This document shows positions 1 through 64,000 of a stretch of 64,000 nucleotides of DNA, one piece after another. Source of the stretch: Eutreptiella sp. 'Long Island Sound 2002'. Its lineage: Eukaryota; Protista; Euglenida. The first letter of the stretch is position 1. Every line of letters begins with the position of its first letter. The notes beneath the pieces were generated by a model that was not told where the DNA came from, ran no database searches, and saw nothing but the letters and a program-made list of their open reading frames with translations. The translations under genes and the position numbers were made by a program. The DNA is taken from assembly GCA_964036045.1 (NCBI GenBank), contig OZ038379.1, forward strand, positions 12,772,001 through 12,836,000, read 5' to 3'.

Positions 1-1975
1 CCCCGGGGGGGGGCGCCTTCCACCGTTGTGAGGGGCGCCTGGTGTCAGGCGCTGTCCCTCCCCCGGCCGCCCGTCCTCTGGAGCGGGCAGCCAGGGTTCC
101 GCGACCCGTGTGTCCCGGGTGCGGTCGATGCGGGCGTGTGGACCCAGCACCGGCCCTACAGCGTGCGCCCTTGCGGGCCGGCGTTGCTCGCTGTGGGGTT
201 GGCGGAAGGGCGTCCCCGGGGGGGGGTGCCTTCCACCGTTGTGAGGGGCGCCTGGTGTCAGGCGCTGTCCCTCCCCCGACCGCCCGTCCTCTGGAGCGGG
301 CAGCCAGGGTTCCGCGACCCGTGTGTCCCGGGTGCGGTCGATGCGGGCGTGTGGACCCAGCATCGGCCCCACAGCGTGCGCCCTTGCGGGCCGGCGTTGC
401 TCGCTGTGGGGGTGGCGGAAGGGCGTTCCCGGGGGGGGGGTGCCTTCCACCGTTGTGAGGGGCGCCTGGTGTCAGGCGCTGTCCCTCCCCCGGCCGCCCG
501 TCCTCTGGAGCGGGCAGCCAGGGTTCCGCGACCCGTGTGTCCCGGGTGCGGTCGATGCGGGCGTGTGGACCCAGCACCGGCCCCACAGCGTGCGCCCTTG
601 CGGGCCGGCGTTGCTCGCTGTGGGGGTGGCGGAAGGGCGTCCCCGGGGGGGGTGCCTTCCACCGTTGTGAGGGGCGCCTGGTGTCAGGCGCTGTCCCTCC
701 CCCGACCGCCCGTCCTCTGGAGCGGGCAGCCAGGGTTCCGCGACCCGTGTGTCCCGGGTGCGGTCGATGCGGGCGTGTGGACCCAGCATCGGCCCCACAG
801 CGTGCGCCCTTGCGGGCCTGCGTTGCTCGCTGTGGGGTTGGCGGAAGGGCGTCCCCGGGGGGGGGTGCCTTCCACCGTTGTGAGGGGCGCCTGGTGTCAG
901 GCGCTGTCCCTCCCCCGACCGCCCGTCCTCTGGAGCGGGCAGCCAAGGTTCCGCGACCCGTGTGTCCCGGGTGCGGTCGATGCGGGCGTGTGGACCCAGC
1001 ACCGGCCCCACAGCGTGCGCCCTTGCGGGCCGGCGTTGCTCGCTGTGGGGGTGGCGGAAGGGCGTCCCCGGGGGGGGGTGCCTTCCACCGTTGTGAGGGG
1101 CGCCTGGTGTCAGGCGCTGTCCCTCCCCCGGCCGCCCGTCCTCTGGAGCGGGCAGCCAGGGTTCCGCGACCCGTGTGTCCCGGGTGCGGTCGATGCGGGC
1201 GTGTGGACCCAGCACCGGCCCCACAGCGTGCGCCCTTGCGGGCCGGCGTTGCTCGCTGTGGGGGTGGCGGAAGGGCGTCCCCGGGGGGGGTGCCTTCCAC
1301 CGTTGTGAGGGGCGCCTGGTGTCAGGCGCTGTCCCTCCCCCGACCGCCCGTCCTCTGGAGCGGGCAGCCAGGGTTCCGCGACCCGTGTGTCCCGGGTGCG
1401 GTCGATGCGGGCGTGTGGACCCAGCACCGGCCCCACAGCGTGCGCCCTTGCGGGCCTGCGTTGCTCGCTGTGGGGGTGGCGGAAGGGCGTCCCCGGGGGG
1501 GGGTGCCTTCCACCGTTGTGAGGGGCGCCTGGTGTCAGGCGCTGTCCCTCCCCCGGCCGCCCGTCCTCTGGAGCGGGCAGCCAGGGTTCCGCCACCCGTG
1601 TGTCCCGGGTGCGGTCGATGCGGGCGTGTGGACCCAGCACCGGCCCCACAGCGTGCGCCCTTGCGGGCCGGCGTTGCTCGCTGTGGGGGTGGCGGAAGGG
1701 CGTCCCCGGGGGGGGTGCCTTCCACCGTTGTGAGGGGCGCCTGGTGTCAGGCGCTGTCCCTCCCCCGACCGCCCGTCCTCTGGAGCGGGCAGCCAGGGTT
1801 CCGCGACCCGTGTGTCCCGGGTGCGGTCGATGCGGGCGTGTGGACCCAGCACCGGCCCCACAGCGTGCGCCCTTGCGGGCCGGCGTTGCTCGCTGTGGGG
1901 GTGGCGGAAGGGCGTCCCCGGGGGGGGTGCCTTCCACCATTGTGAGGGGCGCCTGGCGTCAGGCGCTGTCCCTCT
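1..1975. repeat. GC-rich tandem satellite, 212-213 bp unit, >=9 copies, runs off the window start
   Basis: CCTTCCACC recurs at about 17, 229, 443, 655, 868, 1081, 1293, 1506, 1718 and 1931; length variation is in the poly-G tract; copies are near-identical. Confidence 0.97.
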
Positions 1976-3911
1976 CCCGACTGCCCGCCCACTGCTGGGC
2001 GGGTTGCCGGGGTTTGTTGGGTGTGTGCGGTGTGTGTGGTGTCTGTGCCGTGCGTGTCGTGGTGCGTGGTGCCGCTCTTCCCTTGGCCCTCCGGTGCTCC
2101 CCTCTCCGGTGTCTCGGTGCGGTGTTGTGCTCGCCGTGTGCCCGCCGTGTCCCCTCCCCTGTGCGCGCCCCTTGCTCGTCCGCTGGCTACCCCTTGTTCC
2201 TTTCGCGGCTTCGTTGCTCTTTACCCTTTCCTCTACGCTTCTCCCTGGCATGCACTTTTTCCCTGCCTCCGCTTTGTTGTGTGTCTCTGTCTTTTTCCTT
2301 GTCGGCCCGGGCTTCCTCCTTTGAACCTGCGTAGAGAGAGGAGAGGGCGTAAACGGGCGTGCGGCGGCGGCGGTTTTGTCGCGACACGGCACCTCGAGCT
2401 GGCTGGTACGTCATGCGACATGCGTGTGCGGCCGGCGTGTGCGTAGGTTTATTGTCCCACTTGCTCCCGTCTTGTCTCCACACCCCTTTGGCCGCTACCT
2501 TTGCTCGTTGCCCGTTCCGCGCGCGCGGCGTGACATGCAATATACCTGTTTCTTTCCCCACTATCTTAAAGTGTCCTAGTCCTCCCGCCTTGCCGGGCGT
2601 TTGCTAGTGTGAGACGACGGCACGACGCAATACTTGCCTAGGCGTCTAAGACAACCCTACTTTAACGCCCGGACGACGTAAACTCGAGCATACGCTTCTC
2701 CTTGGGACCTGTGAGGGGAAGAGAACGTGGGTGCATGCACGCGTGTTTGTCGGGGCCCGGCACACGCCGGCGCTATGCTATTTGTGTGTATGCTTCCCGT
2801 GTCCCCCTCCCTGGCTATTTGTGTGTTCTAATCAACGCAACAAAAAGGGTGGTTGTGCTGTAAGAGCAGTTGTCACGGTTGCCCCGCATTGCACCGCAGG
2901 GCAGGACCGTTAGCCCCCCGTGACAACCACTCCCTGGCCGAAGGCCATTTCTTTTTCGCCCCTCTCGGTTGGTGGCGCGGGCCGGGCGGTTGGCGACGTG
3001 GCACGACATGGTAACATACTTGCGTTCTTGGTGGCGGTGTGGGGCTTGCCTACTATTTGTTTGCATGCAGCGGCATACCTTTTGTCCCCTTTCGCTCCCT
3101 TTCGCCTCCTACATAAGCGGGCGTGCGGGTGGGCGGTGGGCACGTCTCGGTTACGCCTCGCGGTCACCTTTTACTTTTGTTGGCGTGGTTGCCGTTCTCG
3201 TCTCGTGTTCGTTGCGTAGCGTAGCGTGGCATGCAACATACTTGGACCCGACTAGCCACGTGTGTATGTTTAGTTTTTGTTTGTGTGTTTTTTTTTTTTT
3301 GTGTTGTGCTTCACCTCGGTGACACGTGGCCTCCTTCACGCGTTCTCCTCTCCTTTGTTGGTTTTTTGTTCCCCCTTGTTCGTCCCTTCATACCATTTTG
3401 CTCGTCCGTGGCGGTGATGGCCTTGCGGCGTTCCGGGCACGCACGTGCGGGCATACCTTTCTTTCCCTATGTGAGCGGGGGTGAGCATAGGCATTCATTC
3501 GGTGCCACCTCTTGTTGGTTTTCCTTGCCGGTGCGGTTTTCGTTGCGCTTTTCGTGGCGGCGCACTTCGGCGTTGCTTGACACGTAACTTCCTTGTATTG
3601 CGTTTGTTACGGCGTTATGCATACAATATATGGCATATAACATACTTGCTTTTTGGCGGCCGGTGGCGTTGTTGTTGCTTGTGTGTATTTTTCATGCTAA
3701 CATGCAACATACTTGTGTACTTGTGCGGCTTCGCTTTTCTTTTGTTGTGATCCCCTTCGCGTGTTACGGCGTCGTCGTATTCCCTACGTGAGCGGGCTTG
3801 CATTGCTTGGTCGTGTACTTGTGGTATATCTCCACCGTGGTGCGGTTCGTTACATACTTGTTCTCTCCTTGTCTACCTCTTACCGCGTTGTGCTTGTTTC
3901 GTTGGTTTCTA

Positions 3912-5791
3912 GCGCCAGTCCCCAAAGATCCTTGAAAGATCCTTGGCCACACGTCAAATATTCCGGTCGCTTGGCTTCTTAGAGGGTTTTTTGATGTGTG
4001 GCCAAGGATCTTTGAAGGATCTTTGGGGTGTGGCGAGGGATCTTTGCCACTTTTGTGTTGGGGACACGTCAAGGGTCTCTCCCGGAACACAAAAGTGGTA
4101 AAGATCCCTAGCCACACCCCAAAGATCCTTGAAAGATCCTTGGCCACACCTCAAATATTCCGGTCGCTTGGCTTCTTTGAGGGATCTTTGACGTGTGGCC
4201 AAGGATCTTTCAAGGATCTTTGGGGTGTGGCAAGGGATCTTTGCCACTTTTGTGTTGGTCTCACGTCAAGGGTCCCTCACAGAGGGAAAAAGTGGTAAAG
4301 ATCCCGAGCCACACCCCAAAGATCCTTGAAAGATCCTTGGCCACACCTCAAATATTCCGGTCGCTTGGCTTCTTTGAGGGATCTTTGACGTGTGGCCAAG
4401 GATCTTTCAAGGATCTTTGGGGTGTGGCAAGGGATCTTTGCCACTTTTGTAGTGGTCTCACGTCAAGGGTCCCTCACAGAGGGAAAAAGTGGTAAAGATC
4501 CCGAGCCACACCCCAAAGATCCTTGAAAGATCCTTGGCCAGACCTCAAATATTCCGGTCGCTTGGCTTCTTTGAGGGATCTTTGACGTGTGGCCAAGGAT
4601 CTTTCAAGGATCTTTGGGGTGTGGCAAGGGATCTTTGCCACTTTTGTAGTGGTCTCACGTCAAGGGTCCCTCCCGGAACACAAAAGTGGTAAAGATCCCT
4701 AGCCACACCCCAAAGATCCTTGAAAGATCCTTGGCCACACCTCAAATATTCCGGGCGCTTGGCCTCTTTGAGGGATCTTTGACGTGTGGCCAAGGATCTT
4801 TCAAGGATCTTTGGGGTGTGGCGAGGGATCTTTGCCACTTTTGTAGTGGTCTCACGTCAAGGGTCCCTCACAGAGGGCAAAAGTGGTAAAGATCCCGAGC
4901 CAGTCGCCAAAGATCCTTGCAAGATCCTTGGCCACACGTCAAATATTCCGGTCGCTTGGCTTCTTTGAGGAGTTTTTGACGTGTGGCCAAGGATCTTTCA
5001 AGGATCTTTGGGGTGTGGCAAGGGATCTTTGCCACTTTTGTGTTGGGGACACGTCAAGGGTCTCTCCCGGAACACAAAAGTGGTAAAGATCCCTAGCCAC
5101 ACCCCAAAGATCCTTGAAAGATCCTTGGCCACACCTCAAATATTCCGGTCGCTTGGCTTCTTTGAGGGATCTTTGACGTGTGGCCAAGGATCTTTCAAGG
5201 ATCTTTGGGGTGTGGCGAGGGATCTTTGCCACTTCTGTAGTGGTCTCACGTCAAGGGTCCCTCACAGAGGGCAAAAGTGGTAAAGATCCCGAGCCAGTCC
5301 CCAAAGATCCTTGAAAGATCCTTGGCGACACGTCAAATATTCCGGTCGCTTGGCTTCTTTGAGGGATCTTTGACGTGTGGCCAAGGATCTTTCAAGGATC
5401 TTTGGGGTGTGGCAAGGGATCTTTGCCACTTTTGTGTTGGGGACACGTCAAGGGTCCCTCCCGGAACACAAAAGTGGTAAAGATCCCTAGCCACACCCCA
5501 AAGATCCTTGAAAGATCCTTGGCCAGACCTCAAATATTCCGGTCGCTTGGCTTCTTTGAGGGATGTTTGACGTGTGGCCAAGGATCTTTCAAGGATCTTT
5601 GGGGTGTGGCAAGGGATCTTCGCCACTTTTGTAGTGGTCTCACGTCAAGGGTCCCTCACAGAGGGAAAAAGTGGTAAAGATCCCGAGCCAGTCCCCAAAG
5701 ATCCTTGAAAGATCCTTGGCCACACCTCAAATATTCCGGTCGCTTGGCTTCTTTGAGGGATCTTTGACGTGTGGCCAAGGATCTTTCAAGG
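3912..5791. repeat. 197 bp satellite made of alternating inverted arms (left block, ~9.5 units)
   Basis: AAAAGTGG at 197 bp spacing; 3920-3958 is the exact reverse complement of 4187-4225; the motif AAAGATCC/GGATCTTT is reiterated. Confidence 0.96.
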
Positions 5792-6357
5792 TAGGTAGGT
5801 AGGTATCTTCGGGAGCTCGGGATGCCTCCTTTGACGGTGCAGGAAGAAGGTCTTATCAAGGGGACGTCCTGTCCCTCCCACTGCCCTATGTTAGGTGCCT
5901 CTTGAGCCGCTCCCGCATGTGCTTGGGAAGGCATTGTCGCGGCCACCCGGTCCATGTGTCCCAGGTGGGAGGGTGTCCCCACATGTGTCCATGAGTAGGG
6001 CCACATGCCCCCTCCTTCGGGCGGCAGCTCTGGGGGCTGCCCAGCCGTGTGGAGTATCTCTCACCACAAGGGGTCTTGCTCCCGCTTGTCTACGGTACGA
6101 CCGCCTCACCCTTGTGGCTTGAGTTGCGGGGCCGCTCCGCTTGGCAGGCGACCCCCTCCTGGACTGTGTACCGGCTCGCCTGTCACCGGTTGCATCCATG
6201 GCTCCGGGTGACGTTTGCCATGGTCCCCGACGCAGCCTGGCCGGGCTCGGACCAGCAGCCTTGGGGTACCGCTCCTGCCACTGGCCCGGTGGGTCGGCTG
6301 GGTCGCCCCAGTGTGTCCGACCCATGGGGTGTTGGTTCTTTCCTGTCCCCCGGCCGC

Positions 6358-7610
6358 CCTACGTGTGTGCGGCGTCCTTGGCCTCCCGGCTCCTGTTCAC
6401 CGGTGTGCCTGCTCGGTGTGTTGTGTTGCGTGTGCGGCGTCCTGGGCCTCCCGGCTCCTGTTCACCGGTGTGCCCGCTCGGTGTGGTGTGTTGCGTGTGC
6501 GGCGTCCTGGGCCTCCCGGCTCCTGTTCACCGGTGCGCCCGCTCGGTGTGTTGTGTTGCGTGTGCGGCGTCCTGGGCCTCCCGGCTCCTGTTCACCGGTA
6601 CGCCCGCTCGGTGTGTTGTGTGGCGTGTGCGGCGTCCTGGGCCTCCCGGCTCCTGTTCACCGTTGTGCCCGCTCGGTGTGTTGTGTTGCGTGTGCGGCGT
6701 CCTGGGCCTCCCGGCTCCTGTTCACCGGTGCGCCCGCTCGGTGTGTTGTGTTGCGTGTGCGGCGTCCTGGGCCTCCCGGCTCCTGTTCACCGGTGTGCCC
6801 GCTCGGTGTGTTGTGTTGCGTGTGCGGCGTCCTGGGCCTCCCGGCTCCTGTTCACCGGTGCGCCCGCTCGGTGTGTTGTGTTGCGTGTGCGGTGTCCTGG
6901 GCCTCCCGGCTCCTGTTCACCGGTGTGCCCGCTCGGTGTGTTGTGTTGCGTGTGCGGCGTCCTGGGCCTCCCGGCTCCTGTTCACCGCTGTGCCCGCTCG
7001 GTGTGTTGTGCTGCGTGTGCGGCGTCCTGGGCCTCCCGGCTCCTGTCCACCGGTGTGCCCGCTCGCCGTGTTGTGTTGCGTGTGCGGCGTCCTGGGCCTC
7101 CCGGCTCCTGTTCACCGGTGTGCGCGCTCGGTGTGTTGTGTTGCGTGTGCGGCGTCCTGGGCCTCCCGGCTCCTGTTCACCGGTGTGCCTGCTCGGTGTG
7201 TTGTGTTGCGTGTGCGGCGTCCTGGGCCTCCCGGCTCCTGTTCACCGGTGCGCCCGCTCGGTGTGGTGTGTTGTGTTGCGTGTGCGGCGTCCTGGGCCTC
7301 CCGGCTCCTGTTCACCGGTGTGCCCGCTCGGTGTGTTGTGTTGCGTGTGCGGCGTCCTGGGCCTCCCGGCTCCTGTTCACCGGTGTGCCCGCTCGGTGTG
7401 TTGTGTTGCGTGTGCGGCGTCCTGGGCCTCCCGGCTCCTGTTCACCGGTGCGCCCGCTCGGTGTGTTTTGTTGCGTGTGCGGCGTCCTGGGCCTCCCGGC
7501 TCCTGTTCACCGGTGCGCCCGCTCGGTGTGGTGTGTTGTGTTGCGTGTGCGGCGTCCTGGGCCTCCCGGCTCCTGTTCACCGGTGTGCCCGCTCGGTGTG
7601 TTGTGTTGCT
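6358..7610. repeat. 65 bp minisatellite, ~19 copies, inside the insertion
   Basis: CGGCGTCCTGGGCCTCCCGGCTCCTGTTCACCGG at 6435, 6500, 6565 and onward. Confidence 0.95.
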
Positions 7611-7629
7611 GTGTGGGGTGCCGCTGCGG

Positions 7630-7845
7630 GGCGCTCACTCGTCCATCCGGACGGCGGCTATCGTAGCCGGCAAGGGCTGGGTACCCTCCGGGCGCACACA
7701 CGTCCATCCGGACGGCGGCTGTTCGTAGCCGGCAGGGGCTGGGTACCCTCCGGGCGCGCACTCGTCCATCCGGACGGCGGCTGTTCGTTGCCGGCAGGGG
7801 TTGGGTACCCTCCGGGCGCGCACTCGTCCATCGGGACGGCGGCTG
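7630..7845. repeat. 61-62 bp tandem repeat, ~3.5 copies, hairpin-rich
   Basis: GTCCATC at 7641, 7702, 7764 and 7826; internal inverted repeats GTCC/GGAC and CGGCTA/TAGCCG. Confidence 0.85.
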
Positions 7846-8070
7846 GCGTGCGTGTGCTTGCTCTTTGTGGCCGGGTCGGGCGGGCCGGCCTCCCGGGCGC
7901 GCTGTGGTGCGCCTCACCTTTTCCTTTGGCCGCTTTGTCTTTCTGCTTTGCTTGGCCCCCTCCGGGCTGGGGTTGCCCCCCGCTCTCTTGCTGCCCTTGC
8001 CGTTCCTCGTTGCCTGGGCGCCGTGCTTTGGTTGTTTTTCTCGGCCTCCCGCTGCCTGGCCCGTGTGGCC

Positions 8071-9285
8071 CGTGTGGCCAAGGATCTTTCAAGGATCTTT
8101 GGGGTGTGGCAAGGGATCTTCGCCACTTTTGTAGTGGTCTCACGTCAGGGGTCCCTCACAGAGGGAAAAAGTGGTAAAGATCCCGAGCCAGTCCCCAAAG
8201 ATCATTGAAAGATCCTTGGCCACACCTCAAATATTCCGGTCGCTTGGCTTCTTTGAGGGATCTTTGACGTGTGGCCAAGGATCTTTCAAGGATCTCTGGG
8301 GTGTGGCAAGGGATCTTTGCCACTTTTGTAGTGGTCTCACGTCAAGGGTCCCTCACAGAGGGCAAAAGTGGTAAAGATCCCGAGCCAGTTGCCAAAGATC
8401 CTTGAAAGATCCTTCGCCACACCTCAAATATTCCGGTCGTGGCTTCTTTGAGGGTTTTTTGACGTGTGGCCAAGGATCTTTCAAGGATCTTTGGGGTGTG
8501 GCAAGGGATCTTTGCCACTTTTGTGTTGGGGACACGTCAAGGGTCCCTCCCGGAACACAAAAGTGGTAAAGATCCCTAGCCACACCCCAAAGATCCTTGA
8601 AAGATCCTTGGCCACCGTCAAATATTTCGGTCACTTGGCTTCTTGGAGGGTTTTTTGACGTGTGGCAAAGGATCTTTCAAGGATCTTTGGGGTGTGGCGA
8701 GGGATCTTTGCCACTTTTGTGTTGGTCTCACGTAAAGGGTCCCTCACGGCGCGCAAAAGTGGCGAAGATCCCAAGCCAGACCCCAAAGATCCTTGAAAGA
8801 TCCTTGACCACACGTCAAATATTCCGGTCGCTTGGCTTCTTTGAGGGATCTTTGACGTGTGGCCAAGGATCTTTCAAGGATCTTTGGGGTGTGGCGAGGG
8901 ATCTTTTCCACTTTTGTGTGGGGCACACCTCAAGGTCCCTCATAGAATGCAAAAGTGGTAAAGATCCCTAGCCACACCCCAAAAAACCTTGAAAGATCGT
9001 TGGCCAGACCAGATGTCAAATATTCCGGGCGTTTGGCTTCTTTGTGGAATCTTTGACCTGTGGCCAAGGATCTTTCAACGATCTTTGGGGTGTGGCTAGC
9101 TAGGGATCTTTGCCACTTTTGTGTCGGGGACACGTCAAGGGTCCCTCACAGAACGCAAAAGTGGTAAAGATCCCTGGCCACACGCCAAAGATCCTTGAAA
9201 GATCCTTGGCCACACGTCAAATATTCTGGTCGCTTGGCTTCTTGGATGGATCTTTGACGTGTGGCCAAGGATCTTTCAAGGATCT
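8071..9285. repeat. 197 bp inverted-arm satellite (right block, ~6 units, more diverged distally)
   Basis: Resumes in register after the TSD; mismatches and indels increase toward 9285. Confidence 0.95.
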
Positions 9286-9659
9286 ATCTCACTATTGCTA
9301 TCTCACTAAGCTAGTGCCGGCAGTGCACAATTTGAGTGCCTGTTGCCCACTTTGGCATTGGTAACCGTTTCTTAGGCCTCCTCTCCGAGATCAAACTCTG
9401 ATTTCCCGTTACCCGTACAGCCATGTTTTGGTGGCCTGCTACACCACCACTGGTAACCCTAAAACAAACGAATGGCACATCTGGCAGAGCATCGATGACC
9501 ATAACCCACTTCTCCCACCCTTCTTTCCGCTAAGTCACAACGCAACACATCGCACAGGGACTTTTTGAACTGGAGCTGCACACCTTGCTAACTTGTGATT
9601 CATTGCAACAACAACTACTACTCATATCACTGTTGCTGATGTCCCTATATATCCCTCTT

Positions 9660-10832
9660 GTCGTCTATATTGTCGGGTTGGGTGTTGCAGGTAGGAGTTG
9701 GGGAATTCCCTCTCTCATCCTAGCACGTCGCTATTGTCAGGTTGGGTGTGCCACTTATGAGATGGGGAAATCCCCATCTCATCCTGGCTTGTCCCTATTG
9801 TCGGGTTGGGTGTTGCACTTATGATGGGGAGTTCCCCATCTCATCCTAGCACGTTCCTATTGTCTGGTTGGGTGTGGAACTTATGAGATGGAGAATTCCA
9901 CATCTCATCCTAGCACTTGACTTGAGAATGGGAATCGCCGGAGCCCCTCCAGTTCTCGGGTTGTCGCTCATTCTCCCCTCCCTTGTGGCCCATGTGTGCC
10001 TTGCTGGTTTGATGTTGACTGGCACGCTTGTGGTCTGTCGATGGTTGGGTTGGAATTCCCCATCTCATCCTAGCACGTCCCTGTCCCTATTGTCGGGTTG
10101 GCTGTGGCACTTATGAGATGGGGAATTCCCCATCTCATCCTAGCACGTCCCTATTGTTGGGTTGGGTGTTGCACTTATGAGAAGGGGAATTCCCCATCTC
10201 CTCCTAGCAGGTCCCTATTGTCGGGTTGGGTGTTGCACTTATGAGATGGGGAATTCCCCATCTCCTCCTAGCAGGTCCCTATTGTCGCGTTCGGTGTGCT
10301 CTACGCCTGACGTGGCCCACCCTGGCGCCGCTGTTCCGGTTGTGACCCATGTGTGCCTTGCTGGTTTGATGTTGACTGGCACGCGTGTGGTCTGTCGATG
10401 GTTGGGTTGGAATTCCCCATCTCATCCTAGCACGTCCCTGTCCCTATTGTCGGGTTGGCTGTGGCACTTATGAGATGGGGAATTCCCCTCTCATCCCACC
10501 ACGTCCCTGTAGTTGGGTTGGGTGTGGCACTTATGAGATGGGGAATTCCCCCTCTCATCCTAGCACGTCCCTATTGTCGGGTTGGGTGTGGCACTTATGA
10601 GAAGGGGAATTCCCCATCTCATCCTACCACGTCCCTATAGTTGGGTTGGGTGTGGCACTTATGAGATGGGGAATTCCCCATCTCATCGTAGCAGGTCCCT
10701 ATTGTCGTGTTGGCTGTGGCACTTATGAGATGGGGAATTCCCCATCTCATCCTAGTAGGTCCCTATTGTCGGGTTGGGTGTTGCACTTATGAGATGCGGA
10801 ATTCCCCATCTCATCCTAGCAGGTCCCTATTG
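9660..10832. repeat. 64 bp satellite containing a 26 bp perfect palindrome ATGAGATGGGGAATTCCCCATCTCAT
   Basis: CACTTATGAG at 10108, 10172 and 10236; about 13 full and 2 half copies; a ~70 bp interrupting segment occurs twice (about 9988 and 10347). Confidence 0.93.
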
Positions 10833-11951
10833 TGATGAGATGATGAGATATTTGTGTGTTGTCACATGTTGCCTCATTTTCAGCCTCTTATGCATTGGTA
10901 AGCAGCTTTTCTTTGCTGTCGTTGCGCTCGGTGTGCCTTTTGTAAGAAGAGAGGGGGGCACATCTGGACCCATTGAAGGGACACCTGCGGTTGCACCGTG
11001 ACACCTTCCAAATCCGGGTCACGCGAAAGGACAAGGTCAAACGCAAGGGGTGGTAGACTACCGATGGAGAATCGTGCGCCGTCTCGACTGGTATGCCACC
11101 AATGCACACACCACATTACGCTCCTACCATCACTTGCACGAAAGTGCTTGTTGTATGGACATAAAAGTGAGCAGTAAAAAAATTTGAACACCCGGACACC
11201 ACAAACATAGAGGGGCCTGCAAGTAAGGGAACGATATGAGGGTTCACTGGCATCATATTGGCTCTTGTTTTCCTTGAGCCGATGGAAATTCTCCAGTGTT
11301 GAGTTGTCCTCGCCTTGTGCCTTCGTCATCCTCGCAAATACCCAATTGCTCCCTTCCATCCCTCTACTACCCACACCTGGTAGCTCCGTTACGTGAAAGC
11401 TTTCGGAGGATACTTCTAGGTTGGCTTGCTTCTTCTTCAATGTTTGTTATGATGTTCGCAGTTCCTTTCGGTTCGCTTCATGCCATGTTCCGCATCTTAT
11501 GGGTGTGGAAGTTTTGCATGCTACTATGGCCGCTACCAGCCAAGCTGTGTGCCTTCAGTTCTATCAATACCACACATGTTGTGCCCAACGAGCCTTGCGA
11601 CATCGCCGTGCTATCCCTCGTGTGCTCCGTGCATAGTGCCGCGATTGCTCTAACCAAAGGAGGCAATGTTCTTCTTGCTACCACCTTGGAACGAGTCCTG
11701 CAAAATAAGCAAGTGTGTCAAAGCAGTGGGCGGCTTACCCTTGCCATGCTTGCCTGTTCCCTGTGCCCCCATGTCTTGATCTCATATTTGGGCTTGCAAG
11801 GAGTTGTCTCTCTTGTAGTGCGTGCTCAACTTTTAGGTTGTGCATTGTGTTACCTTGTGAGCAAAATGCCGAAGTAGCCGAGCATCTGCAACGAGCATTG
11901 AGCTAGTGTGTGTTTGTTTGTGACCACTCTTTTTTTCTCTCTGCTCCGCAG

Positions 11952-12152
11952 CACAACACGTTCTCACCGTCCATGCACGAATTCGACGCGGCGATGGCAT
12001 CTCTTACCAAAGCGGTCAGTGAATACCATCCGTCCTTGCAATTTGACGTTGGAGTCCTGGTGGGTGGACGGAGCAGTTTGCGAGCCACCAAGCGGCCGTT
12101 GTGGATCTACGACCGCGCGCAGCATCACTTGAAGGCAAAGGAATGGGTGGAG
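11952..12152 (+). CDS. Carbamoyltransferase-like gene, first identified exon (HNTFSPS...KAKEWVE)
   Basis: ccgcag| acceptor, GAG|gtatgc donor, 67 codons, phase 0-0; it joins the next exon to give EWVE-APHHMSHA, matching the family V-x-HH-x-x-HA context. Confidence 0.72.
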
Positions 12153-13208
12153 GTATGCAATCGTGCGAAGACTGACAAGTGGATTGATCATCAGAGCGCA
12201 AGCCCCCGATTCTTCAAACGTTGTGCACAAGCGAGAAAAGGTGTGCGAGTGCATTCCGAGCATAACTTGGTGCCTGGAAATTCTAAATTTCGGAAGTCCT
12301 CGGTAGTCTCGTCGTGAGTATCCCCGGGAGAAAGCTCGGGATACCTGGGTCCGATCCCCGGATCCGATAACGTGCCTCCCCGCGGGGGGGGCACATTATT
12401 TGCTCCTTTTTGCTTTGTGAGTTGGTGCCTGGCCACGTGCACCCTAGGAGTCCTTGGTACTTTTGTAGTGAGTATCCCTGGGAAGCACCCTATTTCCTCC
12501 TTTTGTGCTTTGCAAAACAGCGAGGGGGTTAACGTGGTGCCAGGCCACTTTGCATCGCAGAATTTCTCGGTAGTATACGGGGGGGGGATCGCGAAATGTG
12601 CGCCATCGCGAAGGCTGCGCCTCGGTCTAGGGGGGATCGCGAAGTGTGCGCGACGGTCTGGGGGGGATCGCGAAATGTGCGCTACAGTCTGTGGTGAGTA
12701 TCCCCGGATGCATTATTTGGGAGATCGGGGTTCGACTCCCCGCCGGAGAGGCATTTTGTTTCCTCCTTGGCGCTTTGTGGAGGAGCGCTTCGTGCACCCT
12801 TGAATCCATCGGCTCCTTCTCGTGGGCGGACAATACCTCTCCGCTCCTCTACTCGTCCCGATCCTTACTGCCTGCCCCTCACCGAAATCCCCACGTCATG
12901 CCACCTCAATCCACTCACAATCACCCTCTGATCAGAGAAGGTCAACGGCAGGGGTGATCCTCGGCCTCCACGTGGCCCTGCCGCTCTGGTACGGCAGCCC
13001 AAAAGTGGATGGTCGAGTGCTGTCCCTCCCCGGGATCATCCCCTTGAACCCTCACTTGTCGGGGTTCACGCTCTGGGATCTGCCTGCACGCCTGTCTGCC
13101 CGTGCGCGCACGTGTCCGGTCGCGAGTGCACGTGCTTTGGCCGAGAGGTGTGTATGTTCGTCGTGTGTGCATGGCAGACGTGTGCTGAACTTTCATGCGG
13201 TCCCACAG

Positions 13209-13372
13209 GCCCCGCATCACATGTCCCACGCCGTTCTGGGGTTTTATGACAGTCCTTTCTCGAATGCGATTATTGTAACCCTCGACGGCAGGGCAGAAGA
13301 GTCCACGGGGCTGAACGTGTACGTGGCAGACAGACGGACCGGATTGCGGCGGTTCTTCCAGGCAGAAGCCAG
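13209..13372 (+). CDS. Carbamoyltransferase-like exon 2 (Kae1-like domain, HHMSHA...DG)
   Basis: APHHMSHAVLGFYDSPFSNAIIVTLDGRAEEST resembles the family HHxAHAxxAFxxSPFxxAxxLxxDGxGE; cacag| acceptor, AG|gtcctg donor, phase 0-2. Confidence 0.9.
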
Positions 13373-13989
13373 GTCCTGATGCTGCGGGTTTCAGAGGCTT
13401 GGGGCCAAAAGATGGAGGGGGTCTGGAGCGCCGCGGGGTCCCGGTGAGGAAATGCACCCTTCGGAGGTGCAAGGTGGATCCAGAGTTGCCGGGTCGCCAG
13501 CAGCGTCCGCCCGATCGGCCATGGTCCGGTGCACTGGTTCCCACTTGGGTTTGTGTGTGTCCGGGGCGGAGGGTGGAGGGTTCTGGAGGATTCGGTCGGC
13601 CGATCGGCCCGTCGGTCGCGCACGCACGTGAGGCTCGTCAGCCCCTTGGGCTGCAGTGCGTCCGCCTTCTGTTTCACTCTCACTTTCCGACAAAACTGTG
13701 GCGAGAAAAGAAAAGAGGAGGAAAACAAGCGCTCTCTATTCTCTGCTCCAAGAGGCTCGGGGTACGTGGTGTACCCCTCGTGCTTTCGTCCTGGGACCGT
13801 GCGACCGTGGCCGCCAGGCTCACGGGATGCCTGGTCGTCCCGCTGCCCTTTGCCCCCCCCCCCCCCCCCCCCCAAATTCTGTGACCCCTTGCTCCTCGGC
13901 CGTCCGACCCCGCGCGGCTTCTCGCACCCCGTGTGCCTCCGCCCCTTCTGTACTCCGCTGCTGCAAGACGCCTGCATGTGGCTGCTTAA

Positions 13990-14530
13990 ATGCCCGGCTC
14001 AGCACTGCTGCTTTGGTGCTCTGGCTGCTTTGTACAGCGACGTCTAGCTGCTCAGCGCCAGTGTGCTGCTGCGTGGTCCAGCAGATGTGGCTGCTGGGTC
14101 CTGTGCATCAGTCTGTAGCTGCTGTGCACAGCCGACTGGAGCTGCTCCGCGCAGCTGTGTGTTGCTGCCTTGCAGGGCCAGGCCGCATGGTCCAGCTGTG
14201 GAGAGCACACCGCTAGCGCGCTAACGCTCTAACGCGGAGCGGCAATTTGCAGCTGCGCAATGCAGATGGCTGCCCCCAGTAAGCGCCACGGGCCTCACAA
14301 TGCAGCTGAGCTCAGCTGCACCAACCGCATGCACACAGCTGCACAGAGCACAGTCGGTCGCCCAAAACAGCAACATATACTTGTACCTTGCAGCCAAACT
14401 CAGCTGCAGCTGCGCCACACAGGGACGCAACGCTGCGCGGAGTAGCAATAGACGGCTGCACACAGCAGCGACATCCTGCAGCAGAAGGACCGCATACCGT
14501 TGCAACACAGCTGCACCTTGCAACACAATG
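13990..14530. repeat. Degenerate CAG/CTG-rich foldback (MITE-like); the right arm is duplicated at about 15455-15550
   Basis: GCTGCTGTGCACAGCCG (about 14118) is inverted against CGGCTGCACACAGCAGC (about 14452); ACGGCTGCACACAGCAG...GCAACACAATGC recurs at 15467-15550. Confidence 0.5.
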
Positions 14531-14681
14531 CTTCCCACTCCGCTCTACCTGACGCCAGCTCTGCAGACATAGTGCGGGTGGGGGGTGGGGGGCTTGTAGA
14601 GGGTTGTGGAGGGTTGTTAAGGGCTACCGAGGAGACCCTCAGTATGATGCAGCCTTCAGGCTTGCGGTGGGGCTGTCTCAG

Positions 14682-14822
14682 GTACATCGAGGCCTACTAC
14701 TTCTTGGCCACGGTGCTCTTTGATCCGGCCGACTGCTTCCGCGTGTTCACCTGGCGGTGCCAGGAGGTGGTGGGGATGTTGACGGATTTTGCGACATTGG
14801 GTGCCCCTGGTCCACAGTTCAG
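14682..14822 (+). CDS. Carbamoyltransferase-like exon 3
   Basis: ctcag|G TAC ... TTC AG|gttggc, phase 2-2; YIEAYYFLATVLF...EVVGMLTDFATLGAP occupies the position of the Y..T..LGF...GKxMGLAxYGxP region. Confidence 0.78.
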
Positions 14823-15584
14823 GTTGGCTGCCTTGCCTCTCGCAGGTCTGACCCTGCAGCCCGCCTCTCGCCGGGACAGCGCCGGTCTCAAGGCGCGTGG
14901 GAGCCACAGAGGGCTCATGCCCCACCCCAACCTGGGGTCCCTGTTGGCGTCACAGGGCAGTCGAGGCCTGGGCTTTGTTTGCACCTTTGAGGAGGGAGCA
15001 CTGAGGGTCTCAGAGGGTTGCCATCGCGAAGATCTCTTGCTTGTCTGCCCCCCCCCCGACCTCCACCCCCGGCACAGGCCAATGCGAAGTTCATTCCAAA
15101 CACTGCTCCCTGCTTCAGAGAAGTCCGTCGTCTTACCCGCGGAGCGCCCGACTCCTCAGGCCAACGAACCTCAACGCAACAAGAAACGGGGGTGGAACCG
15201 GCTCCTACTTCTGTGGAGTTGGAGTTGTGTCTCTGGGGGGGTTTGGGACCAGGGACTGGGGAGTGCGGCCCCTGCCCTGCCAAGCTTTGGCACCTGGATC
15301 TGATCCTCGCCCGGACGAGTCTGCCGACCCTCTCGCCGGGGCACGGCATGCGAGGGTGCATGCCGCTTCTGTTAGCTGTATTCCAGTCCATCTCCGGGCC
15401 CGCCCCGGTAGACGGGTACCCTCAGCAGCGGTGCTGGCTGCACGAAACAGCAAGATGGCTCAACAGACGGCTGCACACAGCAGCTCAAACCGGTTGCACA
15501 GAGCAGTAGCATATGCTGCTGCAACACAGCTGCGCCTGGCAACACAATGCCATCGCCCAAACCCACCGTATGAACTGCTTCAGG

Positions 15585-15690
15585 GCCAGCCCCCCCCCCC
15601 CCCCCCTCGTTCCCCTGTCGGCCCAAATTTCAGCCACCACAAAGCGAGGGTGCAGGCCGTGGGCTGGTTCCCCTTGGGGACCAGAAAACA
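15585..15690. repeat. Dispersed ~100 bp repeat, second copy at about 33430-33530
   Basis: TCGGCCCA...AGCCACCACAAAG(C/T)GAGGGTGC(A/C)GGCCGTGGGCTG is shared. Confidence 0.75.
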
Positions 15691-15789
15691 GGGGAGCAGA
15701 CCTTTTGCTGCCCCTACCCCCCCCCCCCCCAACAGAAAGGGGGCCGGACTGAAAGCAGGCCCGGCACCCCCCCCACCCCCAAGCATGCC

Positions 15790-18340
15790 CTCCCCCAGCC
15801 CCTGCCCCACTCACACCTCCCTTCCCTGGCAGCGCCAGTGGGCCGTCCCACGGCTGCCCTCCTACCCTCCACCCTCCCCCAGGAGCGCCTATGGGCGATC
15901 CCACAGCTGCGCTCCACCTTCGCCCCTCTCCAGCGGCGCCTGTGGGCGATCCCACGGCTGCTCTCCCCCCCTCGCCCTCACAACCCGCCCCATTATACCG
16001 CCGGCCGAGTGGCCGAGCGGTCAACCCCATGAACTGCCGAGTGGCAGTCGTGGGTTCAATTCCCTTCCTTCCCCTTGTACCCCCAACGCACAACACAGGA
16101 AATACAATATAGGTAGCTGTACTACACGTAACTGTATTTTGCCTGCTAGTATTACCTACCTACCTACCAGTGCAATAGGGTATATTGTGTTATTACCAGT
16201 ACTGTATCTCCGTGACCCCTCCCCTACCGCCCCCCACAGCACATCTGCAGGTGCTTCCACTCACAGAACCTAAGGAGCGGGAGCCTCAACGGTGCCCCAC
16301 ACAGGTAGACCTCCCTCCCCCCTGCCCCGGCCCCTGCCCCTCTCGCCCCTCCCTGCCTCGATTGCAGCAGTGGGCTGTCCCACGGCTGCCCACCTGCCCT
16401 CCACCCTCCCCCGGGAGCGCCTGTGGTCGATCCCACAGCTGCGCTCCACCTTCCCCCCTCTCCAGCGGCGCCTGTGGGCGATCCCACGGCTGCTCTCCCC
16501 TCCTGCCCCTCACAACCCGCCCCATCGTACCGCCGGCCGGGTGGCCGAGCGGTCAACCCCATGAACTGCTGAGTGGCAATCGTGGGTTCGAATCACTTCC
16601 TTCCCCTTGTACCCCCAACACACAACACAGGAAATACAATATAGGTAGCTGTACTACACGTAACTGTATTTTGCCTGCTAGTATTACCTACCTACCTACC
16701 AGTGCAATAGGGTATATTGTATTATTGCCAGTGCTGTATCTCCGTGACCCCTCGCCTACCGCCCCCCACAGCACATCTGCAGGTGCCTCCACTCACGGAA
16801 CCTGAGGAGCGGGAGCCTCAACGGTGCCCCACACAGGTGGACCTCCCTCCCCCCTGCCCCGGCCCCTGCCCCTCTCGCCCCTCCCTGCCTCGATTGCAGC
16901 AGTGGGCTGTCCCACGGCTGCCCACCTGCCCTCCACCCTCCCCCGGGAGCGCCTATGGGCGATCCCACAGCTGCGCTCCACCTTCCCCCCTCTCCAGCGG
17001 CGCCTGTGGGCGATCCCACGGCTGCTCTCCCCTCCTGCCCCTCACAACCCGCCCCATCGTACCGCCGGCCGGGTGGCCGAGCGGTCAACCCCATGAACTG
17101 CTGAGTGGCAGTCGTGGGTTCGAATCACTTCCTTCCCCTTGTACCCCCAACACACAACACAGGAAATACAATATAGGTAGCTGTACTGCACGTAACTGTA
17201 TTTTGCCTGCTAGTATTACCTACCTACCTACCAGTGCAATAGGGTATATTGTATTATTGCCAGTGCTGTATCTCCGTGACCCCTCGCCTACCGCCCCCCA
17301 CAGCACATCTGCAGGTGCCTGCACTCACGGAACCTGAGGAGCGGGAGCCTCAACGGTGCCCCACACAGGTAGACCTCCCTCCCCCCTGCCCCGGCCCCTG
17401 CCCCTCTCGCCCCTCCCTGCCTCGATTGCAGCAGTGGGCTGTCCCACGGCTGCCCACCTGCCCTCCACCCTCCCCCGGGAGCGCCTGTGGGCGATCCCAC
17501 AGCTGCGCTCCACCTTCCCCCCTCTCCAGCGGCGCCTGTGGGCGATCCCACGGCTGCTCTCCCCTCCTGCCCCTCACAACCCGCCCCATCGTACCGCCGG
17601 CCGGGTGGCCGAGCGGTCAACCCCGTGAACTGCTGAGTGGCAGTCGTGGGTTCGAATCACTTCCTTCCCCTTGTACCCCCAACACACAACACAGGAAATA
17701 CAATATAGGTAGCTGTACTACACGTAACTGTATTTTGCCTGCTAGTATTACCTACCTACCTACCAGTGCAATAGGGTATATTGTATTATTGCCAGTGCTG
17801 TATCTCCGTGACCCCTCGCCTACCGCCCCCCACAGCACATCTGCAGGTGCCTCCACTCACGGAACCTGAGGAGCGGGAGCCCCGCCGGTGCCCCACACAG
17901 GTGGACCTCCCTCCCCCCTGCCCCGGCCCCTGCCCCTCTCGCCCCTCCCTGCCTCGATTGCAGCAGTGGGCTGTCCCACGGCTGCCCACCTGCCCTCCAC
18001 CCTCCCCCGGGAGCACCTGTGGGCGATCCCACAGCTGCGCTCCACCTTCCCCCCCTCTCCAGCGGCGCCTGTGGGCGATCCCACGGCTGCTCTCCCCTCC
18101 TGCCCCTCACAACCCGCCCCATCATACCGCCGGCCGGGTGGCCGGGCGGTCAACCCCATGAACTGCTGAGTGGCAGTCGTGGGTTCGAATCACTTCCTTC
18201 CCCTTGTACCCCAGCACACAACACCGGAAATACAGTATAGGTAGCTGTACTACACGCAACTGTATTTTGCCTGCTAGTATTACCTACCTACCTACCAGTG
18301 CAATAGGGTATATTGTATTATTGACAGTACTCTCTGTCCG
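15790..18340 (+). repeat. 532 bp tandem array with a tRNA-like Pol III head in each unit; degenerate copy to about 18700
   Basis: A-box TGGCCGAGCGG and B-box GGTTCGAATC with heads at 16003, 16535, 17067, 17599 and 18132; each unit has three TGGG-NNNN-CCCAC hairpin subrepeats (best copy CTGTGGGCGATCCCACAG) and (TACC)4. Confidence 0.93.
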
Positions 18341-19102
18341 TGCAGCGCCAGTGGGCGTTCCCACGGCTGCACTCCTCTCCTCCCCCCCCTTGACACAGTA
18401 ATCCTAAATTAGATAACTGTATTACCTTGGGTACACTTTACGGCATTTTGCCCACTAGTACTACCTACCTGCATAATCGCACTCTCGTATGCATAGTGTT
18501 GCCCTTGCTTGTGCCATAGGGTGTATTGTATTACTGGTACCGAATCTCCGTGACTCCCCCCTTCCCGCCCACTGCTACAGGGTACAGGTGCTTCGCTGCA
18601 CGGAAGCAGGGGAGCGGGAGCCCCGACGGTGCCCCGCACAGGTGGTCCTCCCTCCCCCCTGCCCCCCTTTGGCACTGCCCCTCCCCCCCTACCCCTGCAA
18701 CCCCTGTGCCGTGCCCCATGCCCCATGCCCCATGCCAGCACAAGCACGTCCGCACTAGGAGGTGTATACCCCGCTCTCGCACCGCATGGTTCGAGGGTGA
18801 GTGCGGTGCGCCTGAGCCTAACTTCCCCAAAGCGAGGCAATCCGTGGGCCCCTAAGGCCCTCTTCGGATCGGGAAGACAAGCCCAAAGCCCAAAGCCCCC
18901 CCCCTCGTTCAGCCTTCATGGCACCCCCCGCCCCCCATTGGCTCGGGCGGTGTGCTGTGGTGATTCCTTTTTTTTTGTATCTCGTGCCCCGTCCTTTGTC
19001 TCCAGCACTAAATGCCAAAATGGAGCTTATTTCTTTGGGGTGGACGAGAGGATGTGATGAGAGGTTGTTGACAATGGAGACCAGAAGTTGCTGAGACCCG
19101 AA

Positions 19103-19107
<5 letters not shown>

Positions 19108-19152
<45 letters not shown>
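19108..19152. repeat. (CT)n microsatellite
   Basis: Direct. Confidence 0.98.
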
Positions 19153-19154
<2 letters not shown>

Positions 19155-19301
19155 GTCGTTGCTGAGGACTTCACAGCCCTGGTGACGAACCACCTCCTGC
19201 GTGTGCAACTGACGGCCTCATCATGGTAGAATATGCAAAAGGAACAGGGGTCGGCCGTTGGCTTGGCCAATGCCAATCGTCCAATCGTTTTGCTGTTACA
19301 G

Positions 19302-19356
19302 GGAACACCTGACAAGCTTCTTTACGCATTCTTCACCGCGCAGCAAAGTGCGAGAG
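19302..19356 (+). CDS. Carbamoyltransferase-like exon 4 (REHLTSFFTHSSPRSKVRE)
   Basis: ttacag| acceptor, GAG|gtgtgc donor; phase 2-0 exactly bridges exons 3 and 5. Confidence 0.65.
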
Positions 19357-20474
19357 GTGTGCTGCTGTTCTAGCTAAGCCACAGATTTCCATACCTCATC
19401 CAGACATCTGACCTGAATTTAAAAAGCTGCCTCTATTTGCACCGGGTGCATATTCCGGCTTCCTCCGGAGGAGCTCTTGAAGCTCTTGACACGGGCTTGC
19501 GCGCTGTGCAAATGTTCAGGCGACTTCGGGCTACCCGCCGGGAACGGAACGAGCACCGTGGCAAGTGTGAAATCGCTGGAAATAACAGGGGGAAATACTG
19601 AGGCCGTTCCCCCAAGAACCACCTCAAAAGGTGCGTGGCCCATGCGGCTACTATTCCCCTCCCTGTGCCCTCCTCTGCCACCACCCCGGGCACCACCGAT
19701 GGGTAATACATGATGATCAGGAACCCCCTCGTCCTGTGTTTCATTTTATCTGGACGGGCCGTCGGTTTCCCCTCGGTACCCGCCCCCTGCAGCCGCTCAG
19801 CATCCCAGCAGCGCCACAGGTGTCCACCAGTGTTTCGTGGGCTGCAAAGGGCCGCCGTGTTCCACTAGGGAAGGAGGCAATGCGCTGACTCGCTGAGCGG
19901 GGCGGACGCATTGGACCGAGGTGGTTCAGCGGCTGGGCCGGGCACACGCGACACCTTTCACAAAACAAAACCTGCCAGCTGACTTACCCACTTACTCGCC
20001 AAACACTGACCACGCGTAGCCGGACGTGGCAGAGAGCCGGCGGTGTCCAACGTACCCTCCTGAACACCTACTGCTGACAAGACCGCTGGACCTTATGCCC
20101 AGCGTCCCCGGGACACGGCTGTTGCTTGTGCACTGCACTGCTACTGTGCAGCGGGCAAACCAGTTGCCATGGAATACCCTGCGACACAACCGTCAACTGG
20201 TCATCCGTTGACCATCACTGTCGGCGGTTGGCGGCTACACATCGGCGGTTGGGCGTTACCTGTCAGCCGTACTGCAGTGTTCTTTTGGGCGTTGGGGCCC
20301 ACTTAAGGGGGATTGACACCAATTTTGGACTGCGAAGTAATGGGCTACGATCTGCCCCCCTCCCCCCCTCTTAGTCCTGCACGGGGGTGGGATGCTTCAG
20401 TCGGCCACTTGTGGCCTCTTCAACCGTTATCAGTACTCCCTCTGTCGGCATTGCGCCCAACCACCTGGCCACAG

Positions 20475-20606
20475 GTATTCAAGTTGACGAGCGGCTTGGC
20501 GCACAAACAGCGGCTGGAGCTCGCGGCGACGGCCAAAGACGTCTTCATGGGCCTTGCCTTTGCGGACATCGACCGAGGGTTGGAGTATGGTGGCCACCGA
20601 CTGCAG
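20475..20606 (+). CDS. Carbamoyltransferase-like exon 5
   Basis: cacag|GTA ... CAG|gtgcac, 44 codons; RLELAATAKDVF resembles the family DLAASxQ helix. Confidence 0.78.
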
Positions 20607-22296
20607 GTGCACCACGTTGGCACTGCGCGCGCGCGTCAGCATGCGCATGCGCACGGGCGCGCGTATCCGGGGCCTCAGAGGGGACGTGGGTGACCGACTG
20701 CAGGTGTGGAAGTTGCTCGGAAGCGGTGCGGCTCCGCGCAGCATCCTCCGGGGCCACAGGAGGAGTCGCAGGGAGCAGCAGCGGCGCAGCCCATCAGGCG
20801 CCGGGCAGGGGGGCAACCTCACCGGCTGGCCCGGGTACCCGACTGGGCACGTCACTGGATGTCTGTTTAAGAAGTGCTCCCGCATGTTTTTGCATTATCT
20901 GCTGCGCTGGTTGTTGATTTGGCCGGTCGGGCGCCTGGTGGTGTGCTCGCCTGCGTTCTCTAGATTTGGGTGAGTTTCCCAGCCACAGTGAGCTGCTCTC
21001 TCTAGCAAGATCAGTCTCATGTCTCATGTCGGTCAGCAGACTATCTATCAGTGGGCGACAGGGTAAGGGAGGTACCAAATCACCAGAATTTGACCAGGAG
21101 TACTATGTAACACTGCACAACTCACAGGGGGGCGGACGTGCAGTTCGTCCAGTTCACTCAGGGAAGTACCGAAGTCCTAAATGTTATCATGCACGCGTGA
21201 TATTATTTCGGTGCGTGATAATATAGTGGGGCAGGGGGGGGGGGGGGGCAGTGTGCCAACTACTGGGCTCTGCTGACGGAACCGACACCATCAGGAACAC
21301 AGGCCGCAGCGGCCGGCAGAACGCAGCGACCCGACGCAGCACGCAAAGGGAAGGGCTGGGGACTGTCTGGGGCCCCGTAAAGAAACAGCAACCCAACAGA
21401 ATGTCACACAGGGGGGTTCACTCCCTTGCGTTACACCGTCCTGCCGCTTGTGCACAACCTGCCCCAGGCACTTGGTGCCAGATGGCGCACGTCACCAGGG
21501 ACCGGGTACCCCAGACTTGGCCTTGGCGGATGAGATGAGCCCGGCCCACGCCACGGCGTTTATCCGGGGTGCATGGGCTTTGTACCTCGTACACAAGGGG
21601 ATGTTGCCCCGCCATACAATGAAGTGCTCAGGACCTCATCGCAAGTTTTGTTTGCCTCTCCCCTTCAGGCAGCCTTTTCTTTGGTTGTGCAAATTCTGCT
21701 GCCTTGATTTGTTGACACGCCGTCCCCTGCAGTGCCGTCCGGAGATGATCCATCCGTCCATGCACGCACACTGCGTGCCTGCTCTGCCAGTTGGAACTTC
21801 ATTCCTGCCTCCATCTACAACAGTTCGACCTGTTCCACCTGCACCCTTTTGGGGATCCATTCCCCAAGTGACAAGGCAAAACCACTATTGGTAACGTGAA
21901 TCACGACTGTAAAACACAGTTATTTCTATGCCAGGAAAGCAACCATGCACACTCGTCATGCCGCTGGCTTGGATTTGGGCATGGGCTTTTTGCAGCCGTA
22001 ACATTTGTGGGCTTAAGTTTCTGGTGGGACAAATTGGTAGGATCCATGTGACCGAGATCCTGGAAGTTCAGCGGGATCAGACATGACAAAAAAGACCTGG
22101 AACAGGGGGCTGGTCAAAATAATATCACGTGTCAAAATAACATCACGCGCGTGATATTGTAAAGGGAAGGGGGGGGTTAGGGCAGCGGGGGGGGTGCGAG
22201 AGTTCGCTGGGCTGGTTGGCACACGCAGGAGGGATGGGGAGACCATGACCGTGAAGTAGGGGCTCCCCACATCCACCTGACTCTATTCGCTTTCAG

Positions 22297-22353
22297 GATT
22301 TGGAAGGCTTGGTGCTTTGTGGTGAAGGAGCGCAGGATGCGACTTTCAATCAG
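22297..22353 (+). CDS. Carbamoyltransferase-like exon 6 (DLEGLVLCGEGAQDATFNQ)
   Basis: tttcag|GAT ... CAG|gtgtaa, 19 codons; aligns to LxLxGGxALNxxxN; too short for the ORF track. Confidence 0.8.
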
Positions 22354-22720
22354 GTGTAAGTACTGGCGCTATGTTGCGTTGTGCTGCGCTGTGCTGTAGC
22401 ATGAGGTGTCAGAGGAGGGATGTGGCAGCAGAGGCAGTGAACCACCGGGCGATCAAGTGTAGGGGTTTTGTGGAGCACGTGCATCCGGTCGAGGGGGCAC
22501 CTGTGGGAGCGTGCACCAGTAGCAGTGCACCGAATGGGGACATAGTAGCAGTGCCACCCCCAGGGGTCGGGACGAGAGATGGCAGCTGAGCAGATGGGGC
22601 TCCTGTCTGATGTTTTTAATTTGCTGTTCTGTTTGCTTTTTCTCGTTCTGCCTCCATCGTCGTCAAGCTGTGCAGCCCCGCACTTCCATCTCCGCACAGC
22701 AATCTGCTCCTGTCCTACAG

Positions 22721-22861
22721 GCTGCTATGGAGCATTACAAGGTTCGAGTACATGTTCCACCCGCGCCCGGCGATGATGGAGTGGCCATTGGAGGAGCTTG
22801 GGCTGTGAACTCACCGCCACCTGAACACCAGCCGCTGCAGCACCTTGGCATTGGGGTTCAG
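22721..22861 (+). CDS. Carbamoyltransferase-like exon 7
   Basis: ctacag|GCT ... CAG|gtgatc, 47 codons; VHVPPAPGDDGVAIGGA matches the family VxPAxGDxGxAIGAA. Confidence 0.92.
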
Positions 22862-25068
22862 GTGATCCCTGTCGCACGGCCATGCCCTGGGCTCGTCACC
22901 TCTTCCTGCACCCACCGCACAGGAAGGGCTCCTGGTGGTGGTTTTCTGTGCAACGGGGTTGGAATGATGTGGCAGGAGTGACTTCAAACCGGGGCAGCTT
23001 CTCAAAAGGGGTGCATGCGCACTGGGAAGGATTTGTGCTCGGAAGCGCAAGCAGGTGATTGAGTGGAGACGGTTGCGCAAGACGCTTGCGGACCGTTGAG
23101 TGCCCTTTTTTTTTTTGCCAGCGGTGGGCATGTGCCAAGCCTGATTCACCCCCCCCCCCCTCTCCACTCTCCTCCCCAACTGACGAAGATTCAAGATCTC
23201 TTCATGCTCCATGGGAAGAACGTCAGCAGTGGGTCCAATCTACCCACGAAATTGTATCCCCCGCCCCCCCCCTTCCCCTAACTCAATGCCTCCTGTCGTG
23301 GGAGGAACCTCCAGCAACCAGGGGACAATCGCCCAAAAATGGGGTTTTCTCATGAGGCATCTTTCAATGTGTGTGACTGAGCGCTGACTTTGCAGGAACC
23401 GCACAACATCCCTCGCTTAGTACTGACGTCCATCCCCGCGGCACCTCGGTGGCCAATGGTGCAGCGTCACCCAAACATGCCATGCCTTTGTGTGGGGAAA
23501 GCTTGCAGATAGGGCAAGGCAGTGCCTTGCTCTCTACACCACAGCTCTGCCACGGAGAAAGCAATAATGCTCCATTTGAGGCCCAGCGACGGTCACGCTC
23601 CACAGCCCGCACGTCAGTGCGTGCATGCTTCATACCCACACATGCTTCAGCGTAAACAGAACCCTCGCTTGAACCAGAGCCACGGGCCCACCCTTCGCAC
23701 GCATTCCCGGGGAAACCAGCCTCAGTGACACCCGAGACTCATTCAAAATGCGTTTGCTTCGAGCGAAGTGCGTGCATCGGTTGTGTGATTGTGGACTCTT
23801 GCAGTCCGGCGGTTTGTTCTCACAAGTTTTTGCTGACTGTGCCCAAAAGGTCTTTCCGTGGTGCCTGTGAGTCCGTACCCTGCCGTGCTCTTCCCTGGGA
23901 GTATACCCCGGCAGAGTTGCTGTTGGGGCACCGCACCAAGAAGTGCACTGCGCTCAGGGCGCTCGATCGGGGTGCCAACTGGGCGCTCCACGGAGCTCAC
24001 GATTGAGGGCCCCACCCGCTCACAGGGCGACCGACGAGGTGGGGCCGGGCACCAGGTGCCCAAACGCAAACCACACGCAATCCATCGATTTGTACTTGCT
24101 GATGGGCCGCCGATGTCGCGTTTGGGAGGGGGGGAGGGGTGATCCCCCTTCCTCGGAGGGGGCAGTAGGATTTGGTTCAGACCTCCAGCCAGGGGAGGTC
24201 ACTGAGGTGGTGCGGGCGGGGGGCACTGAGGGCGGGTTATGAAGATGTTGCAGGGGTCAGAGGGAAGGTGCGCATATGCAAGGTGCGCATATGCAACGCG
24301 TCGCAGAACACCTGATCTAAAACGCCGTGTACTACAACCGCCCTCCTCCGCCAGTCAGCCCCCGCTGGCGCACATACCAAATCAGCAAATCAGATATGCA
24401 GAGGCAGCGTGTCTCGAGGCTCCGCGTGATGATATTGTGTAGCGATGTAGCGATTGCGCTGTAGACCATGACCTCCCGAGGCCTCCCTTATCTTTTGGGT
24501 TGGAAGGCTGTTGTGAATCGCATTTGGGCGGGTCATAACACATCTCATTCTCGGAATTTCCCGCCAAGTTGCTGCTCACACGTGTTGGTGGTCCAGGGCC
24601 CGGACCTCGGAAATTTGGCGGAGGAAAACTGCGACACCCGTTTTGACGGCACATTCCCCCACTACATTTTCCCCAGCCGTACAACCGGCACACATTGGTC
24701 CGAGGAGACGTCATTGAGAGGGTGTTTAACTAGCACTTCCAGGATGTCAAGAAGGTCCTTGACAGGCCAGAGGTTCAAGGGGATTGCAGAGATCTCCCAG
24801 GCGGACCACTTTGCCTGGAGTGTACAGTTTCGGGATCACATCCTTAAAGGGGGGAAGCCAGCACGTTGTAGATGTTGTACGACGCATTGTGTGTGCCAAT
24901 GAGGTGGTCCATTGCGGCGATCAGGTCACGCTCGGGCCTCCATACGATCGTCGCTCAGGTCGCGCATGGACCCTAGCTCCTGGCGGCTTACCGATGGGGC
25001 GGTATATGGGAGGCGATTAGCGTGTTGATGGGGAGGGAAGGGGCCACGGGCCGTTGCATGGATCTCAG

Positions 25069-25185
25069 GATGCCGACGAGCTGGAGGCTCTCGTATCGAA
25101 GGTCGGAGTCACCAGGGCCACTGCAACGGAGATTGCACGGCTGCTGAAGGACGGTCAAGTCATAGGCATCATGAGGGGCCGGCAG
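25069..25185 (+). CDS. Carbamoyltransferase-like exon 8 (start of YrdC-like domain)
   Basis: ctcag|GAT ... CAG|gtgtgt, 39 codons; EIARLLKDGQVIGIMRGRQ matches AxLLxxGxIVGxxQGR. Confidence 0.9.
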
Positions 25186-25609
25186 GTGTGTGCCCCTCCA
25201 CGTCAGGGCTGCAGGCCATTGCTGTGGCTTTGGGGCGATGCCTTGCTGATGACGCTCGTTGAGTGTCGATGGCACTGACCAACACAACTGCAGCGGTACG
25301 ATTTCCTTCACTGTTCAGATCTCAGCGTCGCGAGGGGCCTGCGGGAAGTGCCGCTGGTGTGGGAGCTTTTGTTGGACGGAGGAGGGCTTTGTGGAGTCAG
25401 GGAGGGTTCGTCCAGACAGGCCGGAATGAAGGGCGCCGGGGCGTTTGGGGGAAGGGCCCCCGGCGGACTGACATCCTTGACGGTTGTGGGCCAAGTGAGG
25501 ACGGTCGGAGCAACGAATGACGGTTCTGTGCCAACGGATGTCTACGAACAACACTGTCTCGAGGGTCTTTAAGCGACGCCCTGACGGCGACGCCGATCGC
25601 CCAGAAGCG

Positions 25610-26130
25610 GACGGGCCATGGGGGGTGCTCCTAGTCAGGACCCCAACCCAAGGGGGGGGGGGTTTACCCCCCCCCCCTCTACAGACCCCAAAATGGTTGT
25701 ACGGAACAATGGGTTTTGTGGGCGCCGGAGAATTTGTTTAAGGCATACTGCAGGGGTAAATTTTTTTGTTTGACCCTATGTGTCTATACTCAAAATACTC
25801 AGAATTTTGTGGAGAATTCAAAAATGGATGAAAAACACAAAAAAGGATTTTGACCCCGACCCGACCTCTGGGTCGGACCTTGGCTGATGGGAGCCTGAGT
25901 TGATGGGCAAATTTTTCTTGAAAAAATTTTTTACCCCATTTGTGTATATTCAAAATGATCAGCGTGTCATAGGGATCATTTTGAGGTATGTATTTTGGGG
26001 TACCCACCGACCCCCCCCCCCCCCCGAGGAGCCCGGCGGCTGACCGCCCGACCCGCCGACCCCCAAGGTTTGGGTCAACCAGGGGGGGCGGGGGGGGCTC
26101 CCCCCCCCCCTTGGTTGACCCACTTGAACT
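25610..26130. mobile_element. AT-rich MITE-like dispersed repeat, related to about 48620-49030
   Basis: CCATTTGT(G/C)TATATTCAAAATG(A/T)TCAG is shared (about 25937 and 48883); poly-G/C ends; 10 bp inverted repeat GGGTCAACCA/TGGTTGACCC; termini not resolved. Confidence 0.5.
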
Positions 26131-26565
26131 GAGAGGTGCCATCCTCGGGGGAGTGGGTAACGAACTCCTGCACTGATTATCCATGATTCAGATCACATGG
26201 TCCTCGGAATGATAACGATGGTCCGCTGGACCTGGAGAACGCCGAGGATGTCATTTCATCCCATACCTCATGGAAGGTGACGGGTGTTGGCAGCAGATAG
26301 GGCCCAAACCATAGCGAGAAAGGGACGAAATGCGCTTTTTGGTGGTGGGTGTTGGTAGGCGATGGTGTTTGGTAGAAGCACCCGCCTTTGCCATATCATA
26401 TATGTGGCATGGCACATTCAGTGCGTGCCCAAGCGGAAGGCAGGGGTAGATGTTCCCATGCCCCTTGTTCCAACACGCAAAGCACCGCTGCAGGAGTCAG
26501 CACAGAAGCATACGAGCCCGCACCACGCTCCGTGGAGCCATGTCAGCTGTGGGAGGGCAAAGCAA

Positions 26566-26566
<1 letters not shown>

Positions 26567-26613
<47 letters not shown>

Positions 26614-26662
26614 ACACACACGCACACATACACACACACGCACGCACGCACGCACACGCAGA

Positions 26663-26706
<44 letters not shown>

Positions 26707-26711
26707 CACAC
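26567..26711. repeat. (CA)n/(CACG)n compound microsatellite
   Basis: Direct. Confidence 0.98.
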
Positions 26712-26779
26712 TGCACTGAAGCACCGCTGGGATACACAGCTAGCGCCATTGACCGGCCTCAATTTGGCAGTGCACCAAA

Positions 26780-27120
26780 GAATACACTGCCCACTACCCC
26801 CCCTTGCAGTGTGGCAGTCAGCTGAAGAATGCCCACTGCACCCCTGTGCAGAAGAATAACATTGTCCACTACCCCCCCCTGCAGTTTCCCAGTGCACTGA
26901 AGTATATCACTACGTACTAACCCCCTGGCAGTGTAGCAGTGTGCAGAAGGATACCACTGCCCACTGCCCCCTTGCAGTTCGGCAGTGCACTGAAGAAGAC
27001 CACTGCCCACTGCACGCCAGCAGTGTGGCAGTCTGCTGAATGGTACCACTGCCCACCTCACCCCTGAAGAGTGGCAGTGTAATGCAGGATACCACTGCCC
27101 ATGGCACCCCTGCAGTCTGG
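26780..27120. repeat. Degenerate ~45-50 bp minisatellite (CCACTGCCCAC...GCAGT...GAAG), ~7 copies
   Basis: ACCACTGCCCAC recurs. Confidence 0.75.
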
Positions 27121-27565
27121 CCATGCAATATGAAGGCCTCATACAGGGGTCCTAGGCAGGCGGACTAGCCAACTGTGACAGGCTCTCGCCAAACCTGAAC
27201 CCAACTCCCCCTCCCCACACACTCACATACACACATAAACGCACTTGTGCTGCCTTGCACGGAGGTTCAATGCCAAGAGAAGTGAGTGCTGTAGGGAATA
27301 GGCAGTTGGCAGGGGAATTGGCGAATTGCACCCGCACAACAAGGGGAGAAACAGGACGTTTCCCAATCAAAAACCCAAGGAGCAAAACCATTGAAGCATG
27401 AGAAAAACAAAACCTGAAGGAAGGCATCGGCTTCGTACGTCAGACTGTACCATAGGGACCCTGAGAACGGGTCGTTTGTAGACCAAGGCACCAAGGTAGG
27501 GCGCTTTGTGCTGCCACTCATCACAACTGCTTTGTATCCGACCGAGCGGTGTTGCTTGCTCTCAG

Positions 27566-27647
27566 GAAATCGGGCCGTCACCGCTTGGGCATCGGGCGAT
27601 TGTCAGTCTGCCTTCATCCCCCTCCATCCGCAGTACCCTCAATCGAG
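27566..27647 (+). CDS. Carbamoyltransferase-like exon 9
   Basis: ctcag|GAA ... CGA G|gtattg, phase 0-1; GRQ-EIGPSPLGHRAIVSLP matches GRxExGPRALGxRSILAxP. Confidence 0.9.
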
Positions 27648-28125
27648 GTATTGTGCTCAGGGGTTGTTGGGGGAATGGAGGAGGAGGAGGGATCAGCTTA
27701 TGCTGTGGCCGATGTTCTGGGCACGGAAACTCGCGGGACCCCCTGTGACTCCTCCGTATGCCGTTCGCCTCCCGGGGGTACCCCTTGGGTTGGGGGGCTA
27801 CCCCTGTTGCTGTTTGCATAGATGTGCTGACCACAAACGACAGTCGGCTATCCACGGATCTAATGTGGGGCCCCTGTGCCGGGTGATCGGGCACGCGTTC
27901 CCTGAGACAGGGGGGGGGGGAAATTGAGGTCCGCAATTTTTCGCAATTTTCCGCAATTTCGCAATTTTTCGCAATTTTTCGCAATTTTCCGCAATTTTCC
28001 GCAATTTTTCCGCAATTTTTCACACTTCCTGATTTTCTGACTGCCTCCCCACGCTGGTGCAGAACAATGAGAATTTTTGTTTTTTACTATTCCATACACT
28101 CTCAAATGTTGCAAAGTCCCCAGAA

Positions 28126-28196
28126 CCTGGCATAGCTCCGTTGGTAGTAGCGCTGCACTGTAATTCTGGGGTCCTGGGTTCAAATCCAGCTGGACA
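28126..28196 (+). other. tRNA-derived (Tyr-like, GTA loop) Pol III head inside the hAT element
   Basis: A-box TAGCTCCGTTGG, loop CTGTAAT, B-box GGTTCAAATCC, T6 at 28215; stems are broken. Confidence 0.6.
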
Positions 28197-28358
28197 CAAG
28201 ATAGTTACCTTCGCTTTTTTGGTCTTTTTACCTTCGCTTTTTTGGTCTTTTTCATGCCTGCATGTTTGCATGTTTGCATGTGCATGCCGCCCGCAGGACA
28301 GTTTGCTACGGGTCCCCCCATCAGGGGGGACCCTTTCAGTCAGTCACAGGCACGCGCT

Positions 28359-28673
28359 ATGGACCAGTACCCCCTGCTGGGCCTGTCCGATGTGCCAGAG
28401 ATTGCAGAGCACTGGAGCCTATACATCCGTTGCAATGTTGTTGATATAAATGGGCCAACTGCTTTGCAGGAATGGTGGCAATCTCGTGCCCCTTCACCGT
28501 TCCAAGAGAGGGTGCTGTTCTTGATTACGCAGCCCACTTCTGGTGGTGATGTGGAACGCTTTTTCTCACAGTGTGGGACAGTTTCAAAGCGGCAGCACAA
28601 ATTGGATGACAACATCCGCCGCCTTCGGTTCATGCTGCAATTCCACGGTGATATTGAGGGGCGCCTCCTGTAA
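28359..28673 (+). pseudogene. hAT transposase C-terminal dimerisation-domain remnant
   Basis: EWWQSR...LFLITQPTSGGDVERFFSQCGTV resembles WW...LLxxPxSSxxxERxFS. Confidence 0.8.
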
Positions 28674-29212
28674 TTGTACTGCCCATAGACTATTTGTTTC
28701 AGTGAAATTCTGAGAATTCTGAGCCACCTGTCCAGAGTTGTTGCACCTTGAGGGTTCAGGAGGGCCGCTTACGACATCGCAATTTTTCCGCAATTTTTCC
28801 GCAATTTTCCGCAATTTTTCGCAATTTTTCCGCAATTTTTCCGCAATTTTTCGCAATTGGATTCGACCCCCCCAGACCGCAATTTCCCCCCCCCCCTGCC
28901 TGAGATGCAGTGTAACATATTCGATCAGTGCCTGAGGCATAGTGTAACTGGTTACTGAGACACTGTGGAATAGAGTTGATCAGTGGCGGAGGCACAATGT
29001 GACAGAGCCGATCAGTACCGGAGGCACGGTGTGACAGAGCACATCTATGCCTGAGGTACAATGTGATTGGGTAAATCAGTGTCTGAGATACAGGGCAATA
29101 GAGCCGATCAGTGCCTGAGGCACAGTGTAACTAGATAGTCAATATTTGAGATGCAGTGGAACAGGGCCGATCAGTGCCGGAGGTACAATGCTTGGGAACT
29201 AGGAGTTGACAA

Positions 29213-29570
29213 AGGGCAGAGATGGGGGCTTTCCATAGCTGTACCGGCAACCTAGACCATACGTGCCATGAGGGCAGATCTCACCCGGAGCAGAGCACTG
29301 GTAAAGCAAAGAGAAGTGGGCCTGCAAAGTCCAAAGCAGAGCGTAGCAAAAGGGCGATAGCCTGTGAGAGGCCCCCCATCATGGGCCCAGAGGGCGGTTC
29401 CAAAGCTGAGCACATTATAAGGGTAAGCTCTGTGCCCTGTTACATTCTGAAGCAGAGCAGGGCAGAGATGGGGGCTTTCCATAGCCGTACCTGCAACCCA
29501 GACCATATGTGCCCCGACGGCAGATCTCACCTGGAGCAGAGCACAGGCAAAGCAAAGAGAAGTGAGCCTT
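29213..29570. repeat. ~110 bp direct duplication (29213-29330 / 29460-29570)
   Basis: AGGGCAGAGATGGGGGCTTTCCATAGC...GGCAGATCTCACC...AAAGCAAAGAGAAGTG occurs twice. Confidence 0.8.
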
Positions 29571-30089
29571 CAAGGGATGCGTGCACAAAGCAATAGAGTA
29601 GGACACAAAAAGGGCCACAGAAATCAAAGCAGCATAAAGTGACTCAGTCATAATGAGAACCTCGTGTCGGAGGAAACAGGCCCCTGCCCAAGATGGGAAC
29701 ACATCGTAATTAGTGAGTTGGAGATACGTTTGTTTCCTTGTTTCTCTGAAGTTGCTTATAGGCCAATGCACGAGACTTGGCCGACAAAACCAGCCGGAGG
29801 AGACTCCCACCCGCTCCCCCGTTGCTTCCTACTCTGAGACCCAGCAGGAACACAAGGGGGGTGGGGAACTGGTAGTGCCTCGGATGAAATCGTGTATGAT
29901 GGGGGGTGGGTCCCCATCCAACGTCTTGGCCCACTCCGGGACCCCCCCTTTTCCAGTCTGTTCACGGTGTCCCGTTGTCCACCGGGCCCCCACACCACGA
30001 CAAGGTCACCGGCCCCAGGGTCTAGGAGGGCATGGAGGAGGAATGGGGGCATTCCCATGGGCGGTTGAGGTTGATGCAGGGGAGTGAAA

Positions 30090-31295
30090 CAGATTGGACC
30101 GCGTTGACCATCGGTTGTGCGGGAGACTGAGATGCTTTTGGACGACTTTGGACATTGGGGCACGCCCTCGGACAAGAAACCCGAAGGGGCTGCAGAATTT
30201 TCAAGGCAAAGGGGGGAGGCAAAATGCCTGCCGATTGCAACCCACCAGCGATGGGTACCACAGGCAGTTGCTGATTCCTCGGCTGACCGTATCTCAGTGC
30301 ACTGCGTTCCAAGGCTCGTGGCAGGGCAAGTACAGGGAACAGGCGTGGGAACACCTGCCCACTGCGCTGCTATGTGCACATGGGTCATGACCCTTGGAAT
30401 GCACAAAAGACAGGGTCATGAGCAGTGCACAGAGGCTTGTGTGACACAGGACCAAGGAGTTCCGCCCCCCCCCATCCCCCCACAGCCCCCCCACGGCCTC
30501 CCACGGCCCCCCATGCCCCCCCCCCCCCCCAACTCGGGCCGCTGAGTGCGCAGACCCTCAGGGAACGCTTTCCTTGCGGCGCCTGTGGTGCACCCTGCGG
30601 TGCGCAGTTTGGGTAATTATACCAGAATATAGGCGGAATAGTGCCGCATGCATACACACATTTGTTACACACCGTTCCCCCCCCACACCATTTTTTTCTG
30701 CTAATTGATTGTACATTCCCCTTTTTGGGCCTCTATCTTTCACACATGGTGCATTTGATTCCGTATGATATTGATCTGTGATGGGCACTCTTTCATTCGA
30801 GGCCGTGGAGAGCATATGTTTGCCCAATTGTACACTTAGGCTGTGTGCCGTGAGCCGTGCACCAAGTTGGGGATGAACTGGGAGGAGCGCATCCTACGAC
30901 TCCATTGGATGATCCATGCTGTGGTTCACACCCAGCATTTCATCAACAAGCACAATCTCAAGTGCAAGCCGTATGGTCCATGGGGTCATTTTCTTGGACA
31001 GTGTACACTAAAGCTAATTACCCTTTCCCTGCGGCGCGCCTGCGACGCGCAAGAAGCGTTCCCTCAGCCCACGCACGGAACCGTTGGGAGCCTCCTGCCC
31101 TGTGGCACCAGGAGTACACTCACTGGCAACACCCGCAGGCAAAGTGCGTGGAAATGCTGCCCCCCACCGATGATGGTGATTTGGGGACCCTCTGATCTGT
31201 GCTGCACTTTCTCACATCATTTGTGGTGGAGGGCACCTTCCAAACATCGGTGTTTGGGAATGACTGAATGTGAAGCCTGTCAGCACCTACAATGA
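30090..31295 (+). pseudogene. Possible degraded DDE transposase remnant (weak Transib/RAG1-like resemblance)
   Basis: LHWMIHAVVHTQHFINKH...WGHFLGQCT(E/K)AN across a frameshift resembles the H..l.H...I...G...Q..E..N pattern; Cys-rich C-terminus; frame is broken. Confidence 0.3.
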
Positions 31296-31394
31296 GAACA
31301 TATCGTCCTTTTTGGGGGGGCTATTTCCTTCCAGTTGATACACTCTCTAGCACAGATGCTAAAGAAGGAACTTGATTGCATATTTTTAGCCCCC

Positions 31395-33250
31395 AACCCT
31401 CCCCCAGACTAGTGCTCTCTTTCATGGAATAAAATGCAGTATGAGCCCCATCTTCATGCTTAGTGCACGACAGTGCTTGCAATGCGTCACCTCTCTTGGC
31501 ATGGATTCAGCTGGATTTACGCCAGACATGACATCTTGACGCTGGATTGCACCGGTTTGAGGACGGCAAACATTCACGGCGGCAGGAACATGGGCACATG
31601 TGACAAAGCATGCAAATCGCACTCAAGGAAGAGCGACGCTGACAAATAATTTGATACCGTACGGCAAAGACCTTTCCGGTCTGCTTAGGAGCTTCTTTCA
31701 GGCATGGTACACATGTCCGTTGTGATGGAGTGTTGCATGGGGGGAGGAGGGGGGGGGTACGGCAGGGGTTTCCCGGCCATTTGTCTTCTCCACTGCCTTC
31801 CCCCATGCAGCCAAAAAAAGCATGAGGACGGCAAACACAACTGCTCTTCCAGACTGTGGGTTCAGAAGTGCCATGTCATACGAAAGATACGGCACCGGCT
31901 ACTGGGTGTACACACGGCACTCCGCCTGTATGGAACCCCCTCCCCCAAGTTCCCCAATGACTGGAAGGACGACCGGGGGGTGATTGGGGTTGTGAAGCGG
32001 AGGTGGGGGCATCAAAAGGGGCCGAGGCTGTCAGGAGGAGGAGATGTTGTTGCCCAAATGTCCCATTCTTTGTCGTTTAACAGCCCATAGCCGCCTGCTT
32101 GCATGGTCTGCAACAGTGGCAGCTCAGGGGCCCCCTGCTGTCTGCGGCTCAACCCCAACTTGTGGCGGTCCTAGGGCCACGCTCTGCAGGAGTGTCTACT
32201 TGGCACGCACCGACCACGCAACTTCTGTGCAAGTGTTCTGGACAAACCGTTGCGTTGGCGCTGGCCATTTGGGGGTTTCACGATGGATATGCACTGGACA
32301 GAGATTTGCTGATGCTAGACATGCCCTGGACATGCCTTTTTGGCCCACAACCCTCCCCCAGACTAGTGCTCTCTTTCATGGAATGAAATTCAGTCTGAGC
32401 CCCATCTTCATGCTTTGGTGCATGACGGTGTGATTGCAATGCTTCACCTCTCTTGGCATGGCTTGCGCTGGATATACGCCAGACATGACATTTTGACACT
32501 GGATTGCAACGGTCTGTGCGGCGCAAACACAACTGCTCTTGTAGACTGTAGGTCCAAATGTACCATGCATGAAAGAAGGTCCCAAGCAGACCAGAAATTT
32601 TATCACCTGCTTCTTCCTCTAGTACTCAACCATCAGACCTGCCTCCAAGTGGTTTACCGTAATAGTCAGAGGCACCTTCTGCTCCGTCTGCTACTTTTTC
32701 GGATGCACCAACTAAAGGACCTCCGTCTTCCGCTCCCTTTGGAGCCCCATCAAGTGCTCCTTCATCCGCCCCTACTGACCATATAGATCTGTGTATACGG
32801 TTATATTTTGATTGTTTCAACAGATTTTCATTTCACATTGCACAATCCAAGTGTTGTGCTCTTTTTTCTCGGGGAGCATGGCCGCTTTAGCTCAGTTGGG
32901 AGCTTCAGACTAAAGATCTGAAGATCCCTGGTTCGATAACGGGAGGTGGCATCACTCAGAGTAGCTCAGTTGGTATAAGCAGACCCGAAAGGCCTTGCCG
33001 TACGGTATCAAATTATTCGACAGCGTCGCTGTTCCTTCAGTCACAATTTTTTTGGCTGCATGGGGGAAGATAGGGGAGGAAACAAATGGCCGGGAAACCC
33101 CTGCCGTACCTCCCCCTTCCCCCCCCATGCGACACTCCCTCACAACGGACCTCGACCAACATGTGTCATATGAAAGGGCACCAGCCACTGGGTGTACAAA
33201 CGGTACCCCGCTCGCCTGTATAGAACCCCCTCCCCCAAGTTCCCCAATGC
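31395..33250. repeat. Cluster of direct and inverted duplications
   Basis: Direct: 31395-31572 vs 32351-32528, and 31875-31958 vs 33163-33249. Inverted: 31632-31686 vs 32977-33030, and 31757-31819 vs 33047-33112. Confidence 0.8.
32881..32951 (+). pseudogene. tRNA-Phe pseudogene (anticodon AAA instead of GAA)
   Basis: GCCGCTT/AGGTGGC acceptor stem, TTCAGA-CTAAAGA-TCTGAA anticodon arm, GGTTCGAT; 2 nt missing from the D arm and T stem mispaired; a second A-box (TAGCTCAGTTGG) at 32962. Confidence 0.8.
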
Positions 33251-34861
33251 CCCCCCCCCCCCCCACCCCGCCACTTGGGCGACCTCGCTACTTCCATTAG
33301 CTCACCTTGGCTCACTTGAATTACCGCCCCCGCTCCCCTCTTCCCCTCGTTTAGACGGGCTTGGACGTTGGTTAGTGGGTGTTGGTGGTGGTGCTCCTGG
33401 TCTTATCAGCAGGTTTTTGAAAACCAGGGCAAGCCCCCCCCCCCCAGCCCAGTCGGCCCATTTTTAAGCCACCACAAAGTGAGGGTGCCGGCCGTGGGCT
33501 GTTTTCCCCTTTCCGGGGACCAGGAAAATGGCCCAAAGAATGCATGGTCAGAGCAGTGTCGACCTGTGCGATCATGCAGGAGGGTCCGCAATGAAAAGCA
33601 CCACCCGATGACTGTATAACCAGAGCGGCAGCAACCGGTGCGGTTATGCAATAGGGTGCACACAAGTCACCCCCTATTTTCCCCTGCAGAAGCAACCAAA
33701 ACCAACAACACCGACACGAGGTGCGCAGCGTAAAACAAACGTAAATAAGCAATAGGACACCGCGGCAACAGATGGCAGATACAGAAGGACCCATGGACTG
33801 CATCACTGCCCATGCCCGGGAAGAGACCAAGGACATTACCCAGCATGTAGCAGTTCAGAGGATGATGCTATGCCGCCAAGTCCATGAAGTGTCCGGGTGG
33901 TATCCTCTGCCCAAGTACGTATCCAGCAGTTGTCAGATACAGGCCCAGTGTCAGAGGGCATCGCTGCAGGCCCAGCATTCGAGGGCATCAATACGGGCCC
34001 AGCATTAAAGGGCATAGGTGTAGACCGAACACAAGACGGACAATAGAGAGGACAGACCAAGAACAGAGCATGCTGCGAACGCATACGCAAAAGCACACGT
34101 GGGGCGCAGCGAGGAGGAAAACGGGGGTGGGGGCACACAAAAGGAGGAAAACAGCGCAATAGGAGCCGGAGAACCTAGCAGTTGAAACCCAAAAGGGGTT
34201 TGCTGTTCAGGGGAGGACGTCCAATTTAGGACACACATTCAAACACTGGAGCACAGAGCAAAGCGGACACAACACGTGCGGTCACAGTGTCAGAGCCAAT
34301 GAACCTGGTGGTTAGATCTCCCCAGTGACCGGGAAGTGCGTCACACAGGGGAGGACGTCCATGCCCAGAGATCTGTAAGACTGCCATTGCACAGGCAATG
34401 GGTTTTATAGTGAGGGACAGTCATTGCAGTGTCCCATGATGCGGGATGTTTCTGGTTTCGGCCGGCCTGGGACTGGGCAGTTGAAACACAGCCAGTGTGG
34501 GACAACCCGCTTTCCTTTCCCCGACTAGGCCCAGAATACGGACGGTCATGCGGGTGGGTGAGCGGCTTGATACCCACTGTGAGTCTCCACAGTGGGCCAG
34601 GTTAACCGCAACAGTCCCCTAGATAAGTGCAAGGCGGAGCACTGAGGGTCTGTCCAGACAGCGTCACGTCACCCTGCTGGACTGGGTGAACAGGCAATCC
34701 TGAGTCACCGATCCTCCTCCTCCTCCTCCTCCTCCTCCTCCCAGCGACTGGTCTTGGCCCCCTGTCCGCATCCCCTACCCCTGGTTAGACCCCCCATGCC
34801 CCGCGATCGGTCTGCAGTTGAGGTAGTGCTCCAAGTGGCATTTCCCTCTGTACCCCCGCAG

Positions 34862-34971
34862 AATTGCGGCGCAAGTGGTTCACTACGCTGCCGACGCTTG
34901 TGAGAGCCGAGCAATCCCCGTCGGTGATGCGAGACGCAGTGCTGTCCCCCTTCGGATGGTTTGCCCCAAAG
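34862..34971 (+). CDS. Carbamoyltransferase-like exon 10 (GC donor)
   Basis: ccgcag|AA TTG ... AAG|gcatgc, phase 1-0; ELRRKWFTTLPTLVRAE...SPFGWFA aligns to KxRExFRPFAPxVxxE...SPFMxFA. Confidence 0.82.
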
Positions 34972-35685
34972 GCATGCCTCTGCTGTATTCTGCTGCCGCG
35001 CTGCCCTCTCTACCTGAAGTGCACCCTCCCTCACTCCTGCGGATTGCCCCGCATGCGCTCCTTTGGTATGGTCGCATTAGGTCTGGGTAAGGGCGGCTGA
35101 TGCGACAGTCTGCAGCTTCAGGTCCTTTGGTTCAGCTCAACGGTGAGCTCAGCTAGGCTCATGCAGTCATCGCCTGAAGCCTAAAGCTCCTTGTCTGCCT
35201 GGGGTCTAATGGAGGACGTGTGCCCACTACCTTTTCGATCGGTAGCCGACATGGAGAAGGCGCCCGGGCGCTGCACAGATCAAAGTAGCGCCCGGTAATG
35301 CACGCATCTGAAGTTTGGGGGGGCGGGGTCGCAACGAAACTCCCCGCGCCTCCTTCCTGGAGCTGCCGGCCGACTTCGGGTTGCCCGATGGTGATGGGGC
35401 GCAACTACAGAGGCACCGCGCCCAACACCGCCCTTCTGGAGGCTCGAGAAAACCGCGCGCACGCCGCTTGCTCCCTCAAGCTGCGAAACCAACTTTGAGG
35501 GGAGGGAGCGCTAGAGAGTGGTATTTGTAGCAGCCGACTTTGCTCAAGTGTCATCGTGTGTGTGGCTTATGGGTCGTGGTTGGGGAGCTATAGTCCGGAA
35601 GTTCATAGACGGGGAGTTTTTCCGGCTTAAATATCATGAGTCAGGGCCCGTTCTTGAGCAACTTTCACGAAGGACAGCCCCTTGA

Positions 35686-35775
35686 GGACGGATCTCTAGG
35701 CCAGCGGTTGTGTTACTGCCAACCGCCGGGGGTTGCGCGCCAGCCACTGGCTGTTACTGGCCCAAATTTTCGTCC
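35686..35775. mobile_element. Possible ~90 bp MITE with GG..CC termini and TTAA-type flanks (Kolobok-like)
   Basis: TTGA|GGACG ... CGTCC|TTAA; a similar end CTTAAGGAC lies at about 63988. Confidence 0.3.
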
Positions 35776-36015
35776 TTAAGCACCGACTGCGGGTGAAGGG
35801 TCGCATTTCCTCTCTTTACTTGCATTACCCGGCGCTACTTTGATCTGTGCAGCGCCCGGGTGCCTTCTCCATGTCGGTGTGCGCGTGTACGCGGTGAAGT
35901 ACAAATCGACGAGATCCCCCCGCCCCCTCCGCTGTGTTAAGGAGCGCCCGGGGGGTTGTGTATGGGACTGCGCTTGCTCGTCTCGTTGTGTCGGGCTTCG
36001 GCCCGGGTCCGGCAA

Positions 36016-36148
36016 TGCCCCTGCCCCTGCCCATGCCCCTGCCCATGCCCATGCCCATGCCCCTGCCCATGCCCATGCCCATGTCCATGCCCATGCCCAT
36101 GCCCCTGCCCCTTCCAATGCCCCTGCCTATGCCCATGCCCATGCCATG
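36016..36148. repeat. (GCCCAT/GCCCCT)n hexamer repeat just upstream of exon 11
   Basis: Direct. Confidence 0.95.
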
Positions 36149-36197
36149 GCCCCGTGCCCTTGTTTGTGATTTGCGCGCGACACGCACGTCCCCTCAG

Positions 36198-36400
36198 GTA
36201 CTGGACACTGCGAAGGACCTGGCGGCCGGTCTTGTGCACAGCGACGGGCACGCGTGTTTGCAGTCGGTCTCGGCGGACGTGGACCCGTGGCTGAACGAAG
36301 TGCTGGAGGCCCTTGAGGCCCGCTCTGGACGGCCGGCGGTGCTGACGGCCGTGCCCTGGAAAGGCACTAAGATATCGGAATCGCTGCTGAATGGGTTCAG
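36198..36400 (+). CDS. Carbamoyltransferase-like exon 11
   Basis: ctcag|GTA ... TTC AG|gtccat, phase 0-2; [14 protein letters not shown]...WLNEVL...SGRPAVL aligns to AVxHxDGTARxQTV...LL...TGxPxLL. Confidence 0.9.
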
Positions 36401-36940
36401 GTCCATCGTTGTGTCAGGGACGGCACAGGGGCGCAGCCACGCTTCTGCCCCCGGGATTCGGGGGTCAAGCAGCCCCTCCTCCGGGGCACAGGATAGTGCC
36501 GCTTGGCCCAGACCTTCGGGCCACCGTTTCCCCCAACTTGGGGACCCTGAGACGGCGGGGGTTGTGTAGCCACTTTGCCGCCCCCCCCCCCCCCCCACAA
36601 GGTCCAGGGTGCGGACCAGCCGGGTATAGACGTGCTGAGCCGGGATTCCCGTGGCTTCTGCCACCCGCCCGATTGGTCCGGCTGTTCTGAAAAACGGGGT
36701 CGGGCTGTTGAGGTTTGGTCGTGCCGCAGTCCGGCAGTGTTTTCGTCGGTTGCGTCCAACATCGAGGGCGGTGTGATGCGTCGTGTCAGAGGCACCGGAT
36801 TTCGTGGCACAACAGCTCCCGCAATGTCTTGGCCCCGCGCACCTGCACTGGGCCGCCGGGGCGTGAAAGGGGCTCCATGCGGATGGTCCGGGCTGAGCCC
36901 TTGGGCCCCTTCCTCCGCCTCCCGCCGGTGTTGTGTGCAG

Positions 36941-37057
36941 GCAGGCGCTCGCTCATTTGGCAGACAGTCCGCTGCTTGACTGTGCCGTGCTCGGGGGTTA
37001 CCTGGTCACGAAAGCTCAGGCAAGAAATACGACACTGAGCCGGATGCCCCTGCGCAG
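36941..37057 (+). CDS. Carbamoyltransferase-like exon 12
   Basis: gtgcag|G CAG ... CGC AG|gtgtgt, phase 2-2; ALAHLADSPLLDCAVLGGYLVTK resembles the family C-terminal strand (LDxLVLGxYLVxK). Confidence 0.82.
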
Positions 37058-37725
37058 GTGTGTGCCCCATGCCTCCGCACAGTGCGGGCCATGCGAGCCG
37101 GCAGCGTGCACTGGTGGTGTGTGCTCGTGATGGCTTTGTGGCCCCGCGGTGCATGACGGGTGTTGTTGACCCCCGGGACCACAACACTCCTCAGAAACCT
37201 CGCGCATGTCGGTTGTGTACTGTGTACCGCGAAGTATTGGAAGTGGACTGTTGGCGGATTGATGGCGTACCGGTAGTGTACTGGTATCGTACCGGGGGAG
37301 TGTACTGAGTGCCGTACCGCATTGGAAGTGTGCCGGGGCTGCAGTAGTGTTGGACTGGGACTGTACTGGTCGTGCACTGGCGGTGCTGGCAATGGTGTGG
37401 CAATGTGCTGGTGGCGCACTGGTCGTATATTGGTAGTGTACTGGGGCTGTACTGATCGTGTGCCGGTCGTGTGCCGGGCGTGTGCTGGCAACGTGTTTGC
37501 CGTGCGATGCCAACTGATCGGGGGTGTACTGGCAGTGTCAAGAGCATGTCGCTTTTGACGGAGACGGGCTGACACTCACCTCCGGGTGCCTTTGACCGCA
37601 AGCTCCCGAGACATTGAAACGCTTTGAGTGCCTGGAGCACTTGGGCCTGCCCTGCTTCGAGTAGGCCCCCTGACCCCGGCAGTGCACCGGCGCTCGCCGC
37701 CGTCCTCACGCATTTCTGCGCACAG

Positions 37726-37996
37726 AGACACTTCAGGGTCCGCCCCGCGCCCATCATTCCATGCGACATTGGTCCGCGACACTCGGGACTCGGAGGAGGT
37801 GCCCCGGTCCACACTGTTCGCCAAAGGGGATGGGCCCGTGGTGCGAGTGCCTGGCGAACCGCCCTACATCCCGTTCCCTGGCGACGCCGAGCAGCAGAAG
37901 AAGTGGGAGGAGCGGCAGAAGGCCGTGCTGAAGCAGATGCGCGACCTGCGCCTGCTGCCCGAGGGGCGTCCCGCGGGGTCTGTCGCGGAGCACTGA
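37726..37996 (+). CDS. Probable last exon (C-terminal extension, TGA stop)
   Basis: cacag|A GAC is phase 2 and compatible with exon 12; GC3-rich coding style, ...EQQKKWEERQKAVLKQMRDLRLL...; no family homology recognised. Confidence 0.6.
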
Positions 37997-39364
37997 CGAC
38001 GCGGTGTCTGGGGTCGCGATCTGCGTTGCCGTCGAGGGATCTGGTCAACGGGCGTCACCGCCGCCGGTGATGGGGAAGTCGTCGGCTGCCCCCCCGCGGG
38101 AGGCACCGACGTGGATGCGGTCGGCACTGCTCGGGGCGTGGCCCTGACTACGTACGGTGGACGCACGACTGTGTGACGGCAAGACTCGGCCGAGACAGGC
38201 CCCAGACCGCCCCCTGCAATGCAGCGTTCTGCCGTGTCAGCGCCATTGCCTCACGCGGAACAACACAACAATACTCCAACAGCTCTGATCCCACCGCCGT
38301 TGGTTGCCCTTGAAGTGCCGTCCAACCGTGCCAAAGTCAGGGGCTGTGGCTGCTGGACGGCCCAAGTTTTGTATTCCGTGTTCATTCAAACAACGTCCTG
38401 GCGCGTGGGATTCGGCTTGAGCGAGTAGACAAGCCTCACTCCTGTACTCCAAATGCGTGACCCGCAGCAGAAGAAGAAGAAATGAGGGCTCAACCGCCAC
38501 CCCCCCCCCCCACCCCCGAGGCGTTGCACAATGGACACGGGGGGCGCATGACCTTGAAAGGGGGTCCGTGCTGCTGAGTGCCTTTCACTGACTGACGTGT
38601 CGCGAGGGTCGTGAGTGAGGACTGGCGAGGAGGTGGGCACGGGGCGCAGGGGGGCACCGGGCGCACTGCACACGGCTTTGGCGCGAGCACTGCAGCGTGG
38701 CGCAGGGCCAGGCGGCCCCATAGTGCGTCGTTGCCTCGTGCGGAACGATGCTCGGAATATTTGATTCCGGTTGTGTGCGGTGCCCTGTGTTGGAGCATAC
38801 GTCGCCACGTTGGGCAGGGGGGCGGGCTCGGATGCACAGCGCAGTGCTAAAGATGCTCCTTGACCCGAGCCTTTGACAGATGCATCGACGGCGGGAGGAG
38901 GTGGAACTTGGGGAAGCGAGGGAAAACGACAAAAGAGTGGTCGGGTACCGTGCAGTTCAACCGCTGTCCAATACCATGTCTTTTGCATGAACTACTGCTG
39001 TTGATCGAAGTCACTTGTGGCAGGTGGCGCAGGGTTTTTTGGGGGGGGGGGGGTCTAGAAAAGTGGCTGCGGCGACGCATCCCGCATTGCAGAGCAGTGC
39101 AAACAATTGTTGATGGCTTGGGAATCGAACTGCAAATTGGGCAGAGGACCCTTTGTTGCACCATTTTCCTCCATCGAATCCCGATGATCGGGAAGAGGGG
39201 GTGGTCCATAATGACTGGTGGCGTGGCGTGTGGGGAAAGCGGTGTTCGCTGCCACGTCTTTTGTATTTTTGTATGATCTGCTTCTTGGTCGAGGTCATTT
39301 GTGAGAGGGGCAAGGTGGGGGGGGAGGGCTAGGGCAATGGAAGCGGGGGGCTTGTGCACTCTTG

Positions 39365-40522
39365 CAGGGGTGGATATAATAGTGACGACATTACCGGGGT
39401 GGGGGTGGGGGGGGGGGGGGGCGTTGAGCCGGGAGGCAGTGATGACGGAATGACGATTACGATTTGCACCTTTTTCGCTTTACAGGTATGTGTGTTCGCA
39501 GAGTTGGATGAATCTGCAGCTGCGCTACCACCTGGGTTTTGCACCCCTTTCCTTGCTGTGTCATCACAGATTGTACCCCACAGTCCCTTGCGCTTTTTCT
39601 CCCTTTCCCAGGACATCAAATGCAATTTTGTACCTCCTTGCTGCTTGCAGAAATACCATGGTTTTTCTCCCTTGTTGCGTTCCTGCTACCAACACAAATG
39701 TGGTTGTGAAAACTGTAAACAGTGACAGGGTGCTTTTTTTCCATTTTCGCTTTCGGTGCTGCAGGCCTCTTCCACTTTTTATTTTGTTCTCTTTGAAATG
39801 GAGGAACAAAAGAGCATCCGCATGCATTTGATTGGAAAGCAAGATACCCCAGACCCACAGGAATTTCCTGTAGCCTGTGTAGCCTCTGCGTGGGCTGCAG
39901 CAAAGTCTGGGGATCGTAGGCGCTTCCAAACACGCAAGCGCAAGACCCGGAGTGACAAGGGAAAAAAGCGCAAGGTTCTTGTTGTACAAACCTGTGATGA
40001 CAGCGGGGATGACAATGCCCTGCAGGAATTTTGCATGGCTGCCAATGCGCCTGCTGCAGATTCATCCAGTAGCTCGTCTGGAGCCTCGTCCAGTGGTGAC
40101 GTCGTCTCCATCTCAAGTTCCAGCTCAGACAGCTCCAGCTCAGGCAGTGCAGACACAGATGGTTCCAAACTGCAAGCCATTTTTGGCAAAATGTGTCAAG
40201 AAATAATTGCACACTGTGGACTGTCTTCATGGGATACATACAGCACTGTTCACTGTAGTGTTTTGTGTCAGGGAGGGCAGATCAGTGCAGTAGCACAGTG
40301 GTATGATGCCCAGACTTGAGGAATGGTGGTCCTGGGTTCAATTCCAGTTGGACCCAAACTGCTGGCGTTTTTTTTGGCCATCAGACCTGGCGCTTTTTTT
40401 TTGTCAAACTGCCGACAAAACTGCCGTTCAGTCACACGGGTGAATCGTAATCGTAATCGTCATCGGGGGGGGGGGGGGGGGGCTGGGGGGGGGACCACCC
40501 CCCCCCACTATATCCACCCCTG
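39365..40522. mobile_element. Non-autonomous hAT-type element, 1158 bp
   Basis: TIR CAGGGGTGGATATA; perfect 8 bp TSD CACTCTTG at 39357-39364 and 40523-40530; subterminal GACGATTACGATT / AATCGTAATCGTC; internal frame 39756-40319 carries RKRKTRSDKGKKR. Confidence 0.88.
40284..40357 (+). other. tRNA-derived Pol III head inside the second hAT element
   Basis: A-box TAGCACAGTGG, B-box GGTTCAATTCC, T8 at 40368; 27/30 identical to 28170-28199. Confidence 0.6.
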
Positions 40523-43500
40523 CACTCTTGTGCGTGACGTTGGGGTGTTCATCCCACTACTCATTACTGCAGCGCTCTGCACACTGGACGGGGGACGAGA
40601 CAAACTCGGGAAAACGAGCCAAAATGGGGGGAACTGGGGCAGGGGTGGAGCCAGAACCCCTCATTTTCCCATTCCCAGTGCGTTCCCTCCGGAATGCCCC
40701 AGGGGCACCAGGAACGCCATCACGATTGATGCATGACCCATCCCACTGCAATGCTATTGGGCCGACCCTCGGGCTCCGGCACTTTCGATTGCGGGAGGAA
40801 TAGAGCCCCCCCGCCGCCCCAAGGGCTCCATTGACCAGACCCCCTTACACCGCCCGGGCATGGCCCGGAGGTGACCCGGGCCCCGGATTTCAGAAAAAGT
40901 AGAGATTGTGCCTTTCGAATCAGCGCGATGCGGGGGTCCGGAAACGTCCGCAGTTGTCTGGGATTCAGTGAAAAGGTGTTTGACCATTCTTGACCCCTGA
41001 AAATTGTCTTCGGATTTTATAATGACTGACCAATGGCCCCACTTCGATTGAGCCCCCGGCAGGGGACCTGCCCCCCCCACCGCACACACCGGCCGTTGCA
41101 GCTTTTCCGTCAGCCGCGTCTGTGCCATGAATCAAGTCCCATTCCGCAATGGCTTTGGACAATAGCTTGTCCTGTCCTGATCGAAAGGAGGTGCAACCAA
41201 CAGGGGCTTGAGTTCGGGGGTCTGGGGACATCTTGAAATGGCCACAGCCGTTAGGTATAGGCCCATGTCTACGCAGCTCCGGAGCCTGGGCGTGACTGCT
41301 TTGCGGTCACGCCCAGGTTGCGCAAAACCGCTGTGGTGCGGCTTCTGCATCACTGCCGCTTCCTCATTCCCTCAAACGCTGTGCAGTTGCATCGCCTCGT
41401 CAGCGTCTTCTCAGTCTGGAGTGCCCTTTTGAGATCCGCCTATTGACCATTGATGACAGCTGTGGAACAGCTGCAGAATGCAATTCATCGCACAGTTTCC
41501 GTCGTTTCGTTGCGGCACAGGTACCCGCCCGGGCGCCTCGTAGCTGTTGATGGCCATCCTGCAAATGATGATCGATGTGCAACCACTCAATGCGCTACAT
41601 AATCCTTTGCAGGGCTCTGCATCCAGTGAGCAGCAGGTCAGAGGTCTGTAGCCCCGGTGCAATCATATTGACGGCCATAAAAGTGAATGGTCATTGTGGA
41701 ATGGTGTTGGTCAGGCTTCGGAGAAATCATGGAATGGCTGAATGTCCCAATGGGAATCAAGACAAATGGCCCTCCAGGATGTATTTGTCCCAGAGTCAAT
41801 ACCACGTCCAATACCTTCAGGGCCTGCATTGTTCAGGAAAATTATCTCAAATATTGAACCCCCCCCCCCGCCTGCTTCTTCGCAAGCACGACCGTACAAA
41901 CGCGAATTTTTTGTGCAAACGTTTGCTTCTCGGCACGAGGTGGCCAGAATGCGCAGCAAAAAGACGCGAAAAATCAAAATGTGCAAATCACGAAATGGCT
42001 ACTTGGACCTCAAATTCTGCACGTTTTGCTGTCCTGCTTCCACTTTTGGAGAATATTCGAAGGGACAGGTGGGATAGGCGCGCTTTGCTGCTGCTGCTGC
42101 TGCAGACCAGGCCGCTGTGTCTGATTTCTGCCGAGGCATTGTCCCTGAGGAGCCTGCCCCTCGTCGCCCAGTTGGGACCCGTGGTGCTTTTGACGTGCAG
42201 GCGTTTGCATGTCTCATTGTCAACCAGCTGGTTGAGAAAGCTTTGAGCTAGTGCAGAGTTCACAATATTTGCCCCACTTCTTTTTTCGGTCCAATTCCTA
42301 GCTCAAAAATTCAAATTCGCCACAAATCGCACTTTTTCCCCTTCTTGTTGCTTCGCAAATTTTTTTTGCAAATTAAAAGTTCAAACTGCCCTGTCCAAAA
42401 ATTAATTTTCCGCGAAACACTACGGTGTGCACGGTATGCAGATTCTTCTGTCACACAGGCCATATGTTTTCACCACTATCCATACCTGCACATCTAACAA
42501 GTCACCACTGACCACGTCATCCCGAGATCATCACCATGTACTCATCACCATGTCATAACCAGGCAATCACAACATGGCCACAGCATGACCACGATGATCT
42601 CATTATGGCATTTCTTCTGCTTGCCTGTCATTTGCATCACTTTGGCCGCATGAAAATGCCAAACCTCGGACAGATTATGGAATCCTCACCGCAGCCACCC
42701 CCGTAACCCGACTCAATCTGACACAAAATGCAGAGACTGGCCTTGCTCACCTCACAATGACATCAGATTATGAGCGTCTCTCAGAAGCTTCGATCATTGT
42801 GGAATGGACTTTGGGTGCCCGTAGTTGCGTTGGTGCTAAGAGCAGTCTGTCTGACAGCAAATATGCGCTGGTTCTCAGGCTGATGAGTGGCGAATTCCTG
42901 GGTGCCTGAGGGCGAGTTGAGGAGCGGCCACATGGAGGTACAGGAGCGAATGGCGGTGTGTACGCGATCACTGGTCCGCTGGATCACTGGACTCTGGGGG
43001 CTGGGTTTGACGAGAGGCTGGGGCTGCGGCAGGACCCATTCTAGGGACTCTGAGGCTGTTTAGGTTATGTAGCTGTTTGCAACTCTGGACCCTAAGATAG
43101 CACAAGTTATGTAGCAAGTTGGAATTCACCAAACTCAGGGAACTCCACTTTGGTATCCTGAGTCCTTGGATGCCAACTAAGGGTCGAGTCGCCAATGGAT
43201 GGATTCCTCTGGATTTGTGGTTCACTGAGATGGTAGTGGTAATTTAGCCATCTTCATTCCACCGAATTCAGAGGACTTGATATTGTAGGTGGTATGTAGC
43301 CATTGTCATTCTCGGCTCCTTTTGGGACCTTAAGACGGCATGAATTTTGTAGCCATTTGGATTTCCTCCCTGGTACAGGGATTATACTTATTTTTATGTA
43401 GCCCTTTGGGTTCCTCCCCATTTTGGGACCCTGAGATAGCAAGGATGGTGTAGGCATGATGCCTTTTGGTACCTTGGGATGGCAAGAGTGACATAGCTGT

Positions 43501-44984
43501 TTTTATCCGACCCACCGTGTGGACCTGAAACACCTGTGGACACAACGTTCTCAGGGGCCCACCCCTGACAAGCACACCTTGCTTTATGATAGAGTATCTT
43601 CAACCACACATCCCATTTAATGAATTAGCAGGCCCTAGAGTGCGTCCCTCGTGCTCTTCCGACAGGCTAGCGGCCCCGGTCCTCGGTATGCTGTGGGTTA
43701 TGGGACAAAGCTCGCATTCGCCGTCGCCTCCTGCACATGGTGGACAAAAAAGCATCCTCGTCGTGGCCTCTCCCGGTTCATCTGGGTTGGCCACACACCC
43801 ACGCACAGCTTCTTTTTCCCATACGCAAACAAGCTGTGATGGCATGCTTGCCGACGTTTCAAGTGCTGCCAGAGGTACGGCAGAAGGCACTCAAGCAGAA
43901 GGCGCTCTGCGTTCGTCATGGGCATGATTGACTAGACCACCATGTGTTGCGCTCCTCGGGGTGTCCACCTGGGATAGCCGCATCAAGATCCACCAGAATC
44001 GCACCGCAAACAAGTTTACAAATTCATATTAGGGGCATCTCAGTTTGCCCCGCCTCATGTCCGCCCAAGAATGAAGGAGCCTTGTAACCCATACAGCTAG
44101 CTGTGGACTATCTCGTCTCTTGATCTTAGCCGGGAGCCTCTGCGGACGCAACTTGTTGCTCGTCGGTCGCTGAAGCAGTGGTGGGGGGATGGCTTGTGTT
44201 CCATGTGGGGTGAGGCGGTGTTGGCATGTTGTGACCGCACCGATGATGGGAGTACCCGAGTTCACCCGTTGTGGTACAGAGTCATGGGCTAGTGGTGCGT
44301 CCACTACAGTGGTCGCTGACGACATGTCGTTGGCAACGCCGTGGTCCAAGTATTTTTTCACCAAGGACCCTCAAATACCGGTCGTTGGCCTCCACGGGAG
44401 CTTATGGAACATGTTTCAACTACCGGTAGAGTTCCTTCAGCTCAAGGCCTTCATTGAGTACTCCCAACTGGCCAAGGTGTATTGTGGGGTGCATGAGTGC
44501 GTCGTCGGCAGTGGCGGCCACGGTATGCTTGAGGTGGACACTGTGGACGAGGCATGTCCACAGTGTCCTGTGCTTGTCCAGCCCTATCAGCACGTCTTCA
44601 GGCGCACGACAAAGAAGCCAATTAAGGTGCAAACAACATTCTGAAGATAATGTCACGCATGCTTTCTGTGCTGCAAGGCGAGCATCCCTTGTTCATCCCC
44701 CTGGGCCTACTTCACACTACCAATCACGACATTTCATAGCCGCAGTCAGAACAAGGAATACTTTTTCTGGGTGCGACCCCGCTTGGTTGAATGAATATAT
44801 ATGATGGCACAAAGCCACACAAGCAATAATTCAAATTAGTCTGTTGGCACAAGATTCCGAGTACCAGTTGTCATCTTGCTTCTGTGCCCCGTTGCATGCC
44901 CCATGGCCCTATGAGACACTGCAATCTTTTTTGGTTGGTCAGTCACAGTCCATCACCGTCCGTCATAGTCGATTACCCACCCTC

Positions 44985-45236
44985 AATCAGTCAGTCAGTC
45001 AGTCACCCAGTCACTCAGTCAATCAATCAGGCAGTCAGTCAGTCAGGCAGGAAGGCAGGCAGGCAGGCAGGCAGGCAACAGTCAGGCTGTCAATCAGTCA
45101 ATCAGTCAATCAGTCAATCAGTTTATCAGTCAGTCAGCCAATCAATCAATCAGTCAGTTAGCCAGTCAGTCAGTCAGGTAAGCAATCAGGCAGCAGGCAG
45201 GCAGTCAGTCAGGCAGGCAGTCAGTCAGTCAATCAC
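44985..45236. repeat. Compound (CAGT)/(CAAT)/(CAGG) tetranucleotide microsatellite
   Basis: Direct. Confidence 0.95.
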
Positions 45237-45281
45237 TCAGAATGGCATGGCACTCTTTCTGGTTTTACGCATCTTGGCGTC

Positions 45282-45308
45282 ACTTTCTGAGTGTCTTATT
45301 TTTTTTCG
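45282..45308 (+). other. Genome-embedded Euglena-type spliced-leader sequence
   Basis: ACTTTCTGAGTGTCTTATTTTTTTTCG vs the E. gracilis SL as I recall it, ACTTTCTGAGTGTCTATTTTTTTTCG (one extra T); followed by AAC, not by the GT donor of an SL RNA gene. Confidence 0.88.
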
Positions 45309-45331
45309 AACAAGATGCCACAGCTGCTGCT

Positions 45332-48300
45332 ATGAATCACATCCCTGACTTCCACAAGTCTATCAAGGATGCACAGACTCAGGACCAAGCCATCTATAAC
45401 GACCTGTTGGCCATACGCCCTCCATTGTCGCGGGTCTCGGGGCTGCGCAACGTGGTCAAGTCCCTCTTAGGTGTGGCCTCCAAGGCCTCTTGGGCCTTCC
45501 CGGCTCACGTCAACGCTCTGCTCCGCGATGGCTGCGCAGCCTTTCCAGATCTGGAGGCCACCCTTGAGCGATTTGCGGCTACCTGCCTTCACAAAGTGCA
45601 AACCCTGCAGAAGACTGTTGGGCACCTCGAAAGGGAGAGCCTGCAGACGCTCAAGGAGGTTGACAGCCTGCGTGTGCAGCTGCAGCACTCCCAGACCTTG
45701 GCAGCACGGCGCCTTTTGTCTTTCTCCCTCTTCACTGCCTGTAGGCTGCTCAGAGAAGGAAAGCTGAAGCGCTCCATCATGCCTGCGGGTCGCGTGACGA
45801 TGGTTGCGACGTACGTATTTGAGATTGCGGAGATTTGGCGGAACGACGAGATCACAGGCGCTCTCGAGCTGATGGTTCAGGAGTTTGAGAAGTCGTTGGC
45901 GGAGTGCAAAGGTTTCAATGCCTGGGACGACGGCTTTGGGAACCACTTGATGGTGTTCAAGGAAGCGGCGGACGCCATTCTGTGGTGCTGCCAAGTGCAG
46001 ACAAACCTGCTCAAGATCGATTGGCCGGCCCGTTTGCTGCAGGAGAACTCGTGCAAACCCGTGTACAAAAAAAACGGGGACTTAATCCTCAACGGGTTGC
46101 GTCTGAAGATGGGGATACACACCGGCATTCCGGACACGCAGTGGAAGGGCAAAGGTGGCAGCATGTACTCCGGGCCGCGGGTGGTCGAGACGGAGTCCAT
46201 CGCGGGGATGGCCTCGATGGGGGAGATCCTAATGAGCCAGGCCACGTTCGCTGACGTCACCAAGTTCGCGTCGCCGGAAGTCACGCAGAAGCTGCACGAT
46301 GGCAACATCGCGTGGCTGCAACGGGACGGTGAGTGTATGGTGGTGGATGGCACTGCCTCGACCCTGCACATTGTGTACTCCACGGCGCTGATGCCCAGGC
46401 GGGGCTTCCTGCTGTCGCAAACCGCTGACAAACGGCTGCAGATCTACCAGGGCAAGCTCACGCTGAGCAGCCGCCTGGGGAATCTCAGCGTCCCTGAGGG
46501 CGGCGGCGTGGGCCTGTACTCGAAGCAGGGGAAGAAGGAGCCGCTGCACGTGGAGCCAATGTCCGTCCACCAGCGCACGGCCGCCATCGTGCACAGTTTG
46601 GCCTCCGCCTTCGACCTGGACACCAAAGGCCACGAGCTGGTGGACTTGCTCACGCAGGTCTTGGCGAAGGTCCAGCTTCTGAAGGCGCAGGTCGCGGCGC
46701 TGGAGGAAGGCACGTCGCGGAGGCACGGGTCCCCGGGGAGCGCTGCTGCCGCTTCGGAGCGTGGAACGGACGGACGCCCGCCGTCTTCGGACCCCGAGAC
46801 CAACGAGAAGGTGGACAAGGAGCTGATGCTGCTCTCCCTACAGCCGTTGGCGCACCTCGGCAGCTTCAGCCTCACAGCCCGCGTCCTTGCGGGCTTTGAC
46901 AAGGCGACCCGCGACCTCATGGCCCAGGGGCCGGAGCAGACCGGCTCGTCGTGCTGGTTTTGTCGCCGCCACACGGACGCTGACGTGCGTGGCGCCCCCA
47001 GCGATGAGCGCTGGCGCTTGCCCAGCCCCTCATCTCCCTCGAAGACGACCCCGCGGTCAGAGGACGGGAAGCAAGACACGCCACGCGATCTGGTGCCCCG
47101 TCCAGACGACGTTTGCGCGCGCTGTGGCAGCTCCAAGAGCCCTAGAGAACCCAAGAGCCCAGGGACCCCACCGTCGTGGGGGCTATCCAAGGGGATTCTA
47201 AGGACCGGCAAATCCAAGAAGCAAGTGCGGTTCGGACGCGAGCATCAGCTCCGGCTGCGCACTGCGGATTGTGAGACCAGCGATATCGATTGGGGGGACA
47301 GTGCCGACGCCAGTTCCGCGAGCCCCGCCAGTGGCGAAGCGTTCCCCCGCGTTACAAGTCCCACGGTCCCCCCATCCGCCGCCCCCGGTAGCCCCCCTAC
47401 CCCAACGAAGTCGGGTGATTTCGACACCGCTGTCCCAGACGATGACCTTGTCGCCCCCCAGGACCCCCCGAGCCCGCAGGCTGGCACTGGTCCTGATGCC
47501 CCGCCCGTCGCGCCTGCGGCCGACACGGGGGCCGAGATACCCCCGGAGGCAATCGTGGAGGAATGCACGGAGGGGGATACGGCCTCGAAAAGCAGTAGCT
47601 CGCCCCTGGAGCCCGTGGAGGCCGGGGCCTGGCCCCAGGAGGAGTTGAATGGCGGTGAGGTGTTGCCGTGGCAGAACTCCACCACGGTCTCCGTCTCCGC
47701 TGTCATGGCGCACCCGGTCCCCGACGGCCCCGCAGGCAAGGCCCCAGACAAGGGCAGAGAGCACTCGCCGGGGGGTACGCCCAGGTCACAGCCGCAGGGG
47801 GGTACGCCCAGGTCACAGCCGCAGGGGGGTACGCCCAGGTCACAGCCGCAGCAGGGGCCCTTCCTGCACCACCGCAACTCTGTAGGGCCTGACCCGCCGG
47901 AGCCCACCAGCGAAGAGGGTGACGGCAAGCCCCTGAGCCGTGGCGGGTCCGGCGCGCAGCTCACCAGGCGACGCCGGCCACCGAGGCGGCAAGGCAGTGG
48001 CCTCCGTCTGGCGGAGAGCTCCCTCGCCGTTGAGGAGGATGAGTTGGAGGCAGCCCCGGCTACTGAGCCCCTTTGTACAGAGGAGGACAGAGGTGCGACG
48101 CCAGTGCCGGCGTCTCCGACCGCCTCGGCGTCAGCATCTTCCATTTCCAACGCCGAGCCGGCCACTCCCCCGGCTGCCCGCAAGCTGTTGTCCCCAAAGG
48201 TCCGGAGAATCTCCAACGCCACGGACAGCTCGCGAATGACGTCATTCAAAGAGAAGATGCGGCGCATCAAGGCGGAGCAGAAGAAAAAGCAGGCGGCACT

Positions 48301-48502
48301 GGAGGAGGAGTATGCCACAATATCGCAGCTGATGCAACCCCCGGCAACGTCTGCGGACTACTCACATCTGCAGACGATGCATGGCGGTGGCGGGATCATG
48401 AAGGTGAGTGTCAAGGGGCACAACGCAATCCAGCGACAGCGGGAAGGGCGTAGCCAGCGCGTCACCTCCGTCTTGGATTCCGCTGCCGGGTTTGACTTGT
48501 GA
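45332..48502 (+). CDS. Intronless class III adenylate/guanylate cyclase-like protein, 1056 aa, probably catalytically inactive; long disordered C-terminus
   Basis: DWPARLL...GLRLKMGIHTG...YSGPRV...GEILMS is the euglenozoan-type cyclase fold; N-terminal coiled coil; first in-frame ATG 23 nt after the SL. Confidence 0.88.
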   Translation: MNHIPDFHKSIKDAQTQDQAIYNDLLAIRPPLSRVSGLRNVVKSLLGVASKASWAFPAHVNALLRDGCAAFPDLEATLERFAATCLHKVQTLQKTVGHLERESLQTLKEVDSLRVQLQHSQTLAARRLLSFSLFTACRLLREGKLKRSIMPAGRVTMVATYVFEIAEIWRNDEITGALELMVQEFEKSLAECKGFNAWDDGFGNHLMVFKEAADAILWCCQVQTNLLKIDWPARLLQENSCKPVYKKNGDLILNGLRLKMGIHTGIPDTQWKGKGGSMYSGPRVVETESIAGMASMGEILMSQATFADVTKFASPEVTQKLHDGNIAWLQRDGECMVVDGTASTLHIVYSTALMPRRGFLLSQTADKRLQIYQGKLTLSSRLGNLSVPEGGGVGLYSKQGKKEPLHVEPMSVHQRTAAIVHSLASAFDLDTKGHELVDLLTQVLAKVQLLKAQVAALEEGTSRRHGSPGSAAAASERGTDGRPPSSDPETNEKVDKELMLLSLQPLAHLGSFSLTARVLAGFDKATRDLMAQGPEQTGSSCWFCRRHTDADVRGAPSDERWRLPSPSSPSKTTPRSEDGKQDTPRDLVPRPDDVCARCGSSKSPREPKSPGTPPSWGLSKGILRTGKSKKQVRFGREHQLRLRTADCETSDIDWGDSADASSASPASGEAFPRVTSPTVPPSAAPGSPPTPTKSGDFDTAVPDDDLVAPQDPPSPQAGTGPDAPPVAPAADTGAEIPPEAIVEECTEGDTASKSSSSPLEPVEAGAWPQEELNGGEVLPWQNSTTVSVSAVMAHPVPDGPAGKAPDKGREHSPGGTPRSQPQGGTPRSQPQGGTPRSQPQQGPFLHHRNSVGPDPPEPTSEEGDGKPLSRGGSGAQLTRRRRPPRRQGSGLRLAESSLAVEEDELEAAPATEPLCTEEDRGATPVPASPTASASASSISNAEPATPPAARKLLSPKVRRISNATDSSRMTSFKEKMRRIKAEQKKKQAALEEEYATISQLMQPPATSADYSHLQTMHGGGGIMKVSVKGHNAIQRQREGRSQRVTSVLDSAAGFDL
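47771..47851 (+). repeat. 27 bp in-frame repeat x3 (GGTPRSQPQ)
   Basis: GGGGGTACGCCCAGGTCACAGCCGCAG x3. Confidence 0.95.
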
Positions 48503-51500
48503 TGCAAAGGCCCTATGATGTTGCGCTGCGATGCAGTGCGGGTGGGATTAGTACAGGGAGGTCGGACCCTCCCCCACCCCCAGCCCCCCACCGCCTCTGG
48601 ACCCCTCAACCCATACTAATGGTCATGCATGGAGAACAGGTCGTTTGGGCGCCAACGGCGCCCCGAAATTCTTTGTAGCCTCTTGGTGAATGGTGGAAGA
48701 AGATTGTACCCACCAAATTGTGTATATTCAGAATGCTCACAATGAAACGGAGAATTCAAAACTACCCCCAAAACCTGAAAAAAATATTGAATCCCCCCCT
48801 CCCTCGCCCACCCTCATATGTCTGCTGGAGTGCTCTACGGTGGTTCCGTTTTTGTGAAATGATGAAAGAAGATTGTACCCCCCATTTGTCTATATTCAAA
48901 ATGTTCAGATTGAAACGGGGATTTCAACAATAACCCCAAAATGCACCACCCCCTCCCGGACCCCCCCGCCGACGCGCCACGGGGGTCGGGGTCCGGAACT
49001 GCACTTAACCGCCCCCCCCCCCCCCCCGCCATGAGTACAGCCCTGCCCCGCCGCAAGTCCTCCTCTCTGTTCGTGTCACGTTGCCCGTGGAGAATGGGGA
49101 GCCACGCTCACCTGTTTGCATTGAGACAAGCCCTGAGCGTTGCAAGTGGAAATGCGGTGTCGTGTTTAGACATGTCGGTGCAAAGGTGATGGTGAGGATG
49201 ATGCTGACCACTTACGTCGGCGCTGCTGATTTTCCCACTTTCTCTGACCACCCACAGTAGAGTGCAGAATACGAACCACCTCGGCCAGCCGCCTGTACTT
49301 GCAGAGGGATGGAGTAGGGCCTCAGAAAACCCCCGCACTGCCCCGTAACTCTCAGCAGCATGTGACTGGGGGGAAGCAGAAAGGTTTTGCTGGCGCTGCA
49401 GCATGGGGCCTCTTGGTGCTTCTGTGTGTCCACGTCCATTTTTCAGTGCGGACAAGGGGTCAAAAAATTGTCCGCCCAACAAGCTGTTGTACCAAAAGCA
49501 TGCTGGACGGTGGCTCCAACTACCGTTATCGTACGGAGGCCTGGTCGAGCTACACAGCCGAACCTCCGCGCACGCCGCGTCAGGTGCTCCCCTTTTAGGG
49601 TAATCAACTACTATGGCCAACAGACGCCTGAAACCAAGCGATGGCAGGATGCCGTCATTAGCTCCCACAAGTACGACATCCTCATGACTTAGATTCGCAA
49701 CCTGGTCGGACCCAGTGTTCTATTGCACAGTAGCTTCAATGAGAACATGCTCACTCCAGATTAGAGTCAGGGTAGTCTCCCGCCGTATGCCCTGCCACTT
49801 TTTCTAGCGATTGGTATCAACTCTCTGAGCCTCTCGTCTCACACTTCTGCACCTAATTTGGCCATTTGACATGAGACGTCATCAGCTTTGCAGCTACCGC
49901 TCTGTGGGTCGTTGTTGTCCCTACCTCTCAGTCCCTTTCGGGCTCTTCAGGACGCGTATGAGCAGCGCCCAAATGGGCATCTGGCCACTCCTGCACCACT
50001 TCATTGTGGCTGCAAAGTCAAAACGTGCTTGTGCACCCGGGATTGGCTTTCAGGTGGTGTGGGTGCCCGTCATCCCCTTTCTCTTTACAGCCCCGGACCC
50101 TGTGACCCCCCCATCCCCCCACCCGAGGCCACTCGCCTGCACACCATTTCAGCCATCAGTTCTCTGAGTGACGTGCCTTGCGCAAACAATGTGCGAAACG
50201 ACGGACTCCGTCAGCCATGTACATTGTCTGCGAGAGGGCAACGCTCTCCCTATCCGTATGCCCGATTGGCGCTGTGTTTTGGTCTGCGAATCGTGCTGCG
50301 CCCCCCCCCCCCCCCCCCACGGGCTGCTGGCTGTTCGGCAGCGGGGCCATATACTCACTGCCTGCATACTACCCCCCGCTTGGAAAGCTCCTTCCAGTTG
50401 CACAGCCCCCAGCCCCGTCACCTGCCGCAACAGACTATGGCGCCGAAGGCACAGAAGAGGGGGGCTCTCCAAAGGTGTGGGGGGGGGGGGCTGCAAACAG
50501 CTGGCACTCCTTCCGCCATATGCCCTGGACAGACTGGTCTGCGTGGTGTCGTGACAAAGGGGCAGAGGACAGAAGTTCATCAGGATGCAAAAGAATGAAT
50601 GTGCGGGACCCGGGGTCAGAGGCACGGGATCCCCCCGGCTGAGCTAACCCAAGGACACAGCCCCCCCCCCCCCTTTCCCCCGCTCCGGGCCCTGTGGGCC
50701 CTGGATAGCGCCCAGGGCAAGGGCCCCAGTGGGGCCCACAATACGGCGGGGGTAATGGGGGTGCCATGTGCGCTCAGCGCAAATTTGGCCCCCGCGTTGA
50801 GCGTTGGGATTTTAAAACGGCTGGGGGTTATGTCACCAATTTCCATCTCTCTTTTGTGGGTAGGAGTGTTCATATGCTCAAAGACTGTCTTCAAACGGAG
50901 GGCGCATTGCATTCAGTCGTTTCCACTTCAGCTTTTGGCCCATGGCATGTGGTGGGTTTCGTGTGGCTGGTGGTTTTGGGCCTAAGTCCAGTAAAGTCGA
51001 CCAAGTCATTCGCGCGGTGCGCGTGCTCTGGGCAAACACGCCCTACGTAGCCACTGTTCACTGCCTCCGCCGCGTTGGAGGGCCGGCAGCCCCCCCCCCC
51101 CCCCCAGCCCTGAACGCCTTTCTCCCCCGCCCCTCTCCCTCTGGGCCCCCCGGGCTCTTGGATCGTGCGGACCTACTGAGCCCGGGGAGTCCCGTAGGTC
51201 AAAGGTTGAAAGCTGCTGGCGCTGCAGTGCACTCCCTGAGCGAAGGGGCGGGTGGCAGGCGCCATGCGGTCTGCCGGCGGCGGGACCACTCTGGCCCTTT
51301 CGGATCCGGGTGGTTCTGTGGCGCGGCGCCTTGTCACTGGAGCCCCGAGCTCGGGATTGGGGGGCTCTTCCTGAGCCGACGCAGGGGCTTACGTGATTCC
51401 GTTCAGTTCGTTTGCAGACAGCCCCCCATTCGTTGGGGCGTTTGACACGACTGTGTGCACTGCCATCGGGTGCCCTTCGGAATCACGGGCCTGTGCCACC

Positions 51501-54500
51501 GTCACCCCTGCAGTCATTCCAGGGCCCTTGCCCCTGTTTTGGGGGGGGGGGGGTCGCCATGCTCTCTGCATCGCTGCCAAAAGGGCCGTGCGGAATGCGT
51601 GGATTCACAGGTCTGATTTTACCGATTCTGCCACGAGGCCTTTTGGGGCAGCAGCAGCCGTGCGCACCTTCGCTTGCAGTCAGAAGCTATGCTTGAGGTG
51701 GGGCTGAGACCACGGGGCCCTACAAGGGACTGCAAAAAAAAAAAAGTCTTTGCGTGAGCCCTTGCCTGCTGTCAAACGCCGCATGTAACGACGGTTCGCA
51801 AACTCCTCCACGCCCGCCTGAAACGCGTGTGACTGCCTCCAACCGCTGTCCCAGCGGTCCTCTGCGGCATTTGGAACTGCCCCTGAGGACCTCTGGGGGG
51901 AACACCAGACGCAGCGCGCGCGCGGCGCGGAGATCGGGCCGTCCAGCGCGACCAAAGCACCCGCACTTACCGCCAAAAGGGGTTTGCTCTCTATCCATTT
52001 TGAGGTGAGGTAAAGCCCAGGCCGTTCCGGTTAAACTCGCGGTAAAAGTAGCGCGCGGCGCGGATCCTCCCCCTGTGACCCATTCCCCTCGTACCGCCTT
52101 GGCTTTTTTTGGGCCCCCTGTGGTTTTCCTTCCCTGACCTGCCCTGACCTGCCCAAACCAGCCCAGATTTGCCCCCAAGCACTCCAGACCGACCCTGCCA
52201 CACCGCTGATCTGTATTTCCGAGCTCTGAATTTCTTGTTCGCCTCTCACTCGGACCGCTCGCTTCCAGGCACATTCAAGCACCGTCCATCGGGCCTACCC
52301 TCACATGCCTTCACTTATTTCAGTGCGGTCTCGTGCGTGCTGCTGAAATTTGCTGACAGCATCAGGTCTGATTATCCTTCCACAGGGTCTGTAGAGGATT
52401 GGAGCCCTGGTGGATAGTCATCTGTAACTCCACTCAAACTTCAAAACCCGATCCCAAAGTCATGCAACAGCACAAGGAAGGGTGCACGCCCCCCCCCCCC
52501 CCCCCGCCCCCTGGCGCTTGCATGGCCTTGTCTAAGGCCGTGCAAGGACGGGGCTCAACAGGCTCAGCTCTGGACAGTTTGCAGATTGTTGAGGGTGTGA
52601 TGCCCGGGATGACGACCATGGTCAGGTTATGGCTAAGCACGGGGTGGGCCTTGAACCGCTGGGTTTAGGATGGTTCAGGACCGCTGTTTTTGTGGTCCCG
52701 CATGTAAGCGTCGGCGTTTGTGGAGGTGGTCGTCGAGGGAAAGAGGGGGTGCATTGATGTCTGTGATTGTTCATTCCGTTCATAGCAACATTCCCACACC
52801 TGGAAACCTTTCATTGGATCGGCAAGAATGCGGCGGCGTTTGAGCAGCATATGCCGGTGTCAGAACGTGCAGTCCAAAGAGGACTCCTACCGCCCGCGCG
52901 GAACGTGGCTTGTACCACTCAAAAGGAGGACCCATGTTGTACACTACCTGTCACTACCATCCGGACGTATCGCCCGAGCACTTACGAGACACACATAAGT
53001 CTGAGTCTCCCCCCCCCCAAAAAAACCACCAAGGCCTTGTGCCAAACCCTCCCAAAAAAAAGGAAAGGGGGGTCCATTTATGTCTGTGAGTGTTCGTTCT
53101 GTTCATGACAACATTCTACCCGCACATTGCAACCCAACCTGTTTGTTTTTGATGTGATTCTCAGCCATGGCTATAACATTGCTATTCCCCGGCAAAGGCT
53201 GTGTCATGTACATCCAGAGCACCGTCGTGCGTATCACTCGCAAGCATGGCCTTGTCGCAAGCACGAGGCGGGCGCTAAACCGCTGTTTGGCCTGGTTCTC
53301 TCGACCGCGGCCGTGCTTGCGCAAGGGGCGGGGCTTGCACAGCTGCTCTGCACGAATCTACGCAGCTTTTGGGTTGGCTGGCACAGTCTGTTTTGCAACG
53401 CTTGCCCTGCCCCATGTTTTCACGCCAGCGCACTGGCTTTGTGCCCAGTCACGCATGCCTCATCTATGCTCACCAATTGCCCCCATTTCCATGTAAATAC
53501 AGCCTTTTGCATGCCCTCCCACCCCGCCTGTTCTGCACCTGCGAACGCCATACCTGGCACTAACGCCTGCCGACAATTTTGCCGACACCCACCGACCCCT
53601 GCCGAAAATTTCGGAGACCCCTGCCGACACCTGCCGAGACTTGTGCTGACATCTGCTGAGGCTGTGTGATGTGTACGCCTGCAGTGGGGTCAGGGTATTC
53701 TTGTTCGTGTCGACACAGACGACAAGCTTGCTATTGGCGTGTTATTGACGCGGCAAACCCACGATGGGTTCGCACGCGGGGGTACCGCTACTGCAGAGGG
53801 CGGATGGACATGACAACAAGCGGTTCCGTTCACATGCTGTGGTGTTGGAACGCCAGGCCAGTGCACACAGTGTTGGCGGATTTGGTTACTGCAGTGCGCA
53901 CAGACCCCTGGTGCCTCGGGGTCTAGCGCTGTTCCGCGCGGTCTGTCAAATGGGCAAAATCGCGACTGGCACCTAAACGCCCCCCAAAACAACCGGAGTT
54001 TGTGTCTGCCGAACGGGGCACCTTTGCACTGCGCTATGGACGTCGACATGTTGTGTGTGTGTGTGCGCCCTGTGTTGCCTCACACTGCCGACACCCGCGG
54101 AAAAGTTTTCGCGCCACCTGCCTCGGCAGGTGTTAGCGCCAGGTATGGCCAAAGCCTCCACTAAAACCCCCCTTGTTGCGGGTGTGAATCCCGCTGACCC
54201 ATGCGGGTGCCTCTGACCCCCCACAGTGATGCCACCACTCTAGCAGTATGTTTCAGTCTGTTATGTCAGTGGGTTCATTCCACAGGGTGATGCCATGCCA
54301 AAGTATTGGCTCTGTTTGCCTTTCTGGGAAAATGGGAACTCAATCAGTGGTTCTGCAGTTTAGCTGATGATCAGATGGTCTAAGAGGGAGTACTGGTACA
54401 CGGAGCGCGCGCGGAGCATTTTTTGGGAGTGTTATTGTTTTGCATGTGCACGCTTTGGGCAAGAGGTTTCTGAGCTCCTGAGACCATTCTGTGGGGGCGG

Positions 54501-56055
54501 GTTCTGGGGATAATAGGCCCGCATGCGCTCTGTGCGCGGAGCTATCACTATCTCTAAGTTGGGACCTCAGCTTGGGCAGAAAGTGGGCTGTCTTGGTGTT
54601 GGGTTCAGTGTGTGTCTGCGAGGAGCCATGCGTGCCGAACCGATGGACTATTGCTCCTTACAATGAACTCCTCCCTCACTGTGTGTCTGCGAGGCACAAC
54701 GGGGTGCGTTGCAATAAGCCTTGCCAACTTGAGCCCGCAGATCCGTCGGGCACTGTACCCCTGTACCCTCTTCTTGTTCTGTGGTAGAAGCTCCTTTTGC
54801 CCTGTGGTCTGCCCGCCCACAATGGATTCGGTGGTGTTAGTGTGTGATCAGTTGTGTTCCACGAGGCAGCCCAAACTGCCTAGTGGTTACCTGGCGTGGT
54901 GTGTGTGCGTGCGCGCGCGCGTGTGTAATTGGGTAGAGGCACCCAGTATCGATTGTTGTCGCATGGCGCTCCTATAGACAGCTTGTTTCGCGTCTGAGGA
55001 ACACGGACAGTGGGGGATGGGTCCTGCCAACAGTAACCAGGCCCGTATGCTCTGTAGGGCCTCGGTGGCCGGCTGTACTGCCTTCTGGCGGATATGCTTC
55101 CATGCGCCGTGCTTCACGCAGAATGAAAGACGTCTAGGGATGAGTTTCTCAGTACCCCCCCCCCCCCTTGTATAAGCTACGCCCTTGTCCAAGCTACAGT
55201 AGGCAGTGTCAGTGATCGGGCACGGGAGAGGACGCAGGAGTTTGGCAACATGGGGGTGTGGGACACAGATTACAGTACGGATGTTAGTGACAGCCGGAAG
55301 CGTAAGGGCAGGAGGGTAATCAAGACTTCCTGATACGTGGCCTAAAGGCACGTGCCTGACCATAAACTAACCGGAGGTGGCGCCAGAGGCGCCTTTCTGG
55401 ACCGATGGGACAATGTGTGGTGGCGCCTGACGGCGCCTTGCTAGACACCACGAACAATGTGTGTCGCGGCTCCGCCGCGTGATACTTGCTGATTCAGGGC
55501 ATAGGTCTGTCGGTGGGGACCTATTGCTGAACTTTCCACTGTTCTATGGCCAAGCTACAGTAGGCGCAGGGACCGCATTAATTTGGTGCCTAATTTGATT
55601 CAGTACAAATGTAGTGCGGCCACATAAGACATGGGTTTGGTGACACATTTGCCAGCTACATGGAGTCATGGACACATCTGTTGTGAGTGTTTGCCCATTT
55701 GAACCCACATAGCTCTGATTTTGGGGATATTTGTGCATTATATTCCCTTTTCTTGCACCAGCTCGCCATGCAATCTTCTCTTTTTGAACCTGTGCATCTA
55801 CGGCCTTGTCCAAGCTGCAGTAGGCGTAGGGACCGTATTAATTTGGGACTTTTGCGTAGCTTATACAGGGGGGGGAGGGTAGTATTGTTCAACCACTTTT
55901 CTTGCTTTGTTCTTGTTTGCGGATCCCATTGTGTGTGTGTGTGTGTGTGTGTGTGTGATTGTGTGTGTGTGTGTGTGTGTGTGTTCACCAACAACATTGC
56001 GGCCATCGCTTCGTTCCTGGTCTGATTGTCCTTGTACCTGCCCTGTCTCTACACT

Positions 56056-57507
56056 ATGTCAAGCTCATCCAATTCACTGCAAGTCGTCATCTGCGGGAGA
56101 TGTCACAAAAGTGGTCATCGGGTAGCACAATGTCCAGAGGCCCCCCAGGGGAATGCCGCCCAGCGGGGAGAGAGAGGCCCGCCCCCCTCGCCATGTTGGA
56201 CTTGCGATTTCATTGCTGGTGCAGATGCCAATCATTGGGGAGATGAGTGCCCTGTGGCTGCTGAACGATTAAAGAATAGACAGTGCACCCTTTGTGGTTC
56301 AACACAGCACTGGAAGAAAGGTTGCGACAAGTACCTGGCGGATAAACATACAGCGAAAAATCCCCGAACCACATACTTTCCAATACAACCGCGCCAGGCC
56401 AATATGACCTGGTGCCTGCGATATGGTGTAAAAAACGCCCATGCCACGGCGGACTGTCACAAGGACAGTCCTGCCATCATCTTTCCCACGGGAGAGGACA
56501 AAGATGCAATGGAGGGCATCTGTACGTGGTGCGCCATCCGTGGACACAATTTTGCTTCTTGTATGCGGAGAGCGCCGCAACAGGCTGATGCCAACAAAGT
56601 CGCCATCGACAAGCTGTCATTGCGAGTAGATGCCCTGTCCAAATCGGTAGACCAGGTGGGAGTTCTCGATGCCCAAGTGCAGGCGCTGCGATCGGATGTC
56701 CAAGGCCTCGTTAAATGGCAGGACAAGCACATCACTGCCCACGATGCCTTGCAGCACCGTGTCCAGGATGTTGAGAATTGGAAACGCGAAACTGTATCCC
56801 AACTCCCCCAGTTCGTCACACACACGAAATTCGATGCTTTCGTCGCCTCACGGTACGCGGATACCGAGCGTGCAGCGCACTCCGCAGTCAGCCAATCCAA
56901 ATTCGACAAGTGGGTGCGTACCAAGTACGACGACACGGAAAAGAAGGCGCGTCAGGCAGTGCCACAATCGGCGTTTGATGAGTACGTATCCAGGATGGAG
57001 GGAACATGCCGCAACACCGATCCCGACACGATGATGGCCCCAGCGCGTGCTACAGGATCTTCACGCACAGCATCAGAACGAGACTCCGATGATGGGGGAG
57101 TGGCAGCAAGTGCCAAACGCAACGTAGCACGCCGCTCTGCCACGCCTAGCCGGTCACCTCCTCCCAGCGACACGGCGGGGGCCTCCTCCTCGTCGTCAGC
57201 GACGCCAGGGGCAACAGCATTTGCCTCCATGCCACCTCCTGCCTCTGACACCCCCTGGCTCCGTCTGGCTCTTGAGAACGCCGACCCGTGGGGAGATGAA
57301 GCACTGGAAGTTCTGCTTGACGTGTGGACGAGCCACATGGACTCACGGCTTCAGCAGTGGGCAGGCAAACATGCCACACAAGAGTTGGCCGCTACAGCAG
57401 GGGAACTGGCCAGAGCTGTGATGTCACCCACCAAGAGAAGTGGCATCTGCGCGATTCTCAGAGCGGCCCGTACACCCGTACGAGTGTTCACGAATTTAAA
57501 CCAATAA
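56056..57507 (+). CDS. ORF1, Gag-like nucleic-acid-binding protein (483 aa)
   Basis: CX2CX4HX4C knuckles at 56092, 56284 and 56521, plus two variant knuckles; coiled coil; TAA stop. Confidence 0.85.
   Translation: MSSSSNSLQVVICGRCHKSGHRVAQCPEAPQGNAAQRGERGPPPSPCWTCDFIAGADANHWGDECPVAAERLKNRQCTLCGSTQHWKKGCDKYLADKHTAKNPRTTYFPIQPRQANMTWCLRYGVKNAHATADCHKDSPAIIFPTGEDKDAMEGICTWCAIRGHNFASCMRRAPQQADANKVAIDKLSLRVDALSKSVDQVGVLDAQVQALRSDVQGLVKWQDKHITAHDALQHRVQDVENWKRETVSQLPQFVTHTKFDAFVASRYADTERAAHSAVSQSKFDKWVRTKYDDTEKKARQAVPQSAFDEYVSRMEGTCRNTDPDTMMAPARATGSSRTASERDSDDGGVAASAKRNVARRSATPSRSPPPSDTAGASSSSSATPGATAFASMPPPASDTPWLRLALENADPWGDEALEVLLDVWTSHMDSRLQQWAGKHATQELAATAGELARAVMSPTKRSGICAILRAARTPVRVFTNLNQ
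57495..57501 (+). other. -1 ribosomal frameshift slippery heptamer T TTA AAC
   Basis: In ORF1 phase (AAT TTA AAC CAA TAA), two codons before the stop; a -1 shift enters the open ORF2 frame (FKPITHEG...). Confidence 0.75.
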
Positions 57508-60500
57508 CACATGAGGGTGCCGAGTCCGAACCTGTACTACTGCGCTGCACCGCCGATACAGATGACGCCGACACACCTCCAGCTTACCACGATGCGGCAA
57601 TATCCCACATGCTGTCGGTGCAGTATATTTCACAAAAATTGGGTCTCGCCAAACACATACTCGCCGTCACGTCGGAGTTCGTGGACGACATATACGACTT
57701 GAACTACTTTGATCTCGACATCACACACACCAGCGACACTGCTACGAATACCATACACAGAACCAATGCCATCAGCCATTGCACCTCCGAGGAGGAAGAG
57801 CGTCATCTCACAGACCGCCGATTAACAAACAACATGTCACGAACCCCAAAGTGTGCAGGGATACCGCCACCCGTGACCACCACAGTCTTAGAGCAACAGT
57901 ACATCCCATCGTGGTTGCACAGGCGTATTGCACACACCCTGGGGGCGGTGACAGTCTGGCACCGTCCGCACATGTGGTTAACAGGTCAACACCATTGTCT
58001 CATTCGGCCAGAGCTGTCCTGTCCAGGGGCAGCAGCCCACGGCATAGGTAATTGGATGGACATACAACCTGCCTTCCCCTTCTCCCTCCCCTCCTGTGTG
58101 AAACACTTGTGGCTGTGGGCCCCAGCATATGAGGTCCCTGTTGTACAGTCCATCTTCCCCTCCCTCTCCTCCGTTGGATGGTCCAAAGGTTCCATGGTCT
58201 GGCACTTGCTTGGAAGTCAAGAGGCACAGAGATCAGTTGATGAAACACAGATCCTTAGGATTCACTTGATTCTCCAAGAGGCGGGGCACAGTTCTCTGTC
58301 CATACCACGTATACCCGAAGCCCCCCTCGTTTTGCGGGCACTCACTATCCAGATGCAAACAGCACTTGACAACAAAAATCTGGGGCGGTGGGCAGAACTG
58401 ATGCAGGCCAGGTACCGGTATCTTCCCTTCCTGTCCCACCCCGCACTGGCAATGGCCAGGAGATTGAGTCATGTCCACCGCTGGTTTATATCCCTGACGC
58501 CCCCCCGCAATGTCGTCTACCTGGTTTACAATATATGGCTCCAGGTGGTGTACATCGGCCTCACCACAGGGGCCCTGATTAGCCGGTTAAGGAAACACCT
58601 GACAGACAGCTTGGCTGATGTGGACTGTGCCACACTACACAAGCACATGGCAAAAACAGACCTCTCAGGTTGGGGAATTCTTCCACTACAATGGGTCGAA
58701 GACGACTGGCACGCGAGTGTGCGTGAACGACACTAGTGGTGGATTTTCAGGCGCTGGGCTTGCAACGACGTCCCGCCCGGAATTAGTACCTAGGGTGAGG
58801 GATCCAAATCTCGAGGTTGGTTTAATCAAAGAGTGCTGGCGGCTGTGCAGGGTATCCGCGATGCCCGACGCATCAGCGACTGGCCGCGAGTGAAGTTTCT
58901 ACAGTCAGAACTGCAGGACCTGGCTAACCGTCTCTCTATCCCGCTGTATGTCCTTGGTCACGTGACCGTACCCAACCTAACCCCGATTCAAAATTCAGCA
59001 ATTCACAGGGTGATACGCGCAATGGTGAAGTCATGCAACATTGCAGCGTGGGAGAAGCAAGTGCTACACAAGGCCGTGCGAGTGGTACGCTCCTACCCAG
59101 TCAGAGTGCGAAGTCTTTTTGAAAAACAGAGTAGGAAAGGAGACCGAGAGGCCCAAAAACCGCAATGCACATGCGCCAGCATCACATCCGACCACGGCCA
59201 CGTCATTGAGATTGAAGGCCACAAAGCGTTGATCCCAGTGCATGTTCAGAGCCTCGATGCAACTACCCTCCGCCCCAATGACTCCCTACCACTAAAGGGC
59301 ACTAAAGTGAGAGCGCGCCTTTTCAAGGACATTACTAAAATAGCAGGACAGATAGGAGCAGAAGTGCCTAACCTCCAGCACATGCTACCCTCAACCCTGT
59401 GGTGTGAGTCAGGGTCCACAGTGCGCCACGTGGAGCAGCAAGCGACAGCCATCTGTGCCTCCCACTACGTACGAATCGTGGACAAGGGGGTGGGGGTCAT
59501 GTGGGGATTTTGCCGTCAGTGGATGTGGGATATACTCGAGGAATTCTTGATCCAGGAAGGATATACCAGATGCAACCAGTCCCAACAAGACATCACAGCA
59601 CAGATACGAAAGATCATAGAGTCCAATGGCTGGGACAACGACCAAGCTGGGCGCATCGCCTCCCTGTACCTCATCGGCAAGGCAAAAAGCCCGGTTAAAC
59701 AGAAATGGCTCTGGCGACCCATCGCCGCACTCCCGAAACCCCTCTTACCAAAAAAAGACCTCACCATCGCAGCCAGAGCCATGACCACATTTTTGAAACT
59801 GGTGGCGGAAGAGACCCCTGGAAACTTCATGGTCCACTCAGTTAATCGCGTGGCAGACTGGTTTCATTGGTTGCCATCCGTTGGTTGCTCGTATATTGTA
59901 GAACTGGACTGCAAAGACCAGTTCAACCACGTACCCCCCAGTTGTGTGGAGTCACACATGACGGAGTCCAGCAAGTGGCTCGCCAAGCGGCGTCGCTGGC
60001 GCATGAAAGACATCTGCTGGAGTGTCCACAGAGACAGTAAAAAGTTGGACAGGGCAGGCCAGGGAGCCTCAAGAAAATTCTGGTACATCACGCACGGGGA
60101 CCTCAGCGACAAGATAAATTTCGAGCTGCAAAACAACAACTACGTGACAGCGGCAGGGTCCCTGTGGCAAAGGACGGGGTGTATTCCCAATGCGGGGGTC
60201 ATTCTCCGCGCAGGCAGCAGATCTGCACTGCCAGTGGGGGGTGTATATGAACAGAGCGCGCTTCAGAGACCTTGGGGAACTCCGCATCACAGAAACAGGC
60301 TTCATATACTGGGATACCCCCTGGGGAGCACTCACACTGTGCCAATTCCGAGACAACATTCTTATGGCCACAGCCTTTGCCGACACCCCAGCCATCAAAA
60401 TAGTTAAACGTGTATGCCACCTCCTACAGCGATGCTGGAACCTGAGGGTACTGTGTCCATGTGATGAACCGTGTACCCAATCCTGTCTCCAATCCTCCAC

Positions 60501-61068
60501 GACAGCTATGGGTTTCTGCATGATATGTTCAACTGATGGGGAACCCACGGCGTACGCACATCCGAGTTCGCTGGACAGTGCATGGGAACTAAAAATGGGC
60601 CCCCCACTAATGACGCCAGCCCGCGCCTCCCAATAGTATCTGCGGACAGTCCTCACAGGCGTTTTATGTAACTCCCGCCAATGGTGTCGTACCCCCCTAG
60701 CACGGCTCTTGACGGTGACAGCGTGGGGCCAAGTATCGATTAAATCGGGCTACAGTCCCAGAGCCCTCAGATGTGCCATGCACGCTGCGATCATCAGAGG
60801 CCTGTCAGCCTCAGACCACCAGCTACAGTTCGTAGTGCGGTTCATGCACCACATATCCGAGCTTCTACCCCTCCCACGTTGCTGTGCTATCCACAAAGTG
60901 CTCCACTGGGTGAAACGCCATAGCCAGTGGGCGGGAGGGGCATACGCCACATGGGTGCTCCCGAAACACCTGGCGCAAGTGGGTATCACAGGAGACTGGA
61001 GCCACGACTACGCCCCCCTCCACGATCATTGGGTCTCGGTGAAACAACCGGGACATGTGTGTGTGTGA
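57495..61068 (+). pseudogene. ORF2: GIY-YIG endonuclease + reverse transcriptase, disrupted in this copy
   Basis: VVYLVYNIWLQVVYIGLT (58512-58565); in-frame TAG at 58734, 58791 and 60634; +1 insertion at about 60186-60188; ends in TGA at 61068. Confidence 0.85.
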
Positions 61069-61423
61069 TCGCGCGGTTACGCGTGGTCCATGATCTGGCC
61101 TGCATGACCTCCCCTGTCTCCCCTGTCTCCCCTGTATGCCTCCTTCCCCTCCCATGACAGTCAATCCAGGGGCATGTGAGTGATGCTGCAAGGTACACAA
61201 TGTCCTCCCCTCCTCAGACCTAAAGGTAATGACGACTGGGAACACTGCAGTGACTCCATGGGAACAGTGGATGAGGAACAATGTGCCCTGTCCCATTACC
61301 TTTCAGAAAGGCGCCTAGCCTCCATGACAATTTTGTAATTGTGGCCTGACGAGTCGTTTTGATCAGTGCCTGCCTGTCTGCGATCAACAGTGGGTTTGGT
61401 TCTCTTGATCACTGTCACGAAGT

Positions 61424-61510
61424 GTGTGTGTGTGTGTGTGTGTTGTTTGACGATCCAACTGACGAGGATTCTGGCATTCGGAATCTGAGTTGTGCCCGTT
61501 CTGCGTTGCA

Positions 61511-61570
<60 letters not shown>
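61424..61570. repeat. (GT)n tracts between PLE copies (others at 55930-55985 and 62971-63040)
   Basis: Direct. Confidence 0.97.
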
Positions 61571-61572
<2 letters not shown>

Positions 61573-62968
61573 ATCAACTTGGAGTCCGAAGAGTGCACCC
61601 CCCCTCCTGTCCCCTGCAAGCGCCTATCCTGCTTACCTGCCGGGTATCATGACGGGCGCTTTGAGCAATGCACGCCCTTGGGCCACGACGTGGGCGGGGG
61701 AGCTGCTGTCCCTCTCTGCTTGGTTACAGATAGCGCTTCTCAGCGGGTATGCACTGCCACAGGTCACCAGGGCGGCACACTCGGCGGTCACGCGGGGCTT
61801 GTCTACCAGCCCCAACGACCATACAGCCACAACCCGCTACCTGTACACGGTTCGCCACCTCCTCCCCATGCCACACTGCTGCCACCTCACCTTGTGCGCC
61901 GCGTGGCTGCGGCGTCACGCACACTGGGCGGGGGACAGCTACAGCAGTTGGCACCTGGACCCATCCCTGTCACCAGACGGAACCACAGGCTTCTGGTGCG
62001 AGGACTGGGAAATCCTCCACCTCCACGCCGCCAAAGTTAAACCCAGCAACCATGACTGCCCCCCTTGGGAGACAATGTGTGTGTAACCCATGAATGTGCA
62101 TGTTCGTGCCACAGACATGTAAGAGGCCTGGAGTGGACCAGTGGTCAGCGACATAGACTCGTCTGCCTATAGCGGAGGTTCGAATCCTCCTATCGTCGTA
62201 AACGCACCACCGCCCCCTACAACAGCACACGCGGCCAGCGAGTCCACGGGCACCGGCAGCGGGCGGTGCGCCTCGCTTTTTCAGGCAACCCCCCCAAACC
62301 CCCGACCCCCTACACGCGCCCCACAAAAACGCACCACCGCCCCCTCCGGCAGCGCGCGCCGCTTGCGCGTCTTGAACCCCGGCAGCGTGGCGAGGGGGGC
62401 GCATTCGCTGCAGCCGGGCTCCTGCAGCGAGTCTTCTCTTCGGCAGTGCAGCCACGCGCACAGCGGGAATCGAACCGGCGCCTTCACGGCACGAGCCCAG
62501 CGATTCAACCGCTGGGGTAGCACACACCACAGCAAGAAAAGCACCATGCACGCATACCAACACAACGACACGCCACGGTGTGCGCCACAAAGCGACAGCG
62601 AAATGCGTCGGATTAACTGACCATGACGGGCCCCCTTGGAGTCTGTGTGTGTGTGAGCGGGTGGTTACACCCGTCTCCAGCTAAGTACCTCCAGAGTAGG
62701 CATGTAAGTAGCGCTGCGGTTTTCAACAGATCATACAATCATTGGCTAGACAGGGCCGGGCAGTGGGCAGGGTCTGTAGTGATCAGCGCAACTTGCACTG
62801 TGAGAACAAACTCCTGTACACCGTCACTCCTGTCTCAGAAAGGACCTTGCCTACCTTTTTGTTAATGGCCTGATGAAATTGTCTCGGTGACCAGTGCTCT
62901 GCCTTCGCCTGCTTTCGTCTTCACTGACGTTGTGCCCCGCGTTTGGTCCCCACTGGTTTTCCCGCACG

Positions 62969-62970
<2 letters not shown>
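61571..62970 (+). mobile_element. 5'-truncated diverged PLE copy (C-terminal thumb region 61572-62086 plus 3' region)
   Basis: WSPKSAPPLLSPA...YLPGIMTG...SGY...RGLS...LLPMPHCC...WLRRH..WAG aligns with 60580-61068 (WELKMGPPLMTPA...YLRTVLTG...SGY...RGLS...LLPLPRCC...WVKRH..WAG). Confidence 0.8.
62126..62197 (+). other. tRNA-like Pol III element
   Basis: A-box-like TGGACCAGTGG; perfect T arm GGAGG-TTCGAAT-CCTCC; no complete cloverleaf. Confidence 0.45.
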
Positions 62971-63035
<65 letters not shown>

Positions 63036-63040
63036 TGTCT

Positions 63041-63390
63041 GTGTGCACAATCGACACACAAGAACGCAGCCGCGTTCCCATTATGGAAAACCACAGATGG
63101 CTATCGCATTGCCCTTGCACAGTTTTGGGATAACATCCTGATTGCCACCACATTATCCCCAATGGAAGCGTCACGATGTTTTTCCAAGCCCTGGTGACCG
63201 CCGGTCCTTTGTCCTTGCAGGGATGGAGGCTGTGAGGGCACTTTCTGAGCAACACCGTCACTGCAATGGGCATTTCTGTCACCATGCACGAATCTGGCTC
63301 CCCTATTGCACACTCACAGCCTGACAGCACAACTGGTCTGGCCCTTTACCAAGGGCGTGGCTGATTACCAGGCAGCTTCCTCTGTGGTAC
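63041..63390 (+). pseudogene. Third, degraded PLE RT fragment (motif C region)
   Basis: LWKT...LAQFWDNILIAT and LCPC...TVTAMGI align with IYWDT...LCQFRDNILMAT and LCPC...STTAMGF; frameshifted. Confidence 0.75.
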
Positions 63391-64000
63391 CATCAGGAGA
63401 AGATAGTGTCCCCTCTCCTTGTGAGGGGTAGGCCCGTCTTTAAGGTACTATATGATTCTGGTCTTGCACTAAAATGTAGCATGTCATTGCTGAGAACTCA
63501 CCCTTGCCGCTGACGGACTATGTTTACTGAAGGCGAAAAAAAGACACTAACAGCCTGCCGTCATGACACTAGATTGGGCCTTAAGACGTGGGGGCACGGA
63601 CCATGTGGTTCTCGTTCCATGAGTACCTCTGCCTTCATAAAAGAGGCAGTGAGCTTGCACTGAACGGCAGCCAAAACTGCCTCAATGAATTCTAGCAGTG
63701 CCCCTTCCAAAACTGGGGTTGGAGTAGAGGATCACGTAGCTCCTCCGACGATTCGACTGCAATGGCTTTGGAGTCGCATGCACACAACTCGCCCGCTGCC
63801 CACTGGCACACACAGCTCACTGTACTAGTACGGCCGGTTGGTACTGCGAGTTTCAGCATGAGATTGTAGTGTGCACTGTGCGAACTGCATATCCAGCAAG
63901 GGGGCAATTGCCTCAAGGTTGTGCAGCAACACTCACTCCTCATCTACACAGTCCAATGCAATGTGCATGCTGAAACCAGGATGTTCCTTAAGGACACCAA

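Follow-up and report, generated by a model that had tools for sequence, protein, structure and literature searches.

The 64-kb window, the whole stretch of euglenid DNA analysed here, probably carries on its + strand one gene of 14 exons (11440-37996) whose product is a class III (NodU/CmcH/TobZ-type) carbamoyltransferase homologue. We built the exon chain independently, combining paralogue HMM matches with splice sites and their phases, joints seen in RNA and conservation between species. The coding sequence of 2064 nt yields 687 aa, with a single terminal stop and none internal. The 13 introns (12 GT-AG and one GC-AG) are consistent in phase throughout the chain. The exons are as follows.

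Exon 1, 11440..11712, + strand: new; 91 codons; opens with the first ATG of the frame and encodes the hydrophobic leader, then the first Kae1-like strand, including the His aligned to the GdmN general base.
Exon 2, 11952..12152, + strand: 67 codons; first exon of the earlier model; acceptor at 11952 proven by RNA.
Exon 3, 13209..13372, + strand: HHMSH and LDGRAE, aligned with two metal His, the metal Asp and the oxyanion loop.
Exon 4, 14682..14822, + strand: EVVGML, where the family has GKxMG; compatible in phase with exons 3 and 5.
Exon 5, 19302..19356, + strand: 55 nt; AG acceptor, GTGTGC donor; 3' end inferred from donor and phase only.
Exon 6, 20475..20606, + strand: LELAATAKDVF, which corresponds to DYAATAQDVL in the family; AG/GT boundaries, phase 0.
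Exon 7, 22297..22353, + strand: LVLCGEGAQDATFNQ, the altered GGVxxN loop; TTTCAG acceptor, GTGTAAGT donor.
Exon 8, 22721..22861, + strand: PGDDG, aligned with the fourth metal ligand; 42.8 bits against the family HMM; Pfam Carbam_trans_N 329-345.
Exon 9, 25069..25185, + strand: start of the YrdC-like domain, ending ...GIMRGRQ; 31.0 bits; AG acceptor, GTGTGT donor, phase 0.
Exon 10, 27566..27647, + strand: EIGPSPLGHRAIV, counterpart of GPRALGxRS; ends in phase 1, matching exon 11.
Exon 11, 34862..34971, + strand: LRRKWFTT at the KxR position, Arg kept and Lys lost; followed by the gene's only GC-AG intron.
Exon 12, 36198..36400, + strand: ...VLTAVPW at the SxN position, S and N both lost.
Exon 13, 36941..37057, + strand: closing part of the YrdC-like domain (LADSPLLDCAVLGGYLV); compatible in phase; GTGTGTGC donor, of a form seen at four more donors in this gene.
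Exon 14, 37726..37996, + strand: charged C-terminal tail and TGA stop; phase-compatible AG acceptor, 90 open codons.

Exons 2-14 (11952-37996) encode exactly 596 aa and are identical to the hidden 13-exon gene proposed in a preliminary description of this DNA. Because that chain was reproduced exactly, the case shows that sequence alone can suffice to recover short euglenid exons scattered over 26 kb. The description was mistaken in holding that the N-terminus is missing: the gene starts at 11440, 512 bases upstream of the earlier start at 11952, and exon 1 provides the ATG and the leader, followed by the first Kae1-like strand, which carries the general-base His. The frame of exon 1 has no in-frame ATG further upstream, and the exon matches positions 39-103 of the paralogue HMM (E 0.012).

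The exons differ in the evidence that places them. Exon 2 aligns to Euglena longa P0048 (FDVGVLVGG / FDVGVVVGG), and the exon 8 stretch APGDDGVAIGGAW is identical in that protein. Exon 6 has the highest coding potential of all exons (0.43 bits per codon) and a weak HMM match; the equivalence of LELAATAKDVF and DYAATAQDVL was assigned by eye. Exon 7 aligns without gaps over 33 residues to the paralogue EGLVLTGGVALNARLN...VHVPP. The junction after exon 11 was fixed, and its GC donor implied, because the spacing from SPFG to HSDG is then 26 residues, equal to that in the C12 paralogue. Exon 13 scores 11.9 bits with a C-terminal sub-HMM, and extending it by read-through as far as a stop at 37128 would add sequence of apparently non-coding character (-0.31 bits per codon). 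Exon 14 was placed by phase, acceptor, open frame and coding potential only (0.18 bits per codon in frame, against an intron-window 99th percentile of 0.01), with neither homology nor RNA support.

Expression, selection and homology

The gene is transcribed and spliced. The joint 11712>11952 between exons 1 and 2 (GT..AG, 0 mismatches) is present in RNA contigs X1 and X2, from two metatranscriptomes, and absent from the genomic DNA run X3; a further RNA contig (X10) covers 11461-11712 of exon 1. Contig X2 also covers 14771-14823 and then departs from the genome sequence, and its next 30 letters map uniquely to 19303-19332, which gives the joint 14822>19302. RNA support thus covers 2 of the 13 junctions in the full model, and comes from estuary metatranscriptomes rather than a labelled culture. 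No transcript-derived protein of the gene was found in a collection of 15 billion proteins.

Purifying selection maintains the gene. A contig from another species, L036, carries exons 2-4 as three collinear conserved blocks between unalignable introns, with five splice sites at the same positions as in the window. Amino acid identity is 59% for exon 2 (12090-12155), 68% for exon 3 and 65% for exon 4, and exon 3 has its AG acceptor and GT donor at matching codon positions. Over the 122 codons of exons 2-4 compared, pN is 0.22 and pS 0.73; the dN/dS of ~0.09 is rough, as dS is saturated, and lies far from 1. The gene is therefore not a decaying pseudogene. Exon 1, the RNA joints and the selection evidence from L036 are new relative to the preliminary description.

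At the level of sequence comparison, homology to the NodU/CmcH/TobZ class III carbamoyltransferases is not in doubt. Four exon pieces fall collinearly on Pfam Carbam_trans_N (exon 3 at 125-161, exon 8 at 329-345) and Carbam_trans_C (exon 10 at 16-50, exon 12 at 83-131). Each is below the gathering score alone: 15.7 and 11.9 bits for N, where the cut-off is 24, and 21.3 and 18.8 bits for C, where it is 27. With the family HMM that we built, per-exon scores are 77.7 (exon 3), 42.8, 31.0, 30.4 (exon 12), 15.0 (exon 10), 12.7 (exon 11, 12.7-13.3) and 10.3 bits, and exon 3 also aligns to NovN and GdmN. The matches show a predicted full two-domain layout, Kae1-like and then YrdC-like, behind an N-terminal hydrophobic leader. 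Together with the gene's place in the family tree, they bear out the earlier proposal of a fully intronised TobZ/NodU/CmcH-family homologue.

Catalytic motifs and characterised relatives

In the ASKHA fold, the GG loop has a role in the nucleotide pocket. All eight motifs quoted in the preliminary description were found collinear on the + strand, among them, in this order, HHMSH (13215), EVVGML (14764), GEGAQD (22321), PGDDG (22766), GPSPLGHRA (27572), LRRKWFTT (34864) and LTAVPW (36342). Its reading that metal ligands are kept and nucleotide-site motifs altered was confirmed by alignment to the ligand columns, the tetrad and the GG loop. KxR...SxN and HxxH...D are catalytic motifs conserved in TobZ and HypF (PMC9654439). 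In GdmN, the Fe ligands are H133, H137, D156 and D333, the base is H27 and the oxyanion residues are G157/R158, and the YrdC-like domain adenylates carbamoyl phosphate (PMC9633730).

In the window protein, the ligand columns (HxxxH...D...D) are occupied by HHMSH, LDG and PGDDG, and motif alignment places the general-base His (GdmN H27) at residue 65, in SVHSAAIAL of exon 1, the H[DS]xxA of relatives. The tetrad is not kept: KxR reads L-R-R (Arg kept, Lys lost) and the SxN position falls in TAVPW (Ser and Asn lost). The GGVxxN loop reads GEGAQD in a gap-free alignment, with the second Gly and the Asn lost. Nearly all compared sequences have GG[VCIL]xxN, the exceptions being Entosiphon (GDLALN), P0015 (GGGALN) and the poorly aligned P0023, and the change to GEGAQD is the only one unique to the window gene among the sequences compared. 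LDGRAE was rejected as a case of erosion, as GdmN has LDGRGE at the same place (PMC9633730).

TobZ (Streptoalloteichus tenebrarius), GdmN and NovN are structurally solved class III O-carbamoyltransferases with the same N-terminal Kae1-like and C-terminal YrdC-like order as the window gene, in which their metal ligands (two His, two Asp) and their general-base His recur. Compared with these enzymes, the window gene has LxR for KxR, no SxN, GPSPLGHRA for GPRALGxRS and GEGAQD for GGVxxN. It adds the hydrophobic leader, a charged tail of ~110 residues and 13 introns, and is without the dimerisation domain of GdmN. Rhizobial NodU/NolO and the "nodulation protein U-like" proteins of Rhopilema and Cladocopium belong to the same family (25-31% identity over ~500 residues), and the Cladocopium protein also has an N-terminal hydrophobic segment. 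All of these keep the entire tetrad and the GG loop, whereas the window gene keeps neither. Although the family had been called mainly bacterial, eukaryotes have it as well: a jellyfish, Cladocopium and Entosiphon carry relatives that keep the tetrad. A phage 5-hydroxymethylcytosine carbamoyltransferase with the same two Pfam domains is active with Asn in place of the KxR Lys, requires ATP and carbamoyl phosphate, and keeps GGVAFN, GPRAL, the Arg plus PFAP, and NTSFN (PMC8670742).

The euglenid family

At least 54 loci of the family lie in the source genome, and many consist of one open frame, in contrast to the window gene with its 13 introns. Both Pfam domains are present in 9 of 10 intronless copies tested, L003 matching the N domain only. 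The KxR...SxN tetrad is also missing from 12 tabulated paralogues of this genome and from transcripts of E. gracilis, E. longa, Urceolus and Jenningsia, but it is retained by Entosiphon, other eukaryotes and bacteria. The Ser and Asn of SxN are absent from every compared euglenid member except Entosiphon, and the Kae1-like metal site (HxxxH, D, D) is retained across all of them. The clade without the tetrad has also retained the general-base His. The eroded motifs are thus special to the window gene only as regards GEGAQD; loss of KxR/SxN is common to the 12 paralogues and other euglenids. Euglenid homologues do carry the same substitutions, which in form is an outcome that the preliminary description set against its own reading, although none of these homologues is known to be active.

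In the tree, the euglenid clade has support of 99/99, with Entosiphon sister to the remaining members (93/87); the window model sits inside the 93/87 subclade on a very long branch (1.69). By hydropathy only, a leader is present in 6 of 6 euglenid proteins, with a KD17 of 1.7-2.5 inside the first 25 residues and a position 25-80 residues ahead of the Kae1 His; the value for the window gene is 1.68. Bacterial-type proteins begin directly with the Kae1 strand, without a leader. We define here a euglenid tetrad-less NodU-like clade, and the window gene has all its features (clade position, leader, no SxN, metal site). The clade consists of E. gracilis EG_transcript_5080 (P0078), E. longa P0048, Urceolus P0047, Jenningsia P0018 and the loci of this genome, none of them characterised. 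The window model has its highest identity (31-33%) to P0078 and P0048. The other members all keep GG[VC]xxN and mostly have DGGG, in contrast to GEGAQD in the window gene. The best-scoring relative is Entosiphon sulcatum P0079 (246 bits, 31% over 551 residues), which resembles the window gene in its leader and in having an acidic residue in place of the GG loop's second Gly, and differs from it in keeping KxR and NTSFN. The comparisons show a large predicted carbamoyltransferase-like family, euglenid-only, hugely expanded in the source genome and without the tetrad. The literature searched contained nothing on it, and it is apparently undescribed.

Possible functions

We regard it as next to impossible that the locus is a pseudogene in decay or that its open frames line up by chance: the sub-threshold single Pfam matches and the missing transcript-derived protein would fit it, but it is contradicted by 14 in-phase exons without a stop (687 codons), spliced RNA, exon-only conservation at a dN/dS of ~0.09 and family-HMM scores of up to 77.7 bits. 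It is also very improbable that the gene model covers just the C-terminal, inactive portion of a larger protein with tandem domains and an N-terminus elsewhere. This idea drew on an earlier model that began at the internal acceptor 11952, and it falls because exon 1 supplies the N-terminus: RNA joins exon 1 to 11952, and the exon opens at the first in-frame ATG and aligns to the N-termini (leader and first Kae1 strand) of complete euglenid transcripts.

The protein might instead be a still-active O-carbamoyltransferase or related acyl-adenylate transferase with an adenylate site rebuilt from other residues, for example R-R-K of LRRKWF. We hold this to be doubtful but worth serious attention, given the strong purifying selection, the intact metal site and general-base His, the retained Arg of KxR and the active phage member with Asn at the Lys position (PMC8670742). 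At least 54 loci are also more easily explained by enzymes of diverse substrates than by dead proteins. Against it, the SxN Ser and Asn, strictly conserved in bacterial and eukaryotic tetrad-keeping relatives, are missing in all euglenid members bar Entosiphon, and the window gene has lost the second Gly and Asn of the GG loop, kept elsewhere save for Entosiphon's Gly-to-Asp change. The partner-subunit role raised in the preliminary description, in which the protein would be non-catalytic and pair with a paralogue that is catalytically competent, is unlikely. In the GdmN homodimer, one monomer contributes a loop that shapes the substrate pocket of the other (PMC9633730), many paralogues exist in the genome, and the window gene, alone among the compared members in having its GG loop broken, is nevertheless under selection; but the paralogues themselves lack the tetrad, and none adjoins the gene within the window.

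Most likely, the window protein is secretory or membrane-bound, does not carry out TobZ-type carbamoyl-AMP synthesis and is either neofunctionalised or non-catalytic. Its leader, as judged by hydropathy, would direct it into the secretory pathway or anchor it in a membrane. Carbamoyl-AMP would not be made from carbamoyl phosphate and ATP in the TobZ manner, and, with its GG loop changed, the Kae1-like pocket probably binds adenylate more weakly. Loss of the tetrad and alteration of the GG loop would thus point to a neofunctionalised metal-dependent protein or a non-catalytic member, not a canonical O-carbamoyltransferase, although by analogy with the phage enzyme's Asn for Lys, other residues may compensate for tetrad loss. 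A fuller scenario, which we consider rather unlikely in all its parts, is that after the Entosiphon split a secretory-pathway NodU-like enzyme lost carbamoyl-adenylate synthesis and radiated into dozens of genes whose Kae1 metal centre carries out a new reaction with glycans or other substrates, in the lumen or at the surface; the window gene, also without its nucleotide loop, would be a conserved non-catalytic regulator or partner.

Class III carbamoyltransferases are two-step enzymes in which the YrdC-like domain makes carbamoyl-AMP. Here, a euglenid lineage keeps, expands and selects copies without the residues of the carbamoyl-AMP step, with the metal site of the transfer domain retained and a leader in front. 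The phage enzyme indicates that the family can accept very different acceptors and tolerate loss of the KxR Lys (PMC8670742). The euglenid pattern points to an unrecognised activity or a pseudoenzyme family, and the range from Entosiphon, with the tetrad kept, to the window gene, with the GG loop also lost, forms a natural series for the motif requirement.

Structure and transcription of the carbamoyltransferase-like gene

The window gene encodes a Kae1-like N-terminal and a YrdC-like C-terminal domain. We searched it with an HMM profile of 12 intronless paralogues that was afterwards extended by 21 database relatives. The profile placed exons at 11524, 13158, 22727, 25066, 27560, 34867, 36216 and 36939, and the final 14 exons were set from splice sites and phases. 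Sub-HMMs gave no match for exons 5–7, which were placed with the help of an RNA contig that ran off the genome sequence, of splice sites and of a by-eye alignment.

Exons of the window gene (window coordinates, strand, exon and basis)
11440–11712, +, exon 1, splice sites and phases
11952–12152, +, exon 2, splice sites and phases
13209–13372, +, exon 3, splice sites and phases
14682–14822, +, exon 4, splice sites and phases
19302–19356, +, exon 5, RNA loose end, splice sites and phases
20475–20606, +, exon 6, splice sites and by-eye alignment
22297–22353, +, exon 7, splice sites and by-eye alignment
22721–22861, +, exon 8, splice sites and phases
25069–25185, +, exon 9, splice sites and phases
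27566–27647, +, exon 10, splice sites and phases
34862–34971, +, exon 11, splice sites and phases
36198–36400, +, exon 12, splice sites and phases
36941–37057, +, exon 13, splice sites and phases
37726–37996, +, exon 14, splice sites, phases and codon usage

The coding sequence of 2064 nt has one stop, which is terminal, and encodes 687 aa. All introns but one have GT-AG borders (twelve in total); the exception is the GC-AG intron that follows exon 11, with its GC donor at 34972. Exon 14 is supported by its codon-usage score (0.18 bits per codon versus 0.01 for the 99th percentile of the intron null), and read-through past exon 13 to 37128 is disfavoured (−0.31 bits per codon). The preliminary description, made from the sequence alone, had proposed 13 exons encoding 596 aa; exons 2–14 of our independent model encode exactly 596 aa. 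Its seven longer motifs lie on the + strand in the order stated, each at an exact position, with LDG within exon 3, and its start at 11952 is exactly the first acceptor shown by RNA. The N-terminus that it took to be missing is provided by exon 1, which lies outside its coordinates and is joined to 11952 in RNA; starting at the frame's first ATG, this exon encodes a hydrophobic leader as well as the first strand of the Kae1-like domain. This also refutes the idea that the protein is half of a tandem-domain protein.

Stop-to-stop frames with four motifs gave collinear Pfam matches to Carbam_trans_N (profile 125–161 and 329–345) and Carbam_trans_C (16–50 and 83–131), each singly below the gathering score. 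The large ORFs within the locus, on both strands, matched no Pfam family, and exon 9 alone returned only chance matches against solved structures. An alignment of the E. longa protein P0048 with single-exon rows, in which MAFFT scattered the short rows, was not taken for searching.

In contigs of two estuary metatranscriptome runs (X1 and X2), which match the locus with 0 mismatches, 11712 is directly followed by 11952, the GT..AG intron between them being absent. In a genomic run (X3) this joint is absent and one unbroken contig (11400–13842) spans the first intron. A small run carrying the organism's label has a contig ending at 11712. A further RNA contig departs from exon 4 at 14823; the 30 letters after this point have a unique match at 19303–19332, which delimits intron 4. 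RNA mapping, the check proposed in the preliminary description, shows these 2 of the 13 junctions. X1 and X2 include contigs identical to spliced exons of the window gene, so this habitat is home to the organism, or to a very close strain, and the gene is transcribed there. Run X7, which has a second organism label, contains 29% of the words of window 11400–16100.

Several introns contain repeats. In intron 4 (16185–18161), ORFs recur every 532 bases (16185, 16717, 17249 and 17781), indicating that a 532-bp unit is repeated in tandem about 3.7 times; TRF, with a period limit of 500, missed it. The same intron contains a very high-copy dispersed repeat (15585–16100) with many rearranged joints and a summed word depth in X3 in the thousands, versus about 10 for its flanks; diverged copies also occur in metatranscriptome contigs. 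In intron 9, a 92-bp unit is repeated 2.1 times in tandem (26928–27121). Directly upstream of exon 12, and in its frame, intron 11 includes a (Pro-Met/Pro-Leu)n dipeptide-like repeat (35960–36140) with a weak Trypan_PARP match, which was left out of the gene model because of the AG acceptor at 36197.

Motif states of the two domains

The catalytic motifs KxR...SxN of the YrdC-like domain (the tetrad) and HxxH...D of the Kae1-like domain are conserved in TobZ and HypF (PMC9654439). In GdmN, Fe is bound by H133, H137, D156 and D333, the base is H27, and G157 and R158 of LDGRGE form the oxyanion hole (PMC9633730). We read motif states from local alignments.

Motif states (sequences; YrdC-like domain; Kae1-like domain)
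Bacterial-type relatives and NodU-like proteins of jellyfish, Cladocopium and Entosiphon; nearly all retain GPRALGxRS, KxRE..RPFAP and NTSFN; motifs retained, except the Entosiphon GG loop (GDLALN)
Twelve tabulated paralogues of the genome and transcripts of E. gracilis, E. longa, Urceolus and Jenningsia; KxR and SxN lost; HHxxH, DG, GG[VC]xxN and PGDxG retained in most
Window gene; Arg of KxR retained, Lys, Ser and Asn lost, GPSPLGHRA; metal ligands and base His retained, GEGAQD replaces GGVxxN

The HHMSH exon aligns with NovN and GdmN across their metal-binding region, in agreement with the retained metal ligands of the preliminary description. The altered nucleotide-site motifs that it reported are also present, but the loss of KxR/SxN is common to the 12 paralogues and four other euglenid genera. 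Loss of the Lys alone is not decisive because an active phage 5hmC carbamoyltransferase has Asn in its place, while retaining GGVAFN, the Arg, PFAP and NTSFN (PMC8670742). The Gly-to-Glu change of the GG loop, in an alignment without gaps, is found in the window gene alone among the sequences compared. The only comparable change among them is that of Entosiphon, which, unlike the window gene, retains the tetrad. We rejected LDGRAE as a case of erosion, as it is nearer to the LDGRGE of GdmN than to the DGGG of the paralogues.

Family expansion and phylogeny

A six-frame scan of the 2.28-Gb genome yielded dozens of carbamoyltransferase-like loci (for example L001–L008, L013, L015, L023 and L024), many of them intronless single open frames of 570–730 aa. 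Both Pfam domains scored above threshold in 9 out of 10 single open frames tested; L003 has the N domain only. This test identified the PF02543 matches of the genome scan as true family members and ruled out Hsp70-like proteins. The window gene was not among the best candidates scored in that scan. An E. gracilis family transcript had 68 genome matches at E ≤ 1e-8, representing at least 54 distinct loci (72 of 200 candidates scored). Its best genome match has 51–58% identity, compared with 80% between E. gracilis and E. longa. Retroposition is a lead for the growth of the family. We found no description of the euglenid family in the literature on Euglena or euglenid carbamoyltransferases or NodU, and nothing useful for GGVxxN motif strings.

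Some copies are paired: a near-identical pair lies on contig C10 (69.52M and 69.96M, about 430 kb apart) and an inverted pair on C5 (28757540 and 28764594, about 7 kb apart). The best Carbam_trans_C score of the copies (147 bits) belongs to a multi-exon copy spanning about 15 kb at C12:46158493–46173947 (L009, L020, L033, L034 and L053), with the motifs GPRALGHRS, YRNKPW..SPVAS and INTAFR. Its intron positions are unlike those of the window gene, the last exon spanning ...VAVMRGRQEIGPR to the end. Two very long proteins in NCBI/ENA records, P0003 with 2294 aa and P0004 with 7939 aa, show 33–36% identity to the HHMSH exon, in one case over six stretches; they may be carbamoyltransferase-like proteins with several domains or with repeats.

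The euglenid sequences form a single clade (support 99/99). Tetrad-retaining Entosiphon is sister to the remaining euglenid sequences (93/87), followed by the E. gracilis/E. longa pair and then by an unresolved radiation in which the expanded copies are joined by the window gene, on a long branch of 1.69. With a root outside the euglenids, the tetrad would have been lost once, after the Entosiphon split. A hydrophobic segment occurs within the first 25 residues or so in all six euglenid proteins examined and in Cladocopium, 25–80 residues ahead of the Kae1 His in the former and about 120 in the latter. Bacterial-type and cnidarian proteins begin right at the Kae1 strand, without a leader. Judged from hydropathy, the leader is a predicted signal peptide or anchor.

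Selection and likely function

An exhaustive protein search with exon 3 retrieved P0002, a 57-aa fragment with 68% identity and the same unusual LDGRAE signature, and no transcript-derived full-length protein. For the exon-3 frame, homologous-protein searches retrieved nothing beyond the gene call of the window itself, and for exon 8 they gave no candidate. Against metagenome contigs, exon 8 gave general, mostly long bacterial-type contigs matching VHVPPAPGDDG only, and no orthologue. The contigs encoding P0002 come from ENA metagenome assemblies, the orthologue's species being that behind ERZ28668932–37, and are foreign to this genome, where the best non-self match of exon 3 is 45%. The longest (L036, 2195 bp), from another species, matches part of exon 2 (59% amino acid identity), exon 3 (68%) and exon 4 (65%) in collinear blocks. 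All five splice sites visible in it are at the same codon positions as in the window gene, and its introns between the conserved blocks are shorter and unalignable. Over 122 codons (exons 2–4 only), the Nei-Gojobori method gave pN of 0.22, pS of 0.73 and dN/dS of about 0.09, with dS saturated. We therefore reject a decaying pseudogene, for which the preliminary description had named a dN/dS near 1.

It is unlikely that the protein makes carbamoyl-AMP as TobZ does, because the Ser and Asn of the tetrad are absent and a secretory-type leader is present. Judged by the general features of the ASKHA fold, the Glu that replaces a Gly of the GG loop probably makes the transfer domain bind adenylate less well, too. 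The main rival reading, a transferase that has been re-wired yet is still active, appears improbable, and we consider a non-catalytic partner subunit, as suggested in the preliminary description, slightly less probable again. The protein would rather be neofunctionalised or non-catalytic, a reading that we favour with some reserve. The window gene itself is real, expressed and under selection, and it belongs, as a very diverged member, to a clade of NodU/TobZ-like proteins specific to euglenids.

Follow-up and report, generated by a model that had tools for sequence, protein, structure and literature searches.

A genome-encoded spliced leader in front of an intact, intronless gene: a probable orphan retrogene in a euglenid

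In Euglena, the spliced leader (SL) is normally added only to finished mRNAs, by trans-splicing. At one locus of a euglenid genome, the same leader lies in the DNA itself, immediately in front of an intact, intronless gene. Here, we ask how it came to be there, using a window of 64 kb (the whole stretch of DNA that was analyzed, in whose numbering all positions are given). SL-relic retrogenes count as a textbook peculiarity of the dinoflagellates, in which retroposition events are dated and counted with their help, since a leader in the DNA unambiguously marks an origin from RNA. They have been published for dinoflagellates and, as candidates, for Paulinella; we found no report of a euglenid SL-relic retrogene in the searchable literature. 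If euglenids do the same, they would provide an independent test that SL trans-splicing makes retrocopies viable, as it could because a fresh cap and leader come in trans. Such genes would also offer annotators of the 2-Gb Euglena genome a marker of intronless genes and would tie the retroelement load of that genome to gene turnover.

The locus comprises the following features:

44983-45240, no strand: (TCAG)n-type microsatellite of ~65 units (Tandem Repeats Finder), identical in the second assembly version, L001
45241-45281, forward strand: unique non-SL flank of 41 nt, contiguous (from 45245) with the SL and the open reading frame (ORF) in a contig of run X1
45282-45308, forward strand: genome-encoded SL relic, identified by its match to the canonical SL (PMC6242988), with AACAAG after it and a blank Rfam result
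45309-45331, forward strand: 5′ UTR of 23 nt, read from the sequence and attributed to carry-over from an mRNA; holds a mini-uORF
45332-48502, forward strand: intronless coding sequence (CDS) of 1056 codons plus stop, translated with no internal stop, at single-copy depth in runs X1 and X2
45767-46267, forward strand: class III nucleotidyl-cyclase-homology domain, residues ~146-312 (phmmer, Atlas, and BLASTP)
47766-47851, forward strand: in-frame 27-nt tandem repeat within the CDS, 3.2 copies, encoding GGTPRSQPQ units (Tandem Repeats Finder and translation)
48503-48688, forward strand: unique sequence of 186 nt after the stop, a possible 3′ UTR remnant, with no poly(A) at its end
48689-49030, no strand: dispersed high-copy repeat of two tandem ~170-nt units with a C16 run at its end (depth and self-comparison)

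The leader and its junction with the gene

The relic is a 27-mer, ACTTTCTGAGTGTCTTATTTTTTTTCG. The published SL of Euglena gracilis reads ACTTTCTGAGTGTCTATTTTTTTTCG (PMC6242988). The relic matches the published E. gracilis/E. longa leader at 26/26 positions, from A1 to G26 and thus over its full length, with a single inserted T (TCTTATT versus TCTATT). It occurs once in the 64-kb window, even when up to three mismatches are tolerated, and 0 of 100 dinucleotide shuffles yielded an SL match. Neither another SL half nor a second SL fragment was found elsewhere in the window. A CTTTCTG match to the SL at 45255 was considered as a stacked or older relic and rejected, as it lies within chance expectation (p about 0.05). 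Read from loose ends in runs X9 and X4, the fresh SL of the organism shows TCTATTT, the canonical form.

We rejected the possibility that the relic is an SL-RNA gene. Directly 3′ of its G26 comes AACAAG, with neither the GT donor nor the SL intron, and the leader is present only once in the window. No RNA family was matched at the SL in Rfam, which may have no euglenid SL model; the missing GT is therefore the real argument here. The leader passes straight into the 5′ UTR, as it does in a mature mRNA, and the gap of 23 nt between relic and ATG places the organism's own SL within 100 nt of the gene start. Both are features by which mRNA recycling is recognized. The preliminary description of this DNA had reported a 27-nt SL-like sequence, 23 nt, and an uninterrupted 1056-codon ORF, with an upstream ATG at 45315 that is out of frame, and sequence and translation bear this out. 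The upstream ATG opens a mini-uORF of six codons at 45315-45335 (MPQLLL-stop), whose TGA at 45333-45335 overlaps the main ATG at 45332.

The SL-ORF junction is real DNA and not an artefact of cDNA or assembly, because two assembly versions agree on it, a short-read contig crosses it without a difference, and sequencing depth is flat. L001 agrees across the junction and differs by five homopolymer indels, all of them elsewhere. Over 45245-47799, the DNA contig from run X1 shows 0 differences; in it, 37 nt of non-transcript flanking sequence continue into the SL and then into 2.5 kb of the ORF. DNA depth over the flanks and the ORF is that of a single copy (5-9 in X1 and 15-35 in X2). We found no second copy of the ORF at ≥90% identity in these two DNA runs, either as extra depth or as divergent contigs. 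Upstream, the unique sequence is limited by the (TCAG)n microsatellite, which ends 41 nt before the relic and on either side of which the short-read contigs break.

A double SL is seen in one contig of run X9, a small run whose RNA nature is guessed. This contig (depth 2.7) matches 45289-45656 exactly, including the extra T of the relic, which is thus common to the DNA and the X9 contig and is lacking from the fresh SL. In front of this match stand 21 more SL letters, with one T-to-C difference in the fresh leader. The second SL is fused inside the relic, at 45289-45292, and the fusion does not follow an AG under the canonical donor end ...TTCG. New trans-splice acceptors had earlier been proposed at 45314 or 45323; the sole RNA-derived contig instead places the fusion within the old leader. 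Mispriming by an SL primer during PCR is an unlikely source of the double SL, since such a primer would bind far better to the relic itself, in which case the extra T would have been lost. Metagenome pattern scans for the junction of relic and 5′ UTR, and for the start of the CDS, gave 0 matches each. Of the words sampled from the gene, 8-17% occur in four estuary metatranscriptome runs.

An old euglenid gene with a cyclase-homology domain

The ORF encodes a divergent protein with an N-terminal coiled region and a cyclase-homology domain, followed by a C-terminal low-complexity tail of ~600 residues rich in P, S, A, and G. A phmmer search with the protein returned 1380 matches, the best non-self ones of which carry PF00211 (E down to 1e-62). 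Guanylate_cyc was present in 81 of 100 Atlas matches, and BLASTP against the PF00211 domain of the library protein P0002 gave 3e-25. In a Pfam search of the protein itself, the PF00211 model does not reach E 0.1 and no match was returned; a PDB sequence search of the protein was blank. Among these database searches, homology emerged only from the exhaustive phmmer run and from the Atlas. No record matched the 1056-aa product exactly. Searches for transcript-derived copies with the full protein, its N-terminal 300 aa, and its N-terminal 108 aa returned the genomic self-match only.

The catalytic core of class III cyclases contains two metal-binding Asp residues. The ORF protein lacks both of these metal-binding residues: aligned with the PF00211 domain of P0002, it has a Tyr and an Asn at their positions. 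A Neometanema homologue also appears to be without both, in an alignment read by eye. Thus, the cyclase-homology domain is probably non-catalytic, and the missing Asp in the two proteins points to a pseudo-cyclase subfamily.

Colinear homologues occur in other euglenids: P0046 (query residues 36-371 against its 12-355) and P0037, from the species Neometanema parovale and Rhabdomonas costata. Colinearity with two other euglenids therefore pins the start codon to its position 23 nt past the SL. Judged by these homologies, the gene is an old euglenid one of host type that encodes a cyclase-homology protein. Closest among the library proteins are P0002 and P0003; both come from diplonemid transcripts, and neither has a recorded contig. 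We also considered P0005 for comparison with a parent gene and set it aside; it is uninformative on this point because it lies on a different organism's contig, in a compact one-strand gene array.

Retroposition and its alternatives

We consider it likely that a trans-spliced euglenid mRNA gave rise to the locus as a processed retrocopy, as the preliminary description had proposed. In its central point, that proposal still explains the locus best: the SL lies directly against a short 5′ UTR and an entire CDS, without an SL-RNA intron, across a real junction. The 3.17-kb CDS also lies in one exon, compared with a mean of eight exons per gene in the annotation of the species. The remaining hallmarks of a retrocopy were looked for and not found. 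No A-run of at least 8 occurs before an A12 at 51734, 3.2 kb past the stop, and no direct repeat of at least 9 nt flanks the gene as a target-site duplication (TSD), in agreement with the earlier reading of the flanks. Three 8-nt matches between the 60 nt upstream and the 3.5 kb downstream are about what chance predicts. A tblastn search of the 64-kb window with the protein and 38 homologues detected no parent exons outside the ORF. No close paralogue was found in protein libraries of 1.8 billion representatives or 5.8 billion clusters.

The 3′ side of the gene offers a possible setting for a lost end. Depth past the stop remains single-copy-like to about 48527 and then rises. Over two bins spanning 48725-49118, summed DNA depth reaches 157-360 in X1 and 305-1097 in X2, against 7 and 31 over the ORF. 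The two units of the high-copy repeat found here are 82% identical to one another, and a partial copy lies at 25919-25962. This repeat adjoins the putative 3′ UTR, and it may hide or replace the original 3′ end of the retrocopy.

Under retroposition, a mature mRNA consisting of the 26-nt SL, the 23-nt 5′ UTR, the whole CDS, and some or all of the 3′ UTR would have been reverse-transcribed. Its cDNA would have integrated beside the (TCAG)n microsatellite, thereby fossilizing the SL in DNA, and the relic would have gained one T after integration. The parent gene would have been lost, leaving the retrocopy as the only detectable copy, i.e., an orphan retrogene. The gene would still be transcribed, and its transcripts would receive a fresh SL at the relic, the old leader serving as the new acceptor region. 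With the relic as acceptor, a promoterless copy could stay expressed in an organism whose mRNAs are capped by trans-splicing.

What we see here is probably not a fresh duplicate but an orphan retrogene, because no second copy at ≥90% identity is present in the DNA runs. The earlier suggestion that the insertion is either young or under selection can be narrowed accordingly. Neither such a copy nor a close paralogue was found to support a young duplicate, and an orphan or a gene under selection fits better.

Three other origins, and the possibility of an artefact, have to be weighed against this. The best of them, although unlikely, is replacement in situ, whereby the gene's own trans-spliced mRNA, as cDNA, would have recombined with, or served to repair, the parental locus, erasing its introns and dragging in the SL. 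It would accommodate a single copy with no parent at ≥90% identity or in the protein libraries, and also a gene that is ancient in euglenids. Furthermore, TSD and poly(A) would be expected to be absent without target-primed reverse transcription. However, the SL end, being non-homologous, would normally be trimmed away in homologous recombination, and no synteny information marks this locus as the ancestral one. The 3′ high-copy repeat and the upstream microsatellite, moreover, resemble ordinary intergenic or transposon-rich DNA.

Slightly less probable again is that a natively intronless gene, never retroposed as a whole, gained the SL later, as could happen when a break in its 5′ region was filled by templated insertion from SL-RNA or SL-cDNA. 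The SL is the sole retrocopy hallmark found, and the homologues are known from transcriptomes only, which do not give their intron status. Such an insertion would nevertheless have to equal the SL exon exactly, from A1 to G26, without the SL-RNA intron, and to reproduce the geometry of a mature mRNA by landing 23 nt ahead of the true start. To our knowledge, moreover, a free SL exon exists solely as a splicing intermediate.

An assembly artefact, in which cDNA or transcript reads were merged into a chimeric junction, is very improbable and is already largely refuted: contaminating cDNA would look SL-bearing, and both assembly versions may share the same long reads, but both DNA-like runs have the same flat depth over the ORF and its upstream and downstream flanks, the X1 contig connects flank, SL, and 2.5 kb of ORF, and the relic's extra T, missing from the fresh SL, is seen in DNA and X9 alike. 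We give as little credence to an SL derived from a mobile element (of SLACS/CZAR type, or a LINE with a trans-spliced transcript) or from an SL-RNA gene fragment, with the ORF borne by the element: reverse transcriptase (RT)-like ORFs do lie 7.5 kb downstream, but the ORF here is no transposon, since it is single copy and host-type, with cyclase-domain homologues in other Euglenozoa and no RT, endonuclease, or integrase similarity, and the window has no second flanking SL fragment as insertions into SL-RNA genes do.

Comparison with known systems

A processed retrocopy at this locus would be a clean example of its kind, with a full-length relic, an intact 3.2-kb CDS, a single copy, and old euglenid homologues. 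The missing parent raises the question of whether orphan retrogenes replace their sources. We put forward, tentatively, the broader possibility that euglenids recycle mRNAs on a large scale, convergently with dinoflagellates, and that a retrocopy here replaced its intron-bearing ancestor. The leader might then have been kept nearly intact as the landing site of the next SL. Such a system could perpetuate itself, any retroposed SL-mRNA being expressible at once without a promoter of its own.

Like the LINE-mediated processed retrogenes of animals, the locus would be an intronless, integrated copy of a spliced mRNA that still codes for protein. The 3′ poly(A) and TSDs that define animal retrogenes were sought here and not found. 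The locus has a complete 5′ end marked by the SL, which is missing from most animal retrocopies.

The SL-RNA genes of euglenids are tandemly repeated and carry the same 26-nt leader, with the SL intron's GT after it. Here, in contrast, the leader has an extra T, is followed by a 5′ UTR and a CDS, and occurs singly. The SLACS/CZAR/CRE retrotransposons of trypanosomatids insert site-specifically into SL-RNA genes, contain RT and endonuclease ORFs, and have SL fragments on both sides. As in these elements, an SL adjoins a long ORF in genomic DNA; unlike them, the ORF belongs to a host gene with cyclase homology, and the window contains no further SL fragment.

As a separate observation, the PLE-like element 7.5 kb downstream, which the preliminary description had named as the kind of element that perhaps made the insertion, looks RT-like, but we saw nothing to connect it with the present locus.

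In Paulinella micropora KR01, recycling was recognized by a genomic SL match <100 bp upstream of the gene start, some of the candidates are single-exon genes, and only six cases passed manual checks (PMC9311404). The present locus resembles these candidates, with full SL coverage at a distance of 23 nt, although the lineage and the SL differ.

The SL-relic retrogenes of dinoflagellates are described as “mRNA recycling” (Slamovits & Keeling 2008 as cited in PMC9311404; PMC6050394; PMC5585692; PMC12014239). The euglenid locus shares with them a DNA-encoded copy of the organism's own SL at the 5′ end of an intron-poor gene. It differs in phylum and in leader, the euglenid SL being 26 nt long and the DinoSL 22 nt. 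Furthermore, its relic is full length from the first base, whereas dinoflagellate relics are truncated at an internal AG, and it is a single relic with no tandem gene array and no detectable parent. Dinoflagellate transcripts can take a further SL, giving a fresh leader followed by the relic, an arrangement to which the possible double SL of transcripts at this locus, as in the X9 contig, would correspond.

The leader and the gene behind it

The spliced leader (SL) of Euglena gracilis is ACTTTCTGAGTGTCTATTTTTTTTCG, and E. longa has been assigned the same leader (PMC6242988); the string is given identically in PMC5654406. Read directly, the relic, a DNA-encoded copy of the leader, is ACTTTCTGAGTGTCTTATTTTTTTTCG. 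Set against the published string, it reads as the complete leader, first A through last G, plus one inserted T. With up to 3 mismatches allowed, the 64-kb window has a single occurrence of this 27-mer, and 0 of 100 shuffles contain it. The locus and its surroundings comprise the following features.

25919-25962, partial copy of the dispersed repeat
32881-32951 (+), tRNA gene
45282-45308 (+), relic
45315-45335, upstream mini-ORF
45332-48502 (+), ORF of 1056 sense codons, TGA stop at 48500-48502
48689-49030, high-copy dispersed repeat
56026-60407 (+), Penelope-like element (PLE), three consecutive long ORFs

Sequence and translation bear out the preliminary description, which had reported an SL-like 27 nt, a further 23 nt, and an uninterrupted 1056-codon ORF, as well as an out-of-frame upstream ATG at 45315. 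This ATG opens a six-codon mini-ORF (MPQLLL) within the 23-nt 5' UTR, whose TGA overlaps the main ATG; the resulting ATGA could be a termination-reinitiation arrangement.

As in dinoflagellate retrogenes, which are recognised by DNA-encoded DinoSL relics (PMC6050394, PMC5585692, and PMC12014239), the genomic sequence here includes the organism's leader, which runs directly into a short 5' UTR and the complete CDS. It also resembles the six candidate recycled genes of Paulinella, with an SL match <100 bp upstream of the gene start, the operational criterion used there (PMC9311404). The CDS is a single coding exon of 3.17 kb; published annotation averages are 8 exons per gene and a CDS of 1149 bp (PMC11252322). 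Full-text literature searches found no report of SL-relic retrogenes in euglenids; such genes are known from dinoflagellates, with candidates in Paulinella.

An assembly chimera with cDNA reads had been named as a possible source of the junction. We reject this reading, as the leader-ORF junction is contiguous in a DNA contig and in two assembly versions. A 1086-aa gene call over the ORF has an exact match on one public contig (ENA ERZ25074135 ctg8265_21x_l, 148 kb), which is 99.97% identical to the window across 23 kb. The differences are five homopolymer-length indels only, all far from the leader; thus, microsatellite, flank, leader, and ORF are identical in both versions. A contig of 2601 nt from sequencing run X1 spans 45245-47799 with 0 differences, linking 37 nt of non-leader flank, the leader, and 2.5 kb of ORF. 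Depth is flat across upstream flank, ORF, and downstream flank in X1 (5-9, one bin 11) and in a second run, X2 (about 15-35), increasing only at the leader itself and at the dispersed repeat (48.7-49.1 kb). This is the behavior of DNA runs. The low-coverage run X4, whose organism label differs, has exact matches to pieces of the flank and ORF; in its behavior it resembles DNA of the same species at low coverage.

The encoded protein

Pfam and PDB sequence searches of the ORF protein returned no match. Its N-terminal 460 residues matched 1380 proteins in an exhaustive phmmer search. The best non-self matches originate from diplonemid transcriptomes, carry PF00211 cyclase domains, and share 28-31% identity over residues ~146-312. 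The ESM Atlas independently grouped the protein among Guanylate_cyc clusters. Homologues from two heterotrophic euglenids, Neometanema parovale (P0046; query 36-371 against 12-355) and Rhabdomonas costata (P0037), align colinearly with the ORF protein, beginning at the N-terminus. Thus, 45332 is the true start, and the leader sits exactly at its mature-mRNA position.

When the PF00211 domain of a diplonemid transcript protein (P0002) is aligned to the ORF protein, Tyr and Asn stand opposite two Asp residues, the metal ligands of class III cyclases. Given these replacements, the cyclase-homology module is probably non-catalytic. Low-complexity sequence makes up the C-terminal ~600 residues and includes an in-frame 27-nt repeat. 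In a different assembly with the same naming scheme, a 2086-aa multi-cyclase-domain gene (ENA ERZ25333188 ctg469_11x_l) shares a compact array, all on one strand, with EF-hand, poly(A)-polymerase-like, and leishmanolysin (Peptidase_M8) genes, a kinetoplastid- or diplonemid-style cluster.

A probable transcript and stacked leaders

Run X9, from 2013, has the same organism label and about 11,000 contigs (3.7 Mb), and is guessed to be RNA. One of its contigs (389 nt, depth 2.7) is identical to 45289-45656 and retains the relic's extra T. Ahead of the match are 21 loose letters, TCTGAGTGTCTATTTCTTTTC, which with the G at 45289 give leader positions 5-26 with one T-to-C difference, fused to relic position 9. 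This one contig of a presumed RNA run would represent a double-leader mRNA. X9 is most likely cDNA, because exactly such a 5' end would be unlikely to assemble from 3.7 Mb of DNA drawn at random from a ~2 Gb genome. With a donor leader ending ...TTCG, no AG precedes the fusion point; a donor extending two bases further (...CGAG) would make the relic's own AG at 45290-45291 the acceptor. Since the acceptor depends on the donor end, the fresh-leader junction is placed within 45289-45292 and no more finely. This sole contig shows neither of the acceptors proposed earlier (45314 and 45323). Four estuary metatranscriptome runs contain 8-17% of the gene's sampled words.

An X4 contig with a loose end at window position 45305 reads ...TTTTTTTT and continues from the leader T-tract into CGTGTCTATTTTTTTTCGATTT, that is, the full leader end and then another copy of the leader, cut off precisely behind the internal AG. 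This contig comes from some other locus and hints at a leader ahead of an AG-truncated relic there, the stacked-relic pattern known from dinoflagellates.

Origin of the locus and its surroundings

A single change separates the relic from the 26-nt leader; under neutral evolution this would point to a modest age. A parent gene was not found in the window, the DNA runs, or the protein libraries: no exon paralogous to the ORF lies elsewhere in the window, neither raised depth nor divergent contigs accompany the ORF in the DNA runs down to 90% likeness, and the closest other library proteins are about 30% identical. Because no parent at ≥90% identity turned up and the 3.2-kb ORF is intact, we favor, rather than a recent duplicate, an orphan retrogene that is under selection and whose parent has been lost or replaced. 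Of the earlier proposal, "young or under selection," the second part is thus preferred. In situ replacement of the parental locus by cDNA is a less likely alternative.

A mobile element is rejected, since the ORF is single copy in X1 and X2 at ≥90% likeness and has no reverse transcriptase (RT) or endonuclease similarity by Pfam search. In a SLACS-type insertion into an SL-RNA gene, a second leader fragment flanks the element; none flanks this ORF, no other leader halves occur in the window, and this reading is also rejected. An SL-RNA gene is dismissed, as AACAAG follows the leader instead of the GT of the SL intron.

Rfam gave no match to the leader region; its sole gathering-level match in the window is the tRNA gene (44 bits). 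In the Atlas, the last PLE ORF matches RT, HTH_animal, and DUF8422 clusters, as PLE-like proteins typically do, and the middle ORF matches GIY-YIG weakly (E 0.046); the Pfam RVT_1 model has no match in these ORFs.

As the preliminary description had noted, poly(A) and target-site duplication were not found: the first A-run of at least 8 lies 3.2 kb past the stop, and three 8-mers are common to both flanks, about the chance number. Unique 3' sequence extends for 186 nt after the stop, followed by the dispersed repeat, two tandem ~170-nt units ending in C16, with a summed DNA depth of 157-1097 versus 7-31 for single-copy sequence. The original 3' end of the putative retrocopy may have been overwritten or obscured by this repeat. 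In other X1 and X2 contigs, a leader begins 7-13 nt past a poly-C run, which hints at a recurrent association of the repeat, or of poly-C, with SL-headed sequences. Elsewhere (1-2400, 6000-8200, and 16185-17869) are two very GC-rich stretches (70-76% GC) with long ORFs in several frames, and a series of 206-aa ORFs at 532-nt spacing, which suggests a tandem repeat.
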